Source: Candidatus Bathyarchaeota archaeon
Lineage (GTDB): Archaea > Thermoproteota > Bathyarchaeia > Bathyarchaeales > Bathycorpusculaceae
DNA: 64,000 bases
Assembly (NCBI GenBank): GCA_963775685.1
Contig: CAVZJV010000014.1
Coordinates: 736,001-800,000 of the forward strand
Direction: 5' to 3'
In this document: piece by piece, positions 1 through 64,000 of the stretch
Position numbering within the stretch: the first letter of the stretch is position 1
How the letters are laid out: each line of letters opens with the position of its first letter
Notes under the pieces: generated by a model
What the model saw: the letters and a program-made list of their open reading frames with translations, nothing else
Database searches by the model: none
What the model was told of the DNA's origin: nothing
Translations under genes and position numbers: made by a program

Positions 1-704
1 TGGGTGTAAACGATTAAAGCGAAAGACTGAGCGTCCCCGTTAACTTCTGGAAAAGTCACTTGGGCCAAGCCTGCTTCATCTGTGGTTGTTGTGCCGCTTA
101 ATTTTGTGTAGGACGGATATTGGTTTTCGTTAACTATATAGAGACTGTAGATTACCGATGCGTCAGCAAGCGGGTAACCTGTACCATCAATACTAACGTC
201 AAAAGTTAAGTGTGGAAGAGGAACCGGTGAGATTGAGACCTTCAATAAAGGTGTCAAAGTAAGTTGGAATCCATAAGTTCCATATATGCCCAGCATCTTA
301 GACACATCCGAATAATTCAGAACCTTTGCGGATGGAACAAGAAGGCAACTTCCAAATTCCGCCGACACATTGCTGTAATAGGAACCAGTTCGTGGATAGT
401 AAACTTGTGATTCAGATGTAGCACCTAGCCGCATAAGCGAAAAAGGGCTAAGCCTGTATTGGGGATAATCAGGGTCCTGCAACCCAAAACAATCAGGTGT
501 ACTATCAGTTTTTCCCCACCCTGCTGGTAACCCTGGATTTAAAAGCAAAGTATCTAAAAGGTCGCTGGTTTTCGTCGACAAAACTCGATGGCTTTCATAG
601 ACGACCGCTGCCTGGATACTTTGACTAAACATCCCGATGAAAAGCAGTATTGCAACCATGAACACCGTTAGCGAAACCATATGGTCTACAGCTGCACTTG
701 CCAT
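1..704 (-). CDS. Pilus-locus membrane-anchored protein (pilin-like N-terminus), runs off window start
   Basis: ATG at 704 directly after the stop of the 706..1185 ORF; reads MASAAVDHMVSLTVFMVAILLFIGMFSQ..., a hydrophobic N-terminus; operonic with the pilus genes. Confidence 0.65.
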   Translation of the reverse strand, partial: MASAAVDHMVSLTVFMVAILLFIGMFSQSIQAAVVYESHRVLSTKTSDLLDTLLLNPGLPAGWGKTDSTPDCFGLQDPDYPQYRLSPFSLMRLGATSESQVYYPRTGSYYSNVSAEFGSCLLVPSAKVLNYSDVSKMLGIYGTYGFQLTLTPLLKVSISPVPLPHLTFDVSIDGTGYPLADASVIYSLYIVNENQYPSYTKLSGTTTTDEAGLAQVTFPEVNGDAQSFALIVYT

Positions 705-705
705 T

Positions 706-1185
706 TTAGGTAGTGCCTCCTTCAAAGGAAAGCCAAATGGAACTGGATGACTTATTCGCCGCGATTGATTTTACGTTATAACTTGTGTAGGTGATTCCGT
801 TTTCCCATGCAGCATTAGCTCCTAGTGTTATAAGGCTTGATGAATCACCGTTAGCGCCGACGAGGGAGAGCGTTATTTTCATTATCTTAGCAGAGGAAAC
901 TATAGTACTTACGTCCTGCAAAGTGATGGTGTAATTGTGATAATCTATCGTTTTGGGTGCATCAACTGTTGAAGTGAGATACCCGCTGTCATCAGATGCC
1001 CAGTTCATCGTAAAGTACAATTGCTGAACTGAACTAGCTAAGTGCCCAGCTATCTCTTGAAGTTCAAGATTATTTTGCTGGTCAGCCCAAGTGTTCATGA
1101 TTATGGTAGCTGCAAATGGGAAAAGGAAAATCTGCGCAATCAACACTGGAATCATAATCATGTACTCAATAGTTATGTGAACCAT
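706..1185 (-). CDS. Pilin-like protein
   Basis: N-terminal hydrophobic helix with early Glu (MVHITIEYMIMIPVLI) followed by a helical segment; in operon with TadC and ATPase. Confidence 0.6.
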   Translation of the reverse strand: MVHITIEYMIMIPVLIAQIFLFPFAATIIMNTWADQQNNLELQEIAGHLASSVQQLYFTMNWASDDSGYLTSTVDAPKTIDYHNYTITLQDVSTIVSSAKIMKITLSLVGANGDSSSLITLGANAAWENGITYTSYNVKSIAANKSSSSIWLSFEGGTT

Positions 1186-1196
1186 TTCACTTCCTC

Positions 1197-2021
1197 CTAA
1201 ACCTGCCCCAACGTGACAACAACGTTGCCAACATAGAATTCAACATGGGAGACTGAAGGGAAGTTGATTGTTTCTGTTGTTTCTTTAAAATTAAAGAATG
1301 ATGAATTAAAACCCTGAGCTGCTTTGGCAAAAGATACGGTAATTCTGACTTGGTCAACATTGTTTTCTATTATCTTCGAAATATCGTTTCCGCTCAGGGT
1401 TATTGATTGGGACCGGTATAGGTGGGTGCCACTTTCAAGAGTAGGCAGATAGAACTTGAAGAACCCGTTTGAACCAATCTCTCTCATTGTGGGAACAACT
1501 ACTGTTCGAATATAACTTCCATCATTCATGGGTATTTTTTCTATGGAGAAAACTTGGGCTATAGATGTTGAAGAACCAGACTGTACAAGCGAGCTACTAG
1601 CATAATCTGGAACACGCACAAAGGAATTATTGCCCATTGAGTATGATTTCACTGGCATGTTGTAGAGTATTATACCTGTTGTGTAGGTAACGGGTAGAGA
1701 TTTCCATCCCGAAGATGTATGAACTTCGATGCCGTAAGTGAGCACGTCTGGTTGAAAGCTGACTTGTCCATATCTGCCTGAGTAGCTGACGGTTTGGGTT
1801 CGACCAATTGTCCAAGCTATGTCGTCTATCTGCTGCGCAGTGGTGCTCATGAACTGTTGATTTGTACTGAATTCGTTTTCAGCCATTTTCATGCCCAGAA
1901 GGTTGTTGGCATAATTCATTGCTACCAGTATCATGGCTATGCCTGCAGCAGTCAGTATGACCGTTGAGATTGCTGGGCTTGCTGCCCTTTGGTCTTTGCG
2001 TAAACTTCTTCTACCGTGCAC
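1197..2021 (-). CDS. Archaeal type IV pilin-like protein with class III signal peptide
   Basis: Basic leader LRKDQRA then ASPAISTVILTAAGIAMILVAM, the typical prepilin cleavage motif. Confidence 0.75.
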   Translation of the reverse strand: MHGRRSLRKDQRAASPAISTVILTAAGIAMILVAMNYANNLLGMKMAENEFSTNQQFMSTTAQQIDDIAWTIGRTQTVSYSGRYGQVSFQPDVLTYGIEVHTSSGWKSLPVTYTTGIILYNMPVKSYSMGNNSFVRVPDYASSSLVQSGSSTSIAQVFSIEKIPMNDGSYIRTVVVPTMREIGSNGFFKFYLPTLESGTHLYRSQSITLSGNDISKIIENNVDQVRITVSFAKAAQGFNSSFFNFKETTETINFPSVSHVEFYVGNVVVTLGQV

Positions 2022-2036
2022 CTTTTTCAGTCCTCC

Positions 2037-3776
2037 TTAACCTAGCTTAATGAAGTTCGGAATCAATTTTGCAGCGATTATTGAGATTAACACCAAGATT
2101 GCGGCATGCTTGAAGCCCGCTCCTACGGATTCTTCGCTTATTTTTCCAGCCACGATTCCGATAAGGTAGCTGTTGAAGATGACTGATGAGATGAAGATTA
2201 CTTGCATCATGCTGTTGTCGCTTGGCGCAGAGTTTACCCCAGGAACAGTGATTCCCGTAGTCAAGCCCATCATCATTATCGTTGTTGCAACCAGCAGAAT
2301 CGAAGCTAAATAGGGCATCATCACGTAGGGGCGAACGGACATCTTCTTTTCTTTCTCAACTTCCTGTGTTAAGTTATTGAATCTTGCCAAAGACTCAATC
2401 ATGGGGATTGTTCCTCCGCCGACATCTATAGTTTCAACCAAGAGGAACATAACTACCTGCACCATCCAGCTGCGTGTACGGTGAAGGAAATCTGCCATGA
2501 CCTTTTTTATTGGAATACCCCAGGAAATCTCTGAACTGATTTTATGTAGTTCTTTGGTAAATGTACCGTAGTCGCGTTTGGATAGGGCTTCGATACATTT
2601 TTCTGGTGAAAGCCCTGTTTTTCTGACTTCAGTGAGGTCTCGGAGGAAACTTGTTACACCCTGTTCCATGCTGTTTCTAGTTTTTGATAATCTGATGTGA
2701 ATGATGGCTGCTGGAGCGGCTGAAATAAACAATGATACTGCTAACGCTATGGGCAAGTCAAGACCTATGGACTGCAACTCTGTGAAGATTGGAAGCTGCA
2801 TTGTTCCCAAGAAGTTTGAAAGCAACAGGAACACGAATATAGCTAACACGGCGGAGATACCGAAGACTTTGTAGGGGCGCATGTCCAACAGCGGCGTTTT
2901 TGGCTGCATACTATGTGCAAGGTAGATGAACATCATTGAGAGCATGGGCGTGAATATGTATGTGTATAGGAGTATGCCTGAATACTGTGATATGTCTGTG
3001 CTTGCGCTTGTTCCATTTTGGATGCCGTTTACGGCAAATAAGATGTAAAAGCAAAGAGACATCATTACCATGACGATTATGAAAGTCTCAAGCAACATGC
3101 CTAATCGTTCAGCAGCCGCTTTCACACGTAGTGCGCGGATTTTGAAAATGTCCTCGGCTTTGCGTTCAAGGTAGTGACCGATGTCGCCGCCTATGATGAC
3201 AGTCGAGGCGTAACCACCCAAAAAGTCTTTGAATATGTCCAGAGGAGTCTTTTTTGATGCAATATCAAGGGCCGATAGCGGGTCCACACCGAAGATTTCA
3301 ACGTCTTTTATGATATCTCTTGCTTCTTTGCTCATCGCGGGCATGAGGTCAACTTGAGATAAACGTTTGAAGCTGGTGTAGGGTGCAATGCCGCCTGAAG
3401 ACATAACGCTGATGTATGCTGCCGCAAAGGGCATTTCACGCTCTAAACCGGAGGACCTGTCACTCGCATTGTTCATGGGTACAATTAGGAATCCAACGAT
3501 TACAAACATAGGCAGAAAAGCTAAAGCAAGAATGGGCAAAAACCCATATAATAAAGCCACCGCTGCCGCAAAAATTGAAACAGGCATGGTTAACAATGCA
3601 ATGAAGAACATCATTGAAATGTACGTTTCAGAGTAAATTTTCACCCGACCCTTTTCCAGAGAACCCTTAATTTGTGGAAAAACCTTTTTCAGAAAGTATG
3701 GCGCGAAGCGACCGAAGAGGCGGAAGGACAAGGCTTCAAATTTATCTAGAAGCGGCAACCGGTTTAGCCTCCTCAC
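2037..3776 (-). CDS. Type II/IV secretion system membrane platform protein (TadC/FlaJ-like, two T2SSF domains)
   Basis: Repeated motifs EREMPFAAAYISVMSSGG and SFLRDLTEVRKTGLSP; multiple TM helices; adjacent to the ATPase. Confidence 0.85.
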   Translation of the reverse strand: MRRLNRLPLLDKFEALSFRLFGRFAPYFLKKVFPQIKGSLEKGRVKIYSETYISMMFFIALLTMPVSIFAAAVALLYGFLPILALAFLPMFVIVGFLIVPMNNASDRSSGLEREMPFAAAYISVMSSGGIAPYTSFKRLSQVDLMPAMSKEARDIIKDVEIFGVDPLSALDIASKKTPLDIFKDFLGGYASTVIIGGDIGHYLERKAEDIFKIRALRVKAAAERLGMLLETFIIVMVMMSLCFYILFAVNGIQNGTSASTDISQYSGILLYTYIFTPMLSMMFIYLAHSMQPKTPLLDMRPYKVFGISAVLAIFVFLLLSNFLGTMQLPIFTELQSIGLDLPIALAVSLFISAAPAAIIHIRLSKTRNSMEQGVTSFLRDLTEVRKTGLSPEKCIEALSKRDYGTFTKELHKISSEISWGIPIKKVMADFLHRTRSWMVQVVMFLLVETIDVGGGTIPMIESLARFNNLTQEVEKEKKMSVRPYVMMPYLASILLVATTIMMMGLTTGITVPGVNSAPSDNSMMQVIFISSVIFNSYLIGIVAGKISEESVGAGFKHAAILVLISIIAAKLIPNFIKLG

Positions 3777-5526
3777 TTTCTACTGTTTTGCGGTAGAATT
3801 CTTTCGGTCTAGCGTAGTATTCCGCAATATTTGTTGCAACTTCTTTGTAGCTTCTAATATTGCCTTTGCGCATCCAACGTAGCACTTTAGTTCTTCGATT
3901 CAGCTCAGTAACCAGTTGTTCACGTGTTATGCCTAAGCGTTCGGAGAAGTTGGTTAGCAAGAAGCTGGAGTCCATGTCGATGGTTTGCTGGTCTTTGATG
4001 GGGTCCCACCTGAAGGGGTTAACATATTTCTCTGAATCTATGATTTCGTTAACGGAAAGGACACGGCGGTAAGCTTTCTTCTGCCCATTCTTCACCAAGT
4101 GAACACGTTGCACTGACATGACAATGTTCATAAGAGGGATATAGGCAGGTGAAATATCCATAGGTTTTTGAGTTAGACGCCTTACTGCTGACTGGACGTT
4201 TTCAGCGTGCATCGTGCACATGCCACCGTGACCCGTTGCAAGAGCCTGGAATAAAACATATGCTTCTTGACCTCGAACTTCTCCAACAATCATCAAGTCG
4301 GGACGGTGCCGCATGCATGTCTTGACCAAGTCAAAGAGGGCAACTTCACCGACGCTGCTGCCGCCTAAACCATAACTTTGTCTCGCAATCAAAGAGACCC
4401 AGTTTTCATGCGACAGGTTCAGCTCAGCAGTTTCTTCGATAGTCATGATTTTGCTGCCAGGTTTAACAAGGCAGCCTAAAGCGTTCAAAGCGGTGGTTTT
4501 GCCCGCCGCGGTTCCCCCGAGGACCATAACTGAAGCGCGGTTTTCAAGACAAATCCAAAGATAAGCAGCCATTTCCTCGGTAAAGGTGCCTATATTGATG
4601 AGGTCAATAATCGAATATGGGTCTTCGCGGAACTTTCTGATAGTAAAAGCAGTTCCGAAAGGTGTGATTTCCCGTCTATACGCTACGGCGAGACGGTGTT
4701 TTCCTGGAAGCGAGGCGTCGACGATTGGGAAAGCGCTGCTCACATGTTTGCCTGCCATGTGGACAAGTTTGACAACCAAGTTGTCGACGTCTTCATCGTT
4801 TTCAAACTGCAGGTTAGTTTCGATGCTTTCAAACACGCGGTGCCAAATGTAGACAGATTTGTTTACTCCGTCACAGGAAATGTCTTCTATGTTAGGATCC
4901 CGCATCAATGGATCGATTTTGCCAAAACCAACCAAATCGCGTTCAGCGTGGTAGAGAATCTTATACCAGGAAACATCTGGGAGCCAACCAAGGCTGATGC
5001 GGTATTTGTCTACGATTTTTTTTGCTTCCTGCGCAAAAAACTTGCGTGGATCGGTTATTTCCTCTTTGGGTGACTCGATTTCGGCGAGCAGAATTTCTAG
5101 GATACGGTGGTATATGCCGCGTTCCATTGGATCAAGCTGGAGCTCGTCGAGGATATACTTGTGTTCACCTGTTTTTGCATCTTGAACTATTGCAACTTGT
5201 GCGAATGGCTCATAGAGTGGGTATTTGTCGATGATTTTTGCGCCTTTGTTTAGGTTTTTGGCTTGGGGGGTTGATGCAGGTTCGGGTTGTTTCTTTTTGA
5301 GGCTAAGGTTGAGTTTTATTTTGAAATTAATTTTTGGTAGTTTAGAGAGTTTGATTTTTTTTATGCGGTTAGCTACGTTTATGGTGGAGGTTTTTATGCG
5401 TAGTTTGAATGCAGCGCTGGATTGATGTAACTTTGTAGTGACTTTTTTAATTTTTTCTTTGATTTTTTGTTTTCGGTCTAGTGTTGCCATTTGTAGCTCT
5501 CTTTTGTATTTTGGGAAGCAAAACAC
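3742..5526 (-). CDS. Type II/IV secretion ATPase (TadA/FlaI/VirB11 family)
   Basis: Walker A GGTAAGKTT, Asp box TIEETAEL, Walker B region RHRPDLMIVGEVRG, His box TGHGGMCTMHA; true start probably MATLDRK near 5490. Confidence 0.93.
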   Translation of the reverse strand: MFCFPKYKRELQMATLDRKQKIKEKIKKVTTKLHQSSAAFKLRIKTSTINVANRIKKIKLSKLPKINFKIKLNLSLKKKQPEPASTPQAKNLNKGAKIIDKYPLYEPFAQVAIVQDAKTGEHKYILDELQLDPMERGIYHRILEILLAEIESPKEEITDPRKFFAQEAKKIVDKYRISLGWLPDVSWYKILYHAERDLVGFGKIDPLMRDPNIEDISCDGVNKSVYIWHRVFESIETNLQFENDEDVDNLVVKLVHMAGKHVSSAFPIVDASLPGKHRLAVAYRREITPFGTAFTIRKFREDPYSIIDLINIGTFTEEMAAYLWICLENRASVMVLGGTAAGKTTALNALGCLVKPGSKIMTIEETAELNLSHENWVSLIARQSYGLGGSSVGEVALFDLVKTCMRHRPDLMIVGEVRGQEAYVLFQALATGHGGMCTMHAENVQSAVRRLTQKPMDISPAYIPLMNIVMSVQRVHLVKNGQKKAYRRVLSVNEIIDSEKYVNPFRWDPIKDQQTIDMDSSFLLTNFSERLGITREQLVTELNRRTKVLRWMRKGNIRSYKEVATNIAEYYARPKEFYRKTVESEEAKPVAASR

Positions 5527-5659
5527 TATTAAATATTATGTCTCACTAAACATTATTGCAAATATGTTCTACACACATACAAACTCAAAAACACCCAAAC
5601 ACAACAAACCATTTTTAAACCTACAAAACATCACTTACAACACACAAGGAAGAATACCC

Positions 5660-6355
5660 TTGAACCAAACCCTAAAAATAATCAACCAAGCCAAAAAAGA
5701 AGGCAGAAAAGCGCTCCTAGAACCCGAAGCAAAAACCATCTGCACAGAATACGGTATCCCAGTCACCAAGTTTAACCTCGCAAAAAGCGAAAAAGAAGCC
5801 GCTGCACAAGCCGATCAAATCGGCTATCCAATAGTTCTAAAAATTGTCTCCCCCGATATTATCCATAAATCCGACGCGGGAGGAGTGATAGTCAACCTAA
5901 AAAACTCTCAAGATGTTTCAGCAGGATACAAAAAAATAGTCGAAAACGTAAAGAAATACAAAGCAGAAGCAAAAATTATTGGCGTGTTGGTGCAGGAGAT
6001 GGCGCCGCAGTCTACCGAGGTTATCGTAGGAGCTGTCAAAGACCCACAGTTTGGCCAGACCATTATGTTTGGACTAGGCGGAATATTCGTTGAACTTTTA
6101 AAGGATGTTAACTTCCGGATTGCACCCTTAACCGCTGGAGATGCAAAAGAAATGATAACTCAACTTAAAGCATACCCGCTCCTAAACGGGTACCGAAACA
6201 CTCCCCCAGCAGACATCAACGCCATAGTTGCCATATTATGCAACACATCTCACCTTGTCATGGACTACCCCGAAATCAAGGAACTGGACCTTAACCCTGT
6301 AATGGCTTATCCAGAAGGCGCAAAAACAGTAGACGCTAGAATAATCCTTGAGTGA
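5660..6355 (+). CDS. acdB: Acetate-CoA ligase (ADP-forming) beta subunit, ATP-grasp
   Basis: LLEPEAK, GYPIVLKIVSPDIIHKSDAGGV (phospho-His), DPQFGQTIMFGLGGIFVE, ELDLNP; likely TTG start at 5660. Confidence 0.9.
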   Translation: MNQTLKIINQAKKEGRKALLEPEAKTICTEYGIPVTKFNLAKSEKEAAAQADQIGYPIVLKIVSPDIIHKSDAGGVIVNLKNSQDVSAGYKKIVENVKKYKAEAKIIGVLVQEMAPQSTEVIVGAVKDPQFGQTIMFGLGGIFVELLKDVNFRIAPLTAGDAKEMITQLKAYPLLNGYRNTPPADINAIVAILCNTSHLVMDYPEIKELDLNPVMAYPEGAKTVDARIILE

Positions 6356-6763
6356 TAGTCTCAGAAGCAAGCCCTTCTTTCAAAAGGAAGCTTTTTTAAA
6401 AAAGAGAACTACCCATTGTTTTTTGACACTTCATTGTCGGACAAGGTTATTAAACTAAATAGACCGTAGCGCAATTAACCTGAGACATCAGCTCACAAAG
6501 CTGCCGTAAATTAGAAGCTAAGGCGATGCTAATAACCTATATAGCATATACCAACGTCATGGGCAACAAGATAATCTACAAAATAGTAAAAACCTAACTC
6601 CAACCCACATACGCCTATCGCAATACAAGCTTCGAAAACTTCTCTGCCTAAATGACAGAATGAAACAACATTTTTCACTCTTGATGCCACCAACTACTGC
6701 TCCAAACCTTAACATACATTAGCTCTTTAAAAATACCTCAAAAGATCACATATAAAAAACTGA

Positions 6764-6836
6764 CCGAATCAACAACATAGAAGTTGTTGTTGCTGTTGTT
6801 GTTGCAACTAAAAAACGCACACCAGTTACAACAATC
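6764..6836. repeat. (GTT)n-rich hairpin element, copy 1 (inverted copy at 50290..50370)
   Basis: Aligns over about 70 nt with the reverse complement of 50290..50370; arms 6799-6809 and 6824-6834 pair at 10 of 11 positions. Confidence 0.75.
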
Positions 6837-6949
6837 AGAGTATAGTGTTCTTTTGGGGAAAGTGTTTTGTTTTCCATATGCAACGCCAGTTTGGCCAGTG
6901 TGATTGTTCGGTTGGTTCTATGTTCTTGTTTTATTTCTGGTTTAGGCAG

Positions 6950-7849
6950 TTATGGAATTTGGTCTCGCCATGTGGGGAATATGTAGCCTGTGTAGATAAT
7001 GTTTGGCGCTACAAATTTTATTGCAGGCTCCTGTTCCAAGCTTTCTCGTATTTCTTTTAGTTCCTTACTGGTCGGGGTCCAAACCATGAACACGTAGGTG
7101 CCCGGGATGTTGCTAAAGCTCCAGTAGAAGATTGTGTTTGGGTAATGTTTTACCAGAAGAGCATTTGGTGTATTAGAGTTAGCGTCATCTTTTAAGGTAA
7201 CGTGGAATATGCTCATGATGTCATTTGAAGCGTCAGGGTACCATTCTATGGAGAACTGAATCAGAAAGTTGTTTACCATGTGTGATAATCTGTGGCGAAC
7301 CGTTTTGGTTGAAACACCAATTTCTTCAGCAACAATTGAGGCGGGTTTTCGTGAATTGTCTTTTAGGGAGCAAATGATTTTGTAGTCAAGTTCACAAAGG
7401 TCGTTTTTTAGGTCTTTTTTTACGTTTTTTAAAAGAGGCGGCATAGGGAACCCAGTCAAACCAACGATCGGCTCAGGCATGTCTGCGGTTTCCTTAACGA
7501 AGCGAACCAGCAGTTCGAGCTCACTTAGGTTTTTAAGGTAAGCACCAACATAGAGGACGTTTCCACCTGCCACTGCCAACCAGTAAATCGAACCTTGCTG
7601 CTCCATTTTTTGTTTCAGACTATAAACTGAGGTAGTTTTAGAGCCACCGAATATGAAAACATGAATGGCATTTTGGGCAAATATGCTTAATCCAGACGTG
7701 AACTTGCGGATTATGCCTATATCGATTAAGGACTGAATGCGGTTATGGACGGCGGTGACCGATAGATCCAGTTTTTCAGCAAGTTCCCGATAGGAAAGCC
7801 GGGAGTTGGCCAGCAAGAGTTGGCAAAGTATTACATCGACTTTGTCCAC
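6950..7849 (-). CDS. Lrp/AsnC family regulator, tandem duplicated (two HTH-RAM units)
   Basis: MDKVDVILCQLLLANSRLSYRELAEKLDLSVTAVHNRI and second HTH LDYKIICSLKDNSRKPASIVAEEIGVSTKTVRHRL. Confidence 0.88.
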   Translation of the reverse strand: MDKVDVILCQLLLANSRLSYRELAEKLDLSVTAVHNRIQSLIDIGIIRKFTSGLSIFAQNAIHVFIFGGSKTTSVYSLKQKMEQQGSIYWLAVAGGNVLYVGAYLKNLSELELLVRFVKETADMPEPIVGLTGFPMPPLLKNVKKDLKNDLCELDYKIICSLKDNSRKPASIVAEEIGVSTKTVRHRLSHMVNNFLIQFSIEWYPDASNDIMSIFHVTLKDDANSNTPNALLVKHYPNTIFYWSFSNIPGTYVFMVWTPTSKELKEIRESLEQEPAIKFVAPNIIYTGYIFPTWRDQIP

Positions 7850-8006
7850 AGTTTCACTTCAGCCCCCTAATAAGGCATAACAGTTTAAAGACTTTGAGGC
7901 TGACCGTAAAATTTCTTAAGGGTTATTCCTACATTTCAATAACTTTTATAACAGTATTACTTGATAAGTTAACGGTTTTAACTACGCCAACTGAAGAGAT
8001 GCAAGC

Positions 8007-8756
8007 ATGAGTTTCATAGAACCAAAACTTTTAGAAACCCTTTTCGCGGGTTTTATAGTAGCCGTAGCGTTCCCAATCGGTGCCCTAATCGCAATCTACG
8101 TAAACTACTCCGCCGCAAGAAGAGCACTTTTTGCCGCGTTTGGCGCAGGCATATTCCTCGCAGCCATAATGCTTCTCACACAGGAATCCCTAATTTTAGG
8201 AAACGTTTTTGATTTGGTTTTGGGGTTCAGTCTTGGCGCCGCCACGTTTGGTTTAGCCCAAAACTACATCCGACGTTGCAAAGCCTGCACATTAAAAGAA
8301 CGAAAAGAAAAACGGCAAAAAACCGAGGGAAAACTCTCAGTTATTGGAACAATCTTAGATAGCGTACCTGAAACGCTTTTTGTTGGAATAATTGCAGCCC
8401 TAAATGAGCCAAGTCTTTACGCTGCGGTAGTGGTGCTTTTTTTGGGTAACATAGCAACCACTTTGGAGGGTGCGAGAATTATGCATAATCAAGGAATGTC
8501 TAAACGGGACATTATGCGGGACTGGATTATAGATTTCCTGATCGTTGGTTTGGCTGCGCCTATGGGGTATTTTCTAGCTGGAGCAGTAAGCAACGATATC
8601 TTGGCAGTAGTGTTGAGTTTTGCCACTGGAACCTTAATTGTGTTCATAGCAGGCGAGCTCATCGCTCGAGCCTACAGAGAATCCACAGGACACAGCGAAG
8701 ACCTCGCCATATCCGCCGGTTTCCTGATCGGCGTCATTCTACTGTTTGTATTATAA
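8007..8756 (+). CDS. ZIP-family (ZupT/GufA-like) metal transporter
   Basis: About 8 TM helices; AFGAGIFL, LDSVPE and NIATTLEG motifs resembling ZIP TM4/TM5. Confidence 0.7.
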   Translation: MSFIEPKLLETLFAGFIVAVAFPIGALIAIYVNYSAARRALFAAFGAGIFLAAIMLLTQESLILGNVFDLVLGFSLGAATFGLAQNYIRRCKACTLKERKEKRQKTEGKLSVIGTILDSVPETLFVGIIAALNEPSLYAAVVVLFLGNIATTLEGARIMHNQGMSKRDIMRDWIIDFLIVGLAAPMGYFLAGAVSNDILAVVLSFATGTLIVFIAGELIARAYRESTGHSEDLAISAGFLIGVILLFVL

Positions 8757-9275
8757 AGCTGCAACTAATCTCCTGTTTGTTCAGAAAACAAAAAATAAGG
8801 AAAATCCAACAACAATATGACAAACAAAAACAAACCAAGTGGAAATCGTAGAATCTGCTTCATCTACTTCCCCATGACCGTCCGATCTAGAGTTATCTTG
8901 GTTTTAGCGATCTAACTCTGTAAACCCAGACTGATATTAACTTTTCAAGCTATGAAACAGTCGAGCATTCGGAGTTTGCCAAGTATCAAGATAGGGCTTA
9001 TTGTATAATAATTTGTTGTCTGAAGCAAAGCTAAGGCTAAGACCTACAACCAACTTAGGAACATGTTTTTTCTAACTAATCTGCCGGCCTTAGGAGACTT
9101 AAAAACTATTCAAATTGAAATAAAATTAAGATTTTTAATCGAAAACATTAACTTTTGTTGTTGTCAGCACCGCTTTTAACAAAGATATAAATAATAAGAA
9201 TTAAGAAAGATTGTTTTGGGCAATAGAATGTTTTGTTTTTAGTCTTTTGCCTAAATTCTTAAAGGAGAAGAAAAA

Positions 9276-11803
9276 GTGAAAAAAACAACTTCTTTGATTT
9301 CAGTGATTTTAGTAGCAATACTATTAGTTCCAACGGTTATAACAATGTCTCAACTGACACCCGTTAAAGCAGCCCTCGACGTACCCGTCTATCTCAAAGT
9401 ACACGCAGAACCCGACCCGGTGGGCGTAGGCCAAACTGAATTCATTAGCCTATTTTTCACTAAACCCATACCCAATGCTGCAGGTCAATTCTATCAAGAC
9501 TTAACTTTTAACCTTGTCAAGCCAGATGGAACTAACCAAACTTTTGGACCATACACTGCAGATACAACCGGCGGTGTTGGCGGAATCCAATTCGTGCCCT
9601 CAGAAACTGGAAACTACACTGTACAAGCATTCTACCCCGGACAAACAATTACCACAGGCGACCATATACTTCCCGCCATGAGCGAACCGGATACCTTCAC
9701 AGTGCAACAAGATCCAATTCCAAGATACACCAACACTCCACTTCCAACCGAGTACTGGTCACGCCCAATCTACGCCACAAACTACCTATGGGCACAAATC
9801 GGCGGCAACTGGCGGGGTCTGTTTAAACCAGCGTTCACTGACACCGGAGGCTACGACGCAACAGGCAACAACTTTAACCCATATAGCCAAGCACCAAACT
9901 CAGCTCACATAATGTGGGTTAAACCAACAGCGTTTGGCGGACAACCAGGGCTACCCGTCAGCGGTGACCAAGAAAGCCAATACACATCAACCTCAATCCT
10001 CTATAGACAATTCGAACCAATCATACTCAACGGCATAATCTACTACAAATTATAACCCAACACACCTACAACCGAAACAAGCGTAGAAACCCCCGGTTGG
10101 GTAGCTGTAGATTTACGGACCGGTCAAACATTATGGACCAAAGACACTAAAGATACGCTAGACTTTGGTATGGTTCTACAATTCCATACAATACAGGAAT
10201 ACGGCACTCAAGCATGGTTAGTGGCAAGTTACAACTCAAGCGGTCTGTTCGCTTTCGGCCCAGCTACTAACATATGGCATCTTTATGACCCAATGACCGG
10301 ATACTTCATCGCCAACATTACTGACGTACCTAGTACTACAGCTTCAGGACTAATCGAAACCAACGATGACAGCCCCCCAAGGAACGGTCTACATACATAC
10401 AACTAGCGGCGGCAACCTCACTATGTGGAACTCAACCCTATGCTTAGTTGGCCCTAGAGGAACAGCCACAATTCGTCCATCCGGCAACATTAACTACACT
10501 AGAGGCTTACAATGGTCAGTGCAACTTCCAACAACACTTAACAGCCAAGCAATCAGTCCGGCATTGAGCATTGCTGGAAGAACCAACGACGTAGTTCTTA
10601 TGCGTTCATACCCTGCAGCAGTTTCAACCTTTACCACACAATTTGGAGAAGGTTCCTGCGTTGAAGCTGGCTACGATGCAAGAACAGGCCAATTACTCTG
10701 GGGTCCAGTTAACAGAACACTGCCTAGATTCCACGAAGTTTCGGTATTAGCTATCGGTGAAGGCTATTATGTAGAGCACGATAAAGACACGAACCAAGCA
10801 TATGTCTACAACATAGATACAGGACAACAAGTAGGATCTATAATTCAGCTTCCTGGCAGCGGTTTAAGCACACTAGAAAGAGGCGGAGCAATCGCATATG
10901 GCAAGTGTTACATTTGGGACTTCGGAGGATACGTAAACGCCATTGAACTTAAAACAGCGACCCTCGACTGGACATATGAACCTAGGAGTGCTGGTTACAA
11001 TACTCCATACGGAATCTATCCTCTTTGGCACTTTGGATCGCATAGCATAGCAAACGGCAAACTATTCCTGTCTGAAGCTCGCATGTATGACCCGCCGCTA
11101 TTCGCGAATGCGCACAGACTAGCAATAAACTGCACTGACGGATCGCTCATCTGGAGTGTCCTGAACTTTGACGGCCGCGAACCAGGAGCAGTCGCAGACG
11201 GCTATTTGGTAAGCTACAACAGCTATGACAGTCAAATCTACACCTTCGGTAAGGGTCCATCACAGAAGCCAACGTCCAGCAGAATGTAGTTAAATTCGGA
11301 GATAGTGTCTTAATCACAGGCACAGTCTTCGATGAATCCTCTGGCACCAAGGACAACGACAGAATTGCGCGGTTTCCTAATGGAGTCCCTGCAGTCTCTG
11401 ATGAAAGCCAAAGCGCATGGATGGAATATGTTTACATGCAACAGCCAAACCCGACAAACGCAACCGGCGTAGCAGTTTCAATTGATGTAATCGACGCAAA
11501 TGGCAATTACCGCAACATCGGACAGCCACAAGCGATGCGAGAGGCGTTTTTAGTTATAAGTGGACACCTGACATTGAAGGCGAATACATAGTTGTCGCAA
11601 CATTCGGAGGATCTGAATCGTACTGGCCATCATCCGCAGAAACCAACTTCGCAGTCGACCCCGCAGCCCCAACTGCATCGCCCTATCCAGTCATTAATTT
11701 GCCCCCAACAGACATGTACATTGTTACTTGAGTCATTGCTATAATCATTGCAATAGCTATAGTCGGCGTTCTATTATTGATAGCAATAAGGAAGCGCCCA
11801 TAA
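9276..11803 (+). pseudogene. PQQ-like beta-propeller surface protein (paralog 1), disrupted
   Basis: Same motifs as intact paralogs (PDPVGVGQ, LPTEYWSRPI, AHIMWVKP, YDSQIYTFGKGPS, terminal RKRP*); in-frame TAA at 10053-10055 and frameshifts near 10375, 11270, 11525 and 11730. Confidence 0.85.
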
Positions 11804-11865
11804 AAACAGCAAAACAAAAAATATCTCCTCTTTTTTTAGTTTTAAAGGGCATATTGAAGAAGTGG

Positions 11866-11951
11866 GCTGAGAAGGCTCTGGTTAAAACGAATGGTGACTT
11901 AATCACCGGACGCATTTGCGTTCTTTTCTCTCCTTGCCCCAGAGCCTCAGC
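11866..11951 (+). ncRNA. Conserved bulged stem-loop element E1 downstream of beta-propeller gene
   Basis: GCTGA-gaa-GGCTCTGG...CCAGAGCC-TCAGC closing stem, inner hairpins, pyrimidine-rich loop; homologous copies at 55841, 60508 and 61282; RNA status inferred. Confidence 0.55.
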
Positions 11952-12337
11952 AAACCCCTAATTTGGCACTTTTTAATAAGTGCTTATCATGCTTCCTTAG
12001 ATTTTGTGATTCATTGTCCTAAAAATCGATTAGTCGCTTTCACGGATATTATTTCCAAATTGTGCACAGTTAAAACATAAGAAACATAATGAACTCCCAG
12101 TCCAAGTATTTTCTTTGGCATACAAATGCAGAAGGTGAATTTGTAAGAATCTAAAGCTTCAAAGGTCAAGTGTTGAAAAACTATATACTTAATAGCGGGT
12201 TTTTTCCAAAGGAGCAACCGGCATAAATGATATCTCATGGCCTTCATAGTCTGAGCCATACTCATGATGAGCAAAGCAGTCGGCAGTGCATCCAAGGACA
12301 TTTCGAAGAGCACATGCGCAAAGAAGGTTAAGCATCG

Positions 12338-12580
12338 ATGGCAGACCCAGTTAAACGTGCCCTAACAAGAAGACGCCTAGAGCGCGGACGCTGGATAGTG
12401 GAGGAACCTAACGATAAGTTGGTTCTGGGTGTAAAATTTGCCATAGGCATGACTGCTTTTATGTCGGCTCTTGAGCTTGCCCACATGGCGTTCTTGCATA
12501 CGTGGAATGCAGAGATTTTCGCTACAATCACTGGACTTAGCGGTACCATAATCGGATTGTTTGTGGGGCAGAAAACATGA
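12338..12580 (+). CDS. Small two-TM protein, probable proviral gene
   Basis: Two hydrophobic helices; stop overlaps the next ATG (ATGA). Confidence 0.6.
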   Translation: MADPVKRALTRRRLERGRWIVEEPNDKLVLGVKFAIGMTAFMSALELAHMAFLHTWNAEIFATITGLSGTIIGLFVGQKT

Positions 12581-13029
12581 CCAAAGGCAAACCTTGGCCA
12601 AAAGATGACGAGAAAAGGCTCAAAGACTGGTTTAACTCAGGCATAACAGACTATGCCGTACTAGCCTTTAGTTTGGAATTCAAGTATAGCCAAAACGCCA
12701 TCTACCAGAAGCTGTTAGACTTAGGACTAATTTCAAAAGAAGAAGAAGATAGAAAAATTTGCTCTTCTTCTTCTTTTAAAGACCTGCCGGATGAGCTTCC
12801 AAGTATTGAAACAATGCTAAAGAAGTTAGCCGCTGCAATAGAGGCACTACAGGAACCCGGTATAGATAAGTCTGAGATTTTGCGTCTGCGCGGAATCATC
12901 GCTGGAGCTAAGGTCTATCAAGAGCGTTTTGCAGAATACGTGCGTTACCGCAAAATTGAAGCTCAATTATTGGAGTTGAGACAAAAGTATGAGTCGCTTA
13001 GGAAAAAGTCCCAGGGCACTTCGTCCTAA
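12577..13029 (+). CDS. Helical DNA-binding-like protein, putative terminase small subunit
   Basis: N-terminal KGKPWPKDDEKRL HTH-like start and C-terminal coiled coil; overlaps a truncated ORF resembling a terminase large subunit N-terminus; function inferred. Confidence 0.45.
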   Translation: MTKGKPWPKDDEKRLKDWFNSGITDYAVLAFSLEFKYSQNAIYQKLLDLGLISKEEEDRKICSSSSFKDLPDELPSIETMLKKLAAAIEALQEPGIDKSEILRLRGIIAGAKVYQERFAEYVRYRKIEAQLLELRQKYESLRKKSQGTSS

Positions 13030-13198
13030 TCAGCTATTTTCTGAGTACGCCACGCTCTTTGAAGATGTGGCTGCTGTTGAAAAAGCCAGCGAAAACCAAG
13101 TTGGTATGCTAAAGAGTGATGTTAAGGGTTTTTTTGAGCATATGCTTTGCCCGAAGGAATTTCCTAAGACTCACATCTTTTTCCAAAATGTTTTTTAA
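12989..13198 (+). pseudogene. Truncated putative terminase large subunit N-terminus
   Basis: LRPNQLFSE...KSDVKGFFEHML resembles, from recall, the segment preceding the ATPase motif in archaeal provirus terminases; no Walker A follows, and the ORF runs into the terminator of the convergent gene. Confidence 0.35.
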
Positions 13199-13235
13199 AA
13201 CTAAAAAAGGGGAAAGATAGTTTTGTTTACTATGT

Positions 13236-15803
13236 TTATTGTGGTCTTTTTCTAAGGACAAGTATTGTGACTGCGAAACCTATAGCGATTGCGAGGATAA
13301 TTGCTGCGACTGCTGGAATGAAATATTGGTCAGCCATAGATGCTGCTGCAACAGGTGGTGGAGAGACGGTTGCTGATGGTTCGCTTGCGTAGAGGGCTGT
13401 GGACGCCGAGGACGGATAGTATGCTCCTGAGCCTGTAAAGGTTGCAGTAACTTCGTAATTACCTGAAATGTCCGGGGTCCAAGTTAGACTGTATGTGCCG
13501 TATGCATTGCTTGTAGTGGAGCCGATAACTCTGTAGTTGCCGTTGGAGTCTGTTACGGATATTGTTACAGGAACTCCAGTTATGTTATGTGGCATTGGTT
13601 GCTGCTCGTAAACGGCGGCCATAAACTGGCTCATGCTAGCGTCAGAAACTGCTGGAAGACCGTTGGGGAAGTTTGCTGCGACTGCTTGCTGTGATGCGCC
13701 AGCTGAGATGTCTGTTACTGTGCCGATTATTGTTACAGGTGTGGCTGTTGTTACGCCGAGTTGGGGTGCGCTTACGGTTGTTTTGCTTGGTCCTTGGCCA
13801 AAAGTGTAGATTTGATTGTCGTATGCATTGTAATCCACTAAATAACCATCAGCAAGTGCAAAGCATTTTCCAATAAAGTATCCGTCTATGCTCCATTCTT
13901 CCTTTCCTGTAGTAGCGTTAACTGCATATAATTTCGCTCCTCTAAATAATGCGTCGCCATGACTAGCTGAGCTGCCTACGAAGACATCACCGCCGCCCGT
14001 GCAAAGACCATATTCCCCTTCAAATAAATATGTGGGAGCAGCCTCCTGCACTCCTGCTGATGGAGCAGCGAAATCCCAAAGAAAAGTCCCGTTTGTAAGA
14101 CTCATTGCTTGAATAGACTCCGGGCCTAGGAAGTAAACTATGTTATTCCACGTTGCCGAATTTCTTGTATAAAGGTCCCAAGCATACGAGCTTCCCTTAA
14201 CTGAACCCCAGAGTTGCTCTCCTGTGTGTAGGCTAAAACCGAAGTATGTGTTGTCTTCTTTGTTGTGCTCAGTGTAGATGCCGTCTGCCATAACTTCCAT
14301 CCGAAGTTGAGATGTCTCTGGACCCATACCTAGCGTCCGGTTTACTGGACCCCAAAGCAATTGACCTGTTGTTGCACTGTAACCTGCTTCGCATTGGTAG
14401 TTCTGGGGTTGGTAGATTAGACCAGTTAATACGTGTTCAGTGCCAAGAACAAGAATTACACCGTCATCTATTCCGCCAATAGCTACTGACCCTTGAGCTG
14501 GAAGATTATACGGGTATAAAGGTACAGTTACGTTCCATTCTACTCCAGTACTCCACTGTAACGTCGCTCCTGGGGGTGGTCTGAATTCAATGGAGTTAAC
14601 CGCAAATCCAGCACTTCCTAGACATTTAGTTGAGTTCCACATGGCTAACCATCCTGTAGTGTCGTTAATCACGCGAAGAGTGTATACTAACAATTCACTT
14701 TCAGGATCGATGATAGCGGTGCCGCCTGTTGAGCCTACAACGTTTAGTATCCATCTTCCTGTATTTGCGTCAAACAATGAGTATGTACTGCCAGATACTC
14801 CCCAGAGGTATGGTATGCCGCCGACTTCATTCGGGTTGTGGTAGGTATACACTTGGCCATAGGATATTCCAGGCCAGTGAGTTACGGGCAGGCTAAAACC
14901 GCCGTAACTAGTTGGATTGGTTGGGTTTTGATTAGTTCCGTTATTATACCATAGCGTTTGTCCAGTACGTAAATCTACTGCGTAAAATCCATAGTCAGGC
15001 GCGATGTTGGAAGGCGAGTTGTAGTATAATACTCCGTTGATGATAACTGGCGGAGTAAATGGCCATTGATAGGATTTCCCTGTGTAGTAATTGCTAAATT
15101 CTGTTTGATTGTATGGACTCCCTCCTCCTATTTGGCCTCCAAACTCAAGGGGTTTCGTCCACATTATGTGTGCGGTTGCAGGTGCTGTAGTGTACGGATT
15201 AGAACTGCCGCTCGATTCAGTCCAACTCTGGATGCCAAGCCAGTTTCCTGAGATTTGCCACCATAGAACGTTTTGCCAGTTTATCGGACGTGTCCAGTAG
15301 TCTGTTGGAAGTGGATTTAGTGGTAGTGCAAGTATTGACTCTTCCTGGACTGTGAGAGTGATCGTGCTATTACTTGGTTCATAGTACAGGTCAAATCCAT
15401 AGTCGTTTACTAGTTGCCCAGGAAAGATAAAGGTTATAGTGTAATTACCAATGATAGTGGGTGTGAATGCGTAGCTGGAAACGGCTGTATAATCAGCTGT
15501 GAATGGTCCTGCATTACTTGTTGCTCCATTTGGGTCTGTGATTGAGAGTTTGTAATTATTCCAGACGTTTGCTACGGTTGAAGTTGTCAATAATTGTGAC
15601 AGCGGATTGACTTGAACCAACCCCATGCCGAGAACTGTGGTCTGACCAACCCCTACAGGGTCAGGAGCTGCTGTTATCCATGCATTTGTAACAGCATTTG
15701 TTGTGGCATTAACGCTTGGTAACATCACCGCTGAAGCTGCCATTGAGAAGGTTAGAAGTATCGCAATCAGAATTGCCATAGTTTTATTTTTTAGATTTAG
15801 CAT
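13236..15803 (-). CDS. PQQ-like beta-propeller surface protein (paralog 2), signal peptide and C-terminal TM anchor
   Basis: Start MLNLKNKTMAIL after a purine-rich RBS; repeated DLRTGQTLW/ATTGQLLW/ATTGKEEW blades; C-terminus TM + LRKRPQ. Confidence 0.88.
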   Translation of the reverse strand: MLNLKNKTMAILIAILLTFSMAASAVMLPSVNATTNAVTNAWITAAPDPVGVGQTTVLGMGLVQVNPLSQLLTTSTVANVWNNYKLSITDPNGATSNAGPFTADYTAVSSYAFTPTIIGNYTITFIFPGQLVNDYGFDLYYEPSNSTITLTVQEESILALPLNPLPTDYWTRPINWQNVLWWQISGNWLGIQSWTESSGSSNPYTTAPATAHIMWTKPLEFGGQIGGGSPYNQTEFSNYYTGKSYQWPFTPPVIINGVLYYNSPSNIAPDYGFYAVDLRTGQTLWYNNGTNQNPTNPTSYGGFSLPVTHWPGISYGQVYTYHNPNEVGGIPYLWGVSGSTYSLFDANTGRWILNVVGSTGGTAIIDPESELLVYTLRVINDTTGWLAMWNSTKCLGSAGFAVNSIEFRPPPGATLQWSTGVEWNVTVPLYPYNLPAQGSVAIGGIDDGVILVLGTEHVLTGLIYQPQNYQCEAGYSATTGQLLWGPVNRTLGMGPETSQLRMEVMADGIYTEHNKEDNTYFGFSLHTGEQLWGSVKGSSYAWDLYTRNSATWNNIVYFLGPESIQAMSLTNGTFLWDFAAPSAGVQEAAPTYLFEGEYGLCTGGGDVFVGSSASHGDALFRGAKLYAVNATTGKEEWSIDGYFIGKCFALADGYLVDYNAYDNQIYTFGQGPSKTTVSAPQLGVTTATPVTIIGTVTDISAGASQQAVAANFPNGLPAVSDASMSQFMAAVYEQQPMPHNITGVPVTISVTDSNGNYRVIGSTTSNAYGTYSLTWTPDISGNYEVTATFTGSGAYYPSSASTALYASEPSATVSPPPVAAASMADQYFIPAVAAIILAIAIGFAVTILVLRKRPQ

Positions 15804-15869
15804 TTTCTTTTCCTTTCCTATAATAATAATGCACGATTCATAGTATATATTCATATTGAATTTAACAAT

Positions 15870-15894
15870 TTGTAAGTCAAAAACATACTTACAA
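15870..15894. promoter_or_regulatory. Palindromic operator candidate between paralog 2 and divergent TrmB
   Basis: TTGTAAGT-N9-ACTTACAA, perfect 8-bp inverted repeat. Confidence 0.45.
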
Positions 15895-15962
15895 CTAAAA
15901 CCTTATGAATAAAAAATATCATATAATAATTAAACTACCAAGGCGCGCCAAGAGGAATTAAA

Positions 15963-16769
15963 GTGAAAAGTTCCGACGATTGCGTTTCTTCATTATGTGA
16001 ACTAGGCTTGGGTATTTCATAGGCAAAAATCTACCTCTCAATAGCAAAATCCAAAAATCTAAAAGCACAGGAAATATCCTCAATTTCCGGAGTAGCAAGA
16101 CCATACGGTTATGGAATATTAGCCCAGCTAGAGGAAGCCGGACTTGTAGAAAAAACAATATCAAAACCAAAAGAGTTCCATGCAATACCAATAGAAGAAT
16201 GCATTCACCATCTCCTTCAAAAAGGATAGTGAAAACCGCGAGCCCAAAATTTCCAACAGAAACCCGAAAACCAGGACCTACCCAAAGAATTCCAGTTTAT
16301 GCTTATCCAAAATAGAGACGCTGTGTACGCCAAGACTGAAAAAATGGTTAAATATGTCCAAAAAACCGTCTGCTTGATAGCGTTAAAAAAAGATTACGTG
16401 CTTGGATCACAAATTACTCACCCATTTTAGAAGAAGCCTAGCCAGAAAAGTAGATTTCAGAATCATTTTGCCAGAGCCAGAGAAGGACCAACACTTGGGA
16501 GAGCTTATTGAAGCCTTAATGAGGTACCCAAATTTTGATATAAGATTGATTTCAGAAGCTCTTAATGTTGGTTTTAGCGTCTGGGACGGAAAAGAAATAC
16601 TGCTTAGCACTTCGGAGATTGATACTCCTTATCCACAACCAACCTTATTGTCCAACAACAAAGGTATAGTAATTTAGCTCAAAATTATTTTGACTCATTA
16701 TGGCAACGTATAGAAAATAAAAATGAAAGAAGAAAAATGTGTATAGAAGATAAATCAACATTGATCTGA
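15963..16769 (+). pseudogene. TrmB-family regulator, disrupted
   Basis: MKSSDDCVSSLCELGLGIS*AKIYLSI...SGVARPYGYGILAQLEEAGLVEKTISKP HTH with in-frame TAG; later fragments VWDGKEILLST and KNYFDSLW match the intact TrmB at 52129; end approximate. Confidence 0.8.
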
Positions 16770-17240
16770 AATACTTTACGCATGCTACTGGTTTGAAACA
16801 ATCTGGATCTGACACCCCTGGAAAAAAGTAAACCAACAAGTAGGTAGCTCTTAAGACAACAATAACTTGCTATGGATACACAAAAAAAGGGCATTTGCAA
16901 TCTCTTCGAAATAACATTTTTTTTAAGTTAACAGAGAAAGGAAGGGCTGAAATCATTGACCTCTTCTATTCAGGTAAGGAAAAAAAGGAGCTAAAACGTA
17001 TCATCAAAATGATAGACCATCAACCAAAAAAAGAGTAAACACCATTGAAACCTAAAGGTATGTTACTGTTTTGAGGCAACCACAACAGTTTGTTTTCTTG
17101 AAATTACATATCCAATTTAGTGGACATTTAAGTACCCTCAAATATCCTCACCTCATGCTCAACCCAATAATTCCTTCAATGTCTCTTGCTAAGAAAGGAG
17201 CCGGCTTTGTTTTGAGTTTTTAAAATCTGCCATTAGAGAA

Positions 17241-19225
17241 TCAAGCAGTTGCTGAGTGTTTTTTCCTGTAAATTATGGCTATTAAAAGTATTGTGAGCAT
17301 TAACGTGATTATTATTGTCGTTGAGATTTCAGGTATGGTTGGTGATGGAGTTGGCTCAGGAGGGTTTGTTGACTGCGGTGTCGATGTAGTGGTGCTTGTG
17401 GGGCTTGTACTTGGAGTAGGACTGACGCTTGGAGTAGGATTAGTTGTTGATACGGTACCGAGGTTAACGGTTACTGTATGGGTGCTATGAGCATATGTGA
17501 AATGAAACAAGTAAGAATCAGAAGTTGATGTTGGTGTATAGATTAACTTGCTGTCGTCCAGGTTAACTTTTAGGTTGGCTATATCCGGCACAAGGTTTTT
17601 TGCAACTTGCATATCCACATACCCAGTTGTGCCGGAAGGACCGCTCACCGTAAAGCTTAACGTATTGCTTTGGGAATTAAAAGCTAATGATGACACAGTA
17701 GAATTTGACGAAACCGCAAAAACGTATTGGTTATTGTAAGGCAACACCGACAGCTCCACGTTTTTTTGGGATGATTCATAGGGATAAAGCCCATCATATG
17801 CTGCCTTAACCAAAAAAGTTCCTGTCGCTGCAGGAGTCCACACTGCGGAGTAGCTTCCGTCAGCTAAAGTGAAGGCAGAAGTAATGTCATTCCAGCTTTG
17901 CCCATCATTTATGCTTATTGAGAAGGTAATACGAGCATTGGAAACTGCGCTTTGATTTTCCGCTAAGAGTTTGCCAGTTATGGTAACGCTGAAGCTAAGC
18001 AACGAAGTCTGCGCGTTTAAAGATAACGAGAGACTTGTCTTAACAAGAGGGACTGCCCCAAACGCATAGACTTGACCTGTTGAGGACGGGCTTGAAGATG
18101 ATGAATCAGACCCTACGTATACATTGCCATAAGCAACTATGGGGCTAGATCGTATACTCTCGCCTGTAAGGTAAGTCCATATTACTTGCCCGTTAGTGGC
18201 GTTAAAGCAGTAAAGTTTGCCATCGTCTGCACCTATGAAAACCTTGCCATCGGCCACAGCTGGTGATGAGCAAAAATCAAATGAGCCTACGTTTGATGTC
18301 CAAACAATTGAGCCTGTGGTTGCATTGATACCTAAAAAGTTGTTCGTAGATCCAGCTGAGTGAATAAACACCATTCCGGCGTCTATTGCAGGAGAGGAGC
18401 GGTAGAGGGAACCCATACCGCCAGAAAGGCTAATGTTCCAAACTGTATAAGCGGACACCGCATCAACACATATTAGCCCGGAGCCATTACTTGCAAAAAT
18501 CTTTCCATCAGCAATTGCTGGCGAATTGTCTAAGATAGCTTGAATTAAGTTGCCAAATAAGCTGTCCGGTCAATACGTTGATGGTATAAAGGTTTCCTGC
18601 AGCTATAGCAACAGTGTTTTCATCAATTATTGCAGGGGAAGCGAAATTATAGGTGCCGAAGTTATAAATCCATTGAAGAGAACCAGTCTCTGAGTTCAAG
18701 CAGTATAAAGTTCCATTAACAGTATTGAAGATCACTTTGGTTGAAGTAACTACTGGAGAACAATCTATCTCATTATTTGAAAGAAACTGCCACAAAATGG
18801 CACCTGTTGTCTCATTTAGGCAGTAGAGGTTGTGATCCCGGGTTCCAACATAAAGCCTACCCAAACTTATTGCCGGAGAACTCCAAACGCTGTTTTCCCT
18901 ATTGGCTGTTATCTGCATCCAAATTTGCTGTCTTGTTGATGAATTGATTGCGTATACGTTTCCATTACTTGCTGCCACAAAAATAATGCCATCGGCGGCG
19001 GCAAGACTATTATGAATTTCTTCAGCAGATGTATTAAACACCCATAATAAATTGGCAGAACTAGGTGACGTACTGAGTAGAGGCGCCTGTATGTTGCACA
19101 TTGTTTCTGAACATTGGCCATTCGGTAGAGGACAAATCGCCTTTGGTATTTGAAAAAATGGTGGTTGACACCAACATAAACATGAACATAAAAATTAATG
19201 CTAAGGATAACGATTGCTTTCTCAT
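17241..19225 (-). pseudogene. BamB/PQQ-repeat secreted protein with Ig-like domains and IPE-TM-basic tail, frameshifted
   Basis: Signal peptide + WPMFRNNVQHTG, repeated SSPA blades; split into three ORFs (shifts near 19070 and 18530); S/T/P linker then PTIPEISTTIIITLMLTILLIAIIYRKK. Confidence 0.75.
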
Positions 19226-19605
19226 TCTATCAACCAAATTAGGATAGTTACAGACAGCTTTTAACAATATTGAATTCTTACTACTTAGCAATGGTTCAGA
19301 AACAGAGAAGAAAAATTAAGGGCGATCACCGCTTAGAATGCCGATACCAATTAAAGCATCCGGTCTTCATCTGAGACTAACGTTGGCTTTAAGATTTGTG
19401 ATATACTCTAATTTTCTAATTACTTTTCCACCTTCACTTCAGTCTCAACTGCCAGTAGAGGTTGTTTGGGCTCATGTCTTAAATGTTCAAAACTGCTTCA
19501 TCTTTTTGAACATGAAGGAGAACGTAGTTTGAGTCAGAATGTAATTGTTGAGCTTACGTTATCTCTACCGATTTTTCGGATGAGCCTCTCGAAGGTTAAT
19601 TCATA

Positions 19606-19968
19606 GTGGATAAGACCGTTTAATCTTTCAGGATTGCTTTAGAGTGTGAGATTGGTCGGTGGAGTGGTTTTGCGAGGGCTTTACGTAAGCCTGATCGGGA
19701 AGCCTTTGAAGAGCTTATGTACATGTGCCGAAACTACGCTTCAGCTGGAGGCTGTACAACCAACCCAATAATCTTTGAGCCTATGGTGATGTCTATTCTT
19801 ATTGCTCAGCAATCAAGAATTAGGCAGCTGGAAAAGGACTTGGCAGCCCTCAAACCATTAGAACCAAGTCTCTCTGCAAACATAAAATCGAACGAGATGG
19901 TACAATCAAAAGTTAAGGCTATCGTTCAAACAGCTGAAAGGGGAGGTATACAAATAAGGTTAAGCTAG
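19606..19968 (+). pseudogene. Small helical archaeal protein (resembles PolB2-associated arCOG07300 family) with premature stop
   Basis: GTG GAT AAG ACC GTT TAA then SFRIALECEIGRWSGFARALRKPDREAFEELMYMCRNYASAG...PIIFEPMVMSILIAQQ in one frame; family assignment from recall. Confidence 0.6.
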
Positions 19969-20080
19969 AAGCTAAAACAGTTAGAACCGATGACTTTGAA
20001 GAATTTCAGAAAGATAAGAAATATGGGAAAATAACTCGCAATCGACGTGGAAACTATGAACTGCATTTTTCGACTAAGCT

Positions 20081-20203
20081 AACCAAGACCAATACACTGT
20101 ACGCATCGTAGAGAAGCCTGAGGAAATCAAAGAACTCCTAGAAGGAGGGTTCGAATACGTCTGCCAAAAGGACAACTTAATATTCTTGAGGAAAAGAAAA
20201 TAG
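20081..20203 (+). mobile_element. Remnant of tyrosine integrase-like C-terminal tail
   Basis: NQDQYTVRIVEKPEEIKELLEGGFEYVCQKDNLIFLRKRK*, no start codon, about 55 bp before tRNA-His; homologous fragment at 51921. Confidence 0.5.
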
Positions 20204-20257
20204 GTAATAACCAAGCTTTAGAACAACGGCAAAAGTGGCCGAAAACAACGAAAAGCG

Positions 20258-20330
20258 GCCGGGGTGGTGTAGCTTGGTAGCATAGAGGCCTGTGGAGCCT
20301 TTCGCCCGAGTTCAAATCTCGGCCCCGGCC
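20258..20330 (+). tRNA. tRNA-His (GTG)
   Basis: Acceptor stem GCCGGGG/CCCCGGC, encoded G-1 at 20257 opposite discriminator C, anticodon arm GAGGC-CTGTGGA-GCCTT, T arm CCGAG-TTCAAAT-CTCGG; CCA not encoded. Confidence 0.95.
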
Positions 20331-20625
20331 CTTCCTTACGCGTTTTAGAAGAATTAAACAACAACATTTAATCAACACCCTTCATCTATTTTATTCGCCT
20401 CACCGAAATTGAGCACCCATAACGACGGACTCAACAGAGGAACGTAAGAAACACAAATCTTGCACCTATGACGACCGAGTTCTACCCAATTATGGAACAG
20501 GGGAGGCATAGGGCAAACTTCCCGCGCCGAGAGAGCTTAACCAAGCTAAAAGCGACGCTCAGCTATGAGGTTAAGTGTTAGGTTACGTCGGGAGACACTA
20601 GCCCGCATAAAACAAGTGATGGGTT

Positions 20626-20871
20626 ATGATTGAATCGGTGATTTTTGAACCCCAAGAAGTGCATGACCTTAAGCGGTTTTTTGAAGAAAACAAAAACGAG
20701 GTTCATGAAATTTGGGTAATCATAACAAAAAAGAAAGCAGCTAATCCGCAACCCGTGTCATTCATCCAAGCCTTAGAAGAGGCAAAAAAGCAAGGGCTCA
20801 TAGATAGCCGCACAAAAACCATAAACGAGAAAAAATACATGATTCGTTTCACAAAAAGAATTAAGCCATGA
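20626..20871 (+). CDS. YdeI-like N-terminal domain small protein
   Basis: FFEENKNEVHEIWVIITKK...ALEEAKKQGLIDS...YMIRFTKR pattern. Confidence 0.55.
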   Translation: MIESVIFEPQEVHDLKRFFEENKNEVHEIWVIITKKKAANPQPVSFIQALEEAKKQGLIDSRTKTINEKKYMIRFTKRIKP

Positions 20872-20955
20872 ATATTGCAAATCAAAAAATGATACTAAAT
20901 TTTTAAGTTCAACACCTTCTATTAAGGCTATAAACATCAGAAAGCTGGGTGCAAT

Positions 20956-22044
20956 TTGGACATAGAAAAGAAAATTGAGTTAATATGCAAACCCCCAACA
21001 GAAGAGGTTGTAACCGCCGAGGACCTGCGTCAACTCTTCGAAAACGAGGAGCACCCTATTGCCTACAACGGATGGGAGCCCTCTGGGCTAGCTCATCTGG
21101 GTACGGGCGTTATCTGCGCTTACAAAATGAAGGACTTCGCCGAAGCCGGCGTACATTTCAAGGCGTTTTTGGCAACATGGCACGCATGGTTGAACAACAA
21201 ACTCGGCGGCGACCGTGAATTGATCCACAAAGCCGCAGACCTCTTCAGACACTCTTGGCTCGCTCTGGGCGTTCCAGGCGACAAGGTCGAGTTCATCTAC
21301 TCTGATGAACTCTACAAAGACATCGATTACTGGGCAAAAACCGTCATAATCGCTAAAAACCTCACCCTCGCACGAACTACAAGGACTCTGGAAATCGCAG
21401 GCAGAAAAGAAGGCGAAGCCCACTATGTCTCCGACTACCTTTACACGCCCATGCAAGTCGCAGACATTTTTGAGATGAAAGTAAAGATTTGCCAGTTAGG
21501 GATGGACCAGCGAAAAGCAAACATGGTTGGCCGAGAAATCGGCGAAAAAATCGGTTGCTGGAAGCCGGTATGCGTTCATCATCATTTGCTTCAGGGTTTA
21601 GCGAAGCCTGGAATTTGGCCGATTCCCGAAGGGCAGGAACGCGAAGCCGTTGCTTCAGCGAAAATGTCTAAAAGCAAACCCGACACCTGTATCTTCATTT
21701 ACGATACGCCAGAGGAAATTAAACAAAAAATGAATAAAGCCTTCTGTCCAGATCGAACGATAAAATTCAACCCCATAATTGATATCTGCAAACACATTGT
21801 TTTCCGCGAGAAAACGGTCTTCACAATTGAGCGGCCAGCGAAATTTGGTGGAAACGTTGATTTCCAGAGCTTCCAAGAGCTCGAATCAGCCTACGCGGAG
21901 GGCAAGCTTCATCCAATGGACCTCAAAAACGGCGTTGCAGTCCAACTTGCAGACATACTTGAGCCCGTACGCCGCTACTTCGAAAACAACAAAGAAGCCA
22001 AAGACTGTTTAGAAAACGTGCGGCAAGCCAAAATTACAAGGTAA
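20956..22044 (+). CDS. tyrS: Tyrosine-tRNA ligase (archaeal type)
   Basis: AYNGWEPSGLAHLGT (HIGH), YTPMQVADI, LGMDQRK, KMSKS, LHPMDLK. Confidence 0.95.
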   Translation: MDIEKKIELICKPPTEEVVTAEDLRQLFENEEHPIAYNGWEPSGLAHLGTGVICAYKMKDFAEAGVHFKAFLATWHAWLNNKLGGDRELIHKAADLFRHSWLALGVPGDKVEFIYSDELYKDIDYWAKTVIIAKNLTLARTTRTLEIAGRKEGEAHYVSDYLYTPMQVADIFEMKVKICQLGMDQRKANMVGREIGEKIGCWKPVCVHHHLLQGLAKPGIWPIPEGQEREAVASAKMSKSKPDTCIFIYDTPEEIKQKMNKAFCPDRTIKFNPIIDICKHIVFREKTVFTIERPAKFGGNVDFQSFQELESAYAEGKLHPMDLKNGVAVQLADILEPVRRYFENNKEAKDCLENVRQAKITR

Positions 22045-22048
22045 AAGC

Positions 22049-22465
22049 TTGTCAACGCATCTTAAAGAAAAAGTTGAGAAAATCGAGAAAACCATAGCAA
22101 ATCTTGCTGAGGAGTCAGCCAAAAGCAAGCCCATAGTTGTTGAGGGTAAAAAAGACGTAGAAACCCTCAGGGACTTAGGCGTCTCTGGAGCTATTTTTAC
22201 TCTTAAAACCGGTGGGAAAAGCTTTCTTGAAACAACTACGGAAATAGAAGAGTTAGGCGTCAGAGAAGTTGTTCTTCTGTTAGATTTTGACAAGCGCGGC
22301 AAAGAGGGCACCAAACGTCTGCAGCAGGATCTAGAAAGGGCAAAAGTAAAGGTGAATGTGGGATTCTGGCATGAACTTCACGGGTTGGTTGGGCGAGAAG
22401 TTCAGTGTATTGAAAGTTTGACTAGTTATCTTAAAACGCTCCACGAAAAAGTTCGAGAAGGATGA
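22049..22465 (+). CDS. Small Toprim-domain protein
   Basis: IVVEGKKD and LLDFDKRG Toprim motifs. Confidence 0.88.
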   Translation: MSTHLKEKVEKIEKTIANLAEESAKSKPIVVEGKKDVETLRDLGVSGAIFTLKTGGKSFLETTTEIEELGVREVVLLLDFDKRGKEGTKRLQQDLERAKVKVNVGFWHELHGLVGREVQCIESLTSYLKTLHEKVREG

Positions 22466-22910
22466 AAACAGGACAGTCTTACTCTTAAAAGTCTATAATT
22501 TTCGTCGAAGTTCAAGTTCTATACCAGTTTTTAGTTTTCGAAAATTGTGATTTACTAGACCACTTTCCCCTTTTAGTTAAACTATAGTTGAAGGGACAAT
22601 CCAGAAAAGTCGTCTTAGAAAAAACTCATCCATGGGTATCGGCTAAGTCCCCACAAAATTACTTTCAGAAAAAGGCGCCATACTTGTTTTTTTTTGCCCA
22701 ATCAAAACGGAAACTTTCCGAACTTTCAAAGCAGCATTCTGTCGCGATCAAGAGTTGTTGCTGATGCTCTCTTTGTGGAAGATGCCTACTGAGATAGTGA
22801 GGCATCACTGGATGAAGAGGTGTCAGATTCTTAATATTCTAAATCAAGCTTTTGTTTCCTTTCTTAGGTATGTTTAAAGCTTGCATTTGATTTTTTATTA
22901 TTGACGATTC

Positions 22911-23582
22911 ATGGAAAAACCTAAACGGTTTAGCAAAGTAATTGCAGTTTTTCTCATAGGTACGCTTCTTGCGTTGCTTGGTTTGGTGATTTATTATTCT
23001 CAAAACCCACCGATACCCCAAAACCTTTACCCTGGAGAAGTCAGAGATTACCAAGGAGAAAACCTCTCATCGATTGCTAATGTCATAGAGAACGCAATCA
23101 AAGGAACCCAGCACATCAACACTTCAACCTACCGGCTGGAAATCACAGGTTTAGTAAACAAAACCGTTGAGTACACATACGACCAGGTTATCAATAGTTT
23201 CCAGAAATACCAAAAAGTCGTAACCCTTTATTGCGTGGAGGGTTGGTCGGCGAAGATATTGTGGGAAGGCTTCTTAGTTGAAGATTTGCTAAAGGAAGCT
23301 GGCGTCAACTCATCAGCGGTTGGCGTAATCTTTTATGCCTCTGACGGCTACTCCACTGAGCTTCCTCTCGATTACATGACAAACCATAGCATCATCATAG
23401 CTTACAAGATGAATGGGCTGGTGATTCCGCCAGAAAGGGGCTTCCCTTTCCAGTTGGTTTCTGAAAGCCAGTATGGCTACAAATGGATAAAATGGATAAC
23501 AAGAATCGAGTTAACTGATAACCCAGATTACTTAGGTTACTGGGAAAGCAGAGGTTACCCCAATAATGCAACACTCAGATAA
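22911..23582 (+). CDS. Membrane-anchored molybdopterin oxidoreductase (sulfite oxidase/MsrP family)
   Basis: N-terminal TM; LYCVEGWS Moco cysteine, DGYST, YKMNG..IPPERGFPFQL, YGYKWIKW. Confidence 0.88.
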   Translation: MEKPKRFSKVIAVFLIGTLLALLGLVIYYSQNPPIPQNLYPGEVRDYQGENLSSIANVIENAIKGTQHINTSTYRLEITGLVNKTVEYTYDQVINSFQKYQKVVTLYCVEGWSAKILWEGFLVEDLLKEAGVNSSAVGVIFYASDGYSTELPLDYMTNHSIIIAYKMNGLVIPPERGFPFQLVSESQYGYKWIKWITRIELTDNPDYLGYWESRGYPNNATLR

Positions 23583-23583
23583 T

Positions 23584-23987
23584 CTAAGCCAAATATTTCT
23601 GTCTAATCTGGCTAGAACATAAGTAAACAATAATCAACACACTGTACGTTATCTCTCCAAACCCCGCAAACTTGGGTATCCCTGGAATGCTCGGTAAGTT
23701 CAGGAGTGTCAAAGAATCCGCTGCAATGACAAACAAAGAAACCGTGACCGTGCCTATCCATCCTTCCCTTTTACCTCCAAATTGGCGAAAACCATAACCA
23801 ACAAGCCGAAACTGAACGTATAGACATCATAGACTATAGTTGGATGGATAGAAGAGAAGTTTTCAAAAACCAGAAGCATCAGACCGAAGAAGACGTGGAT
23901 AGCGCCGATGAGAAGCTGCGCAACTATTAAAGCTACAATCCCAAGGCTTCTTCCTTTGTATGTAGGGATAGGTTTAGTCATTCGCAA
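23584..23987 (-). pseudogene. Small multi-TM membrane protein, frameshifted
   Basis: MTKPIPTYKGRSLGIVAL... continues after a shift near 23780 as GWIGTVTVSLFVIAADSLTLLNLPSIPGIPKFAGFGEITYSVLIIVYL*. Confidence 0.55.
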
Positions 23988-24524
23988 TCGCCATGTTTAC
24001 TATTTTGACCGAAGAACACAAATAACTTTCCCCACTAAACCATCTATGAAGATCTTTTTGTTAGCGAAAATGAAGCGGAGAGCTCTTTTGACAACGCTTT
24101 TGGCACTTTATGTTTTGTTTACGGCACAGTTTATTGTTAGCAAAACCAATAACATCTTATTTACTCCTCCGTTGACAACTTTTCTTCAAAATAAAAACGT
24201 TTTTGTCGATGCCTGATTTTGTTTAGCAACAGAACACACATTGGTCTTTACAAGCCACAGTCTCATTGACAAAGGCATAATTGCCTTTTTAATTGTAACT
24301 TTGGCGCTTAATATCCACAAAAGAAACACTCACAGAGGTTTTATCTGTCCTCGGATTGATTGCGAGTCCTGTTTGATTTTGTATGTGGCTTACGTTTTGC
24401 GACTTCTAATTTTAGTGTTTGACTCGATTTCACTTTCAGATACCCAGAGGATTCGTGTCGGCAGTCATTCTTTACTTTGAAATGGCTATATTGATGTACC
24501 ACGACACATTACGGTAAGGGCAGG

Positions 24525-25490
24525 CTAACCAGAATCAAGCCTTTTTGAAGTGAGCCATTTTTTTCTCCACAACCAAATAAACGGCAAAACGATAGACACC
24601 AATATTGCGCCACTGACTATGGCGATGTTTGTGTTACCGAACTGTGAAATCCCAAAAAAAGTGGCAACAGTGTTTGGGAAGGAAGTAATCGTTGTAACAA
24701 TTGTTAAGTAAAATATTACAACGGTTAAGGCCTTTATTGAAAGGTTGATTTTGTTAGAGATTGCTGATAAGTGCACGTTTATGGCGTCTGAAAGGATTTC
24801 TCGATAAGTTTCCACGATGTCTACTTGTCTTGTTAATTCCTCATGAGTTGTGTCAAATAACGCTCGGGCTTTTGCATCTATACAGTTGGCGTTGCATTTT
24901 TTTATGTTAAAAACCAATCCGCGTTCATACCATAGAATCTTGTTAAAACTTATCATGTTGGATTTTAGCCTAAAAATTTTCTTCAGCGTATCCGGAGATG
25001 TTTTCTCAACAACTTCTTCCTCCATCTTCGCTGTTAGGTTTTCTAACTTTTCAATTTGAGTGTAATGGTTGGCGACGATTTCATCGATAATGAAGTAAGT
25101 TACTATTGAGGATGGGTCTATTTTGGTTCTGCTCATTCTTTCTTTAGCTGTATTGATGATTGGCTGGATTTCCTTTTTAGCCACGGTTATGAGAAAGTTT
25201 TTGGAGACAACCATGATAGCTGGGTAGGCTTTTTTTGTCGATAAAACATCCTGCAATACAAGAAAATTGATTATTACGTAGCTTTGTTCTAAGCGTAAAT
25301 TGACAATCCCATTTGTTTTGGAGAGCCTCAAAAAGTTAACCGACACCTGCGTTGCATCAGAGATTGCTTGTAACTCGTTTTCGGTTGGGTCAACAAGTTC
25401 AAGCCAAATATTCGTGAGATTTAATGCTTCCACCTGTTTAGCTTCAACGTTGCTTTCCGACTTGTTTCCCAAGTAGACGGCGCGAATCAT
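24525..25490 (-). CDS. corA: CorA-family divalent cation transporter
   Basis: WLELVDPTENEL, long helical stalk, two C-terminal TMs; canonical GMN motif appears as FFGIS. Confidence 0.8.
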   Translation of the reverse strand: MIRAVYLGNKSESNVEAKQVEALNLTNIWLELVDPTENELQAISDATQVSVNFLRLSKTNGIVNLRLEQSYVIINFLVLQDVLSTKKAYPAIMVVSKNFLITVAKKEIQPIINTAKERMSRTKIDPSSIVTYFIIDEIVANHYTQIEKLENLTAKMEEEVVEKTSPDTLKKIFRLKSNMISFNKILWYERGLVFNIKKCNANCIDAKARALFDTTHEELTRQVDIVETYREILSDAINVHLSAISNKINLSIKALTVVIFYLTIVTTITSFPNTVATFFGISQFGNTNIAIVSGAILVSIVLPFIWLWRKKWLTSKRLDSG

Positions 25491-25517
25491 ATAGTAATCA
25501 AGCTGTTGAATGCAATA

Positions 25518-25892
25518 TTAGATTTTTGGCTTAGCGTCTGAAGCTGGTGGTTGCTTCTTTTTGTCAATCTGTAACGATAGCATTTCCACGAATTGGCCAA
25601 TGCGGTCTCTTGTTCTGCCAAAATCAATAACTGAGGTTATGGTGGTTACCGGAGTTTCAGCGTTTATGAACATGCGTGTAGTTTTCTCGTCTATCGCTGC
25701 TACCTCAACGTAGAAAGTTGAACCATAAGCCATGAAACCACCCTTTGTTTTTACTTTAGCTTTGTGGGCAGCGTCGTCTTTTTCTTCGATTGCCCACTCC
25801 AAAATCTTGACGACTTCGGGGATAGTTTCCCAAATTTCTTCCAGTGGATAATCTATTTCGAATTTTTCATTCTCGTTGCGCATATAGGCCAT
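25518..25892 (-). CDS. Hypothetical protein
   Basis: 124-aa ORF with ATG, co-oriented with neighbours, globular composition. Confidence 0.65.
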   Translation of the reverse strand: MAYMRNENEKFEIDYPLEEIWETIPEVVKILEWAIEEKDDAAHKAKVKTKGGFMAYGSTFYVEVAAIDEKTTRMFINAETPVTTITSVIDFGRTRDRIGQFVEMLSLQIDKKKQPPASDAKPKI

Positions 25893-25949
25893 ATTTTGTC
25901 ACTAATGTTTTGTTTGGGTCATACTTAACTTTTCATACAATACGAAAGA

Positions 25950-26732
25950 TCAAGCTACTTTACGCTTTAATTTTTTGATTATTAACGTAACAACTAAAAT
26001 AATCATAATGGAGACTGTGGCAATTTCAGTGGTGGTTAAAATGTTTGCATTCATACTTTGTTTAGTCGCTATGCCAGCAAGCGCCCAAACAATAACTAAA
26101 CTATAGCCAATGTCCCGTCGAGCTAATATAACCATTAAGGTGACTGCTAAAGCGATAACCAAGGCTATAATCGTCCATGTTTCAGCACTCAAACCAAACC
26201 CATCCCAGCCTATCGACACCAAAGCTGCCGCCACATTAGCGATTGAGGCAACCGAAATCCAGCCCAGATAAACGCTGAATGGCAGCTGAACACATAACTT
26301 CTCAGCTATTGAAGCTCTGGATTTCCCAATGCCTAAACGAATATAGACCGCAATAAGTGTTGCCAGAAGGCCAAGCATCAAAACTACTGATACAGTAATG
26401 TAGTCGTATTGCCAAAAGAAAAGCCAAGCAACGTTGAATATGCTGCTCAGAATAAAGAGTACGCCGATTTGCCGTTGGAATGGCTTGTCTTGTTGCTTTG
26501 GCAAAAGGTGATATAAAACAAAGGCCAAAAGCAGTGCATAGATTATTCCCCAGATGGCAAAAACATAACCTGCCGGAGTAATGGGGCTTGAATACAAGTC
26601 AGAAACTTGGGCGGTTGATCTGCCATTGAGCAGGGTTGTGCCGGCTAAGCCGTTAACTGCAAGAGTAACGATAAATGCCGCGAGGTTTCCAAAGCGAATT
26701 AAATTAATGCTTCTTTTGAGCAACCCCTTCAC
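25950..26732 (-). CDS. TspO/MBR-related tryptophan-rich sensory membrane protein
   Basis: ITPAGYVFAIWGIIY, FNVAWLFFWQY, PFSVYLGWISVASIAN. Confidence 0.82.
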   Translation of the reverse strand: MKGLLKRSINLIRFGNLAAFIVTLAVNGLAGTTLLNGRSTAQVSDLYSSPITPAGYVFAIWGIIYALLLAFVLYHLLPKQQDKPFQRQIGVLFILSSIFNVAWLFFWQYDYITVSVVLMLGLLATLIAVYIRLGIGKSRASIAEKLCVQLPFSVYLGWISVASIANVAAALVSIGWDGFGLSAETWTIIALVIALAVTLMVILARRDIGYSLVIVWALAGIATKQSMNANILTTTEIATVSIMIILVVTLIIKKLKRKVA

Positions 26733-26791
26733 CTAACAATAGATTATTCGCTGATTGGAATAAAGATTATGCTGAAAGTTCGAATTTGAAA

Positions 26792-27253
26792 TTAATCCCT
26801 CCCTTGAATGAGAGGGTAGCTGCCCAGCAACGCCGTATTAACCATCAAATAAAGCACGAAACCCGCTATTAATGTGGCAAGCCACATGACCGTAACCACC
26901 GTCATGATGCGTTTGTTGAGTTTGCCATATCACCACAGTTTCGCTGGTTGCATAAGCAGTGTTGGCAAAAGCCAAGTGCCCAGCACCCAAAAGCTCGAAA
27001 GCATTGTTAAGCCCCCGCAGTCACATGTACCATTCCTAGGTTGACAAACCGCTGGCGCCGCCTTCACCAACGTTATCCCAGGCAGGAGCCGTAATCGCAA
27101 AAAAGGAGACGAGGTTTAAACCCACGGCAGCCAGCATCAACCTTGCGTGTGCCTTAATCTTGCGTTTGGTTCAACCACTAAGCCAACTGTAAGAAAAATA
27201 AAAATGAACACTTGCAAAATTAAGTCAATTTGAGCCGCAAAAAAAGAAACCAT
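26792..27253 (-). pseudogene. DUF420-like four-TM protein, disrupted
   Basis: MVSFFAAQIDLILQVFIF..(shift)..KIKAHARLMLAAVGLNL...GMVHVTAGGL...LW*YGKLNKRIM with a frameshift and an internal TGA. Confidence 0.5.
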
Positions 27254-27302
27254 ATTAACCAAAAGAAGAAAGATCATTTTTTCTATTAAGCTTTGTTATG
27301 CA

Positions 27303-27674
27303 TTATTTGAGGGATTCTTTTAGCGCTGAAAAGTATGACAGTACCTGTTGAATCTGTTCTTGTGCCATGCCAAGGATTACTTGGACTGCCGCTTTTTTTG
27401 GTGTCGTCGATAGAGTTGCTAATGCGTAGTCGAGGTTGGTGAAGAGTGGTTCCCAAGGAATGTTTACTCTTTTGCCTTTGAAGTTGTAGAGGGCAAGGAC
27501 AAATGCGCTGGCTCGGCTCAAGCTATCTTTGAAAGATTGGATGCTTTGACCGATGACTGCGACGTCATAGTCTTTTCCTGCCATAAAGCCCGCCATTACT
27601 TTGTAGTTTTGCTCTAAATTTTGGATTTCAGCAAGAAGGTCTTGCTTGATTTTTGTTTCTGTGTCATTTTGCAT
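27303..27674 (-). CDS. Hypothetical helical protein
   Basis: 123-aa ORF with ATG and upstream AAGGGA. Confidence 0.65.
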   Translation of the reverse strand: MQNDTETKIKQDLLAEIQNLEQNYKVMAGFMAGKDYDVAVIGQSIQSFKDSLSRASAFVLALYNFKGKRVNIPWEPLFTNLDYALATLSTTPKKAAVQVILGMAQEQIQQVLSYFSALKESLK

Positions 27675-27897
27675 TGGTCATCCCTTTTTGGTATGTTCCA
27701 ATCAGATACATAAGAGTTTTTCATTTATTATATTTACACCTCTTGGAAGTTTTGTTTGCGCAGCTGGGTCATTTAAACAACTTCAACATCAGCCAAAGCA
27801 TCTGCAATAGATGAAACTGCTCAGACTTAGGAAGAAGCTTTAGGTGGAGCGGAATTGAAATAAAGTTTGCCCCTATAAAATGAGAATAGAACTCATT

Positions 27898-29319
27898 CTA
27901 CCTTTTTTTCTTAAATACTTTTTTAACAAGCTGCAGTTTGTAGCGGCCAAACCAAATTAGCCCTGAGAAGGCAACCCCGAACCCTAGGTACTGCAACCCC
28001 ATCAAAAGACTACTTTCACTAATAGGGGTAGAGTTAAAAAGGGAGTAGCCAAAGTTAACGTTTGGTTCTACCCTGAAAAGCAGATAATCCCATCTGGAAA
28101 ACAAATGGTCATAATTCATGCTATATAATATTGTTGCTGCGACCAAAACAATCCCTGCAAAAGCGATTAGATAGAAAAGTATCTTTGTTGGTTTAGATTT
28201 TATTTTGTTTAAACTAAAAAGCGAAATACTCTTAGTTACTAAAGACCCGACCAAGAAGCAGAAGAAGGGCAAGGCTTGATAATCGTATTTTATCGCGTTA
28301 AGGTACGGAGCTTTTAAGTCCAGAGTTGCACCCAAAAAAGTGTTCACGCCAACAACACATATTATGGTGGCTAAGCAGATTGCGTCGAAAGCCAAAAACC
28401 TATGGAAAAAACTTCTCAGCACAAAACAAACAATCAACGACAAAACGACTGCATCAATAAAAAACCAGCCTAAACCATAGCTTACCAAAAAGTTGCTGAC
28501 AAAAAAGTATGATGGGACTATGCTAGATGGTTCATGGATTACAAAGTCTGCATGGGTAAAAATCGAGATTAAGCCTATTCCTGTAATTGTTTGATACCAC
28601 AAATAAGAGGAAATGAACACTGGCAAGGAAAATACTGTCAACCAAATTGCTGTACGCTTTAGATTTATTGTTCTGCAGTAGAATAAGTAAGCTAATAATG
28701 GAACAAGGATAAAGACCGCATAAAGTTTTGTATTGAAGGCCGCGGCGAAAATAATTGCTGAAGCGATAAAAAACTTGAACGAACATCTATGAATTGCAAG
28801 TATGCCTATCAGCAAGGAAAGGAAACTGAAGAACAGACAAACGGCGTCGATTAAGAATGCCCGGGATAGGATTATGTGCCATGGGTTGAAAGCGAAGAGC
28901 ACCGATGCAAAAAATCCTGTTGTTTTGTTATACCATGTCTTGCCAATAAGGTAAATTAAGAAGATGGATCCAAGCCCAAAAAGAGAGACCAGGAAGGTAC
29001 CATTGTTAATCGATGCACCAAAGGCGGTTAGAAAGCCTGCTTGAATGTAAAAACCCACTGGCGGTTGGTTAATTAAGTAAGAACTGTTCGCGTAAGGTAA
29101 ACCATATTTTGTTACACCTGAAACAGCGTCGTATTCCCACGCTGTATCCCCGTTGTGGTAGGGTCCAAATGAAAATGCAACAAGCAAAAAACCAACTAAA
29201 ATGCTTATAATGGAATAATTTTCGCTGCAAAATTTTTTAAGGCTGGCTTTGTTTAAGGGGTGTCTGCTGGAGATTTTTGTTTGTACCCCTTGGGAGATTA
29301 GTGTTTTGGGTATTAACAA
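27898..29319 (-). CDS. GT-C fold glycosyltransferase (ArnT/PMT-like, family 39-like)
   Basis: GDTAWEY loop, INQPPVGFY, FNPWHIILSRAFLIDA, NTKLYA; many TM helices. Confidence 0.8.
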   Translation of the reverse strand: MLIPKTLISQGVQTKISSRHPLNKASLKKFCSENYSIISILVGFLLVAFSFGPYHNGDTAWEYDAVSGVTKYGLPYANSSYLINQPPVGFYIQAGFLTAFGASINNGTFLVSLFGLGSIFLIYLIGKTWYNKTTGFFASVLFAFNPWHIILSRAFLIDAVCLFFSFLSLLIGILAIHRCSFKFFIASAIIFAAAFNTKLYAVFILVPLLAYLFYCRTINLKRTAIWLTVFSLPVFISSYLWYQTITGIGLISIFTHADFVIHEPSSIVPSYFFVSNFLVSYGLGWFFIDAVVLSLIVCFVLRSFFHRFLAFDAICLATIICVVGVNTFLGATLDLKAPYLNAIKYDYQALPFFCFLVGSLVTKSISLFSLNKIKSKPTKILFYLIAFAGIVLVAATILYSMNYDHLFSRWDYLLFRVEPNVNFGYSLFNSTPISESSLLMGLQYLGFGVAFSGLIWFGRYKLQLVKKVFKKKR

Positions 29320-29398
29320 ATTGCAGCAGGTTTCCTAGAATGTCCTTTTATCGCTTTTTAGAAATAAATTTTTGCCTAGTTACATTTAGTAGTGAGGT

Positions 29399-30505
29399 TT
29401 AACCGATTAGTCTCTTCATGTAAGGTATCTTTTTCAGGGGTACAATTATGGCTAGGCAAATTAGCAGGGTGACTGCCGTTATAATTGGAACTTCCATTAT
29501 CGGATTTATGGTTGTAACACTTATCTTAAAACCTAAATATCCATTCTGAAGCACCTCAAGGACAATCACATGGAACAGGTAAATCGGAAGGCTGTTTTGG
29601 CTGATAACCTTGAGCACTCGGCTACCGCGAGGAAGCCTTGTCTCTATTGTTTGGTTAGGGATAACGGCTAAAAGCAGGAAAAGAGCGACAGACGCGATTA
29701 TGACGCTAAAGCTTGACGCATCCAAGAAGAATTGGCTGTATGCCTCGCCTAACGTGCCTACCAAAAAGTAAGTGCCAATTATTGTACAAACGGTACCCAG
29801 TATGAGGCCTAAATAGAGAAGTGAACGGCGGAATTGCAGGCGGGCAGAGTATGCACCTAAGATAAAGTAGCCGATTAATCCTGTGAAGACAAAGACTGCG
29901 TCTCTGAACCAAATTGTCTGGGGGCTGATGGTTGCCGACAGCGTAAAAAGGGAAACTACTCCTGTGCCCACGAACCATAAGACAAGGAAGTACCGTATGA
30001 TTCTCCAGTCTGCATGAGCCACAATAACGCGGACAAGCGGCGTAATCAAGTATAAACCAACCAAAACGTACACGTACCAAAAGTGAACGTAGGGTCCCGC
30101 AAGGATCCCTTGTTCAATAGAAGTAATTGTTAAAGCTTGCCCCTTAACCGTGAAATCCCACACAAAAAATACTGTAGCCCAAAATAGCACTGGAATGCCT
30201 ACGCGGTTCCAACGTTTCTTGAAGAAAAACCTGAGAGGCTCATCAACCTTGCTTGGTTGAAGGAGAAGAGCACCTGTCAACATGATAAATAGCGGAACAG
30301 CTGTTCTTGCTATTGAATCGTAGACGTTTGAGGTCCACCAGAGCTGCAGTCCTTGGGGCGACATAATGTCGAGGTTTGGGATAGCTTCTATTGAGGCATG
30401 AAGCAAAATAACTAGTATAATAGCTACCGTACGTATGAGGTCAACTGGAAGAGCAATGCCTTCAGTCTTTGGTTGCACTTCTGGTTCCCTAAACATCTTA
30501 CACAT
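29399..30505 (-). CDS. Acyltransferase-3 (OafA/WecH-like) membrane O-acyltransferase
   Basis: DLIRTVAIILVILLHA, ARTAVPLFIMLTGALLL, HFWYVY, SLPIYLFH. Confidence 0.88.
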   Translation of the reverse strand: MCKMFREPEVQPKTEGIALPVDLIRTVAIILVILLHASIEAIPNLDIMSPQGLQLWWTSNVYDSIARTAVPLFIMLTGALLLQPSKVDEPLRFFFKKRWNRVGIPVLFWATVFFVWDFTVKGQALTITSIEQGILAGPYVHFWYVYVLVGLYLITPLVRVIVAHADWRIIRYFLVLWFVGTGVVSLFTLSATISPQTIWFRDAVFVFTGLIGYFILGAYSARLQFRRSLLYLGLILGTVCTIIGTYFLVGTLGEAYSQFFLDASSFSVIIASVALFLLLAVIPNQTIETRLPRGSRVLKVISQNSLPIYLFHVIVLEVLQNGYLGFKISVTTINPIMEVPIITAVTLLICLAIIVPLKKIPYMKRLIG

Positions 30506-30592
30506 AGTTATTGTTTGTTTTGATATTAATAATTTGCATAATTAGCTAAAAAATAGTAAAACATCTGGAAAGAGGATTATTTGCAAAAACGC

Positions 30593-31303
30593 TTAAGGAT
30601 AGAATTCTGTATCGCCTGGGGAATTATCAGGCAAAGTTATAGCGTTGTACACATTGGAGGCAATAAGATCGGCGCCTTCTGGGTTAGGATGGACCCCATC
30701 CATGAAATAGTCTGAGTGATCACCGAAGGCAGAGTACATATCAAGGATGGATAACCCCATTTGGTCTGCCACGTTCTCAACTTGTGGAATTACGGTACTA
30801 CTAAGGTATGTGTTGTTATATGCTGAGTTTACGCTGAAAATAGGAGGCGACTTAACCACCCAGATCGACTGATTGCCATCAAGGTTCTCAAAAGAGTTAA
30901 CTAGTTGCCTGTAGTCGAATTCGAAATTGTCTTCACTTGGAGCGATGTCTGGGTTAGCATCGTTTGTTCCAAGCATTATGACTACTATTTCTGGATCGAA
31001 TTCCGCTGCTTTCTTAAATGCGGTCTGGTTCATGTAGGGTAAAATGGAATTTAGCGATACTGTAGATCCGCAAACGCCAAAATTCTGCACATTGTAGTTT
31101 GATCCAAGCAGTAGCTGAAGTTTAGCCGGGTATCCGCTTCCTTGAGTTATACTGTCACCCACACATGCAACACGAATTGGTTGAGGCGCAATATCCAATG
31201 CGAAGGTTGTGATTGCAGCCATGCCTGACGCGGCAATCATCACAACGACCACCAAAGTCAACACCTCAATTTTTCCATTCATGCCGTCTTTTTCAACCGT
31301 CAA
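30593..31303 (-). CDS. Membrane-anchored SGNH/GDSL esterase or acyltransferase
   Basis: N-terminal TM; VACVGDSIT, NFGVCG, MLGTND, DGVHPN. Confidence 0.9.
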   Translation of the reverse strand: MTVEKDGMNGKIEVLTLVVVVMIAASGMAAITTFALDIAPQPIRVACVGDSITQGSGYPAKLQLLLGSNYNVQNFGVCGSTVSLNSILPYMNQTAFKKAAEFDPEIVVIMLGTNDANPDIAPSEDNFEFDYRQLVNSFENLDGNQSIWVVKSPPIFSVNSAYNNTYLSSTVIPQVENVADQMGLSILDMYSAFGDHSDYFMDGVHPNPEGADLIASNVYNAITLPDNSPGDTEFYP

Positions 31304-31421
31304 ATCTACGATGTAGGATTGATTTTACCAAAATGCATCAGTGGTAAATATAAAATTTTAGGCATAAACTACAAGTTTCTTTACATTTACATCTCAAAAA
31401 GCAGGTTGTAATGCGCCAAGG

Positions 31422-32084
31422 CTACTTTGAAAAAAGCGCCTTGTAGATCGCCTCTGCGATTAGTTCAGAGCCCTTGCTGTTTGGGTGAACGCCGTCAGGG
31501 AAGTATTCTGGGTGGTCAACCACAGCTTCATAAACGTTGATTGTTGGCAAACCAGTCTTATTTGCGACTTCTTTTATATAGGGAATTATGGTTTGCTGGT
31601 AGAACTCGGTGCTCAACCCTGTTCCATTGTGCCATATTGGGGGCGGCAAAGCAATCCAGACCTGGGGCATATTCTGAAGAGCTTGAAATTCACCTATTAG
31701 TTTCAAGTAGTCAGCCACAATAGTGGAGTTGTAAATTTTGAAGCTGGGTAAGGCATCGTTGGTCCCCAACATAATGATAACTATATCAGGATTGAATTCC
31801 TTAGCTTCTTGAAAAACTGCCTCATGCACGTAGGGTGTGGCATTTATCGAAATCGTGGTTCCACCATGACCAAAAGCGCCAACTGTATAGTTACGTCCAA
31901 GCAGCATCCAGAGATCGCCAGGATAATCGGACCCCTCCGTTAAGCTGTCGCCCACACATGCTACCCGAATAAGCCCATTAACATTTTTTTTCTGCATTTC
32001 CATGTTTTCGTATCCTGCTATTATAGGTACCATCACTATGATGAAGGCAATTATGAACACGACAATTATTATTTTCTTTGTCAT
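31422..32084 (-). CDS. Membrane-anchored SGNH/GDSL esterase or acyltransferase
   Basis: N-terminal TM; VACVGDSLT, FGHGG, MLGTND, DGVHPN. Confidence 0.9.
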   Translation of the reverse strand: MTKKIIIVVFIIAFIIVMVPIIAGYENMEMQKKNVNGLIRVACVGDSLTEGSDYPGDLWMLLGRNYTVGAFGHGGTTISINATPYVHEAVFQEAKEFNPDIVIIMLGTNDALPSFKIYNSTIVADYLKLIGEFQALQNMPQVWIALPPPIWHNGTGLSTEFYQQTIIPYIKEVANKTGLPTINVYEAVVDHPEYFPDGVHPNSKGSELIAEAIYKALFSK

Positions 32085-32098
32085 GTGCTGGGTGTCCT

Positions 32099-33217
32099 CT
32101 AGCCAATCAGCCTCTTCAATACGGGCACCTTCTTAAGAGGCACAATGATAGCTAAGCAAAGGAAAAGAGCAAGCACTGTAATTAGTGGAACGCCAACAAT
32201 GGAGTTGATTGTGGAGCCGTTAATGGCGAAACCCAAATATCTTCTTTGAAGTGCCTCCAACACTATCAAATGAAACAGAAAAATCGGAAGGGTATTTTCG
32301 CTTATGATATGAATAAGTTTTCGCGGTTTGGAGGGACCGGTCAGTTTTATGCCCGTTATATTAGCTTCTTTTTGAGTAGACGGAGTAGGCGCAGTCTTGT
32401 ATGAAGGCATATTCACCGTGTTTAAAAGCAAAAAAGCCATAACTGAGGCAAGAATCATCGTTGGGCTTAGATAATCCTGGAAGTAATAGGAGTCCGTTCC
32501 TCCGATGTTAAAGGACATGTAGACTGTGCCGATTGCAGCCAATGAAACCGCCAAAACCATCAGTCCAGCAAGGATTTTACGGGGAATTTTTACCTTGAGC
32601 AGATAGAGCCCCAAGATATAGTAGCCAACCCAACCCGTGATTGTGAACACTCCAGTATTCACATTATAGGGCGTGAAGTAGCTGATTGCGGGAATGACGG
32701 ATGCGCCAACAAACCATAACGCGATTAGGTACTTGATGGTCTTATCGTCTGCATGAGACATCACTATACGCAGGATTGGGGTAATCAGGTAGAGGCCAAC
32801 AAGCATGTAGATGTACCAGAACTGCAGGTAAGGACTGGTGAGGAAGCCCTGAATGACGGAGTTGACGGTTACTGGAGTGTTGTCTGCGAAATAGATCCAT
32901 ACAAAATACAGCGCCCCCCAAAAAAAGAACGGAAGACCTATTCTTGCCCACCGTTTCTTTAAAAAAACAGTCAGGCTCTCGTTTTTTGAGGGTTGAAGCA
33001 GCAAGGCGCCAGTTAACATAACAAATAAGGGAACACCTATCCGAGCAAAGCTCTGATAAACGTCCACCGTGACCCAGCGGACAACTTCCAATTGACTCAT
33101 AGAGTCAGGCGTTAAATCATTGGTGGCATGTAGAAAGATAACGCCTATAATCGCCAAAGTCCGAATTAGGTCAACAGGAATACCCAGCCCTTTATCTTGA
33201 CTCAACTTCTGCTCCAT
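32099..33217 (-). CDS. Acyltransferase-3 membrane O-acyltransferase (second paralog)
   Basis: DLIRTLAIIGVIFLHA, ARIGVPLFVMLTGALLL, QFWYIY, TLPIFLFH. Confidence 0.88.
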   Translation of the reverse strand: MEQKLSQDKGLGIPVDLIRTLAIIGVIFLHATNDLTPDSMSQLEVVRWVTVDVYQSFARIGVPLFVMLTGALLLQPSKNESLTVFLKKRWARIGLPFFFWGALYFVWIYFADNTPVTVNSVIQGFLTSPYLQFWYIYMLVGLYLITPILRIVMSHADDKTIKYLIALWFVGASVIPAISYFTPYNVNTGVFTITGWVGYYILGLYLLKVKIPRKILAGLMVLAVSLAAIGTVYMSFNIGGTDSYYFQDYLSPTMILASVMAFLLLNTVNMPSYKTAPTPSTQKEANITGIKLTGPSKPRKLIHIISENTLPIFLFHLIVLEALQRRYLGFAINGSTINSIVGVPLITVLALFLCLAIIVPLKKVPVLKRLIG

Positions 33218-33313
33218 CTGTCAAATGCCAACTTTAAGGTACATTTTATAAATATAATACCTAAAATACGTGGTTTTAGACTTTGTGGAAAAACCGAGAA
33301 ACACACAGTTAAG

Positions 33314-33985
33314 CTATTTGCCTGCTGAATTTAAAGTGACATATACCACGTTGGCAATAACTTGGGCTCCTTCAACATTGGGATGCACGCCGTCTACAAA
33401 ATACTCTGAATGATTAAGCAAAGGAGCATAAACATCTATCAGGGGCAAACCCGTTTGACTTGCAACCTGTCGAATACTTGGAATCACGTTTTCTATAAAG
33501 TAGGTTTGGCTTAGGCTTGCATTGTTGCTAAAGATTGGCGGAGGCAGCACAAGATAAACTTTGGGTTTGCTGGCGAGCGTTTGGAATTCACGGGTTAGCG
33601 TGGTGTAATCGGCGATGAAGCTTGCGTTTGTCTCGTTGTGGTCAGTGCTTGCGTCGTTTGTTCCCAATGTAACTACAACAATGTCGGGCAGGAACTGCTT
33701 AACAACAAGAAAACCGGTCTTATTCGTCCAAGAACTGTCTGTACCAAGAGAAACTGTGGCGCCTCCAATGCCGAAATTGCCTACGACATAGCTGGGTCCT
33801 AGCAACTGCCAAAGGTCTACTGGGTACTCAGTGCCCGCTGTAATGCTGTCGCCAACGCATGCAACGCGGATTTGGCTAGGTTCGTTACTTGTATCTAGAA
33901 TGGTTGCCAAAATAAGTGTTTCAAAGCCCACCAAAACTATTAGAACTGCAACAGCCATCGCCAACAGTTTCATTTTACGGTTCAT
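33314..33985 (-). CDS. Membrane-anchored SGNH/GDSL esterase or acyltransferase
   Basis: N-terminal TM; VACVGDSIT, NFGIGG, TLGTND, DGVHPN. Confidence 0.9.
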   Translation of the reverse strand: MNRKMKLLAMAVAVLIVLVGFETLILATILDTSNEPSQIRVACVGDSITAGTEYPVDLWQLLGPSYVVGNFGIGGATVSLGTDSSWTNKTGFLVVKQFLPDIVVVTLGTNDASTDHNETNASFIADYTTLTREFQTLASKPKVYLVLPPPIFSNNASLSQTYFIENVIPSIRQVASQTGLPLIDVYAPLLNHSEYFVDGVHPNVEGAQVIANVVYVTLNSAGK

Positions 33986-34106
33986 CCTTTCCGTTAATCA
34001 CGCATTATTTGCATTTAACAGTTAAGCTTGTAATATTTAGCTATTGATTAGCCCCATCGTCAACGGTTGGTAAATTTTGTTTGATGACGTTGCAGTCTTT
34101 TTCTGA

Positions 34107-34292
34107 TTAAAGTCTTTCGACAAATCTCCTGAATCGTTTCACAACAATCAATGACCCCGAACTAATCGTAGTTACTCCAACTATCGTAAAGGCAAAACCT
34201 AGTTCCGCTTGCTGCAAGCCGCAAGCAATCACTAAGACCCCAGCCAATGCCAATATAGTTATGAAGACCCATGTTTCCAAGGGCATTCCCAC
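34107..34292 (-). CDS. Small two-TM membrane protein
   Basis: Two hydrophobic helices, basic C-terminus, TATA-like box upstream. Confidence 0.45.
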   Translation of the reverse strand: MGMPLETWVFITILALAGVLVIACGLQQAELGFAFTIVGVTTISSGSLIVVKRFRRFVERL

Positions 34293-34420
34293 TTATTTTT
34301 AGTTAGGTGCAGTTATAAATTTTGGCATAAAAACTCTAAATTAAACAATTGATCAACAATTCTACGGTTACAAGCGCTTTAGATTTAAAGAAGCAACGAG
34401 TTTTAAACAATGAAATCTAA

Positions 34421-35626
34421 ATGGTTGATACAAACTCATTCGTGCTTCAATTATCTATTCTATTAGTGGCGGCCATTGCCGGCGGCTTACTGATAAAGAG
34501 GTTTGGTTACCCCGTCGCTTTAGGTGAGCTATTAGTCGGAGTTATTCTTGGACCTTCAGTATTTAACCTAATTTCAGACCAAGCGACAATAAGCGTATTT
34601 GCCGAACTGGGCGCAATTATTCTATTATTCTACATAGGTCTAGAAACAGAGATAGGCGACCTAAGAAAACAGCTGGTGCCTTCAATTTCCGTAGGAGTAC
34701 TGGGAGCATTAGTGCCGTTGGCGCTTTGCTACTATACTGCAATATCTTTGGGAATTTCTAATGATGAAGCACTTTTCCTCGGTGTTGTATTTACTGCAAC
34801 CAGCATTGGTATTACTATCCGATTGTTAAAAGACATGGGCAAATTGTGCAACCCAGTCGGGTTAACGGTTTTAGGTGCAGGCATCGTGGACGATGTTGTC
34901 GCTGTCATACTTTTATCCGTTGTCTTAAGCATATTATCTGGCGGGGTTAATACCTTTGATATAGGACTTGTTGTTGTAAAAGCCATAATATTTTGGGCCA
35001 TCACTATCTTAATAGGTTCAAAAGTTATAGTTCGCATTATCGATAAATTGCGAATCGACGACGAATACCTGATTCTATTAATACTTGCGTACGGCTTTTT
35101 TGCAGCTTATGTTGCCGCAGGCATAGGATTATCCGCAATCGTGGGAGCGTTTGCTGCAGGCTTACCCTTAACAAAAAGACAATGCAAAGTTAAGATGGTG
35201 CTTGAGCAAACCAAAAGTCTTTACATGTTCTTTGTTCCGATATTTTTCATATCAATAGGCACTCTGATTAATCTGAGCGTTTTTGGCCAAGCAGCATTTC
35301 TCGGACTCATAATAACGGCTGTAGCATTCTTGGGCAAGATAATAGGCAGCTTTGTAGCCGCTCGCATGAATAAATTCTCAACCAAAGATTCTCTCAAGAT
35401 AGGAGTTAGCATGACGCCAAGAGGTGAAATGGGCCTCATAATTGCAAGCATAGGATTAACAAGCGGACTAATTTCCACTAACACCTATTCCATTGCAGTA
35501 ATAGCTGTTATCTTAACTACTTTTATTGCGATGCCAATACTCAAGAAGCTTTTGAGCGACAAAAGAGATTCACCTACTGAAGAAAAAAACTCTGAGGGTC
35601 AACAGCAAATTGTCTGCCCTGAATAG
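34421..35626 (+). CDS. CPA2 cation:proton antiporter (NapA/KefB-like)
   Basis: PVALGELLVGVILGPS, LLFYIGLET, ATSIGIT, AGIVDDV, FVPIFFISIG, PRGEMGLI. Confidence 0.9.
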   Translation: MVDTNSFVLQLSILLVAAIAGGLLIKRFGYPVALGELLVGVILGPSVFNLISDQATISVFAELGAIILLFYIGLETEIGDLRKQLVPSISVGVLGALVPLALCYYTAISLGISNDEALFLGVVFTATSIGITIRLLKDMGKLCNPVGLTVLGAGIVDDVVAVILLSVVLSILSGGVNTFDIGLVVVKAIIFWAITILIGSKVIVRIIDKLRIDDEYLILLILAYGFFAAYVAAGIGLSAIVGAFAAGLPLTKRQCKVKMVLEQTKSLYMFFVPIFFISIGTLINLSVFGQAAFLGLIITAVAFLGKIIGSFVAARMNKFSTKDSLKIGVSMTPRGEMGLIIASIGLTSGLISTNTYSIAVIAVILTTFIAMPILKKLLSDKRDSPTEEKNSEGQQQIVCPE

Positions 35627-35826
35627 TCCCGTCATCAAATAGATCGTAGATTCCGCAAAGCTTTAGTCTTTTTTGAACTCAATTGTCCTTTATGCTTATC
35701 TGATTCCCTTTAACCTTTGCTTCCCTGTTTTTAGCTGATAAATAATGTGTGGATAATTTTTATATAGGGAGCAAAAAAGCTACTATGATCGGTAATTTAC
35801 GCATAAAGCAGCTTGAGGTAAGCTAA

Positions 35827-37203
35827 ATGATAGAAATTAAGAATCGAGAAAAATTGATTGAAAACGGACAAACATCCCACATTCGAAAATGTCGAACAGT
35901 AGCTCTTGAGTGCATTGAGCAGGCCTTTAACGCTGCCGATCCAGTACAATTGATGAAGAAAAAAATTAGTTTGCAAAAAAACAATTTCCAGGTTGAAGAC
36001 TGCAAGTTTGATCTGGAAAAGTTCAAGCATATTTATGTGATAGGCGGGGGCAAAGCAGGCGGTAAAATGGCACAAGCAATCGAGGAGGTTTTAGGCGAAC
36101 ATGTGACTGCTGGAATAGTAAACATTCCTTACGGCACGAAACAAAAAACGCATGTCATAGAGCTTAATGAAGCAAGCCACCCTATTCCAAACCAAGCAGG
36201 AGTGGACGGAACTTTTCGCATTCTTGCCTTAGCTGAGCAAGCTGGAGAGAATGATTTAGTGATTTGTTTGATTTCAGGTGGGGGATCAAGCCTAATGACT
36301 CTTCCTCGAGAAGACATTTCACTTGAGGAGCAACAATTAATAACAAATATGCTCCTCAAAAGCGGAGCCGCAATAACCGAAGTCAATATGGTCCGAAAAC
36401 ACCTTTCAATCTTCAAAGGCGGATGGCTTGCCAAAAAAGCTTACCCTGCAACAGTTCTAAACCTTGTGTTGTCAGATGTTATGGGAGATCCATTGGATTC
36501 TATAGCCTCTGGTCCAACAGTTCCAGACTCCTCGACCTTCATAGATGCAAAAAAAATCCTTCAAAGATATAAATTATGGTTGAATGCCCCAGCGTCTATT
36601 CAAAAAATCCTTTTGAGAGGCTCCGAAGGTTTCCTTCCGGAAACACCTAAAGCAGATGATTTAGCTTTTAAAAAGGTTTACAATGTCATTATTGGAAACA
36701 ACCGAACAGTTAGTCAGGTTGCCGTTGACTTCTTGCGTTCTGAAGGACTTAACACTTTGCTATTGCCTAATTTGCTAGAGGGAGAAGCCAAGGAAATGGG
36801 CAAAGTATTGGCAAAATTTGTAGGCGCAATTTTTGTATGTAATAATTCCATTCTCAAACCTCTTGGCGTAGTCGCTGGCGGCGAGACAACCGTAACTGTG
36901 AATGGAAAGGGACTTGGAGGAAGAAATCAAGAAACGGCGTTGTCTGCTGCTTTATCACTCAAAGAACAAGAGGAATGTGTAATTGCTTCTGTCAGTACAG
37001 ATGGAGTGGACGGTCCAACCGATGCCGCAGGAGCAATCATAGACAACTACACGCTCAAACGAGCAATACAGCTAGGAATGACCCCCGAAAAATACCTCGA
37101 GGATAATAATTCTTACAATTTCTTCTTAAAGCTTGATGACCTTATCCATACAGAAGCAACCGGAACCAACGTTAACGACATATCTATTATTGTACGATTA
37201 TAA
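35827..37203 (+). CDS. Glycerate 2-kinase (MOFRL family)
   Basis: IGGGKAG, ASHPIP, LISGGGSSL, SIASGPT, GGETTV, GGRNQE, TDGVDG, TGTNVND. Confidence 0.92.
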   Translation: MIEIKNREKLIENGQTSHIRKCRTVALECIEQAFNAADPVQLMKKKISLQKNNFQVEDCKFDLEKFKHIYVIGGGKAGGKMAQAIEEVLGEHVTAGIVNIPYGTKQKTHVIELNEASHPIPNQAGVDGTFRILALAEQAGENDLVICLISGGGSSLMTLPREDISLEEQQLITNMLLKSGAAITEVNMVRKHLSIFKGGWLAKKAYPATVLNLVLSDVMGDPLDSIASGPTVPDSSTFIDAKKILQRYKLWLNAPASIQKILLRGSEGFLPETPKADDLAFKKVYNVIIGNNRTVSQVAVDFLRSEGLNTLLLPNLLEGEAKEMGKVLAKFVGAIFVCNNSILKPLGVVAGGETTVTVNGKGLGGRNQETALSAALSLKEQEECVIASVSTDGVDGPTDAAGAIIDNYTLKRAIQLGMTPEKYLEDNNSYNFFLKLDDLIHTEATGTNVNDISIIVRL

Positions 37204-37355
37204 AATAGTTGAAGCCAAAGGGTCGTACAAAAAAACTCAGGGCAAATTACTTACTCTTAAAGATAGTATACACACAATTATAACGATCCTTCCATAACTT
37301 TTGAGCGAATGATTTTTTAGAAATGAGCACATAACTTGCGGAGGGGAAAAAAGAA

Positions 37356-38588
37356 TTGAATAAGAATGACTCCGCATTATCATTAGATGCCCACGTGTAT
37401 CTGCATGACATAGAAAAAGCAGATATCTTAGTGGGAATTCCATCTTTCAATAATATTCTCACTGCAAGCTACGTTATCTCTCAAGTAACCAAGGGTTTGG
37501 ACACTTATTTCCCAAATATGCGGTCGGTAATCTTTGTCTCTGATGGAAACTCAAAGGACGACACCTTGAATTCGGTAAAGAAGATTTACTTGCCCTCCGA
37601 AGTAAAGCTAATTCCGGCGATTTACATGGGTATTGCAGGTAAAGGACGGGCCGTCAGGGCTATCTTTGAGGCGGCTAGCCATCTGAAGGTGAGAAGTGTA
37701 GCGTTAGTCGATTCAGATTTACGTAGCATAACTCCTGAATGGATGCGACTATTGATTAACCCAACTTTGGCTGGAACTGGTTTTGTGGCACCATACTACA
37801 ACCGCCGCAAATACGACGGAACAATAACAAACTTCTTGTGTTATCCAGTTACAACAAGCCTTTTCGGCAAGGACATAAGGCAGCCTATAGGAGGCGACTT
37901 TGGGCTTTCTATTGAACTAGTAGAGGATCTCTTAGATTCTTCCATGTGGGAACTCCCTGATGTTAGCCGATTTGGAATTGACATCTTTGAAACCTACACT
38001 GCGCTTGCAAAGGGCTACAAGATAAAGCAAGCCCTACTTGGAGTAAAAAGCCACGATGCAAAGGACCCCTCCAGTCAACTTGCTTCTATGTTCCATCAAG
38101 TGATGAACATTATGTTCGCTTGTATAGAGCAGAATGAGTCGATTTGGAAAGAAATAGTGGGTGTTTCAAAGACAGAAATGGTTGGCGAGGCTAAATACAC
38201 TGAAACGCCCGAGACTATTCAGGTTTCTTTGCCCGCAACCGTAGACGCATTCAAGAATAATTGCGACCAATACAAGGCACTCTATAAATCAATTCTAGAA
38301 CCCGAAATCCAGAGCAAGTTTGAACAATTAAAACAGATAGCAACATCGAACGTAGATTTTCCCTCAGAGATCTGGGCAAAAACTGTCTATTCCTTCATAG
38401 CTGAATTCCACAAAACTCCTGCAATCAGGGATAAACTAATAGATGCCTTGCGTGTCCTTTGGATTGGTCGAGTGGCCGTTTTTCTGAAAGAAACGTGGAA
38501 AGAATCAAGAGAAGATGCAGAACTACGAATCGTTGAAGAGGTAAAAGTTTTCGAAAAATTCAAACACTACTTGATTGAAAAGTATTGA
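37356..38588 (+). CDS. Glucosylglycerate synthase-like GT2 (Ggs/Mgs family, single step)
   Basis: ADILVGIPSFNN, SDGNSKD, GKGRAVR, VDSDLRSITPEW, KYDGTITN, RQPIGGDFG, FGIDI, HDAKDP. Confidence 0.8.
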   Translation: MNKNDSALSLDAHVYLHDIEKADILVGIPSFNNILTASYVISQVTKGLDTYFPNMRSVIFVSDGNSKDDTLNSVKKIYLPSEVKLIPAIYMGIAGKGRAVRAIFEAASHLKVRSVALVDSDLRSITPEWMRLLINPTLAGTGFVAPYYNRRKYDGTITNFLCYPVTTSLFGKDIRQPIGGDFGLSIELVEDLLDSSMWELPDVSRFGIDIFETYTALAKGYKIKQALLGVKSHDAKDPSSQLASMFHQVMNIMFACIEQNESIWKEIVGVSKTEMVGEAKYTETPETIQVSLPATVDAFKNNCDQYKALYKSILEPEIQSKFEQLKQIATSNVDFPSEIWAKTVYSFIAEFHKTPAIRDKLIDALRVLWIGRVAVFLKETWKESREDAELRIVEEVKVFEKFKHYLIEKY

Positions 38589-38906
38589 TATTTCCTTTTT
38601 GTGGCTGTGTCAGATGATCTACGACCAGAAGAAAATCAGTTCTTTTTTAGTCAATTAGACGAAGAAATATTGTTTTTGCGCAAATTTGCTGGGCTTGTTT
38701 TGGGTTGCTTTCTTTGTTTGGGCTTTGAAAAACTTGCAGGGTGCGTCTTTAAAAGTCTTAAAAAGTCTGGAAAAGGCGGCTTTTCTAATTGTCTTGAATA
38801 AAATAATATATACGGATTAACGCATCTTTACCGCTCCCCCCGCGTGGGTTTTTCAAGCATCTTCGAAGGTGTCTCCTATAGAAGGATTGTTGCTTTGCTT
38901 ATTGGG

Positions 38907-39990
38907 TCACGACGTGTTGGGTAAATAATGCTGTCGTGAAGCTACATGAAAGGGCGACAGTATCTCTATGTGCGATTTCTTAAATTCGCTAAGAATGTTA
39001 TCGATTAGATCGCTTTTTATGGTTATAATAGCGTTTGGTCTGTTAGTGTAAGCGTTGATTTCATAGGTTATTGCATAGTTACCTAGGTCTTTTAGCAGAA
39101 CAAATGGCTTTTTGTCCGTAGTTGTTACGATTCCGCTTGTTTTTTCTGCGCTTTCGATCAGGAGCGTTTTAGCTTGATCCTTGTCAACATCGTAACCGAG
39201 GGTTATTGAAACATAGATTAGCACTTCTCGTAGGGCACTAAAATTCTTCATCTCTTTGTTCATCACAGTTAAGTTTGGAATGCTTATTATTTCATCTTTT
39301 ATCGTTTTGATTCTTGTGTAAAATACGCCTACTTCAACTATGTCTCCGTAGCTTTCACCGATTTGTACCCTATCACCTGTCTTGAATTCGTTTGTTCCTT
39401 CTAGAACCGTATAAGCTAACACGTTACCAAGAACGCTCGATGTGAACAAACCTAAGATGAATGTTAAAGCAACAATCATCCCTGTTCCTAAGAAACCCAG
39501 CGATCCATGTGCCTATAAACGAGTAAGCCCAAATTAATACAAGAGCAGCTATTACAGTAAAGTAGGTAATGTAAGTTAAGTATCTTGTTGTTGACCTAAC
39601 GGTTTTAATTCTAGATGAAGGATCCCTAACAACTTTTCCGACAACAGGAGATATAGTTACTATTGCTGCTGGTATGATGATTTTTTTGGAAGCTGCCAAT
39701 AAAAACCAGACTAAAAATGAAAGTAATACCTTTTGCAAAACACTGTAAACCATTGATTGCACATTTGCATTACCTACAAAATACAGTAGTCCCGATCTGT
39801 AACTACTTTCTAGAACCGTAAAAAGGAAAATAAAGATTGAAACTCTTAAAGATAACCAAAACAGATATTTTCCTGCTATTGAACCTCTTGTTTCATTCGT
39901 CCTTTTCTGCAAATAGCCTAAACTCCAGGTACAAAATATCTTGTTTCTTGATATATAAAATCTTTTCAAATACCGGTTTCGGCGTTTCAT
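38907..39990 (-). pseudogene. MscS mechanosensitive channel, split by one frameshift near 39490
   Basis: FKTGDRVQIGESYGDIVEVGVFYTRIKT...IPN beta domain; TM part lies in another frame; an extra T in a homopolymer could be a sequencing error; start uncertain. Confidence 0.75.
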
Positions 39991-40074
39991 CTGTATTCGA
40001 AAAATCCAGGATACGTCAAATCAAAAATGAAAAAACTTGGGTCTTCTGCTAACATTTTTTTGGCTTTCTATCGT

Positions 40075-40833
40075 TTAAGTTAGAGCAATCGACTCGATTT
40101 TTTTCCAAATAGCTTCCCTGTTTTCAGAACTATCAACGAAAAAGGATTTATCCACGATTTTTAACATCGCTAAGTCGTTTGGGCTATCCCCAATACCAAT
40201 GCTGACAATTCTATTATACTGGGTTAAGTACAAATTTATTAGAATTGATGTTGCCTTTCCTTTGTCGCAAGTTCCTAAAGCATGTAAATATCTTCCACCC
40301 ATGGTACAGCAAAGTCCTTCTTTTCTAACTGCATTCAAAAACTCTTCCACATTGCCTTCTAATATTTTGAAGGGCTCACTGTACTCCCTCTTTTTAGCAA
40401 GTTGCGCCAAATGCAGAGGTAAGCCGCTATCTCTTGAAATCTCTTCGGCGGACATGTCTCCAAACCCAACAATAAGGACTCCTGTTTGATTTTTCGAAGC
40501 TGCTAATTTTTCACGTATAGTTCGATAAGGAGTACCAAGTTCAATTATCTTATATCCAAATTTCTGTCGGGTAAATTCATAACTTGACTTAAAGTAATCT
40601 TCAGGTATAACAATGGCAGACCCATTTTCACTTATGAAAGGATCGCTTACTTGCCATTTTTTTCGGTAAAAATCTATTTCACTTCTTGTTTTACTGCTAG
40701 CGAAGACTATAGCGACATCTAAAGATAGGAGCTTACGAATAATTGGCTCTATTTCACCGCATTCATATTTGTCATTTAGGAGACTCCCGTCAAGGTCGGC
40801 AAAGACAACAAGTTTTGCTTCTTTAGCGTTCAA
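40075..40833 (-). CDS. gpgP: Glucosyl/mannosyl-3-phosphoglycerate phosphatase (HAD IIB)
   Basis: FADLDGSLL, SSKTRSE, PFISENG, KREYSEPF, GGRYLH, DKGKA, GDSPND. Confidence 0.85.
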   Translation of the reverse strand: MNAKEAKLVVFADLDGSLLNDKYECGEIEPIIRKLLSLDVAIVFASSKTRSEIDFYRKKWQVSDPFISENGSAIVIPEDYFKSSYEFTRQKFGYKIIELGTPYRTIREKLAASKNQTGVLIVGFGDMSAEEISRDSGLPLHLAQLAKKREYSEPFKILEGNVEEFLNAVRKEGLCCTMGGRYLHALGTCDKGKATSILINLYLTQYNRIVSIGIGDSPNDLAMLKIVDKSFFVDSSENREAIWKKIESIALT

Positions 40834-42007
40834 TAGCGTTGTCTCTTAGTTTCTCTCTAATATTGGGCATTGCAGCCATAGTTCGTAGCCAATCAGGTAA
40901 TTGGGCTCTTATAGGATTTTCCAAATACTTTCGTCCACCCGAGAGTATAACTGAGCACAAATCATCAACATTGGCTTCTTCTTCATGTCGATCAAAATCG
41001 AGTCTATTACAGGTAGCATCAGCATGATATTGCCGTATTTTATCTTGCGCTAGCCGCCTATAAGCTACTTGAAGACTAGTTAGAAAGGGTGCGGAAACAT
41101 CTATGTTTTCGGTTTCAGTTAATGTCCTCAACAAGGTTACAAAACTATCCTCTGCTGTTTTTAGAAGCCCGCTATTATCAATCTGTTTATGTCTGTGTTC
41201 GTAGAATCCTAGGTCTATTTGGCATATGCGTCCGTAAGAGGCGTTTCTGTAAACCTCAGATAATAAGCCAAGTTCAAGCCCCCAGTCACTTGGCACTCTA
41301 AGATGTGTAGCTAAATCGCAGTAAAGGGCAATTTCGCCAGCTAGTGGATAACTAAACGACTGCAAATATGTTAGGAACCTTGAATAACGGAGTTTTTCCT
41401 GCAAAACTTCTAGCAACGGGTTGATAAATAACCTGTGAATACGCCCATACAACTTCTTGTTATCCTGATTTATCCGCGCGTAATATCCTTTAGAGAAGAA
41501 AAAATCAAGCTTAGGTTCAATAAGAGGATACAGCATTTTGGTTGGTAACATTTTATTGTAGGACATTATGTCAGCATCGTGAACTGCAAAAGCAAAAAGT
41601 TCCAGAGATGCAATACCCATTGCCATCCAAACGTCTTTGCCTTTTCCATATAGCTCTGTTACATCCAGACCTTTCCGCTTAAGTTCCTCTAAAACAACAA
41701 GCACTTCAGGCTTATTACACCAAATTACTTCACATGGAACTTTGAAGGATCGACTAATTCTCAAAGCTTCCTCATAATCCCCTGGGTCTTTGACTGAAAG
41801 AGCAATGAAAACCTTTTTCAGATATTGACACTGATTAATTTCACTGACAATTTTTCTTAGTCCGGGACTCTGAATGTCCTTTCCGATAATGGGTATTATA
41901 AGGCCTGAAGAGAACTTGGCTTTGTAGCTTTCAAGCTGGTTGGACATTGAGTCAAAATCTAAATAGAAATCATGTATGTTTGCTATTTTTCTTTGGTCAA
42001 TGTTCAT
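40823..42007 (-). CDS. gpgS: Glucosyl-3-phosphoglycerate synthase (Methanococcoides-type)
   Basis: GKGKDVW, VHDADI, FSKGYYAR, YPLAGE, DWGLELG, YEHRHK; overlaps the downstream phosphatase. Confidence 0.82.
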   Translation of the reverse strand: MNIDQRKIANIHDFYLDFDSMSNQLESYKAKFSSGLIIPIIGKDIQSPGLRKIVSEINQCQYLKKVFIALSVKDPGDYEEALRISRSFKVPCEVIWCNKPEVLVVLEELKRKGLDVTELYGKGKDVWMAMGIASLELFAFAVHDADIMSYNKMLPTKMLYPLIEPKLDFFFSKGYYARINQDNKKLYGRIHRLFINPLLEVLQEKLRYSRFLTYLQSFSYPLAGEIALYCDLATHLRVPSDWGLELGLLSEVYRNASYGRICQIDLGFYEHRHKQIDNSGLLKTAEDSFVTLLRTLTETENIDVSAPFLTSLQVAYRRLAQDKIRQYHADATCNRLDFDRHEEEANVDDLCSVILSGGRKYLENPIRAQLPDWLRTMAAMPNIREKLRDNAIER

Positions 42008-42429
42008 AACAATCGCCCATTTCTATTACATATTAGTCTATTTTTGTTTTTTGACCTTTCAAAGGAGAGCTCATGACTCTTATTGAACCTTTTTGTTCCC
42101 CCAACCTAGTGAAGATAAGAATAGAGTAATCTTGGTTATCCTCTTTAATTTCAAAGAGAGAAATGGTTTAGGTCTAAAATAAGTCCACCCCCTTATTAAT
42201 TTATAAGGAATTCGAATAGTAGACGGTTGAAAAAATTTTAGGATTCGCTAAGAGGCATTTCTTAAAATCTATAATGTAGACTTCCAAAGAGAATTCAGTA
42301 ACCTTAATGCCAAAGCATCAATGGCGAGCTGGGAACTAAAGTAAGTTGACTTTCTAAGTCAGCGTAAAACTTTGTTCTTTCAAAGATAAATGCTCCGGTG
42401 AAGAACGTTTAAGAAATGTTCTTACAACT

Positions 42430-43737
42430 TTATGTCTTTTTAAGTCTGTACCTCAAAATAGCGGCAAATCCGCTCAATGCGGTTAGCTTTTCTTTCTCCT
42501 CCGATGCGGTAGATATCACCTCGACTCTCGCGTTGGACTGCGAAGCTAAATCCTCCAAGACATCCACTATATCTTTCTCATCAACTGTGTATTCTACTGC
42601 GCCACACCTCTCGCATGGGCGCGATATCATTTCGCGTATGGCTTGAATCTTGAGGTTTTTGTGTACTACTTTTGCCGCTGATAGCTCACACTTATTGCAT
42701 ATTACGACAATTTCGACGATGTCAGAATTATCCGTAACAAGTGCAACTTCTACTTCGCCTATCTTGAGTGCGTTTAAAACAGGATCTAAGCCATAAATAG
42801 CCAAGCTGTCTTGCTTGCCCACATATGTCAGAAGACGCTGTACAATCATCTTTTCTTCTGGGGCACACATATTCTTCAAAGTCTCAGATGATTTTTCAAG
42901 CACCTCCCGCACCCCTTCTCTGTCGGCGGATTGCGTGTCAATAGTGCTGACAAGTGCATTCTTTAATTCATAATGAAGATAATTACCGTTTAAGAAGTCG
43001 TCTTTTGTTAGACCCGGCCCACCAACAATCAAAACTGTGACTTTATGGTTCTCAAGAAACGCTTTCGCAGCATGCTCGGCAACTCTGTGGAAATAATTTG
43101 TAAGAGCCATGTCGCGTTCTCTTTCGTACCTTCTTTGGCTCGACCCGCCCTTTCCAGACTTTCCATGAATCCCTGAAGTGATATTTTCGATAATTTCAAG
43201 ATGTTCACCATTGAGGACTCCAAAGCTTGCCTCCTTTGAATCCATAGCAATAAGCCCAACAACTTTTTGGTTTCTCAGCATTTCTCTCAAAGGCTCTAGC
43301 CGGAAATGATTGTCAACTTCGTAGAGATATGTGATAATGGGTTCTGGTGGAACGAGCTCTTCAACATTCAAAATTTTGCTTTCCGAACCTTTGAAGGCGA
43401 AAGCCCCGGCAAATATTGCCAACCCATTCTCAGAAATTTGGGTCTGCAGCTTTAGTCGCTGGATTATATTCTTGAGTGCGTCTTGAAGATGATCTCTAAT
43501 ATTCCTTGCTTTCTCATATTTCGTGGATACTGATTCATATTCATTCTTAAGGTTTGCAACTATTTCGTCTGTAGATGAGCAACCAGGAATGTAAAGCGAG
43601 ATGAACTCCATATCCTTGTCCTCTTTTTCAGATAACCATGCTATGAGCTTCCTTAGTTTGTGCTGTTTCACTGAGTTTGTAGTTGCCATCTGGCATCCAT
43701 GAAAATGTGATATTTTTTCAGAAACCAAATCTAACAC
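42430..43737 (-). CDS. aRF1/eRF1 paralog with degenerate catalytic and decoding motifs
   Basis: Three-domain aeRF1 layout (ISLYIP, ENGLAIF, GGPGLTKDDF, CNKC..CERC mini-domain, GFAAILRY) but GGQ reads GGS; likely start MATTNSV near 43689. Confidence 0.85.
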   Translation of the reverse strand: MLDLVSEKISHFHGCQMATTNSVKQHKLRKLIAWLSEKEDKDMEFISLYIPGCSSTDEIVANLKNEYESVSTKYEKARNIRDHLQDALKNIIQRLKLQTQISENGLAIFAGAFAFKGSESKILNVEELVPPEPIITYLYEVDNHFRLEPLREMLRNQKVVGLIAMDSKEASFGVLNGEHLEIIENITSGIHGKSGKGGSSQRRYERERDMALTNYFHRVAEHAAKAFLENHKVTVLIVGGPGLTKDDFLNGNYLHYELKNALVSTIDTQSADREGVREVLEKSSETLKNMCAPEEKMIVQRLLTYVGKQDSLAIYGLDPVLNALKIGEVEVALVTDNSDIVEIVVICNKCELSAAKVVHKNLKIQAIREMISRPCERCGAVEYTVDEKDIVDVLEDLASQSNARVEVISTASEEKEKLTALSGFAAILRYRLKKT

Positions 43738-43789
43738 CTTAACGTTCAGTTACGGGGAATACTAATTTATAGAGTTTCTCAATAGAGGT

Positions 43790-44674
43790 AATTGTTTCGC
43801 AAGATGAAATGTTTTGATTAAAAAGACAAAGATCATGTGCACAATGGGTCCAGCCGATTCTTCACCGGTACGTGGGAAGAGTTTTCTTGAGTAATCTTTG
43901 TGGGATTCGGTAACGCGGTTGTGTATTTGCTCTAGGTTTAACACTAAAAGTGTCATGTTGAATTTGTCTTGTCCACAATATTTCTTGAGGGCGCTCGTTT
44001 TCCAGTGTTTCTGACAGGAGGTAATAGAAGAATTTGTCAAAAGCAGCTGCAACCGGCGTGTGGGTTGTGAAGACACATACGTTTTTTACTTTATTCTCGT
44101 CTAAATTGTTTCTCTTCAAGAGTCAAGAGTAAGTAGACTTGAATGTCCTTCGTTTCATGTGGTATTTCTTGACATTAATGTTTAATGCTTCAAGAATGCG
44201 TAATCCGCCTAACCCAAAACTATCTCCTGCATTAAACAGCATTTTTTGCCGTCGCCATAGAGCAAATCAATAATTTGCCTGTCCTCTTGAGTGTTACCTT
44301 CAACATCTTTAGTAAGGAACAGAACCGGTATGGTTCCGCCAATAAGACTCTCCTGTTCATAAACCCAAACACCAACCTTAACATGCCGTCCCGAAATCTT
44401 CAAAGTTGAAGTCACGGTCAATAGCTTCACAAACTTTGAGGGACTCCCTTCCTCAGCGAGTTCGATTTGTCAGCCGTCAAGAGTTAATTTTTGTTTCAAG
44501 TAACCTTTTTGGTGATTAAAATTACCGCGACCACAGGTAACCTCAAATCTGCACTTGACCTGATTATATCGCCTGCCATAACCACCAGTCCTCCACTGTA
44601 ACTATGGATATCTGGCGACTACCGATTTCCATAGAGAAATAAACAATTTTGGACCCTTCAACAAAACTGGTCAT
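43790..44674 (-). pseudogene. Alpha-glucan (glycogen) phosphorylase, heavily decayed
   Basis: Fragments [45 protein letters not shown] and VFTTHTPV with multiple stops and shifts; C-terminal half absent; end approximate. Confidence 0.8.
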
Positions 44675-45031
44675 ATAATATTCGCTGTCAAAATAGTATT
44701 ATCGCCCTAAAAATTCATATTTATGCTTTGTTTTCTGTGGATCTAAGGCATACCGCAAACTGGGTCCTTGGTAGACATGAAATCAGAACCCTCGTTTTTA
44801 AAGAATGTGACTTCGCCTGTAATTAGATTACTAGCTAAAATCTCTTAAGAATCAATACAACCGTTTGTAAAGATGGGTGCTTCAAAATAGTTTAATACTC
44901 CTCAAGCATAAATTATTTAGATACACGTCAAAGTCCCAATTTTGAGCGAGTTATTTTGGGGGCGGCGCTTTGACTAAGATGCTTAACTTGATTTAGTTAG
45001 GAGACAAACGCTTATAGGCGGTTTAGATATC

Positions 45032-45523
45032 ATGGTTGAAAAAAATACCGAGCAATTAGATTTGTCAGATGTTGTTGCTTGCGTTAAAGAACATTTGGAA
45101 AGAGCAGGATATAATGTTACAACCATTAATCATTACGGAATTGGCGTCAGTATAACTGGTATAAAAGATAAAGAAATCTTTATTGTTGAGGCAGTGGGGG
45201 AAAGTGAACAAGATTCTAACAACACAAGCGAAAAACAGATTCTATCTGCAATTGGTGAGGTAGTGCGAAGGATGAAACGCCGCGAAATGTGGACTTTTTA
45301 TGGAATAGCAATACCTAAGGGCTACTTGAAAATTTTGAAGGACTTTGAGGTGGGCGGGATTAAGTTATTGGATTTTCATTTTTTCATAGTCGAGACTTTA
45401 TGGTCTCTGTATCATCTTGATTTAAAAGCAACAGTTGAGCTAATCCAAAATCTTAAAGCAGGCAAACCTGAAGCGCTAATAGATTTAGATATTGATTTTA
45501 AGAATTTTGATTACATGATTTAG
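45032..45523 (+). CDS. PD-(D/E)xK restriction endonuclease-like fold protein, probably inactive
   Basis: VKEHLERAGYNV...GVSITGIKDKEIFIVEAVG...AIGEVVRRM...YGIAIP pattern. Confidence 0.5.
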   Translation: MVEKNTEQLDLSDVVACVKEHLERAGYNVTTINHYGIGVSITGIKDKEIFIVEAVGESEQDSNNTSEKQILSAIGEVVRRMKRREMWTFYGIAIPKGYLKILKDFEVGGIKLLDFHFFIVETLWSLYHLDLKATVELIQNLKAGKPEALIDLDIDFKNFDYMI

Positions 45524-45569
45524 GGTTAAAATCCTTGTCGGCAGTTCGTTATTTTAGAAAACTTAAAAA

Positions 45570-48152
45570 GTGATCATCACCTTTAAAGATTTAGTTAAGG
45601 TGTTTTTTTTCTTGGCTTCTAAGAAAACAGAAACTCTTAGCAGAGATACCCCCTTTGAAATCTATGTTAAGATGGGTCTCTCTTCAGAAGAAGTTGCAAG
45701 AAAAATTGAAAAATATGGATTAAATGAATTCCCCGAAAAGAAAGTTAATTCCTTCCGAAAATTTTTGGGATATTTCTGGGGACCCATACCCTGGATGATT
45801 GAAATTGCTTCAATATTATCTGTAATCATACAGCACTATGACGATTTTGCTATTATTTTCACCTTGTTAATCGTGAATGCTGTTGTGGGGTTTTGGCAGG
45901 AACGCAAAGCAGACAACGCAATAGAACTGCTAAAGAAAAGACTATCTCCAAAAGCCCGGGTGTTGCGAGATGGCATCTGGCATGAGATACCGTCAAAGGA
46001 ACTTGTTCCGGGAGACATCGTACGTGTACGTTTAGGCGACATTGTTCCTGCCGATGTAAAACTTATGAAAGGCCCCTATTTGCTTGCCGATGAATCCGCA
46101 TTAACGGGTGAATCTTTACCTGTAGAAAAACACGTTTCTGACATAGCTTATGCAGGAGCCATCATTAGACAGGGCGAAATGGATGCTTATGTCGTGGCGA
46201 CTGGAATAAGCAGCTTTTTTGGCAAGACGGCCAAGTTAGTAGCTGAAGCTAGATCTGTAAGCCACTTTCAAAGAGCAGTTATAAGAATAGGCAACTACTT
46301 GATTATTCTTGCAGCAATCATGGTTTCTGCTGTTGTAATTGCTGCTCTCGCTCGACAGGCCAATCCTTTGGAAATTCTACAGTTCGCGTTAGTTTTGGTT
46401 GTAGCTTCGATACCTGTAGCGTTACCTGCTGTTTTGACTGTAACAATGGCAATTGGAGCAATTGCTCTTGCCAAAAAAGAAGCCATAGTCAGCAAATTAG
46501 TGGCGATTGAAGAAATGGCTGGTGTTGATGTACTATGTTCCGACAAAACAGGCACAATAACAAAAAATGAACTAACTATAGCGGAAGCGCAAGCCTTAGG
46601 AAAATTCGAAATCGACGACGCTCTTTTATATGGAACATTAGCTTCAAGGGTAGAAAATCATGATCCTATCGATGATGCAGTGATTTCAAAAGCCAAGTCA
46701 ATCCATGTTGTTGCTGATGTTCTTGGTCGATACAATGTAGTTGATTTTAAGCCTTTTGATCCGGTTTCTAAGATGACGGAAGCCACCGTGGAGAATCGAG
46801 ACGGCGGAAGTTTCAGAGTTGCAAAGGGTGCGCCACAGGTGGTTTTGTCGCTTGTTTCAAACAGAGCAGAAATTGAAAATAGAGTTGACGAAATTGTAAA
46901 CACCTATGCACGAAAAGGTCACCGGTCATTGGGTATAATTAAGGAAGATGAAAAGGGCAATTGGGAGTACGTTGGTCTTCTTGCAATTTATGATCCGCCA
47001 AGAGAAGACTCTGCAGAAACGATAAAAACAGCTCAAAAAATGGGTTTGCAGGTTAAAATGGTCACAGGCGACCACATTGCTATTGCTAAACAGATTGCTC
47101 AAGAAGTTAATCTAGGCACAAATATAGTGTCAGCGTCTTCTTTTGTAGATAAACCTGACAGTGAATCAAAGCGAATAATTGAAGCCGCTGATGGTTTTGC
47201 ACAAGTTTTTCCTGAACACAAATACCGCATTGTCGAGTTGCTTCAAGATAAAGGACATATTGTTGGCATGACTGGAGACGGCGTGAATGACGCACCTGCA
47301 TTAAAGAAAGCAAATGCCGGCGTGGCAGTTGCCGGAGCTACCGACGCTGCAAAATCAGCAGCAGATGTGGTGTTAACAAAACCAGGACTTTCTGTTATCA
47401 TTGATGCAATAAAGGAAAGTCGCAAGATTTTTGAACGCATGACCAACTATGCTGTTTACCGAATTGCCGAAACAACTAGAGTGTTAATTTTCTTGTCTTT
47501 TTCAATTCTTGCCTTCAACTTCTATCCATTGACGGCTGTCATGATAGTGATCTTAGCCTTGCTTAACGATATGCCCATAATGACAATTGCTTATGATAAA
47601 GTTAGGGTGCAAGAGAAGCCCGTCCGTTGGAACATGCGTGGAGTATTGATTGTGGCGTCTCTTCTTGGAGCCACAGGCGTTGTTTCAAGCTTTGGGCTCT
47701 TTTTAATTGGATTAAACGTGTTCCACTTGAGTTTAAGCAGTCTTCAAACGTTGATTTTCTTGAAGATGGCTGTCGCTGGGCATCTGACTATTTATCTTGC
47801 GCGCACTGGAGTGAACCATTTCTGGAAACGCCCACTTCCAGCATACATTCTTTTCTTAACTACAGAGGTGACTCAAGTTATTGGGACGCTGTTCGCTGTT
47901 TACGGTGTGTTTATGACTCCGATTGGTTGGGGATTCGCTGCCTTCGTTTGGGGATATGCGTTACTCAGCTTCTTAATTACCGACCAGCTAAAGATTCACT
48001 TCTTCAGATTGATGAGGCACGAAGAAGCGCAATCCAGCAGACAAAACTATAGCGGGTCTTCCGCTTTTCCTCGTATCCGACAGCTCTTATCTAAAATAAT
48101 TCAGCCTAAAATAGGAAGAGTCAAAATTTTATCCTCTAAAAAAGAAAAATAA
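45570..48152 (+). CDS. P3A plasma-membrane H+-ATPase
   Basis: FWGPIPWMIE, LTGESLP, IPVALP, CSDKTGT, FKPFDPVSK, KGAPQ, DPPR, TGDGVNDAP, LLNDMPI; true start may be a few codons later. Confidence 0.93.
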   Translation: MIITFKDLVKVFFFLASKKTETLSRDTPFEIYVKMGLSSEEVARKIEKYGLNEFPEKKVNSFRKFLGYFWGPIPWMIEIASILSVIIQHYDDFAIIFTLLIVNAVVGFWQERKADNAIELLKKRLSPKARVLRDGIWHEIPSKELVPGDIVRVRLGDIVPADVKLMKGPYLLADESALTGESLPVEKHVSDIAYAGAIIRQGEMDAYVVATGISSFFGKTAKLVAEARSVSHFQRAVIRIGNYLIILAAIMVSAVVIAALARQANPLEILQFALVLVVASIPVALPAVLTVTMAIGAIALAKKEAIVSKLVAIEEMAGVDVLCSDKTGTITKNELTIAEAQALGKFEIDDALLYGTLASRVENHDPIDDAVISKAKSIHVVADVLGRYNVVDFKPFDPVSKMTEATVENRDGGSFRVAKGAPQVVLSLVSNRAEIENRVDEIVNTYARKGHRSLGIIKEDEKGNWEYVGLLAIYDPPREDSAETIKTAQKMGLQVKMVTGDHIAIAKQIAQEVNLGTNIVSASSFVDKPDSESKRIIEAADGFAQVFPEHKYRIVELLQDKGHIVGMTGDGVNDAPALKKANAGVAVAGATDAAKSAADVVLTKPGLSVIIDAIKESRKIFERMTNYAVYRIAETTRVLIFLSFSILAFNFYPLTAVMIVILALLNDMPIMTIAYDKVRVQEKPVRWNMRGVLIVASLLGATGVVSSFGLFLIGLNVFHLSLSSLQTLIFLKMAVAGHLTIYLARTGVNHFWKRPLPAYILFLTTEVTQVIGTLFAVYGVFMTPIGWGFAAFVWGYALLSFLITDQLKIHFFRLMRHEEAQSSRQNYSGSSAFPRIRQLLSKIIQPKIGRVKILSSKKEK

Positions 48153-48176
48153 GAATTCAATTTTGGTCAGGACTTG

Positions 48177-49964
48177 TCATACGCTTCCTGAGAGTTTAAT
48201 CTCTTCAAGTTTTGACATTATCTCAATGTTATAGACCCGCCAGATATCTTCCCGAGTAATTATACCTATCAGTTTAGTGTCATCCTTTTGGTCAACAACA
48301 GGCAGACGCCCAACCTGGTTATTTGTCATCTTGCCAAAGGCGACATAAAGATTTTCATCTAAAATCGTTGTGACCAAGTCTTTGGTCATTACGGTGTTCA
48401 CTTTCGTGATTGTTCTTTTGTCTGGATGAAGTTTGAGAACATCAGTAAGAGTTATCATACCCTCGAGTCTGCCTTGATTATCTGAGACAGGTACCCCTTT
48501 TATTCCATTCCTTGATAACATATCGGCAACCTCTGAAACCGGTGAGTTGGGGGAAATCGTGAGGACTTTTTTGGTCATTGCATCTTTGACCAAAAGCCGT
48601 TGCATCATAGAAATCGAGTATTCACTTCTGTGAGCAGGAGACTCAACTCTTGATGGAACTTGGCTTTTATAAATTGTATTCTTTCCTGTAACTACGTACG
48701 CAATTACGGTTGCTATCATTGAAGGAACCAGTAAAGTGAGGCCGCCTGTCATTTCGCTAACCATAAGTATGACTGCAACAGGCACTTTGCCTACGCCTCC
48801 AAAAAACGCCATCATCCCAACTATTGTGAATGCAGCAATGACTGGACTGAAGTTTGGAAAAATGAAATTTAACAGTAACCAGAGTGCTACGCCAAGAAAG
48901 CCGCCTACGAATAGAGCGGGTGCAAAAACGCCTCCGCTTCCTCCTGAACCTACCGTTAGGGATGTTGCGACTATTTTGGCTGCAATTATGACTGGAACGA
49001 GAATGACTGGGAGTAAAATAAAGTTGCTGCTCATGGCCATCTGGAGCCAACCATATCCCATGCCGAGCACTTGCGGCAGAAACATTCCGATGATGCCTAC
49101 TAGTAGTCCGCCTAGGGCAGGCTTTAGGAATCGGGGCATTTTAAGACTTTGAAAGAAAGCCTTTGTACCGTAGAATCCCTTGACGTAAATTATGCCTACT
49201 AAACCGCAAAGTATGCCTAGAACAGCATAGAAGGGTAGGTCAAGTGGGTCGCTGAACGCAGCTTGGTTCATGTAGCCGAATATGGGCGTCCATCCCGTAA
49301 ACGATGCAAATATACTGTAGCCTACAGTCGAAGCAATAAAAGCGGGCAACAATGTTTCTACTTCGAAATCGCCCATGTAAAGAATTTCTGCGGCCAATAT
49401 TGCACCGCCAAATGGCGCTTTGAAAATGGCGCCTATGCCTGAACCTATGCCGACTGCGACTGCTATTCTTCTGTCTTTTAAGCTGAGGTGGAGTTTTTTG
49501 CCTAAAAAAGAGCCGAATCCGGCGCCTATCTGTGCTGTAGGGCCTTCTCTGCCGGCGCTTCCTCCGGAGCCTATTGTAATAGCTGAAGCTATCAGCTTTA
49601 CTATGGGGATTCTGGATCGGATTTCGCCTTTTTTGTTGTGGAATGCGTCGATAGCTGCGTCGGTTCCGTGACCTTCAGCTTCAGGTGCTAAGCCATAGAC
49701 GATAAGACCGCTTAGAAGCCCCCCAATGGTTGTAATTACTGGTATTAGGTAGATGTGGGATGAGAGTATTCCTAAGCTTCCGCCTTCTCCTGCTGGTGAT
49801 GGAGGAAAAAAACCTCCGAAGTCACCGAGCAGATAGGTGCTAGAAAGGCTGATAGCTTCGTAGAAAAGCAGACTCCCCACGCCGCTTATTGTCCCTATCA
49901 AAATGGCAATGGGAACCCATTTTCTTAAATAACTTAGCTCGCGAGAAGCTGTGGGAGATTTCAA
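48177..49964 (-). CDS. ClC chloride/H+ transporter with CBS pair
   Basis: GHGTD, GSAGREGPTAQ (gating Glu), GGSGGVFAP, C-terminal CBS domains. Confidence 0.93.
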   Translation of the reverse strand: MKSPTASRELSYLRKWVPIAILIGTISGVGSLLFYEAISLSSTYLLGDFGGFFPPSPAGEGGSLGILSSHIYLIPVITTIGGLLSGLIVYGLAPEAEGHGTDAAIDAFHNKKGEIRSRIPIVKLIASAITIGSGGSAGREGPTAQIGAGFGSFLGKKLHLSLKDRRIAVAVGIGSGIGAIFKAPFGGAILAAEILYMGDFEVETLLPAFIASTVGYSIFASFTGWTPIFGYMNQAAFSDPLDLPFYAVLGILCGLVGIIYVKGFYGTKAFFQSLKMPRFLKPALGGLLVGIIGMFLPQVLGMGYGWLQMAMSSNFILLPVILVPVIIAAKIVATSLTVGSGGSGGVFAPALFVGGFLGVALWLLLNFIFPNFSPVIAAFTIVGMMAFFGGVGKVPVAVILMVSEMTGGLTLLVPSMIATVIAYVVTGKNTIYKSQVPSRVESPAHRSEYSISMMQRLLVKDAMTKKVLTISPNSPVSEVADMLSRNGIKGVPVSDNQGRLEGMITLTDVLKLHPDKRTITKVNTVMTKDLVTTILDENLYVAFGKMTNNQVGRLPVVDQKDDTKLIGIITREDIWRVYNIEIMSKLEEIKLSGSV

Positions 49965-50289
49965 ATTGGCATTATCCTTCTCGGATATTCAGTGCACAAT
50001 AAAGTCTGATATAAATGGCACGCTTCTGAAACGATCAAACTGGTGCAAAAATGTGGAGGTCGCTTTTGGAATGCATGATGATGAAGAGGAGAGGATTTTG
50101 ACCTTTGTTAAGAAGTGAATCCAAGTGTTTAACCCTTGTTTGGCATAGTAACAAGCACATGAGCTATCCGGTTATTTGTTTGTTGTTTGGGAAAGTTTTT
50201 TGGCTTGAGTTGGGTGAGTAAGGTTTTTCGAATTGGTGAAAAGGGGCTTTTTGGTTTAGGTGTTCTGGTTGAGGTTTTTTGCAGGGTTT

Positions 50290-50370
50290 GATTGTTGCAA
50301 CCGGTATGCAAAATTCAGTTGCAACAACAACATCAACAACAACTTTTATTTTATGTTGCAGTTGATTTGG
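50290..50370. repeat. (AAC)n-rich hairpin element, copy 2
   Basis: Reverse complement aligns with 6764..6836; perfect 10-bp arms TTGTTGCAAC (50292-50301) and GTTGCAACAA (50318-50327). Confidence 0.75.
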
Positions 50371-50686
50371 ATTGATTTTTTTAATTGAGGCTGTTGCCAC
50401 GGTTTTAAGGATCGATGGGTGGATCTTTCTTCATTTGGCTATGAGCAGCTTTGAGCGATAATTCGAAACTGCCTCGATCAACCACAAATTTTGTTTTTCC
50501 AGTTTGCAACTTTGAGAGGTTCTCACATATCGCCTTGGAACAAACCTTTCTCATGTCTTCACCGGTTAAAGTTCTCTGGATTATTTGGGTTTGAGTAGCA
50601 GCCTTTGGAACTGCTCTACCTATTTTTGGCGACAGTAGCATGATCTACTAAATAGATTTTAGTACGTAAGCTAATTAAGCGAATAA

Positions 50687-51304
50687 TTGGATTATTGGTC
50701 CAGTATGAGACTACTAAATAATGCTCTTTCAGATCTCAAGGCTTATGCTAGAAGAGAGTATTCTCTGACCAATAACGTTCCAGTTCTTGTGATGCTAATA
50801 ACTGAAGAAGAACACATGAAACTGAAAAATGCCTATGATAACAAAGTTAAAACTAATACTGAAAACGAAGCCAACCTGAAAGATTTTGAAAAAGAAGAGA
50901 ATGCGACTAATCATTCAGACGAGTTTTTTTCAAACATAGCCAGTATATTTGAGCTATTGCACAACTATTCATCAGAGGTGCGGCCTATAGTCACACCAAT
51001 ATTGAAAGAAGTTTTTGATATTCCTCATTTTGGAAAGTACAAGTATGCGATTATTATTCGAGAGGAGAAACTGCTCGAATGGGGTAGCCAAATGGATATT
51101 CAGGTGGAAGGTAAACAAGCTACAGGTAAGAAAAGAAAGCTCATTATCTTTTACAGAATTCTAACACAAGAGTTTCTCCATGTGGTGGAATGCGAAAAAG
51201 GTATTCAAATATTCCGAAACACTGGGAGAACAGATTCAGAGACGGTTCAACGAGCGTTGAAAACTGTTAAGATATTTCGAGATATCGATATCTTTTCTGA
51301 TTAA
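50687..51304 (+). CDS. Hypothetical protein
   Basis: 205-aa ORF; QEFLH resembles a degenerate HExxH. Confidence 0.55.
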   Translation: MDYWSSMRLLNNALSDLKAYARREYSLTNNVPVLVMLITEEEHMKLKNAYDNKVKTNTENEANLKDFEKEENATNHSDEFFSNIASIFELLHNYSSEVRPIVTPILKEVFDIPHFGKYKYAIIIREEKLLEWGSQMDIQVEGKQATGKKRKLIIFYRILTQEFLHVVECEKGIQIFRNTGRTDSETVQRALKTVKIFRDIDIFSD

Positions 51305-51920
51305 CGGTTAGTCCATTTGAAACTCTAAAAACTCAGAAAAAAGAACAGTCAGGGAATTTCGGTCATATTGTCACGCAGAGCTAACCAACGTTTAAACTCT
51401 AGTCCAGTACACTTGCCCTTCCCTAGCCAATTGTCACCATACTTCTTTCTCAACTTCTCACTGTATGACTCAAAAGTCTCTGCTTCACTTGCTTCTACAC
51501 TGTCTTTTTTTTTCACTAATTTATGACTCCAAATCAAGTCTTATACATGCCTCCAATTAAAGTTAAGTCTAACTGATTACATTGAAAATCAAAAGTCGAT
51601 AACTTTCAAGCAAAATAAGATAGCATAGGCTATGTTACATTCAGATTTTCCGATAACCCAAACAAAGATTATCTGCAATTAATATGTCTCAGCTAACATG
51701 CCATGCCAAAACTTGAAAAACTTGTTATTACTTGGCTTTGTCGGTGGATTTTCTCTTAAGAATTTTTTTAATCCATTGTGTTTCTGAGGAAAAAAACTTT
51801 TTCGTGCCGGTAATTCACCTATGACCTTAGAAATTAATGGAGCACACTTTGAGTCGGCGACTAACAATGGCAAAGAACGATGACACGTCATTCAGAATAA
51901 AGATATACGAGAGAATAGCC

Positions 51921-51998
51921 AAAGCATACACTTTCATAGAAACTGGATTTGAGTACGTCACAGATTTCAATAATCGAATATCTTTAAGAAAAGAAAGC
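51921..51998 (+). mobile_element. Second integrase-like C-terminal tail remnant
   Basis: KAYTFIETGFEYVTDFNNR-(shift)-IFKKRK, homologous to 20081..20203; about 60 bp before a tRNA-3'-like repeat. Confidence 0.45.
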
Positions 51999-52056
51999 AG
52001 CCAAACAAAAGAATAGGCAACAACTTTTCCACCACCGTACTTTTTTGCTTATTTTC

Positions 52057-52117
52057 GTGCATGGGCGGGATTCGAACCTTCACCGCTGGATATATCATCC
52101 GAATATCCCTATTTTTT
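52057..52117. repeat. tRNA-3'-like att-site repeat A
   Basis: Reverse complement GGTTCGAATCCCGCCCATGCAC (T loop + acceptor 3' strand) fused to a non-tRNA arm shared with 60633 and 60802. Confidence 0.6.
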
Positions 52118-52128
52118 CAAAGTAATCT

Positions 52129-52944
52129 CTAATTTTCTTTGTTAGATTTTCCTGAGGTAGAGTTTGAATTTCTTCCTCGGGACTTCCAAAGGGCTTTTGA
52201 TTGCGTGAACCAGAGTGTTTCAAAGTAATCCTGGACTATCCCGACGAGTGAGGGATTGTTCGACCACAACATAGAAGATCCCGCGAAATCTCCAGTTGGT
52301 GAAGTTACAATATTAACCTCTCTTTTATCATAAATTACTATCATAGCTGAAGGGATAGACGGGATATACCTGATGTTACAAGACGAGGTCTTGCAGACAT
52401 CCTCCAAAACTTTTGGCTGAGGCGTTTTTTGGTCAAATTCATCCAAAACGAATCGAACCTTTACTCCTCTATTTAATCCTTCAAAAATATCTCCACTTAC
52501 AGCAAACATCATTTGAAGAAATCTCTTGTGCGAAGTGACGCAATCTATGAAGTTTTGAGTAGCCTTAATGGTTTGTTTCCCCTTCTGGAGGCATGCTCTT
52601 CCTTTAGGAATCAAAACGAACTGCGTTTCATTAACGGATACTCCGTTTTTTTTCGCCTCGAACATATGGATTAAGCTTTGTGTTTGTATCTGCAATTCAC
52701 GGCTCTTCTCGAATCTAGCTTCCATCATGACATTGAGGGCTTCTTCCAAAGGGATAGATCGATACAAAATGGGGTTGGTTATAGATTTTTCAACAAAGCC
52801 CCTTTCTTCCAGCTCAGTTAAAATTCGGTAAATGTCTTGTCGGGCTACTTTGGATTCTTTTGAGATTACTTTTGCATTTGAGATTCCTAATTGACACAGC
52901 GCACTGTAAGTTCTGGCTTGGGTGACTGTAAACCCTAAGTCCAT
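52129..52944 (-). CDS. TrmB-family transcriptional regulator
   Basis: LGFTVTQARTYSAL...SKVARQDIYRILTELEERGFVEK HTH; IYDKREV and WSNNPSLVGIVQDYFETLW effector domain. Confidence 0.9.
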   Translation of the reverse strand: MDLGFTVTQARTYSALCQLGISNAKVISKESKVARQDIYRILTELEERGFVEKSITNPILYRSIPLEEALNVMMEARFEKSRELQIQTQSLIHMFEAKKNGVSVNETQFVLIPKGRACLQKGKQTIKATQNFIDCVTSHKRFLQMMFAVSGDIFEGLNRGVKVRFVLDEFDQKTPQPKVLEDVCKTSSCNIRYIPSIPSAMIVIYDKREVNIVTSPTGDFAGSSMLWSNNPSLVGIVQDYFETLWFTQSKALWKSRGRNSNSTSGKSNKEN

Positions 52945-52996
52945 TAGTACTATGGTTAATTCGTTTTTGACCCGGAATGTTGACGCCGTTGGAGGT

Positions 52997-53065
52997 CACA
53001 TTAGAATTTAATGTGTAATCTGCAGATAAATTTTTTGTTTTGTCAGTCGAGGTGCTTCCGACTGA
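52997..53065. promoter_or_regulatory. Two palindromic operator candidates between TrmB and paralog 3
   Basis: CACATTA-N5-TAATGTG (52997-53015) and TCAGTCG-N9-CGACTGA (53043-53065), the latter just before a TTATTA box. Confidence 0.45.
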
Positions 53066-53129
53066 GGCTTATTAGCTTTGCAATATAAACAAGCGATTGC
53101 GAAAATAAAAAATAGGAGAAGAAAAATAC

Positions 53130-55772
53130 ATGAAAATTCTAAAAAATAAGACTGCGGCCATAGCAATTGCTTTGCTCTTGATGTTTTCGATGTCGACTTC
53201 AACTACGCTATTACCAACCGCTACAGCGCATACACCCCCGTTTGTTTATCCGACATACGCGTTTATCAGTGTTCAACCAACCCCCGTTGGTATAGGTCAA
53301 CAAGTGTCTGTTAACTTTTGGATTGATAAGGCAGTGCTGACAGCCAATGGCGTTTATGGTGACAGATGGCAAAATTTCATGGTGAACGTTACTAAACCAG
53401 ATGACACCACTGAAAAGTTGGGGCCATTCACATCCGATGCAGCAGGAGGAGGACACACTTATTACACGCCCAGCACCCTCGGCAACTACACTTTCGTCTT
53501 CAGCTTTCCAGGACAAACATTATTAGGCGCCAATCCAGGCCCATCAGGCACATCTAATCCTAACAACATTGGCGATTATTTCGAACCCAGCACAAGTGCA
53601 CCATATATATTGTTTGTACAACAAGAGCCATCGCCACTTTTGCCAACAAACCCGCTCCCAACAAACTATTGGACACGCCCCATATTTGACAACAACTTGG
53701 CGTGGTACCCGATCGCCGGAAACTGGCTTGGCGGCGGCGCCGGAGGAAATAGTGGATGTGTTTACAATTCTACATCAAACTACGCTCCATACAGCACAGT
53801 CCCAACTACTGCCCACATAATGTGGACAAAACCATATGCCCCCGGAGGACTCATCGGGGGAGAATTTGGCGGCAACCAAGTGAACAGCAACTTCTATGCA
53901 ACCTCCCAATATGAACAAAAATTCGCTGGAGTTATCATCAACGGAGTATTGTACCGGACTTTAGAACCAGGGTCCACTAACAACTACATGGGCTGGGAAG
54001 CAACAGATCTGCGAACTGGAAAAACAATATGGTATCAAAATCAGTCTGCTACCACATGGCTAAGGATGGGTCAAATATTTGATTATGTTTCAATCAACCA
54101 ATTCGGAGGTCTCGCATACTTATGGGCCAATCTACCAACAGTAGCTCCCAACACAGGCAATACTTATGGCATGTACGACGCAATGACGGGAGGATGGATA
54201 TTGAACATAGTTAATGGCACCGCGCCGACGTGGGCGCAGGGACCCAACGGAGAGGTGTTAGGATACTATATCAACTCGACCTCAAAAACGCTGAACATGT
54301 GGAACTCAACCCAAGCCATCTTAAGAGGACCAACTGGAAGGGGGGACACGAATAGTCAGACATGGAGACCTAGTGCAGGAGCGTCTATTCCATGGTCATA
54401 CGGAGTGCAATGGACAGTGCCGATGGTCACGACGATAAAATTAGCCAATGGAACCACGGTAGACATCAATGAACAATATGCCCAAGATTCGGGAGATACT
54501 GATTTTCCTCTAGCCATAACTAAAGTCGCCGACATAATACTCGTAGATAATAGCTTGGCAGGGGGCAGGTTTGACGAGCCAGGTTACATAATTCAAGAAG
54601 CTTACAGCCCAATCGACGGGCATCTGCTGTGGGGCCCGTTAAACCAAACGATGACGCCGTTTGTTAGGACATCGATAGCTGCTATCGGAGATGGAGTTTA
54701 CACTCTTTTCATTTATGCAACGCAGTCATTTTATGGCTACAGCACAGCTACAGGAAAGCAGATCTGGGGACCCGTATCAATAGCAGTCGAAGATAATCCA
54801 TGGGGATACTATATTACCCACGCGGTAATCGGCGCTAACAACCAAATGTACGTGGATACATTCGGAGGGAACGTATGGGCTCTTGACATCACAAACGGAG
54901 CAATCATATGGCATAACAGCACTAATGCAGTCTCAAGTAGAGGAGTCGCAGGAGCGAATACTCCTTACGGTGTGTGGACTATCGCGAACGCTCCGGTCTT
55001 AACCAACGGAGCGTTTGTCACTATGGGAGGCCACTTATACAGCCCACCACTATATAATGGAGGCTCGATGTGTGTCTGGAACACGACTAACGGAAACCTA
55101 TTATGGGAGATCCTGGATTTCGCCACTTCAAACGGTGGTGAAGCCACTGTTGGCGACGGTTACATGGTGGTGACAAATGGCTATGACAATCAGTTGTACT
55201 GCTATGGCAAAGGACCAAGCCAAACAACTGTTATCGCACCTAACGTTGGCGTGACAACCTCAACACCAATAACGATAAGAGGAACAGTTACAGACATCGC
55301 TTCAGGCTCACAACAAGACGCAATGATAGCAAACTTCCCCAACGGTCTACCAGCTGTATCTGACGCAAGCATGACACCATTCATGGAAGCAGTTTATGAA
55401 CAGCAGCCAATGCCACATAACATAACCGGAGTCCCAGTAACAATATCTGTTACAGATTCTAATGGCAACTACAGAGATATCGGCACCACTACAAGCAATG
55501 CATATGGCACTTATAGTCTTAATTGGACACCAGACATTCCAGGCAACTACGAAGTCACTGCAACCTTTGCAGGCACAGAATCTTATTATCCATCCTCAGC
55601 AGCAACAGCCTTCTATGCTAGCGAGCCAGCAGCAACAACTGCGCCAATTGCTACCCCTGTATCAAACTCTGCAACAACGAGCGATCTTATGATAGGTATA
55701 GCTGCAATCATTGTTGTAATAGTCATAATTGGCATTGTATTGGTATTGCTGACGCTTAGAAAACGACCATAA
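53130..55772 (+). CDS. PQQ-like beta-propeller surface protein (paralog 3)
   Basis: Signal peptide, PTPVGIGQ, LPTNYWTRPI, DLRTGKTIW blades, YDNQLYCYGKGPS, TM + LRKRP. Confidence 0.9.
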   Translation: MKILKNKTAAIAIALLLMFSMSTSTTLLPTATAHTPPFVYPTYAFISVQPTPVGIGQQVSVNFWIDKAVLTANGVYGDRWQNFMVNVTKPDDTTEKLGPFTSDAAGGGHTYYTPSTLGNYTFVFSFPGQTLLGANPGPSGTSNPNNIGDYFEPSTSAPYILFVQQEPSPLLPTNPLPTNYWTRPIFDNNLAWYPIAGNWLGGGAGGNSGCVYNSTSNYAPYSTVPTTAHIMWTKPYAPGGLIGGEFGGNQVNSNFYATSQYEQKFAGVIINGVLYRTLEPGSTNNYMGWEATDLRTGKTIWYQNQSATTWLRMGQIFDYVSINQFGGLAYLWANLPTVAPNTGNTYGMYDAMTGGWILNIVNGTAPTWAQGPNGEVLGYYINSTSKTLNMWNSTQAILRGPTGRGDTNSQTWRPSAGASIPWSYGVQWTVPMVTTIKLANGTTVDINEQYAQDSGDTDFPLAITKVADIILVDNSLAGGRFDEPGYIIQEAYSPIDGHLLWGPLNQTMTPFVRTSIAAIGDGVYTLFIYATQSFYGYSTATGKQIWGPVSIAVEDNPWGYYITHAVIGANNQMYVDTFGGNVWALDITNGAIIWHNSTNAVSSRGVAGANTPYGVWTIANAPVLTNGAFVTMGGHLYSPPLYNGGSMCVWNTTNGNLLWEILDFATSNGGEATVGDGYMVVTNGYDNQLYCYGKGPSQTTVIAPNVGVTTSTPITIRGTVTDIASGSQQDAMIANFPNGLPAVSDASMTPFMEAVYEQQPMPHNITGVPVTISVTDSNGNYRDIGTTTSNAYGTYSLNWTPDIPGNYEVTATFAGTESYYPSSAATAFYASEPAATTAPIATPVSNSATTSDLMIGIAAIIVVIVIIGIVLVLLTLRKRP

Positions 55773-55789
55773 AAAAGCCAAACAAACAA

Positions 55790-55811
55790 AAACTATCTTC
55801 CCCTTTTTTAG
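55790..55811 (+). terminator. Oligo-T terminator conserved across the beta-propeller family
   Basis: AACTATCTTCCCCTTTTTTAG; near-identical tracts follow all five paralogs (about 11825, 13205, 60465 and 61410). Confidence 0.6.
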
Positions 55812-55840
55812 TCCAAAAAATGCATTGGAGAAAAAAGCGC

Positions 55841-55939
55841 GCTGATTAGGCTTTGGATAAATTTAACTGTTGAAGCTGCAATCAAAATAGGTTTATGCAT
55901 TTTTCCTCTTCTCTCCTATTTCGGTTCTAGAGCCTCAGC
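55841..55939 (+). ncRNA. Conserved bulged stem-loop element E2
   Basis: GCTGA-tta-GGCTTTGG...CTAGAGCC-TCAGC, differences tolerated as G-U pairs. Confidence 0.55.
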
Positions 55940-56110
55940 AAACCCTAACCTTTGAACGCTTAAGAAATATGCATTTCTGATTAACAACCAGACTCACAAG
56001 ACTCTGCCCTGCAATGTACATGCATCGACTTTGCTCAAATTTTTCTGGAAAATTTTCGGACGCACTCGTGCGCTCGAGGTTGGTCTTTGAACGGATTTTA
56101 ACATTTCTGC

Positions 56111-56294
56111 TCATGCGGAATTGTTCTGAACGGATTTTTTGGTTGTCGCTATGTGTTCGCCTTGGACGACTTCCAACTGCCATTCCAAAGTGTCGCCCGG
56201 CTGGAGCCCCAAGAAGACGACTACTCCTTCAGGAACTGTCGCTCTAAACTTTAGAGTTTGGGTGCGCTATCGATGTTTTTGATTTTAGGCTCAT
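56111..56294 (-). pseudogene. AbrB/MazE/SpoVT-like small DNA-binding protein, frameshifted
   Basis: MSLKSKTSIAHPNSK-(shift)-RATVPEGVVVFLGLQPGDTLEWQLEVVQGEHIATTKK. Confidence 0.6.
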
Positions 56295-56399
56295 GCTTAA
56301 ATCATTGTTTCATTATTGATAGTTTTTAAAAAATGCAGAAAACGCCCCGCTATTTTTGTTATCCTTAATTAAGCTCAGTCAAACTCCGTTTGGTTTTTC

Positions 56400-57395
56400 T
56401 TAAAAGGTTGAAATATATTGATGAGGGCCAGGCCAAACAGGTGGAATCCTTCTCAATGTTCCTTCCATTTTTTTGATATGGGGTATTTTGAGAATTTCGT
56501 CATTTATTCTGATGATATCCTTACAATCTTTTACCAGAGCGACTGCTGATAAATCAAAATTGCCGCTAATTTTTACAATATATGAAACACCCGGTATTTT
56601 TGACAATTTGTCGGTAATTCTATTGACTTCCGATTGGTCAGCCAATGCCAAACTTATTTCTAGGATATTCTGAAAACCTACCTCTAGAGGATTAAATTGA
56701 ATTACAGCTTTAATATAATTGCCCATCTTAAGCTTTTCATATCTTCTTGAAACCGTCGCTGTTGATACACCTATCTGTTGACCCAATCTGTTGAATGTTA
56801 AGCGCCCATTTAACATAAGTGCATCAATAATTTTCTGATCAACCGCATCAAGATTATAAGTTGGTGCTTTTGTTGGAACTGTTACATCGCTAATGTCACA
56901 ATCTGGGTCAGAAAAAATGTTTTCAGGTATATTTCTACAATCAGTCCAAATATAGGTTTTGAAATCATTAATCTGATTTTGTCTATTTATAGATTGTTTG
57001 ACATTTTCAAGATCCCTTAAATTCTTTAAAAGCACTATAGCTGCCACGTTGTAAATGGAGTTATAATATTTGAACGCTCCTCCATTGAGGAATAGAATTT
57101 TTTGCAGCCTACTGCAAACATCTTCCACATTCTGGGACTCGACATTCATCATTATCATGGCAACAGCATCAAAGCCTAATTTGGGAACATTAATTTCTAT
57201 TGTGGAACCGACAATAATGTCTGACCTTTTCAATTCAATGAAATGTTTCCAAATGACTTTATCGGAGGTTTGACAATTTTTTGCGATGTCAGTAAAGTTT
57301 GTCCTCCCATCTCTTAAAAGCGCTTTAAGTATTTTGATGTCAATTTGTTCGAGGTCTCGCATAGCTGTAATTTTATTCTTAGCTAAATAAATCAT
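56400..57395 (-). CDS. Lrp/AsnC family regulator, tandem duplicated
   Basis: IDIKILKALLRDGRTNFTDIAK and LDAVDQKIIDALMLNGRLTFNRLGQQIGVSTATVSRR HTHs, each followed by a RAM domain. Confidence 0.88.
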   Translation of the reverse strand: MIYLAKNKITAMRDLEQIDIKILKALLRDGRTNFTDIAKNCQTSDKVIWKHFIELKRSDIIVGSTIEINVPKLGFDAVAMIMMNVESQNVEDVCSRLQKILFLNGGAFKYYNSIYNVAAIVLLKNLRDLENVKQSINRQNQINDFKTYIWTDCRNIPENIFSDPDCDISDVTVPTKAPTYNLDAVDQKIIDALMLNGRLTFNRLGQQIGVSTATVSRRYEKLKMGNYIKAVIQFNPLEVGFQNILEISLALADQSEVNRITDKLSKIPGVSYIVKISGNFDLSAVALVKDCKDIIRINDEILKIPHIKKMEGTLRRIPPVWPGPHQYISTF

Positions 57396-57762
57396 CTGCT
57401 TTAATATACTTCTTCAAATGTAGAAAGCCCAGTAAATAAACGATAAATTTTGGGTTTCCTTTATAAAATTTTTAAAAATACAATCCGCTTTTTAATACCT
57501 TGGATAAATTTAAAAACGAATTACCAATATAAAATTATACTTTTTACCTCTTATTTTAAACGTTCAATCTCGCATATAGGATTATTATTTAGAGCTGGAT
57601 CAGCTCTAATCTGAAAAATAATCGCTATGAAAAAGTAGATTGTTAGATTTAATTTCATAATTTATCCTTATTATGGCAAAGCTTATAAGCGTTCTTCATA
57701 AGCGTACCGAGAGAGAAAGTGCTTTGGCGCGATCTCTAAAAATTAAAGGAAGAAAAGAACAA

Positions 57763-60447
57763 ATGCAAAATCTTAAAGGTAAAACCTTAGCTATTTTGAT
57801 CGCATCAATCTTAACAGTTTCAATGGGATCTACAACTGTTCTATTGCCAATTGCTAACGCTCACACACCGCCTTATCAAATTCCAACATATGCTTTCATC
57901 AATGTTGCACCTAATCCTGCAGGCTTAGGACAGTCAGTTAACATTGGATTCTGGCTTGGCCAACCCACCCCGACAGCAGGCACAATTTACGGTGACAGAT
58001 GGTCAGGCATGACATTAAAAGTCACAAAACCCGATGGTACCACAGAAACCCTAGGTCCATTTACTGCTGATGATACAGGCGGAACATACAGTAGCTACAC
58101 ACCAAACCAACTTGGCAACTACACTTTCCAAATGAGTTTTCCAGGACAAACATTAGAAGGCACTAACCCCCCTCCGAGAGGATATTCTCCTGCAGTACAA
58201 GAAGATATTGGCGACTACTATGAGCCAAGTACCAGTGAAATAGCAACGCTTGCAGTGCAACAAGAGCCGATACCACTTATTCCGCAGAATCCGCTTCCAA
58301 CAACCTACTGGACTCGCCCAGTACAATCTGGGAACAGCTTATGGTATCAAATTACTGGCAACTGGCTTGGACTAGGCTCTTTATTTAGCGCTAGCACTGG
58401 CATGTACAATGCAACTGGAAACTACAATCCATACACTACAGCGCCGACAACCGCCCACGTTCTATGGACAAAGCCTATAGCATTCGGAGGTTTAATCGGT
58501 GGAGAATTCGGCGGAACAGATACAAGCAATTACTATGCAACACGACAGTACGAAAGAATGTTCCAGCCAATAATCATGAACGGTATACTATACTACGAAG
58601 AATACCCCGAAAGTACTCAAAACCCAACGGGTTGGGCAGCAGTAAACTTAAAGACAGGACAAACACTGTGGAGAGAAGATTCTACCAACTATGGTGGTGG
58701 TTCTCCAGCGCAAACAGCTCTATTACCAAATGGTTTGGTTACAACTCTAAGATGCGGACAATTACTTGATTATATGACTCCCAATCAATACGGGGCCTTA
58801 GCATACTTGTGGAGCACCGGAACCCCTGATGGAATAGTTTCGACTGGAACGACTTGGAACATGTTTGATGCTATGACTGGACAATATGTACTAAGCATTG
58901 TTAACGGTACTTCGCTCTCGCCGCTTGTAGAAGATGACGGGGGAAACTTGATTGGTTACTACGTCAACTCAAGTACTGCTAATGCATATCATGCACCTAC
59001 CTTGAACATGTGGAATTCAACGCAATGCATTGTTGAAGGAACCAACGGAGCTGCGGCTTGGCAATGGAGACCGACACAAAACGCCCAAATTCCGTTTTCG
59101 CTAGGCATAATGTGGTCAATGCCCTTAACTACTAACATTTCAGGTGCTGCTTTGCCTTCGACGCTTTCACTTCCAGGCGGTGCCTACTCTGTTACAGCTG
59201 CAACTTTCAATAGTGGCGTCCTGTTTATGCATGCGTTAGGTTCCACTGGAGGTTCCAGCTACAATACTGGATTTGATATCCAAGCAGGCTACAGTGCGGA
59301 CACAGGGAAACAGTTATGGATAGTTAACAGAACAGAAACGCCTTACACAAGAGTTGATTTTTCACAAACTTCACATGGAGTCTATGTTGAAATCAACCAA
59401 GATACAGCGGCTTGCACTGGTTACAATATCAACACAGGCCAGGTACAGTGGGGTCCAATTACGCTTCCAGATCCTGACCCTTACAACAGCATTGGTAGCT
59501 ATTATGGCCAAGTTGCTGACGGTATGCTCTACTTAAGCAGTTTTGGTGGAAACATCTACGCTATGAACATAGAGACGGGTGCTATCATTTGGCAAACTGA
59601 CACAAACACGCTTACTGGTGAAGCGGGTTCTGACACTCCTTATGGAGTGTGGCCTCTTTGGCAGTTTGGGAACCCAGGAGCTATTGCTGATGGAATGTTA
59701 TTTCTCGGTGAAGGCCATGAATACAGTCCGCCTCTTTTCCGCGGAGCACAGCAACTTGCAATAAATCTTACTGATGGAACGCTTGTTTGGAGCATGACAG
59801 CTTTTGATGTTGACGGCGGTACAGCTATTGCTGATGGAGTAATGCTAGCAGAAAGTTCGTATGATAATCAGATATACGCTTGGGCCATGGGACCGAGCAA
59901 GACAACGGTTACCGCACCTAGTGTTGGCGTAACGACTGCTACACCAGTGACGATTAGGGGGACGGTAAATGATATTTCGGCCGGCACGCAGCAAGAAGCT
60001 GTTGCGGCCAACTTCCCGGGTGGTCTTCCTTGTGTTTCTGACGCAAGCATGACGCTGTGGATGGAATTCGTCTATCAGCAGCAGCTTTGTCCGTCGAACG
60101 TGACTGGTGTTCCAGTAACACTTAGCGTTGTTGACAGTAACGGCAACTACAGACAAATCGGTACAACTACAAGCGATGCTAGCGGTATGTTCACTTACAC
60201 GTGGACACCTGATATTCAAGGTGACTATACTGTTATCGCAAACTTTGCAGGTACACAATCATATTATCCATCTTCTGCTGAAACATCATTCTATGCCAGT
60301 GATGCAGTAACTCCAGTACCAACTGTTGCGCCTCAATCAAACCTAGCAACGACAACAGATCTACTGATGTACATAGCGGTTGCAGCTATTGCAATAATTA
60401 TTGCAATCGCAATTGCTACAGTGCTATTACTCAGGAAAAGACCATAA
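57763..60447 (+). CDS. PQQ-like beta-propeller surface protein (paralog 4)
   Basis: Start MQNLKGKTLAIL after GGAAGAAAAGAAC; family motifs as above; TM + LRKRP. Confidence 0.9.
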   Translation: MQNLKGKTLAILIASILTVSMGSTTVLLPIANAHTPPYQIPTYAFINVAPNPAGLGQSVNIGFWLGQPTPTAGTIYGDRWSGMTLKVTKPDGTTETLGPFTADDTGGTYSSYTPNQLGNYTFQMSFPGQTLEGTNPPPRGYSPAVQEDIGDYYEPSTSEIATLAVQQEPIPLIPQNPLPTTYWTRPVQSGNSLWYQITGNWLGLGSLFSASTGMYNATGNYNPYTTAPTTAHVLWTKPIAFGGLIGGEFGGTDTSNYYATRQYERMFQPIIMNGILYYEEYPESTQNPTGWAAVNLKTGQTLWREDSTNYGGGSPAQTALLPNGLVTTLRCGQLLDYMTPNQYGALAYLWSTGTPDGIVSTGTTWNMFDAMTGQYVLSIVNGTSLSPLVEDDGGNLIGYYVNSSTANAYHAPTLNMWNSTQCIVEGTNGAAAWQWRPTQNAQIPFSLGIMWSMPLTTNISGAALPSTLSLPGGAYSVTAATFNSGVLFMHALGSTGGSSYNTGFDIQAGYSADTGKQLWIVNRTETPYTRVDFSQTSHGVYVEINQDTAACTGYNINTGQVQWGPITLPDPDPYNSIGSYYGQVADGMLYLSSFGGNIYAMNIETGAIIWQTDTNTLTGEAGSDTPYGVWPLWQFGNPGAIADGMLFLGEGHEYSPPLFRGAQQLAINLTDGTLVWSMTAFDVDGGTAIADGVMLAESSYDNQIYAWAMGPSKTTVTAPSVGVTTATPVTIRGTVNDISAGTQQEAVAANFPGGLPCVSDASMTLWMEFVYQQQLCPSNVTGVPVTLSVVDSNGNYRQIGTTTSDASGMFTYTWTPDIQGDYTVIANFAGTQSYYPSSAETSFYASDAVTPVPTVAPQSNLATTTDLLMYIAVAAIAIIIAIAIATVLLLRKRP

Positions 60448-60469
60448 ACACGATAAACCAAACTATCTT

Positions 60470-60520
60470 TCCCCTTTTTTAGTTTAAATTCAAGCGATCA
60501 AACTGGGGCTGAGTGGGCTT
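60470..60520. repeat. 51-bp perfect inverted repeat, left arm (right arm 61366..61416)
   Basis: TCCCCTTTTTTAGTTTAAATTCAAGCGATCAAACTGGGGCTGAGTGGGCTT is the exact reverse complement of 61366..61416. Confidence 0.92.
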
Positions 60521-60588
60521 TGGTTAAAATTCATGATACTAGCCATGTCGTGACTTAGCAATTGCATTGTTATTTCCAGAGCTTCAGC
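60508..60588 (+). ncRNA. Conserved bulged stem-loop element E3
   Basis: GCTGA-gtg-GGCTTTGG...CCAGAGCT-TCAGC; inner hairpin TCATGATA/TGTCGTGA with G-U pairs on this strand. Confidence 0.55.
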
Positions 60589-60632
60589 AACCATTTTTCT
60601 TCACGGCTGCTTTTCTAGTTCAGAAATCATTA

Positions 60633-60696
60633 TGGTGGATCGAGGGATTTGAACCCTTCATCCAGTGGAGATGTCACCCGCATATCCCCTTTTTTA
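60633..60696. repeat. tRNA-3'-like att-site repeat B
   Basis: Reverse complement GGGTTCAAATCCCTCGATCCACCA, plus shared arm CAGTGGAGATGTCACCCGCATATCCCCTTTTT. Confidence 0.6.
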
Positions 60697-60801
60697 TTTA
60701 ACATAGAAGGCCCTTAAAAAATTTCTGTTTTGTAAAGTGTTCGTTTAATTAATGGTTTAATTTATTTAGGGCTCAATTTGTAACTGTTTAGCGTTTTTAG
60801 A

Positions 60802-60864
60802 GAGGGATTAAATTGAACCCACCTCTCAGTGGAGACCTCGATCGCTTATCCCATTTTTTATTTA
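60802..60864. repeat. Degenerate att-like repeat C
   Basis: GAGGGATT..TTGAACCC..CAGTGGAGA..CGCTTATCCCATTTTTTATTTA aligns with repeat B. Confidence 0.5.
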
Positions 60865-60889
60865 CCTATCTTAGCGGTTTTTCGATGCC

Positions 60890-61210
60890 TACTCAAAAGC
60901 TAATATTGATAGAAAGACAACTATAGTCACTATAACGCTGATAGGTAATATGTAATCAGTCAACTCCCAAAGCTGCGAATTTCTATCTGTTGGGAGTGAA
61001 GAGAATACGCTTGGTGAATTGGTTGCTGTCTGATTAGGCGTTGATGTTGGCGGATTTGTTGTTGCAGTTGGGTAGATGAAATTTCTCCAATATAGAAAAC
61101 AATTGGTTCTGATGAATCGGTAAAAGAAATACCTCCTGACTTATCGTGTATGTTTGCGGTAATCACGATGGAGTGAATACAATATGATAAACTAGCAGTC
61201 GTGTGGTTAT
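60890..61210 (-). pseudogene. Remnant C-terminus of a surface protein (S/T/P linker + TM anchor)
   Basis: Fragments PTATTNPPTSTPNQTATNSPS and YILPISVIVTIVVFLSILAF; frameshifted with no N-terminus; boundaries approximate. Confidence 0.4.
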
Positions 61211-61281
61211 TGCTAAAAACCGTCTCTGAGATAACATCAAAGAAATATGTCTTTAAGAAGTGCTAAATATGGTCGGTTATT

Positions 61282-61378
61282 GCTGGGGTTTGGACTCAGT
61301 TACTCTTGGAGAAAAGAAAAATGAAGAAACCAAACCTTGAATGCACACACAGCAAAGGTTATCAGAAGCCCACTCAGC
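61282..61378 (-). ncRNA. Stem-loop element E4 (more divergent)
   Basis: GCTGAGTGGGCTT...GAGTCCAAACCCCAGC; same pyrimidine loop TTCATTTTTCTTTTCTCC. Confidence 0.4.
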
Positions 61379-61416
61379 CCCAGTTTGATCGCTTGAATTT
61401 AAACTAAAAAAGGGGA
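61366..61416. repeat. 51-bp perfect inverted repeat, right arm
   Basis: Exact reverse complement of 60470..60520. Confidence 0.92.
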
Positions 61417-61444
61417 GAAGGATTTTTCCATTTTTGTTTTTACC

Positions 61445-64000
61445 TTATGGTCGCTTTTTGAGCAGCAACAATGCGAGGACTAAGCCGACAACAATTATTG
61501 CAATGATTACGCCGATTATGCCTGGCACAAAGTATAGGTCAGCCATTGATAGAGCTGCGGTTGGCTGCGGTGTTGCTGTTGCAACTGGTTGATCAACTGA
61601 GAAAGCGGTTTCAGCAGATGATGGCCAGTAGCCATTGGTACCTGCGAAGGTTGCGATTACTCTGTATGCGCCGGAAATGTCTGGTGTCCATTGTAAACTG
61701 TAAAAGCCCTTTGCGTCTGTTGTTGTTGTGTCGATTGTTCGGTAATTGCTGTTTGCGTCTATGACATTGATTGTAACTTCAACGCCTGTGAAGTTGGTTG
61801 GAAGAGGTTTCTGTTGGTAAACATAGCCCATCCAGTCACTCATGCTCGCGTCTGAAGATACTGGTACACCGCTTGCAAAGCGGGCTGATTGCTCGTCTTG
61901 TGTGGTTCCTGTGGAAACATCCATCACTGTTCCGCTAATGGTTACGCCTTGACCTGAAGCTGCTGCGAGGTTTGGAGCTGAAACTGTTGTTGTGCTTGCG
62001 CCTCTGCCGACACAGTAGATTTGGTTGTCGTAACCGTTTAAGGTCACAGAGAAACCGTCTGCGATGTAGCCTGTATCTAAAGCGGCAAATGGTCCACCAG
62101 CCTCGGAGGTTACTTCGTTTAGTGTCCAGATTAGTTGTCCGGTTGTGGCATTGATAGCCTGCTGTTGTGCATTCCTGTAAATTGGGATTTGAAGAGTGTG
62201 TTCAGTGGTTGTTGTGTAGATTATTCCGTTCCCGATAGCGTACATTGTCATTGGGTATGGACCTGGAACTTCGAAGCCGCTGCTTGTACTGTTGCCTGCG
62301 CCGCCGTTACCATATGTCCAAAGTAAGTTGCCAGTTTGCAAATCAAAGCATGACATTACTCCGCCGAATCCATCGTAGTAAAGATTTCCATAAGCATATG
62401 CTGCTCCGTTTTCGTTCCCGCCGCTGTTGTATCCACTGTTGTAGTACATGAGTTGCGCTTGTGATTGATCGCCGACTGGGCCCCATAGTTTCTGTCCTGT
62501 CGCCATGCTGTATCCTACGAATTGCATAGATTCCTTATAGAATTCAACGAATACACCGTTTGTTGGAATGCTGTTGGCTGGTCCACTGTAACTCACTGTG
62601 ATGTTGCCGGTTGGTGGTTGGAGAGTGTTGCTCCATAGTTTAGCACCGATTGCACCTTTAGAGGCATTGAGGTTGATTCCAAAGTATATGTAGGGTGTTT
62701 GTGAGGTGCCAGACGGTGTAGAGCCGCTTCTGGCTACCATCATATCGCCTGCCCATGCTACGACTATAGTAGGAGCTGGTGTAATAGTGCTAAGCCAGTC
62801 TAATGAAACGTTCCAGTCATAACTGTATCGTAAACTGTTAGCGTTTACTACGTTTCCGTAGACTACGTAATTTTTAGTGGCGGGTTGTGTAGGGTCGTTT
62901 CCTGCGACTGCGCCTAGTGCTGGTTCAGGAACGCTTGCATACATTGCTTGAGTTGCGGTAATACTGGCTCCGGTAGTGGTGGAGTAGTTGTAAAGTGTTG
63001 GAGAGTTAATGACTGAGTTTGGTGACCATGGATTGGCAACGTTTTCCCAAAGACGTGACGAATTCCATTGGCTCAGATACATTTGTGGATTTGTAGCGGT
63101 GCCAAGGTTAGTTAGAATGAGTCTTAGCTGTTCTCCTTTTGGACCTACAACTTGGGTACCAGTAGGAACGCCAGTTACATTGAAAAGCGGACATCCAGTG
63201 TATGCATCAAATGCTTGCGCAAAGTTACTTGTGAAAAGTATTGGTGGATATGTTCCGTGTTGGTTGGGGTTATCGACATCATAGATGTAACCGAACGATA
63301 GCTGAGGGATTGCAGTGCTGCTCCAAATGATTTTTCCTGTTCGCAAATCTTGGCAAACAGTTGCTCCACTGGCGGCGCCTGTGAAGGTTACTGGTTTAGT
63401 ATAGTACATGTATCCATTCATTATTATCGTATTGGTGAATCTACCACTATATGCAGAGCCTTCAAAGTTTGTGGCGCCTGGCTGAGGTATGGTTCCTCCT
63501 ACGATTCCGCCAAAGTCAAGTGGATATGTCCACATAACATGGCTGGTTTGAGGTCCTATGGCGTTTCCTGGTGGAACGTTACAACCTGCTGCACCAGTCC
63601 CATAACCTGCTGAACCAGTGCCTAGCCAGTTTGAGGATATTGTGTACCAATAAATGTTTTCAGCGTATATTGGGCGTGCCCAGTATTCTATTGGAAGCGG
63701 TACAAGATCAGTAGTTGGAATTTGTTCCTCCTGCACGGTTAGTGTTGTCGATGAGGTACTTGGCAAATATGTATCGTTAATGTATAACGAGGTTGGTGAA
63801 TGTGAATAGTCATTAACGGCTTGTCCTGGATAAGTAAAGTTGAAGCTGTAAGTACCTACTTGTGTAGGGGTGAAGGTATAGACCTGGTTTGAGGTAGGAT
63901 CCGTGATATCCGTAAAAGTCCTTGTTTCGGTAGAACCATCAGGTGCGGTTATAGTGAGCTTATAATTATGGAATCTATAGTCGTTTATTTTCGATGCATC
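61445..64000 (-). CDS. PQQ-like beta-propeller surface protein (paralog 5), 5' end beyond window
   Basis: Frame stays open past 63766 to the window end (..YKLTITAPDGSTET..FTYPGQ..); LPIEYWARPI, DLRTGKIIW, YDNQIYCVG, TM + LKKRP. Confidence 0.88.
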   Translation of the reverse strand, partial: DASKINDYRFHNYKLTITAPDGSTETRTFTDITDPTSNQVYTFTPTQVGTYSFNFTYPGQAVNDYSHSPTSLYINDTYLPSTSSTTLTVQEEQIPTTDLVPLPIEYWARPIYAENIYWYTISSNWLGTGSAGYGTGAAGCNVPPGNAIGPQTSHVMWTYPLDFGGIVGGTIPQPGATNFEGSAYSGRFTNTIIMNGYMYYTKPVTFTGAASGATVCQDLRTGKIIWSSTAIPQLSFGYIYDVDNPNQHGTYPPILFTSNFAQAFDAYTGCPLFNVTGVPTGTQVVGPKGEQLRLILTNLGTATNPQMYLSQWNSSRLWENVANPWSPNSVINSPTLYNYSTTTGASITATQAMYASVPEPALGAVAGNDPTQPATKNYVVYGNVVNANSLRYSYDWNVSLDWLSTITPAPTIVVAWAGDMMVARSGSTPSGTSQTPYIYFGINLNASKGAIGAKLWSNTLQPPTGNITVSYSGPANSIPTNGVFVEFYKESMQFVGYSMATGQKLWGPVGDQSQAQLMYYNSGYNSGGNENGAAYAYGNLYYDGFGGVMSCFDLQTGNLLWTYGNGGAGNSTSSGFEVPGPYPMTMYAIGNGIIYTTTTEHTLQIPIYRNAQQQAINATTGQLIWTLNEVTSEAGGPFAALDTGYIADGFSVTLNGYDNQIYCVGRGASTTTVSAPNLAAASGQGVTISGTVMDVSTGTTQDEQSARFASGVPVSSDASMSDWMGYVYQQKPLPTNFTGVEVTINVIDANSNYRTIDTTTTDAKGFYSLQWTPDISGAYRVIATFAGTNGYWPSSAETAFSVDQPVATATPQPTAALSMADLYFVPGIIGVIIAIIVVGLVLALLLLKKRP

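Follow-up and report, generated by a model that had tools for sequence, protein, structure and literature searches.

Bulge-helix-bulge (BHB) processing is specific to archaea and eukaryotes, and tRNA introns and pre-rRNAs alike are handled by the endonuclease EndA and the ligase RtcB. In Thermoproteales, tRNA introns have reportedly undergone 'transposition', according to Fujishima and colleagues. Structured antisense RNAs of plasmids, such as CopA and RNAI, carry recognition loops, and in Staphylococcus aureus an anti-Shine-Dalgarno element in the 3' UTR of icaR mRNA pairs with the 5' UTR of the same transcript. BHB-flanked substrates named in the parts of PMC7714728 and PMC12558985 drawn on here are tRNA introns, pre-16S and pre-23S rRNA, the Cbf5 mRNA intron and, in Haloferax, the 46-nt intron in the HVO_1309 5' UTR; for archaeal splicing endonuclease substrates outside tRNA and rRNA, the portion of PMC7714728 used here gives just two introns, one of an mRNA and the other of a 5' UTR. 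A trans-acting archaeal sRNA that masks ribosome-binding sites, sRNA162, has been described in Methanosarcina mazei (PMC3510493).

The window analysed here is a stretch of 64,000 nucleotides from the MAG of a soil archaeon of the Bathyarchaeia, a host genome in which we counted 51 3' ends of paralogs encoding a PQQ-propeller surface protein of ~880 aa. An earlier note on this DNA had reported four paralogs followed by a structured element; this stands for those four, and a fifth, element-less paralog had been overlooked. The paralogs and the oligo-T tracts behind them are arranged as follows.

9276..11803, plus strand: element-bearing paralog 1 (PQQ-propeller surface protein), 5' of E1, split into several reading frames
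11831..11837, plus strand: terminator-like oligo-T tract between stop codon and E1
13236..15803, minus strand: fifth window paralog, without element, with leader and start of the consensus type
53130..55772, plus strand: paralog 5' of E2, 880 aa with a PQQ_2 propeller, an Ig-like domain and a C-terminal membrane anchor
55804..55809, plus strand: oligo-T tract equivalent to that of E1
57763..60447, plus strand: paralog 5' of E3; true start probably the ATG at 57763, with a Shine-Dalgarno-like GGAAG before it
60475..60480, plus strand: oligo-T tract equivalent to that of E1
61406..61411, minus strand: oligo-T tract equivalent to that of E1
61445..64000, minus strand: paralog 5' of E4, continuing past the window end

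Four copies of the element, which is ~100 nt long, follow these tracts in the window.

11863..11957, plus strand: E1, bounded by the candidate BHB motif (covariance model 72 bits, E 6e-18; single-sequence fold); outer helix 11863-11865/11955-11957, central 4-bp helix 11866-11869/11948-11951, 5' bulge 11870-11872, 3' bulge 11952-11954, inner 9-bp helix 11873-11881/11939-11947; inside, hairpin P2 11893-11907, P3-like palindrome 11910-11921 and pyrimidine tract 11922-11933
55838..55945, plus strand: E2, bounded by the candidate BHB motif (covariance model 87.1 bits); weak outer helix (1 of 3 pairs), central helix 55841-55844/55936-55939, 5' bulge 55845-55847, 3' bulge 55940-55942, inner helix 55848-55856/55927-55935; inside, P2 55870-55885, anti-start loop region 55892-55904 and pyrimidine tract 55905-55916
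60505..60593, plus strand: E3 (covariance model 48.9 bits), with central helix, bulges and inner helix intact
61276..61381, minus strand: E4, a decayed copy with 3' arm and outer helix broken and its 5' part common to E3

Both arms of E1-E3 were found where the earlier note had placed them, at 11866-11951, 55841-55939 and 60508-60588, and the 5' arm pattern, allowing at most two mismatches, gave seven matches against 2.05 expected, a number reached in 0 of 100 shuffles. E4, described before as more divergent, is indeed so: its nhmmer E value is 0.00099, it is absent from the covariance-model matches at E<=1, and its first ~20 nt, together with the preceding spacer, are 95% identical to E3 (inverted repeat I3).

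The closing stem of the element is more than a bulged hairpin. By its geometry, rather than by a cleavage assay, it is a predicted splicing-endonuclease (BHB) motif, consisting of a short outer helix, a 4-bp GCUG/CAGC helix, a 3-nt bulge on each strand and a 9-bp inner helix. We scored this geometry on 62 aligned copies from several genomes, using the hBHBh' definition in the part of PMC7714728 available to us. The central GCUG/CAGC helix is fully paired in 55 of the 62, and the pair that sets its register is A-U in 47 copies, G-C in 6, G-U in 2 and something else in 5; an alternative 5-bp register is about as good as the 4-bp one (53/62 and 55/60, respectively). The bulges lie on opposite strands, each 3' of its own strand of the central helix, and measure exactly 3 nt in 60/62 copies on the 5' side (AGA in 28, AGU in 24) and in 61/62 on the 3' side (AAA in 53). 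The inner helix (h') is paired in 92.5% of cells, with changes on both sides in six of nine pairs, and its first two pairs form in 49/62 copies. The outer helix (h) is 2-3 bp long and weak in E2 and E3, with both adjacent pairs present in 45/62. When all criteria are applied jointly, with at least two adjacent pairs in both flanking helices, 33 of the 62 copies form a strict hBHBh'; the TACK-type (alpha-beta)2 endonucleases are reported, in the same part of PMC7714728, to tolerate relaxed motifs. In our own reading of the canonical 37/38 intron of tRNA-Trp from the same genome, the layout is identical and the bulge letters are again AGA and AAA.

A BHB motif provides both a strand call and a candidate processing mechanism. 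On the reverse strand the bulges fall on the wrong side of the helix, so only the gene-sense strand gives the BHB layout. The earlier argument for the sense strand, that stem substitutions leave G-U pairs there, fell away on counting (39 GU versus 44 AC in the outer stem, 39 versus 34 in the inner hairpin). This near-equality, as if neither RNA strand were selected, would suit an element acting as DNA, be it a MITE-like transposon, an invertible segment or a recombination site that shuffles paralog 5' ends, as would the imperfect terminal inverted repeats, the sharp homology boundaries and the many copies, half and hybrid ones included. We consider such a DNA-level element improbable, since the two 3-nt asymmetries, with lengths and letters conserved in 60-61 of 62 copies, would be meaningless for a double-stranded DNA repeat; moreover, the interior points the same way with respect to both arms and upstream gene in every copy seen, and most copies sit at a fixed place behind one gene family instead of being scattered.

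The linkage to paralog 3' ends proposed for the window held, and the scope reaches far beyond the window, genome-wide and into other genomes. The host genome carries 26-33 copies (33 nhmmer matches, 27 covariance-model matches at E<=1e-4), of which 22 of the 33 lie 52-153 nt 3' of a paralog stop codon on the same strand. Copies unlinked to the family had been named as the sign of a MITE, and such copies amount to ~6/33, most copies being family-linked at a fixed distance. At related loci, the element is linked to a paralog 3' end in 32/80 cases and lies on the gene strand in 36/36 strong matches; in two other Bathyarchaeia genomes, it follows a paralog in 11/12 (G090) and 13/15 (G098) copies. 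As for a role as 5' UTR of the next paralog, a family start lies within 600 nt downstream in only 9/33 copies. The spacer upstream of the element resembles the family leader in 0/62 copies at >=5 bits.

The same BHB evidence is accounted for equally by an intron-like 3' unit whose excision serves the host transcript (3'-end maturation or stability) or which spreads selfishly or by conversion, its antisense likeness being a relic of inverted duplication with no target in trans. Several properties of the flanks agree with this. Homology between loci ends at the 3' end of the element, and 21 of 23 element pairs that are at least 80% identical have downstream flanks of 0.50-0.73 identity, against a background of 0.57 +/- 0.03; in the same comparison, elements 0.80-0.91 identical follow gene ends that are only 0.57-0.76 identical. 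Element likeness is independent of gene likeness (Mantel r=-0.12), in a co-divergence test in which the gene 3' ends are low in signal (identity 0.59-0.73). Some copies stand in tandem, and the duplex energies described below are not specific to the family. We judge this intron-like unit rather unlikely, and the evidence that bears against it as a relic comes from the interior of the element.

The interior folds into two hairpins, the second of which (P3) covaries around a conserved loop. That the element has a conserved structure was borne out by a covariation score of 0.197, compared with 0.124 +/- 0.006 in shuffled alignments, of which 0/500 reach 0.197; RNAalifold on a plain MAFFT alignment recovered the outer stem only. 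Both sides change in 5/5 pairs of P3, and its constant loop is held inside at least 20 different stem sequences. The arrangement of CAT, a pyrimidine run and TCC reported previously is real and corresponds to the loop and 3' flank of an internal hairpin. Read on the reverse strand, the same bases give a GGAG-like tract and an ATG, which could be the ribosome-binding site and start of a small protein: a Shine-Dalgarno-like tract stands 7-10 nt before the ATG in most copies, and E1 carries a 52-aa reverse-strand reading frame (11757-11915). Yet element lengths fall into all three mod 3 classes, so no frame runs through both conserved arms, the peptides vary in frame and length between subfamilies (by reading) and some end after 5-12 codons, and the stem flanking the ATG shows covariation where the supposed codons show no conservation as protein. 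A small antisense reading frame, raised as a caveat in the earlier note, is accordingly very hard to credit. A sense-strand reading frame was likewise rejected, as only one frame is shared with an upstream ATG, and in it the 24 copies whose bulge is AGU have a TAG. By eye, we also set aside a K-turn (no G.A pairs after the bulge), a C/D-box sRNA (no C box) and an integron attC-like site (genes scattered on both strands, no arrays).

The unpaired parts of the element are colinear with the antisense of the family Shine-Dalgarno site, start codon and codons ~7-14. The exposed stretches comprise an anti-Shine-Dalgarno pyrimidine tract, a UUUUGCAUUU-type loop matching the start and second codon, and a loop matching codons ~7-14, and the corresponding target zones lie at -18..-3, -2..+7 and +18..+41. 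For E1, complementarity to the paralog 4 leader can be read directly from the two sequences; E2 has an exact complement of up to 16 nt to a family 5' region, and E3, with a diverged interior, has 0 exact complements of >=10 nt to any family 5' end. The earlier caveat that such matches might reflect low complexity gave way under two tests. An HMM of the family leader scored >=5 bits in 31/62 elements, always in antisense, and in 0/1240 shuffles, and the median exact complement is 13 nt for 40 family starts compared with 8 nt for 308 other Shine-Dalgarno-bearing starts, with complements of at least 11 nt in 32/40 and 33/308, respectively. These matches are enriched at unpaired element positions (54% versus 37%). 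Complementarity kept preferentially at unpaired positions, in three discrete functional zones that include the start codon, together with a covarying stem whose anti-start loop stays conserved in two taxonomic families, is a pattern unexpected for a decaying relic.

Duplex energy gave a different picture. Better pairing to family leaders than to other purine-rich leaders had been set beforehand as a point on which the antisense idea would stand or fall, and here the two sets do not separate: duplex free energy is -16.5 kcal/mol for family leaders and -15.9 kcal/mol for 250 other Shine-Dalgarno-bearing starts (p=0.12). Random 40-mers proved a poor control for this quantity. Element-less genes are better targets as a trend only (p=0.057), among genes that are not independent. 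Where the start of the gene could be mapped (13 gene-element pairs), the own leader takes a mean rank of 23.2 among the 40 (20.5 by chance), and its mean energy of -15.0 is worse than the -16.5 of random family leaders. These values disfavour a cis-acting 3' UTR that would pair with the Shine-Dalgarno and start region of its own mRNA, tuning translation by 5'-3' circularisation, a reading that the position of the element (52-153 nt 3' of the stop, same strand) and its complementarity to family initiation regions would otherwise suit. Since some copies moreover have no upstream paralog, we regard cis action as quite improbable.

A TTTAAA box precedes E1, E3 and E4 as noted earlier, but does not generalise as a promoter, a TATA-like hexamer at -34 to -20 being present in only 15/62 copies; a run of at least five T ends 20-32 nt before the element in 37/62. 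A related peat locus (L045:2800-4600) matched RNA runs in small shares only, and RNA contigs from four runs cover parts of its coding region and downstream stretch, leaving the element itself uncovered. The host genome (G000) encodes one RtcB and two tRNA_int_endo proteins (EndA subunits), the latter at C14:189566-189820 and 868142-868393.

The reading that we prefer, tentatively and somewhat short of an even chance, is that the element is an endonuclease-excised, probably circular, trans-antisense RNA. From the features above, we infer its transcription, cleavage, circularisation and repressive activity. The RNA would be made on the strand of the upstream paralog and would come either from transcription past the oligo-T tract or from initiation immediately 5' of the element. 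Cleavage within each bulge by EndA, with its two subunit genes in the genome, would release a piece of ~80-105 nt, which RtcB would then circularise. The resulting RNA would retain the inner helix and the two hairpins, exposing three single-stranded stretches that may base-pair in trans with the 5' ends of mRNAs from sibling paralogs and so block translation initiation. The element seeds follow the order of the target for ~60 nt, which points to an inverted copy of a target 5' end as their source.

A wider and more speculative possibility, which we think unlikely as a whole, is a family-wide silencing circuit in Bathyarchaeia of two related families. Here, a transcribed paralog would also give rise, by way of the tRNA-splicing machinery, to a circular and stable antisense RNA, and this would keep ribosomes from loading on sibling mRNAs. 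Some ~15-50 surface proteins would then be displayed in a hierarchy or to the exclusion of one another, and the antisense genes would have arisen by inverted duplication of target 5' ends. A family with tens of BHB-bounded units in each genome would represent a substrate class and a circular-RNA source that are both new. Should the excised RNA prove to target family starts, it would offer uncultured Bathyarchaeia a mechanism for choosing among expanded surface proteins, and this would be, to our knowledge, the first known archaeal paralog family to carry its own antisense regulators.

The Rfam search called for earlier assigned the element to no family, the only match of Rfam 15 in the window being a tRNA-His, and in permissive scans of four copies no score exceeded 20 bits, where the family thresholds stand at 36-80. 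A search of the literature on Bathyarchaeia small, antisense or non-coding RNA and on BHB, circular RNA, UTR and intron terms, with supplements outside its scope, found no such element.

Set beside described BHB introns, the element has the same 4-bp helix and two opposite-strand 3-nt bulges, with closing helices that are complete in part of the copies, and its excised piece would likewise be expected to be circular. Unlike them, it is found neither in tRNA or rRNA nor in a coding region or 5' UTR, but 3' of the terminator-like tract that follows a protein gene; a genome holds tens of copies, linked to a single gene family, the flanking 'exons' are unconserved, and the conserved part is the putative excised piece, antisense to family translation starts. 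With the tRNA introns of Thermoproteales, as these are reportedly arranged, it has in common that BHB-bounded units almost identical to each other occur at several loci whose flanks are unrelated, but it sits 3' of protein genes and holds antisense information. It resembles icaR in having an anti-Shine-Dalgarno tract in a 3' region, and CopA and RNAI in placing complementarity in hairpin loops; it differs from these in its archaeal setting and in that its own leader is not its preferred partner. The proposed trans pairing with the Shine-Dalgarno and start region of a target is shared with sRNA162, whereas the element, with its predicted function, is multi-copy, lies behind members of the target family, is bounded by a candidate splicing motif and carries seeds colinear with its target over ~60 nt.

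The element lies behind the genes of a family of surface proteins, and its closing stem, judged from sequence, is a substrate motif of the archaeal splicing endonuclease, which we regard as the key new fact. Confirming an earlier note, which had proposed a conserved element behind these paralogs, we extended it to 26–33 copies in the genome and to other genomes of the class. Every element in the window is preceded by an oligo-T tract, itself 3' of a gene whose ~880-aa product combines a PQQ_2 beta-propeller with an Ig-like domain and a membrane anchor at the C-terminus. The relevant features are:

9276-11803 (+), paralog 1, coding sequence in several frames
11863-11957 (+), E1, intact element behind paralog 1
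13236-15803 (-), fifth paralog, same terminator-like flank without an element
52129-52944 (-) and 56400-57395 (-), TrmB-type and AsnC/Lrp-type regulator genes adjoining paralogs
53130-55772 (+), paralog before E2
55838-55945 (+), E2
57763-60447 (+), paralog before E3
60470-60527 / 61359-61416, 58-nt inverted repeat, 95% identical (terminator tract and spacer, plus the opening ~20 nt of E3 and E4)
60505-60593 (+), E3
60633-60679 (-), tRNA-like 3' fragment between E3 and E4 (T arm, acceptor strand and CCA)
about 60800-60860, second, looser tRNA look-alike ~170 nt beyond that fragment
61276-61381 (-), E4
61445-64000 (-), paralog before E4

Both arms previously claimed for E1–E3 are present letter for letter, and E4 is a decayed copy with a broken 3' arm. 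Paralog 1 is either a pseudogene or affected by sequencing frameshifts. E3 and E4 resemble each other at 95% identity over the spacer and first ~20 nt, and the inverted repeat, placed behind two convergent paralogs, looks like the product of a recent gene conversion. The tRNA-like fragment gave a weak tRNA-clan match (E 0.022), and ARAGORN found no full tRNA at either look-alike.

The host genome (3.06 Mb, 14 contigs) contains 51 paralog 3' ends detected by tblastn, 33 element copies or fragments detected by nhmmer, and 27 copies at E≤1e-4 with a covariance model. A same-strand element follows 22 of the 51 ends at 52–153 nt; the remaining 11 copies or fragments have no detected paralog end directly upstream, several of them being halves or lying upstream of another paralog, and about six having no link to any paralog. 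Tandem arrays of two or three elements behind one paralog occur in this genome (G000:C14:658450-658545 and 658928-659034) and in two others of the class (G038:C3:47914-48814; G032:C8:5030-5277). Among 80 loci from other MAGs that encode relatives of the protein, the model matched 36 times at E<1e-5, always on the gene strand, with the element just behind the relative's gene at 32 loci. Across a class-wide sample, 7/121 genomes, host included, carry the element; they belong to two families of one order (4/9 and 2/3 of the other genomes there), and none was found in the other 28 families sampled. For the second of these families, coordinate comparison in two genomes placed 11/12 and 13/15 elements behind a same-strand paralog. 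An Rfam search returned no matching family, and we found no description of such an element in the literature.

Single-sequence folds consistently show a long stem that closes the element, a hairpin that varies between copies (P2), and a second hairpin (P3) with a pyrimidine tract after it. In a 62-sequence alignment, which was fitted to the model and is thus biased toward the structure, 87.8% of cells are paired and the covariation score is 0.197, compared with 0.124 ± 0.006 for shuffled alignments (0/500 as high); the signal falls sharply once pairing partners are slid. All five P3 pairs in this alignment show changes on both sides. Direct parsing, which overlooked some copies, detected a P3 stem of at least 4 bp around a UUUUGCAUUU-type loop in 39/62 copies, with 20 different innermost-stem sequences among those parsed. 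Element pairs that are 0.80–0.91 identical have downstream flanks at background (0.50–0.73 vs 0.57 ± 0.03) in 21/23 cases and upstream gene ends 0.57–0.76 identical, and element likeness does not track gene-end likeness. Either constraint on the element exceeds that on the coding sequence, or the element is copied from locus to locus, the breakpoints lying at its ends.

The note's proposal that the element gives an RNA antisense to the translation starts of the family remains viable and now stands on firmer ground than in the note. In its interior the element runs colinear with antisense sequence of the paralog leader (the 5' region with the Shine-Dalgarno site), of the start codon and of the codons soon after it. 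An HMM of 22 paralog 5' ends (cut-off ≥5 bits) matched 11/26 elements of the host genome and 20/36 from other genomes, the best match of every element being antisense, compared with 5/2000 random genomic windows and 0/1240 shuffled elements; conversely, weak matches of the element model fall on the antisense strand of paralog 5' ends. Over 40 family starts the median length of the longest exact complement is 13 nt, compared with 8 nt over 308 other Shine-Dalgarno-bearing starts, among them one family member; it reaches at least 11 nt in 32/40 against 33/308. The complements map to three zones of the target (-18..-3, -2..+7 and +18..+41), leaving a gap between +8 and +17. In the 30/62 elements that align well, 54% of predicted unpaired interior positions match the antisense consensus vs 37% of paired ones, a difference that, given sequence relatedness, the Fisher p-value overstates. 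Within the window, complements to the family reach 16 nt in E2, whereas in E1 they reach 11 nt within the Shine-Dalgarno zone; E3 has none of at least 10 nt. Duplex free energy did not separate family leaders from other Shine-Dalgarno-bearing starts (-16.5 vs -15.9 kcal/mol, p=0.12), and the tail below -19 held 12/40 against 31/250. Elements showed no preference for the leader of their own gene (mean rank 23.2 of 40; 13 pairs), and leaders of element-less genes showed no more than a trend toward stronger matches (-17.2 vs -15.1, p=0.057).

Two earlier arguments did not hold. G-U pairs fail to indicate the strand, as GU and AC mismatches are about equally common in the stems, and the promoter box fails as well, a TATA-like hexamer occurring at -34..-20 in just 15/62 copies. 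An oligo-T tract ends 20–32 nt upstream in 37/62, and 45/62 have a T4+ run in the 60 nt after the element. Taken modulo 3, the lengths of the elements occupy all three classes; this speaks against an ORF spanning both arms, whichever strand is read. RNA runs searched with one related peat locus were uninformative, yielding small shares only and contigs that leave the element uncovered. A purine-rich GCAATGGAGAAAAGA-like motif is conserved in many copies about 10–25 nt before the element, between the oligo-T tract and its start (for example 55823-55839 and related loci L086, L090 and L108); it is complementary to the internal pyrimidine tract, and its role may be that of a promoter-proximal element or of an alternative partner for pairing.

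By the definition in PMC7714728, the closing stem is a bulge-helix-bulge motif. From 5' to 3', its 5' strand reads as a short outer helix (GGG), four central-helix nucleotides (GCUG), a 3-nt bulge (AGA in 28 and AGU in 24 of 62 copies) and a 9-nt inner-helix strand, and its 3' strand as the inner-helix partner, CAGC, a 3-nt bulge (AAA in 53/62) and CCC. The central helix is fully paired in 55/62 copies, and the bulges are exactly 3 nt in 60/62 (5') and 61/62 (3'). Strict hBHBh' criteria, with both closing helices, hold for 33/62, the shortfall lying mostly in a 2–3-bp outer helix; according to the same paper, TACK-group (alpha-beta)2 endonucleases accept relaxed motifs. The register-setting pair for a 4-bp central helix is A-U in 47 copies, G-C in 6, G-U in 2 and other in 5; because a 5-bp register fits 53/62, the 4-bp register is favoured, not proven. 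A near-identical pair of copies without upstream paralog or oligo-T tract (G000:C5:124150-124237 and C8:5530-5616) keeps the motif via a compensatory outer-helix change, U-A for G-C. The motif selects the gene-sense strand, since with the reverse strand each bulge would lie on the opposite side of the central helix. It predicts an excised RNA of ~80–105 nt, probably circular, and we infer all functional steps.

The host genome encodes the ligase RtcB and, in two separate genes, tRNA-intron endonuclease domains (G000:C14:189566-189820 (+) and 868142-868393 (-)), which fits a two-subunit, broad-specificity enzyme. In archaea, bulge-helix-bulge cleavage followed by ligation is the established route to circular RNAs, as described in PMC12558985 and PMC7714728. 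The tRNA-Trp gene of the same genome, with its canonical 37/38 intron, served as an internal control read by eye: helices and bulges follow the same order on each strand as in the element, and the bulge letters, AGA and AAA, are identical.
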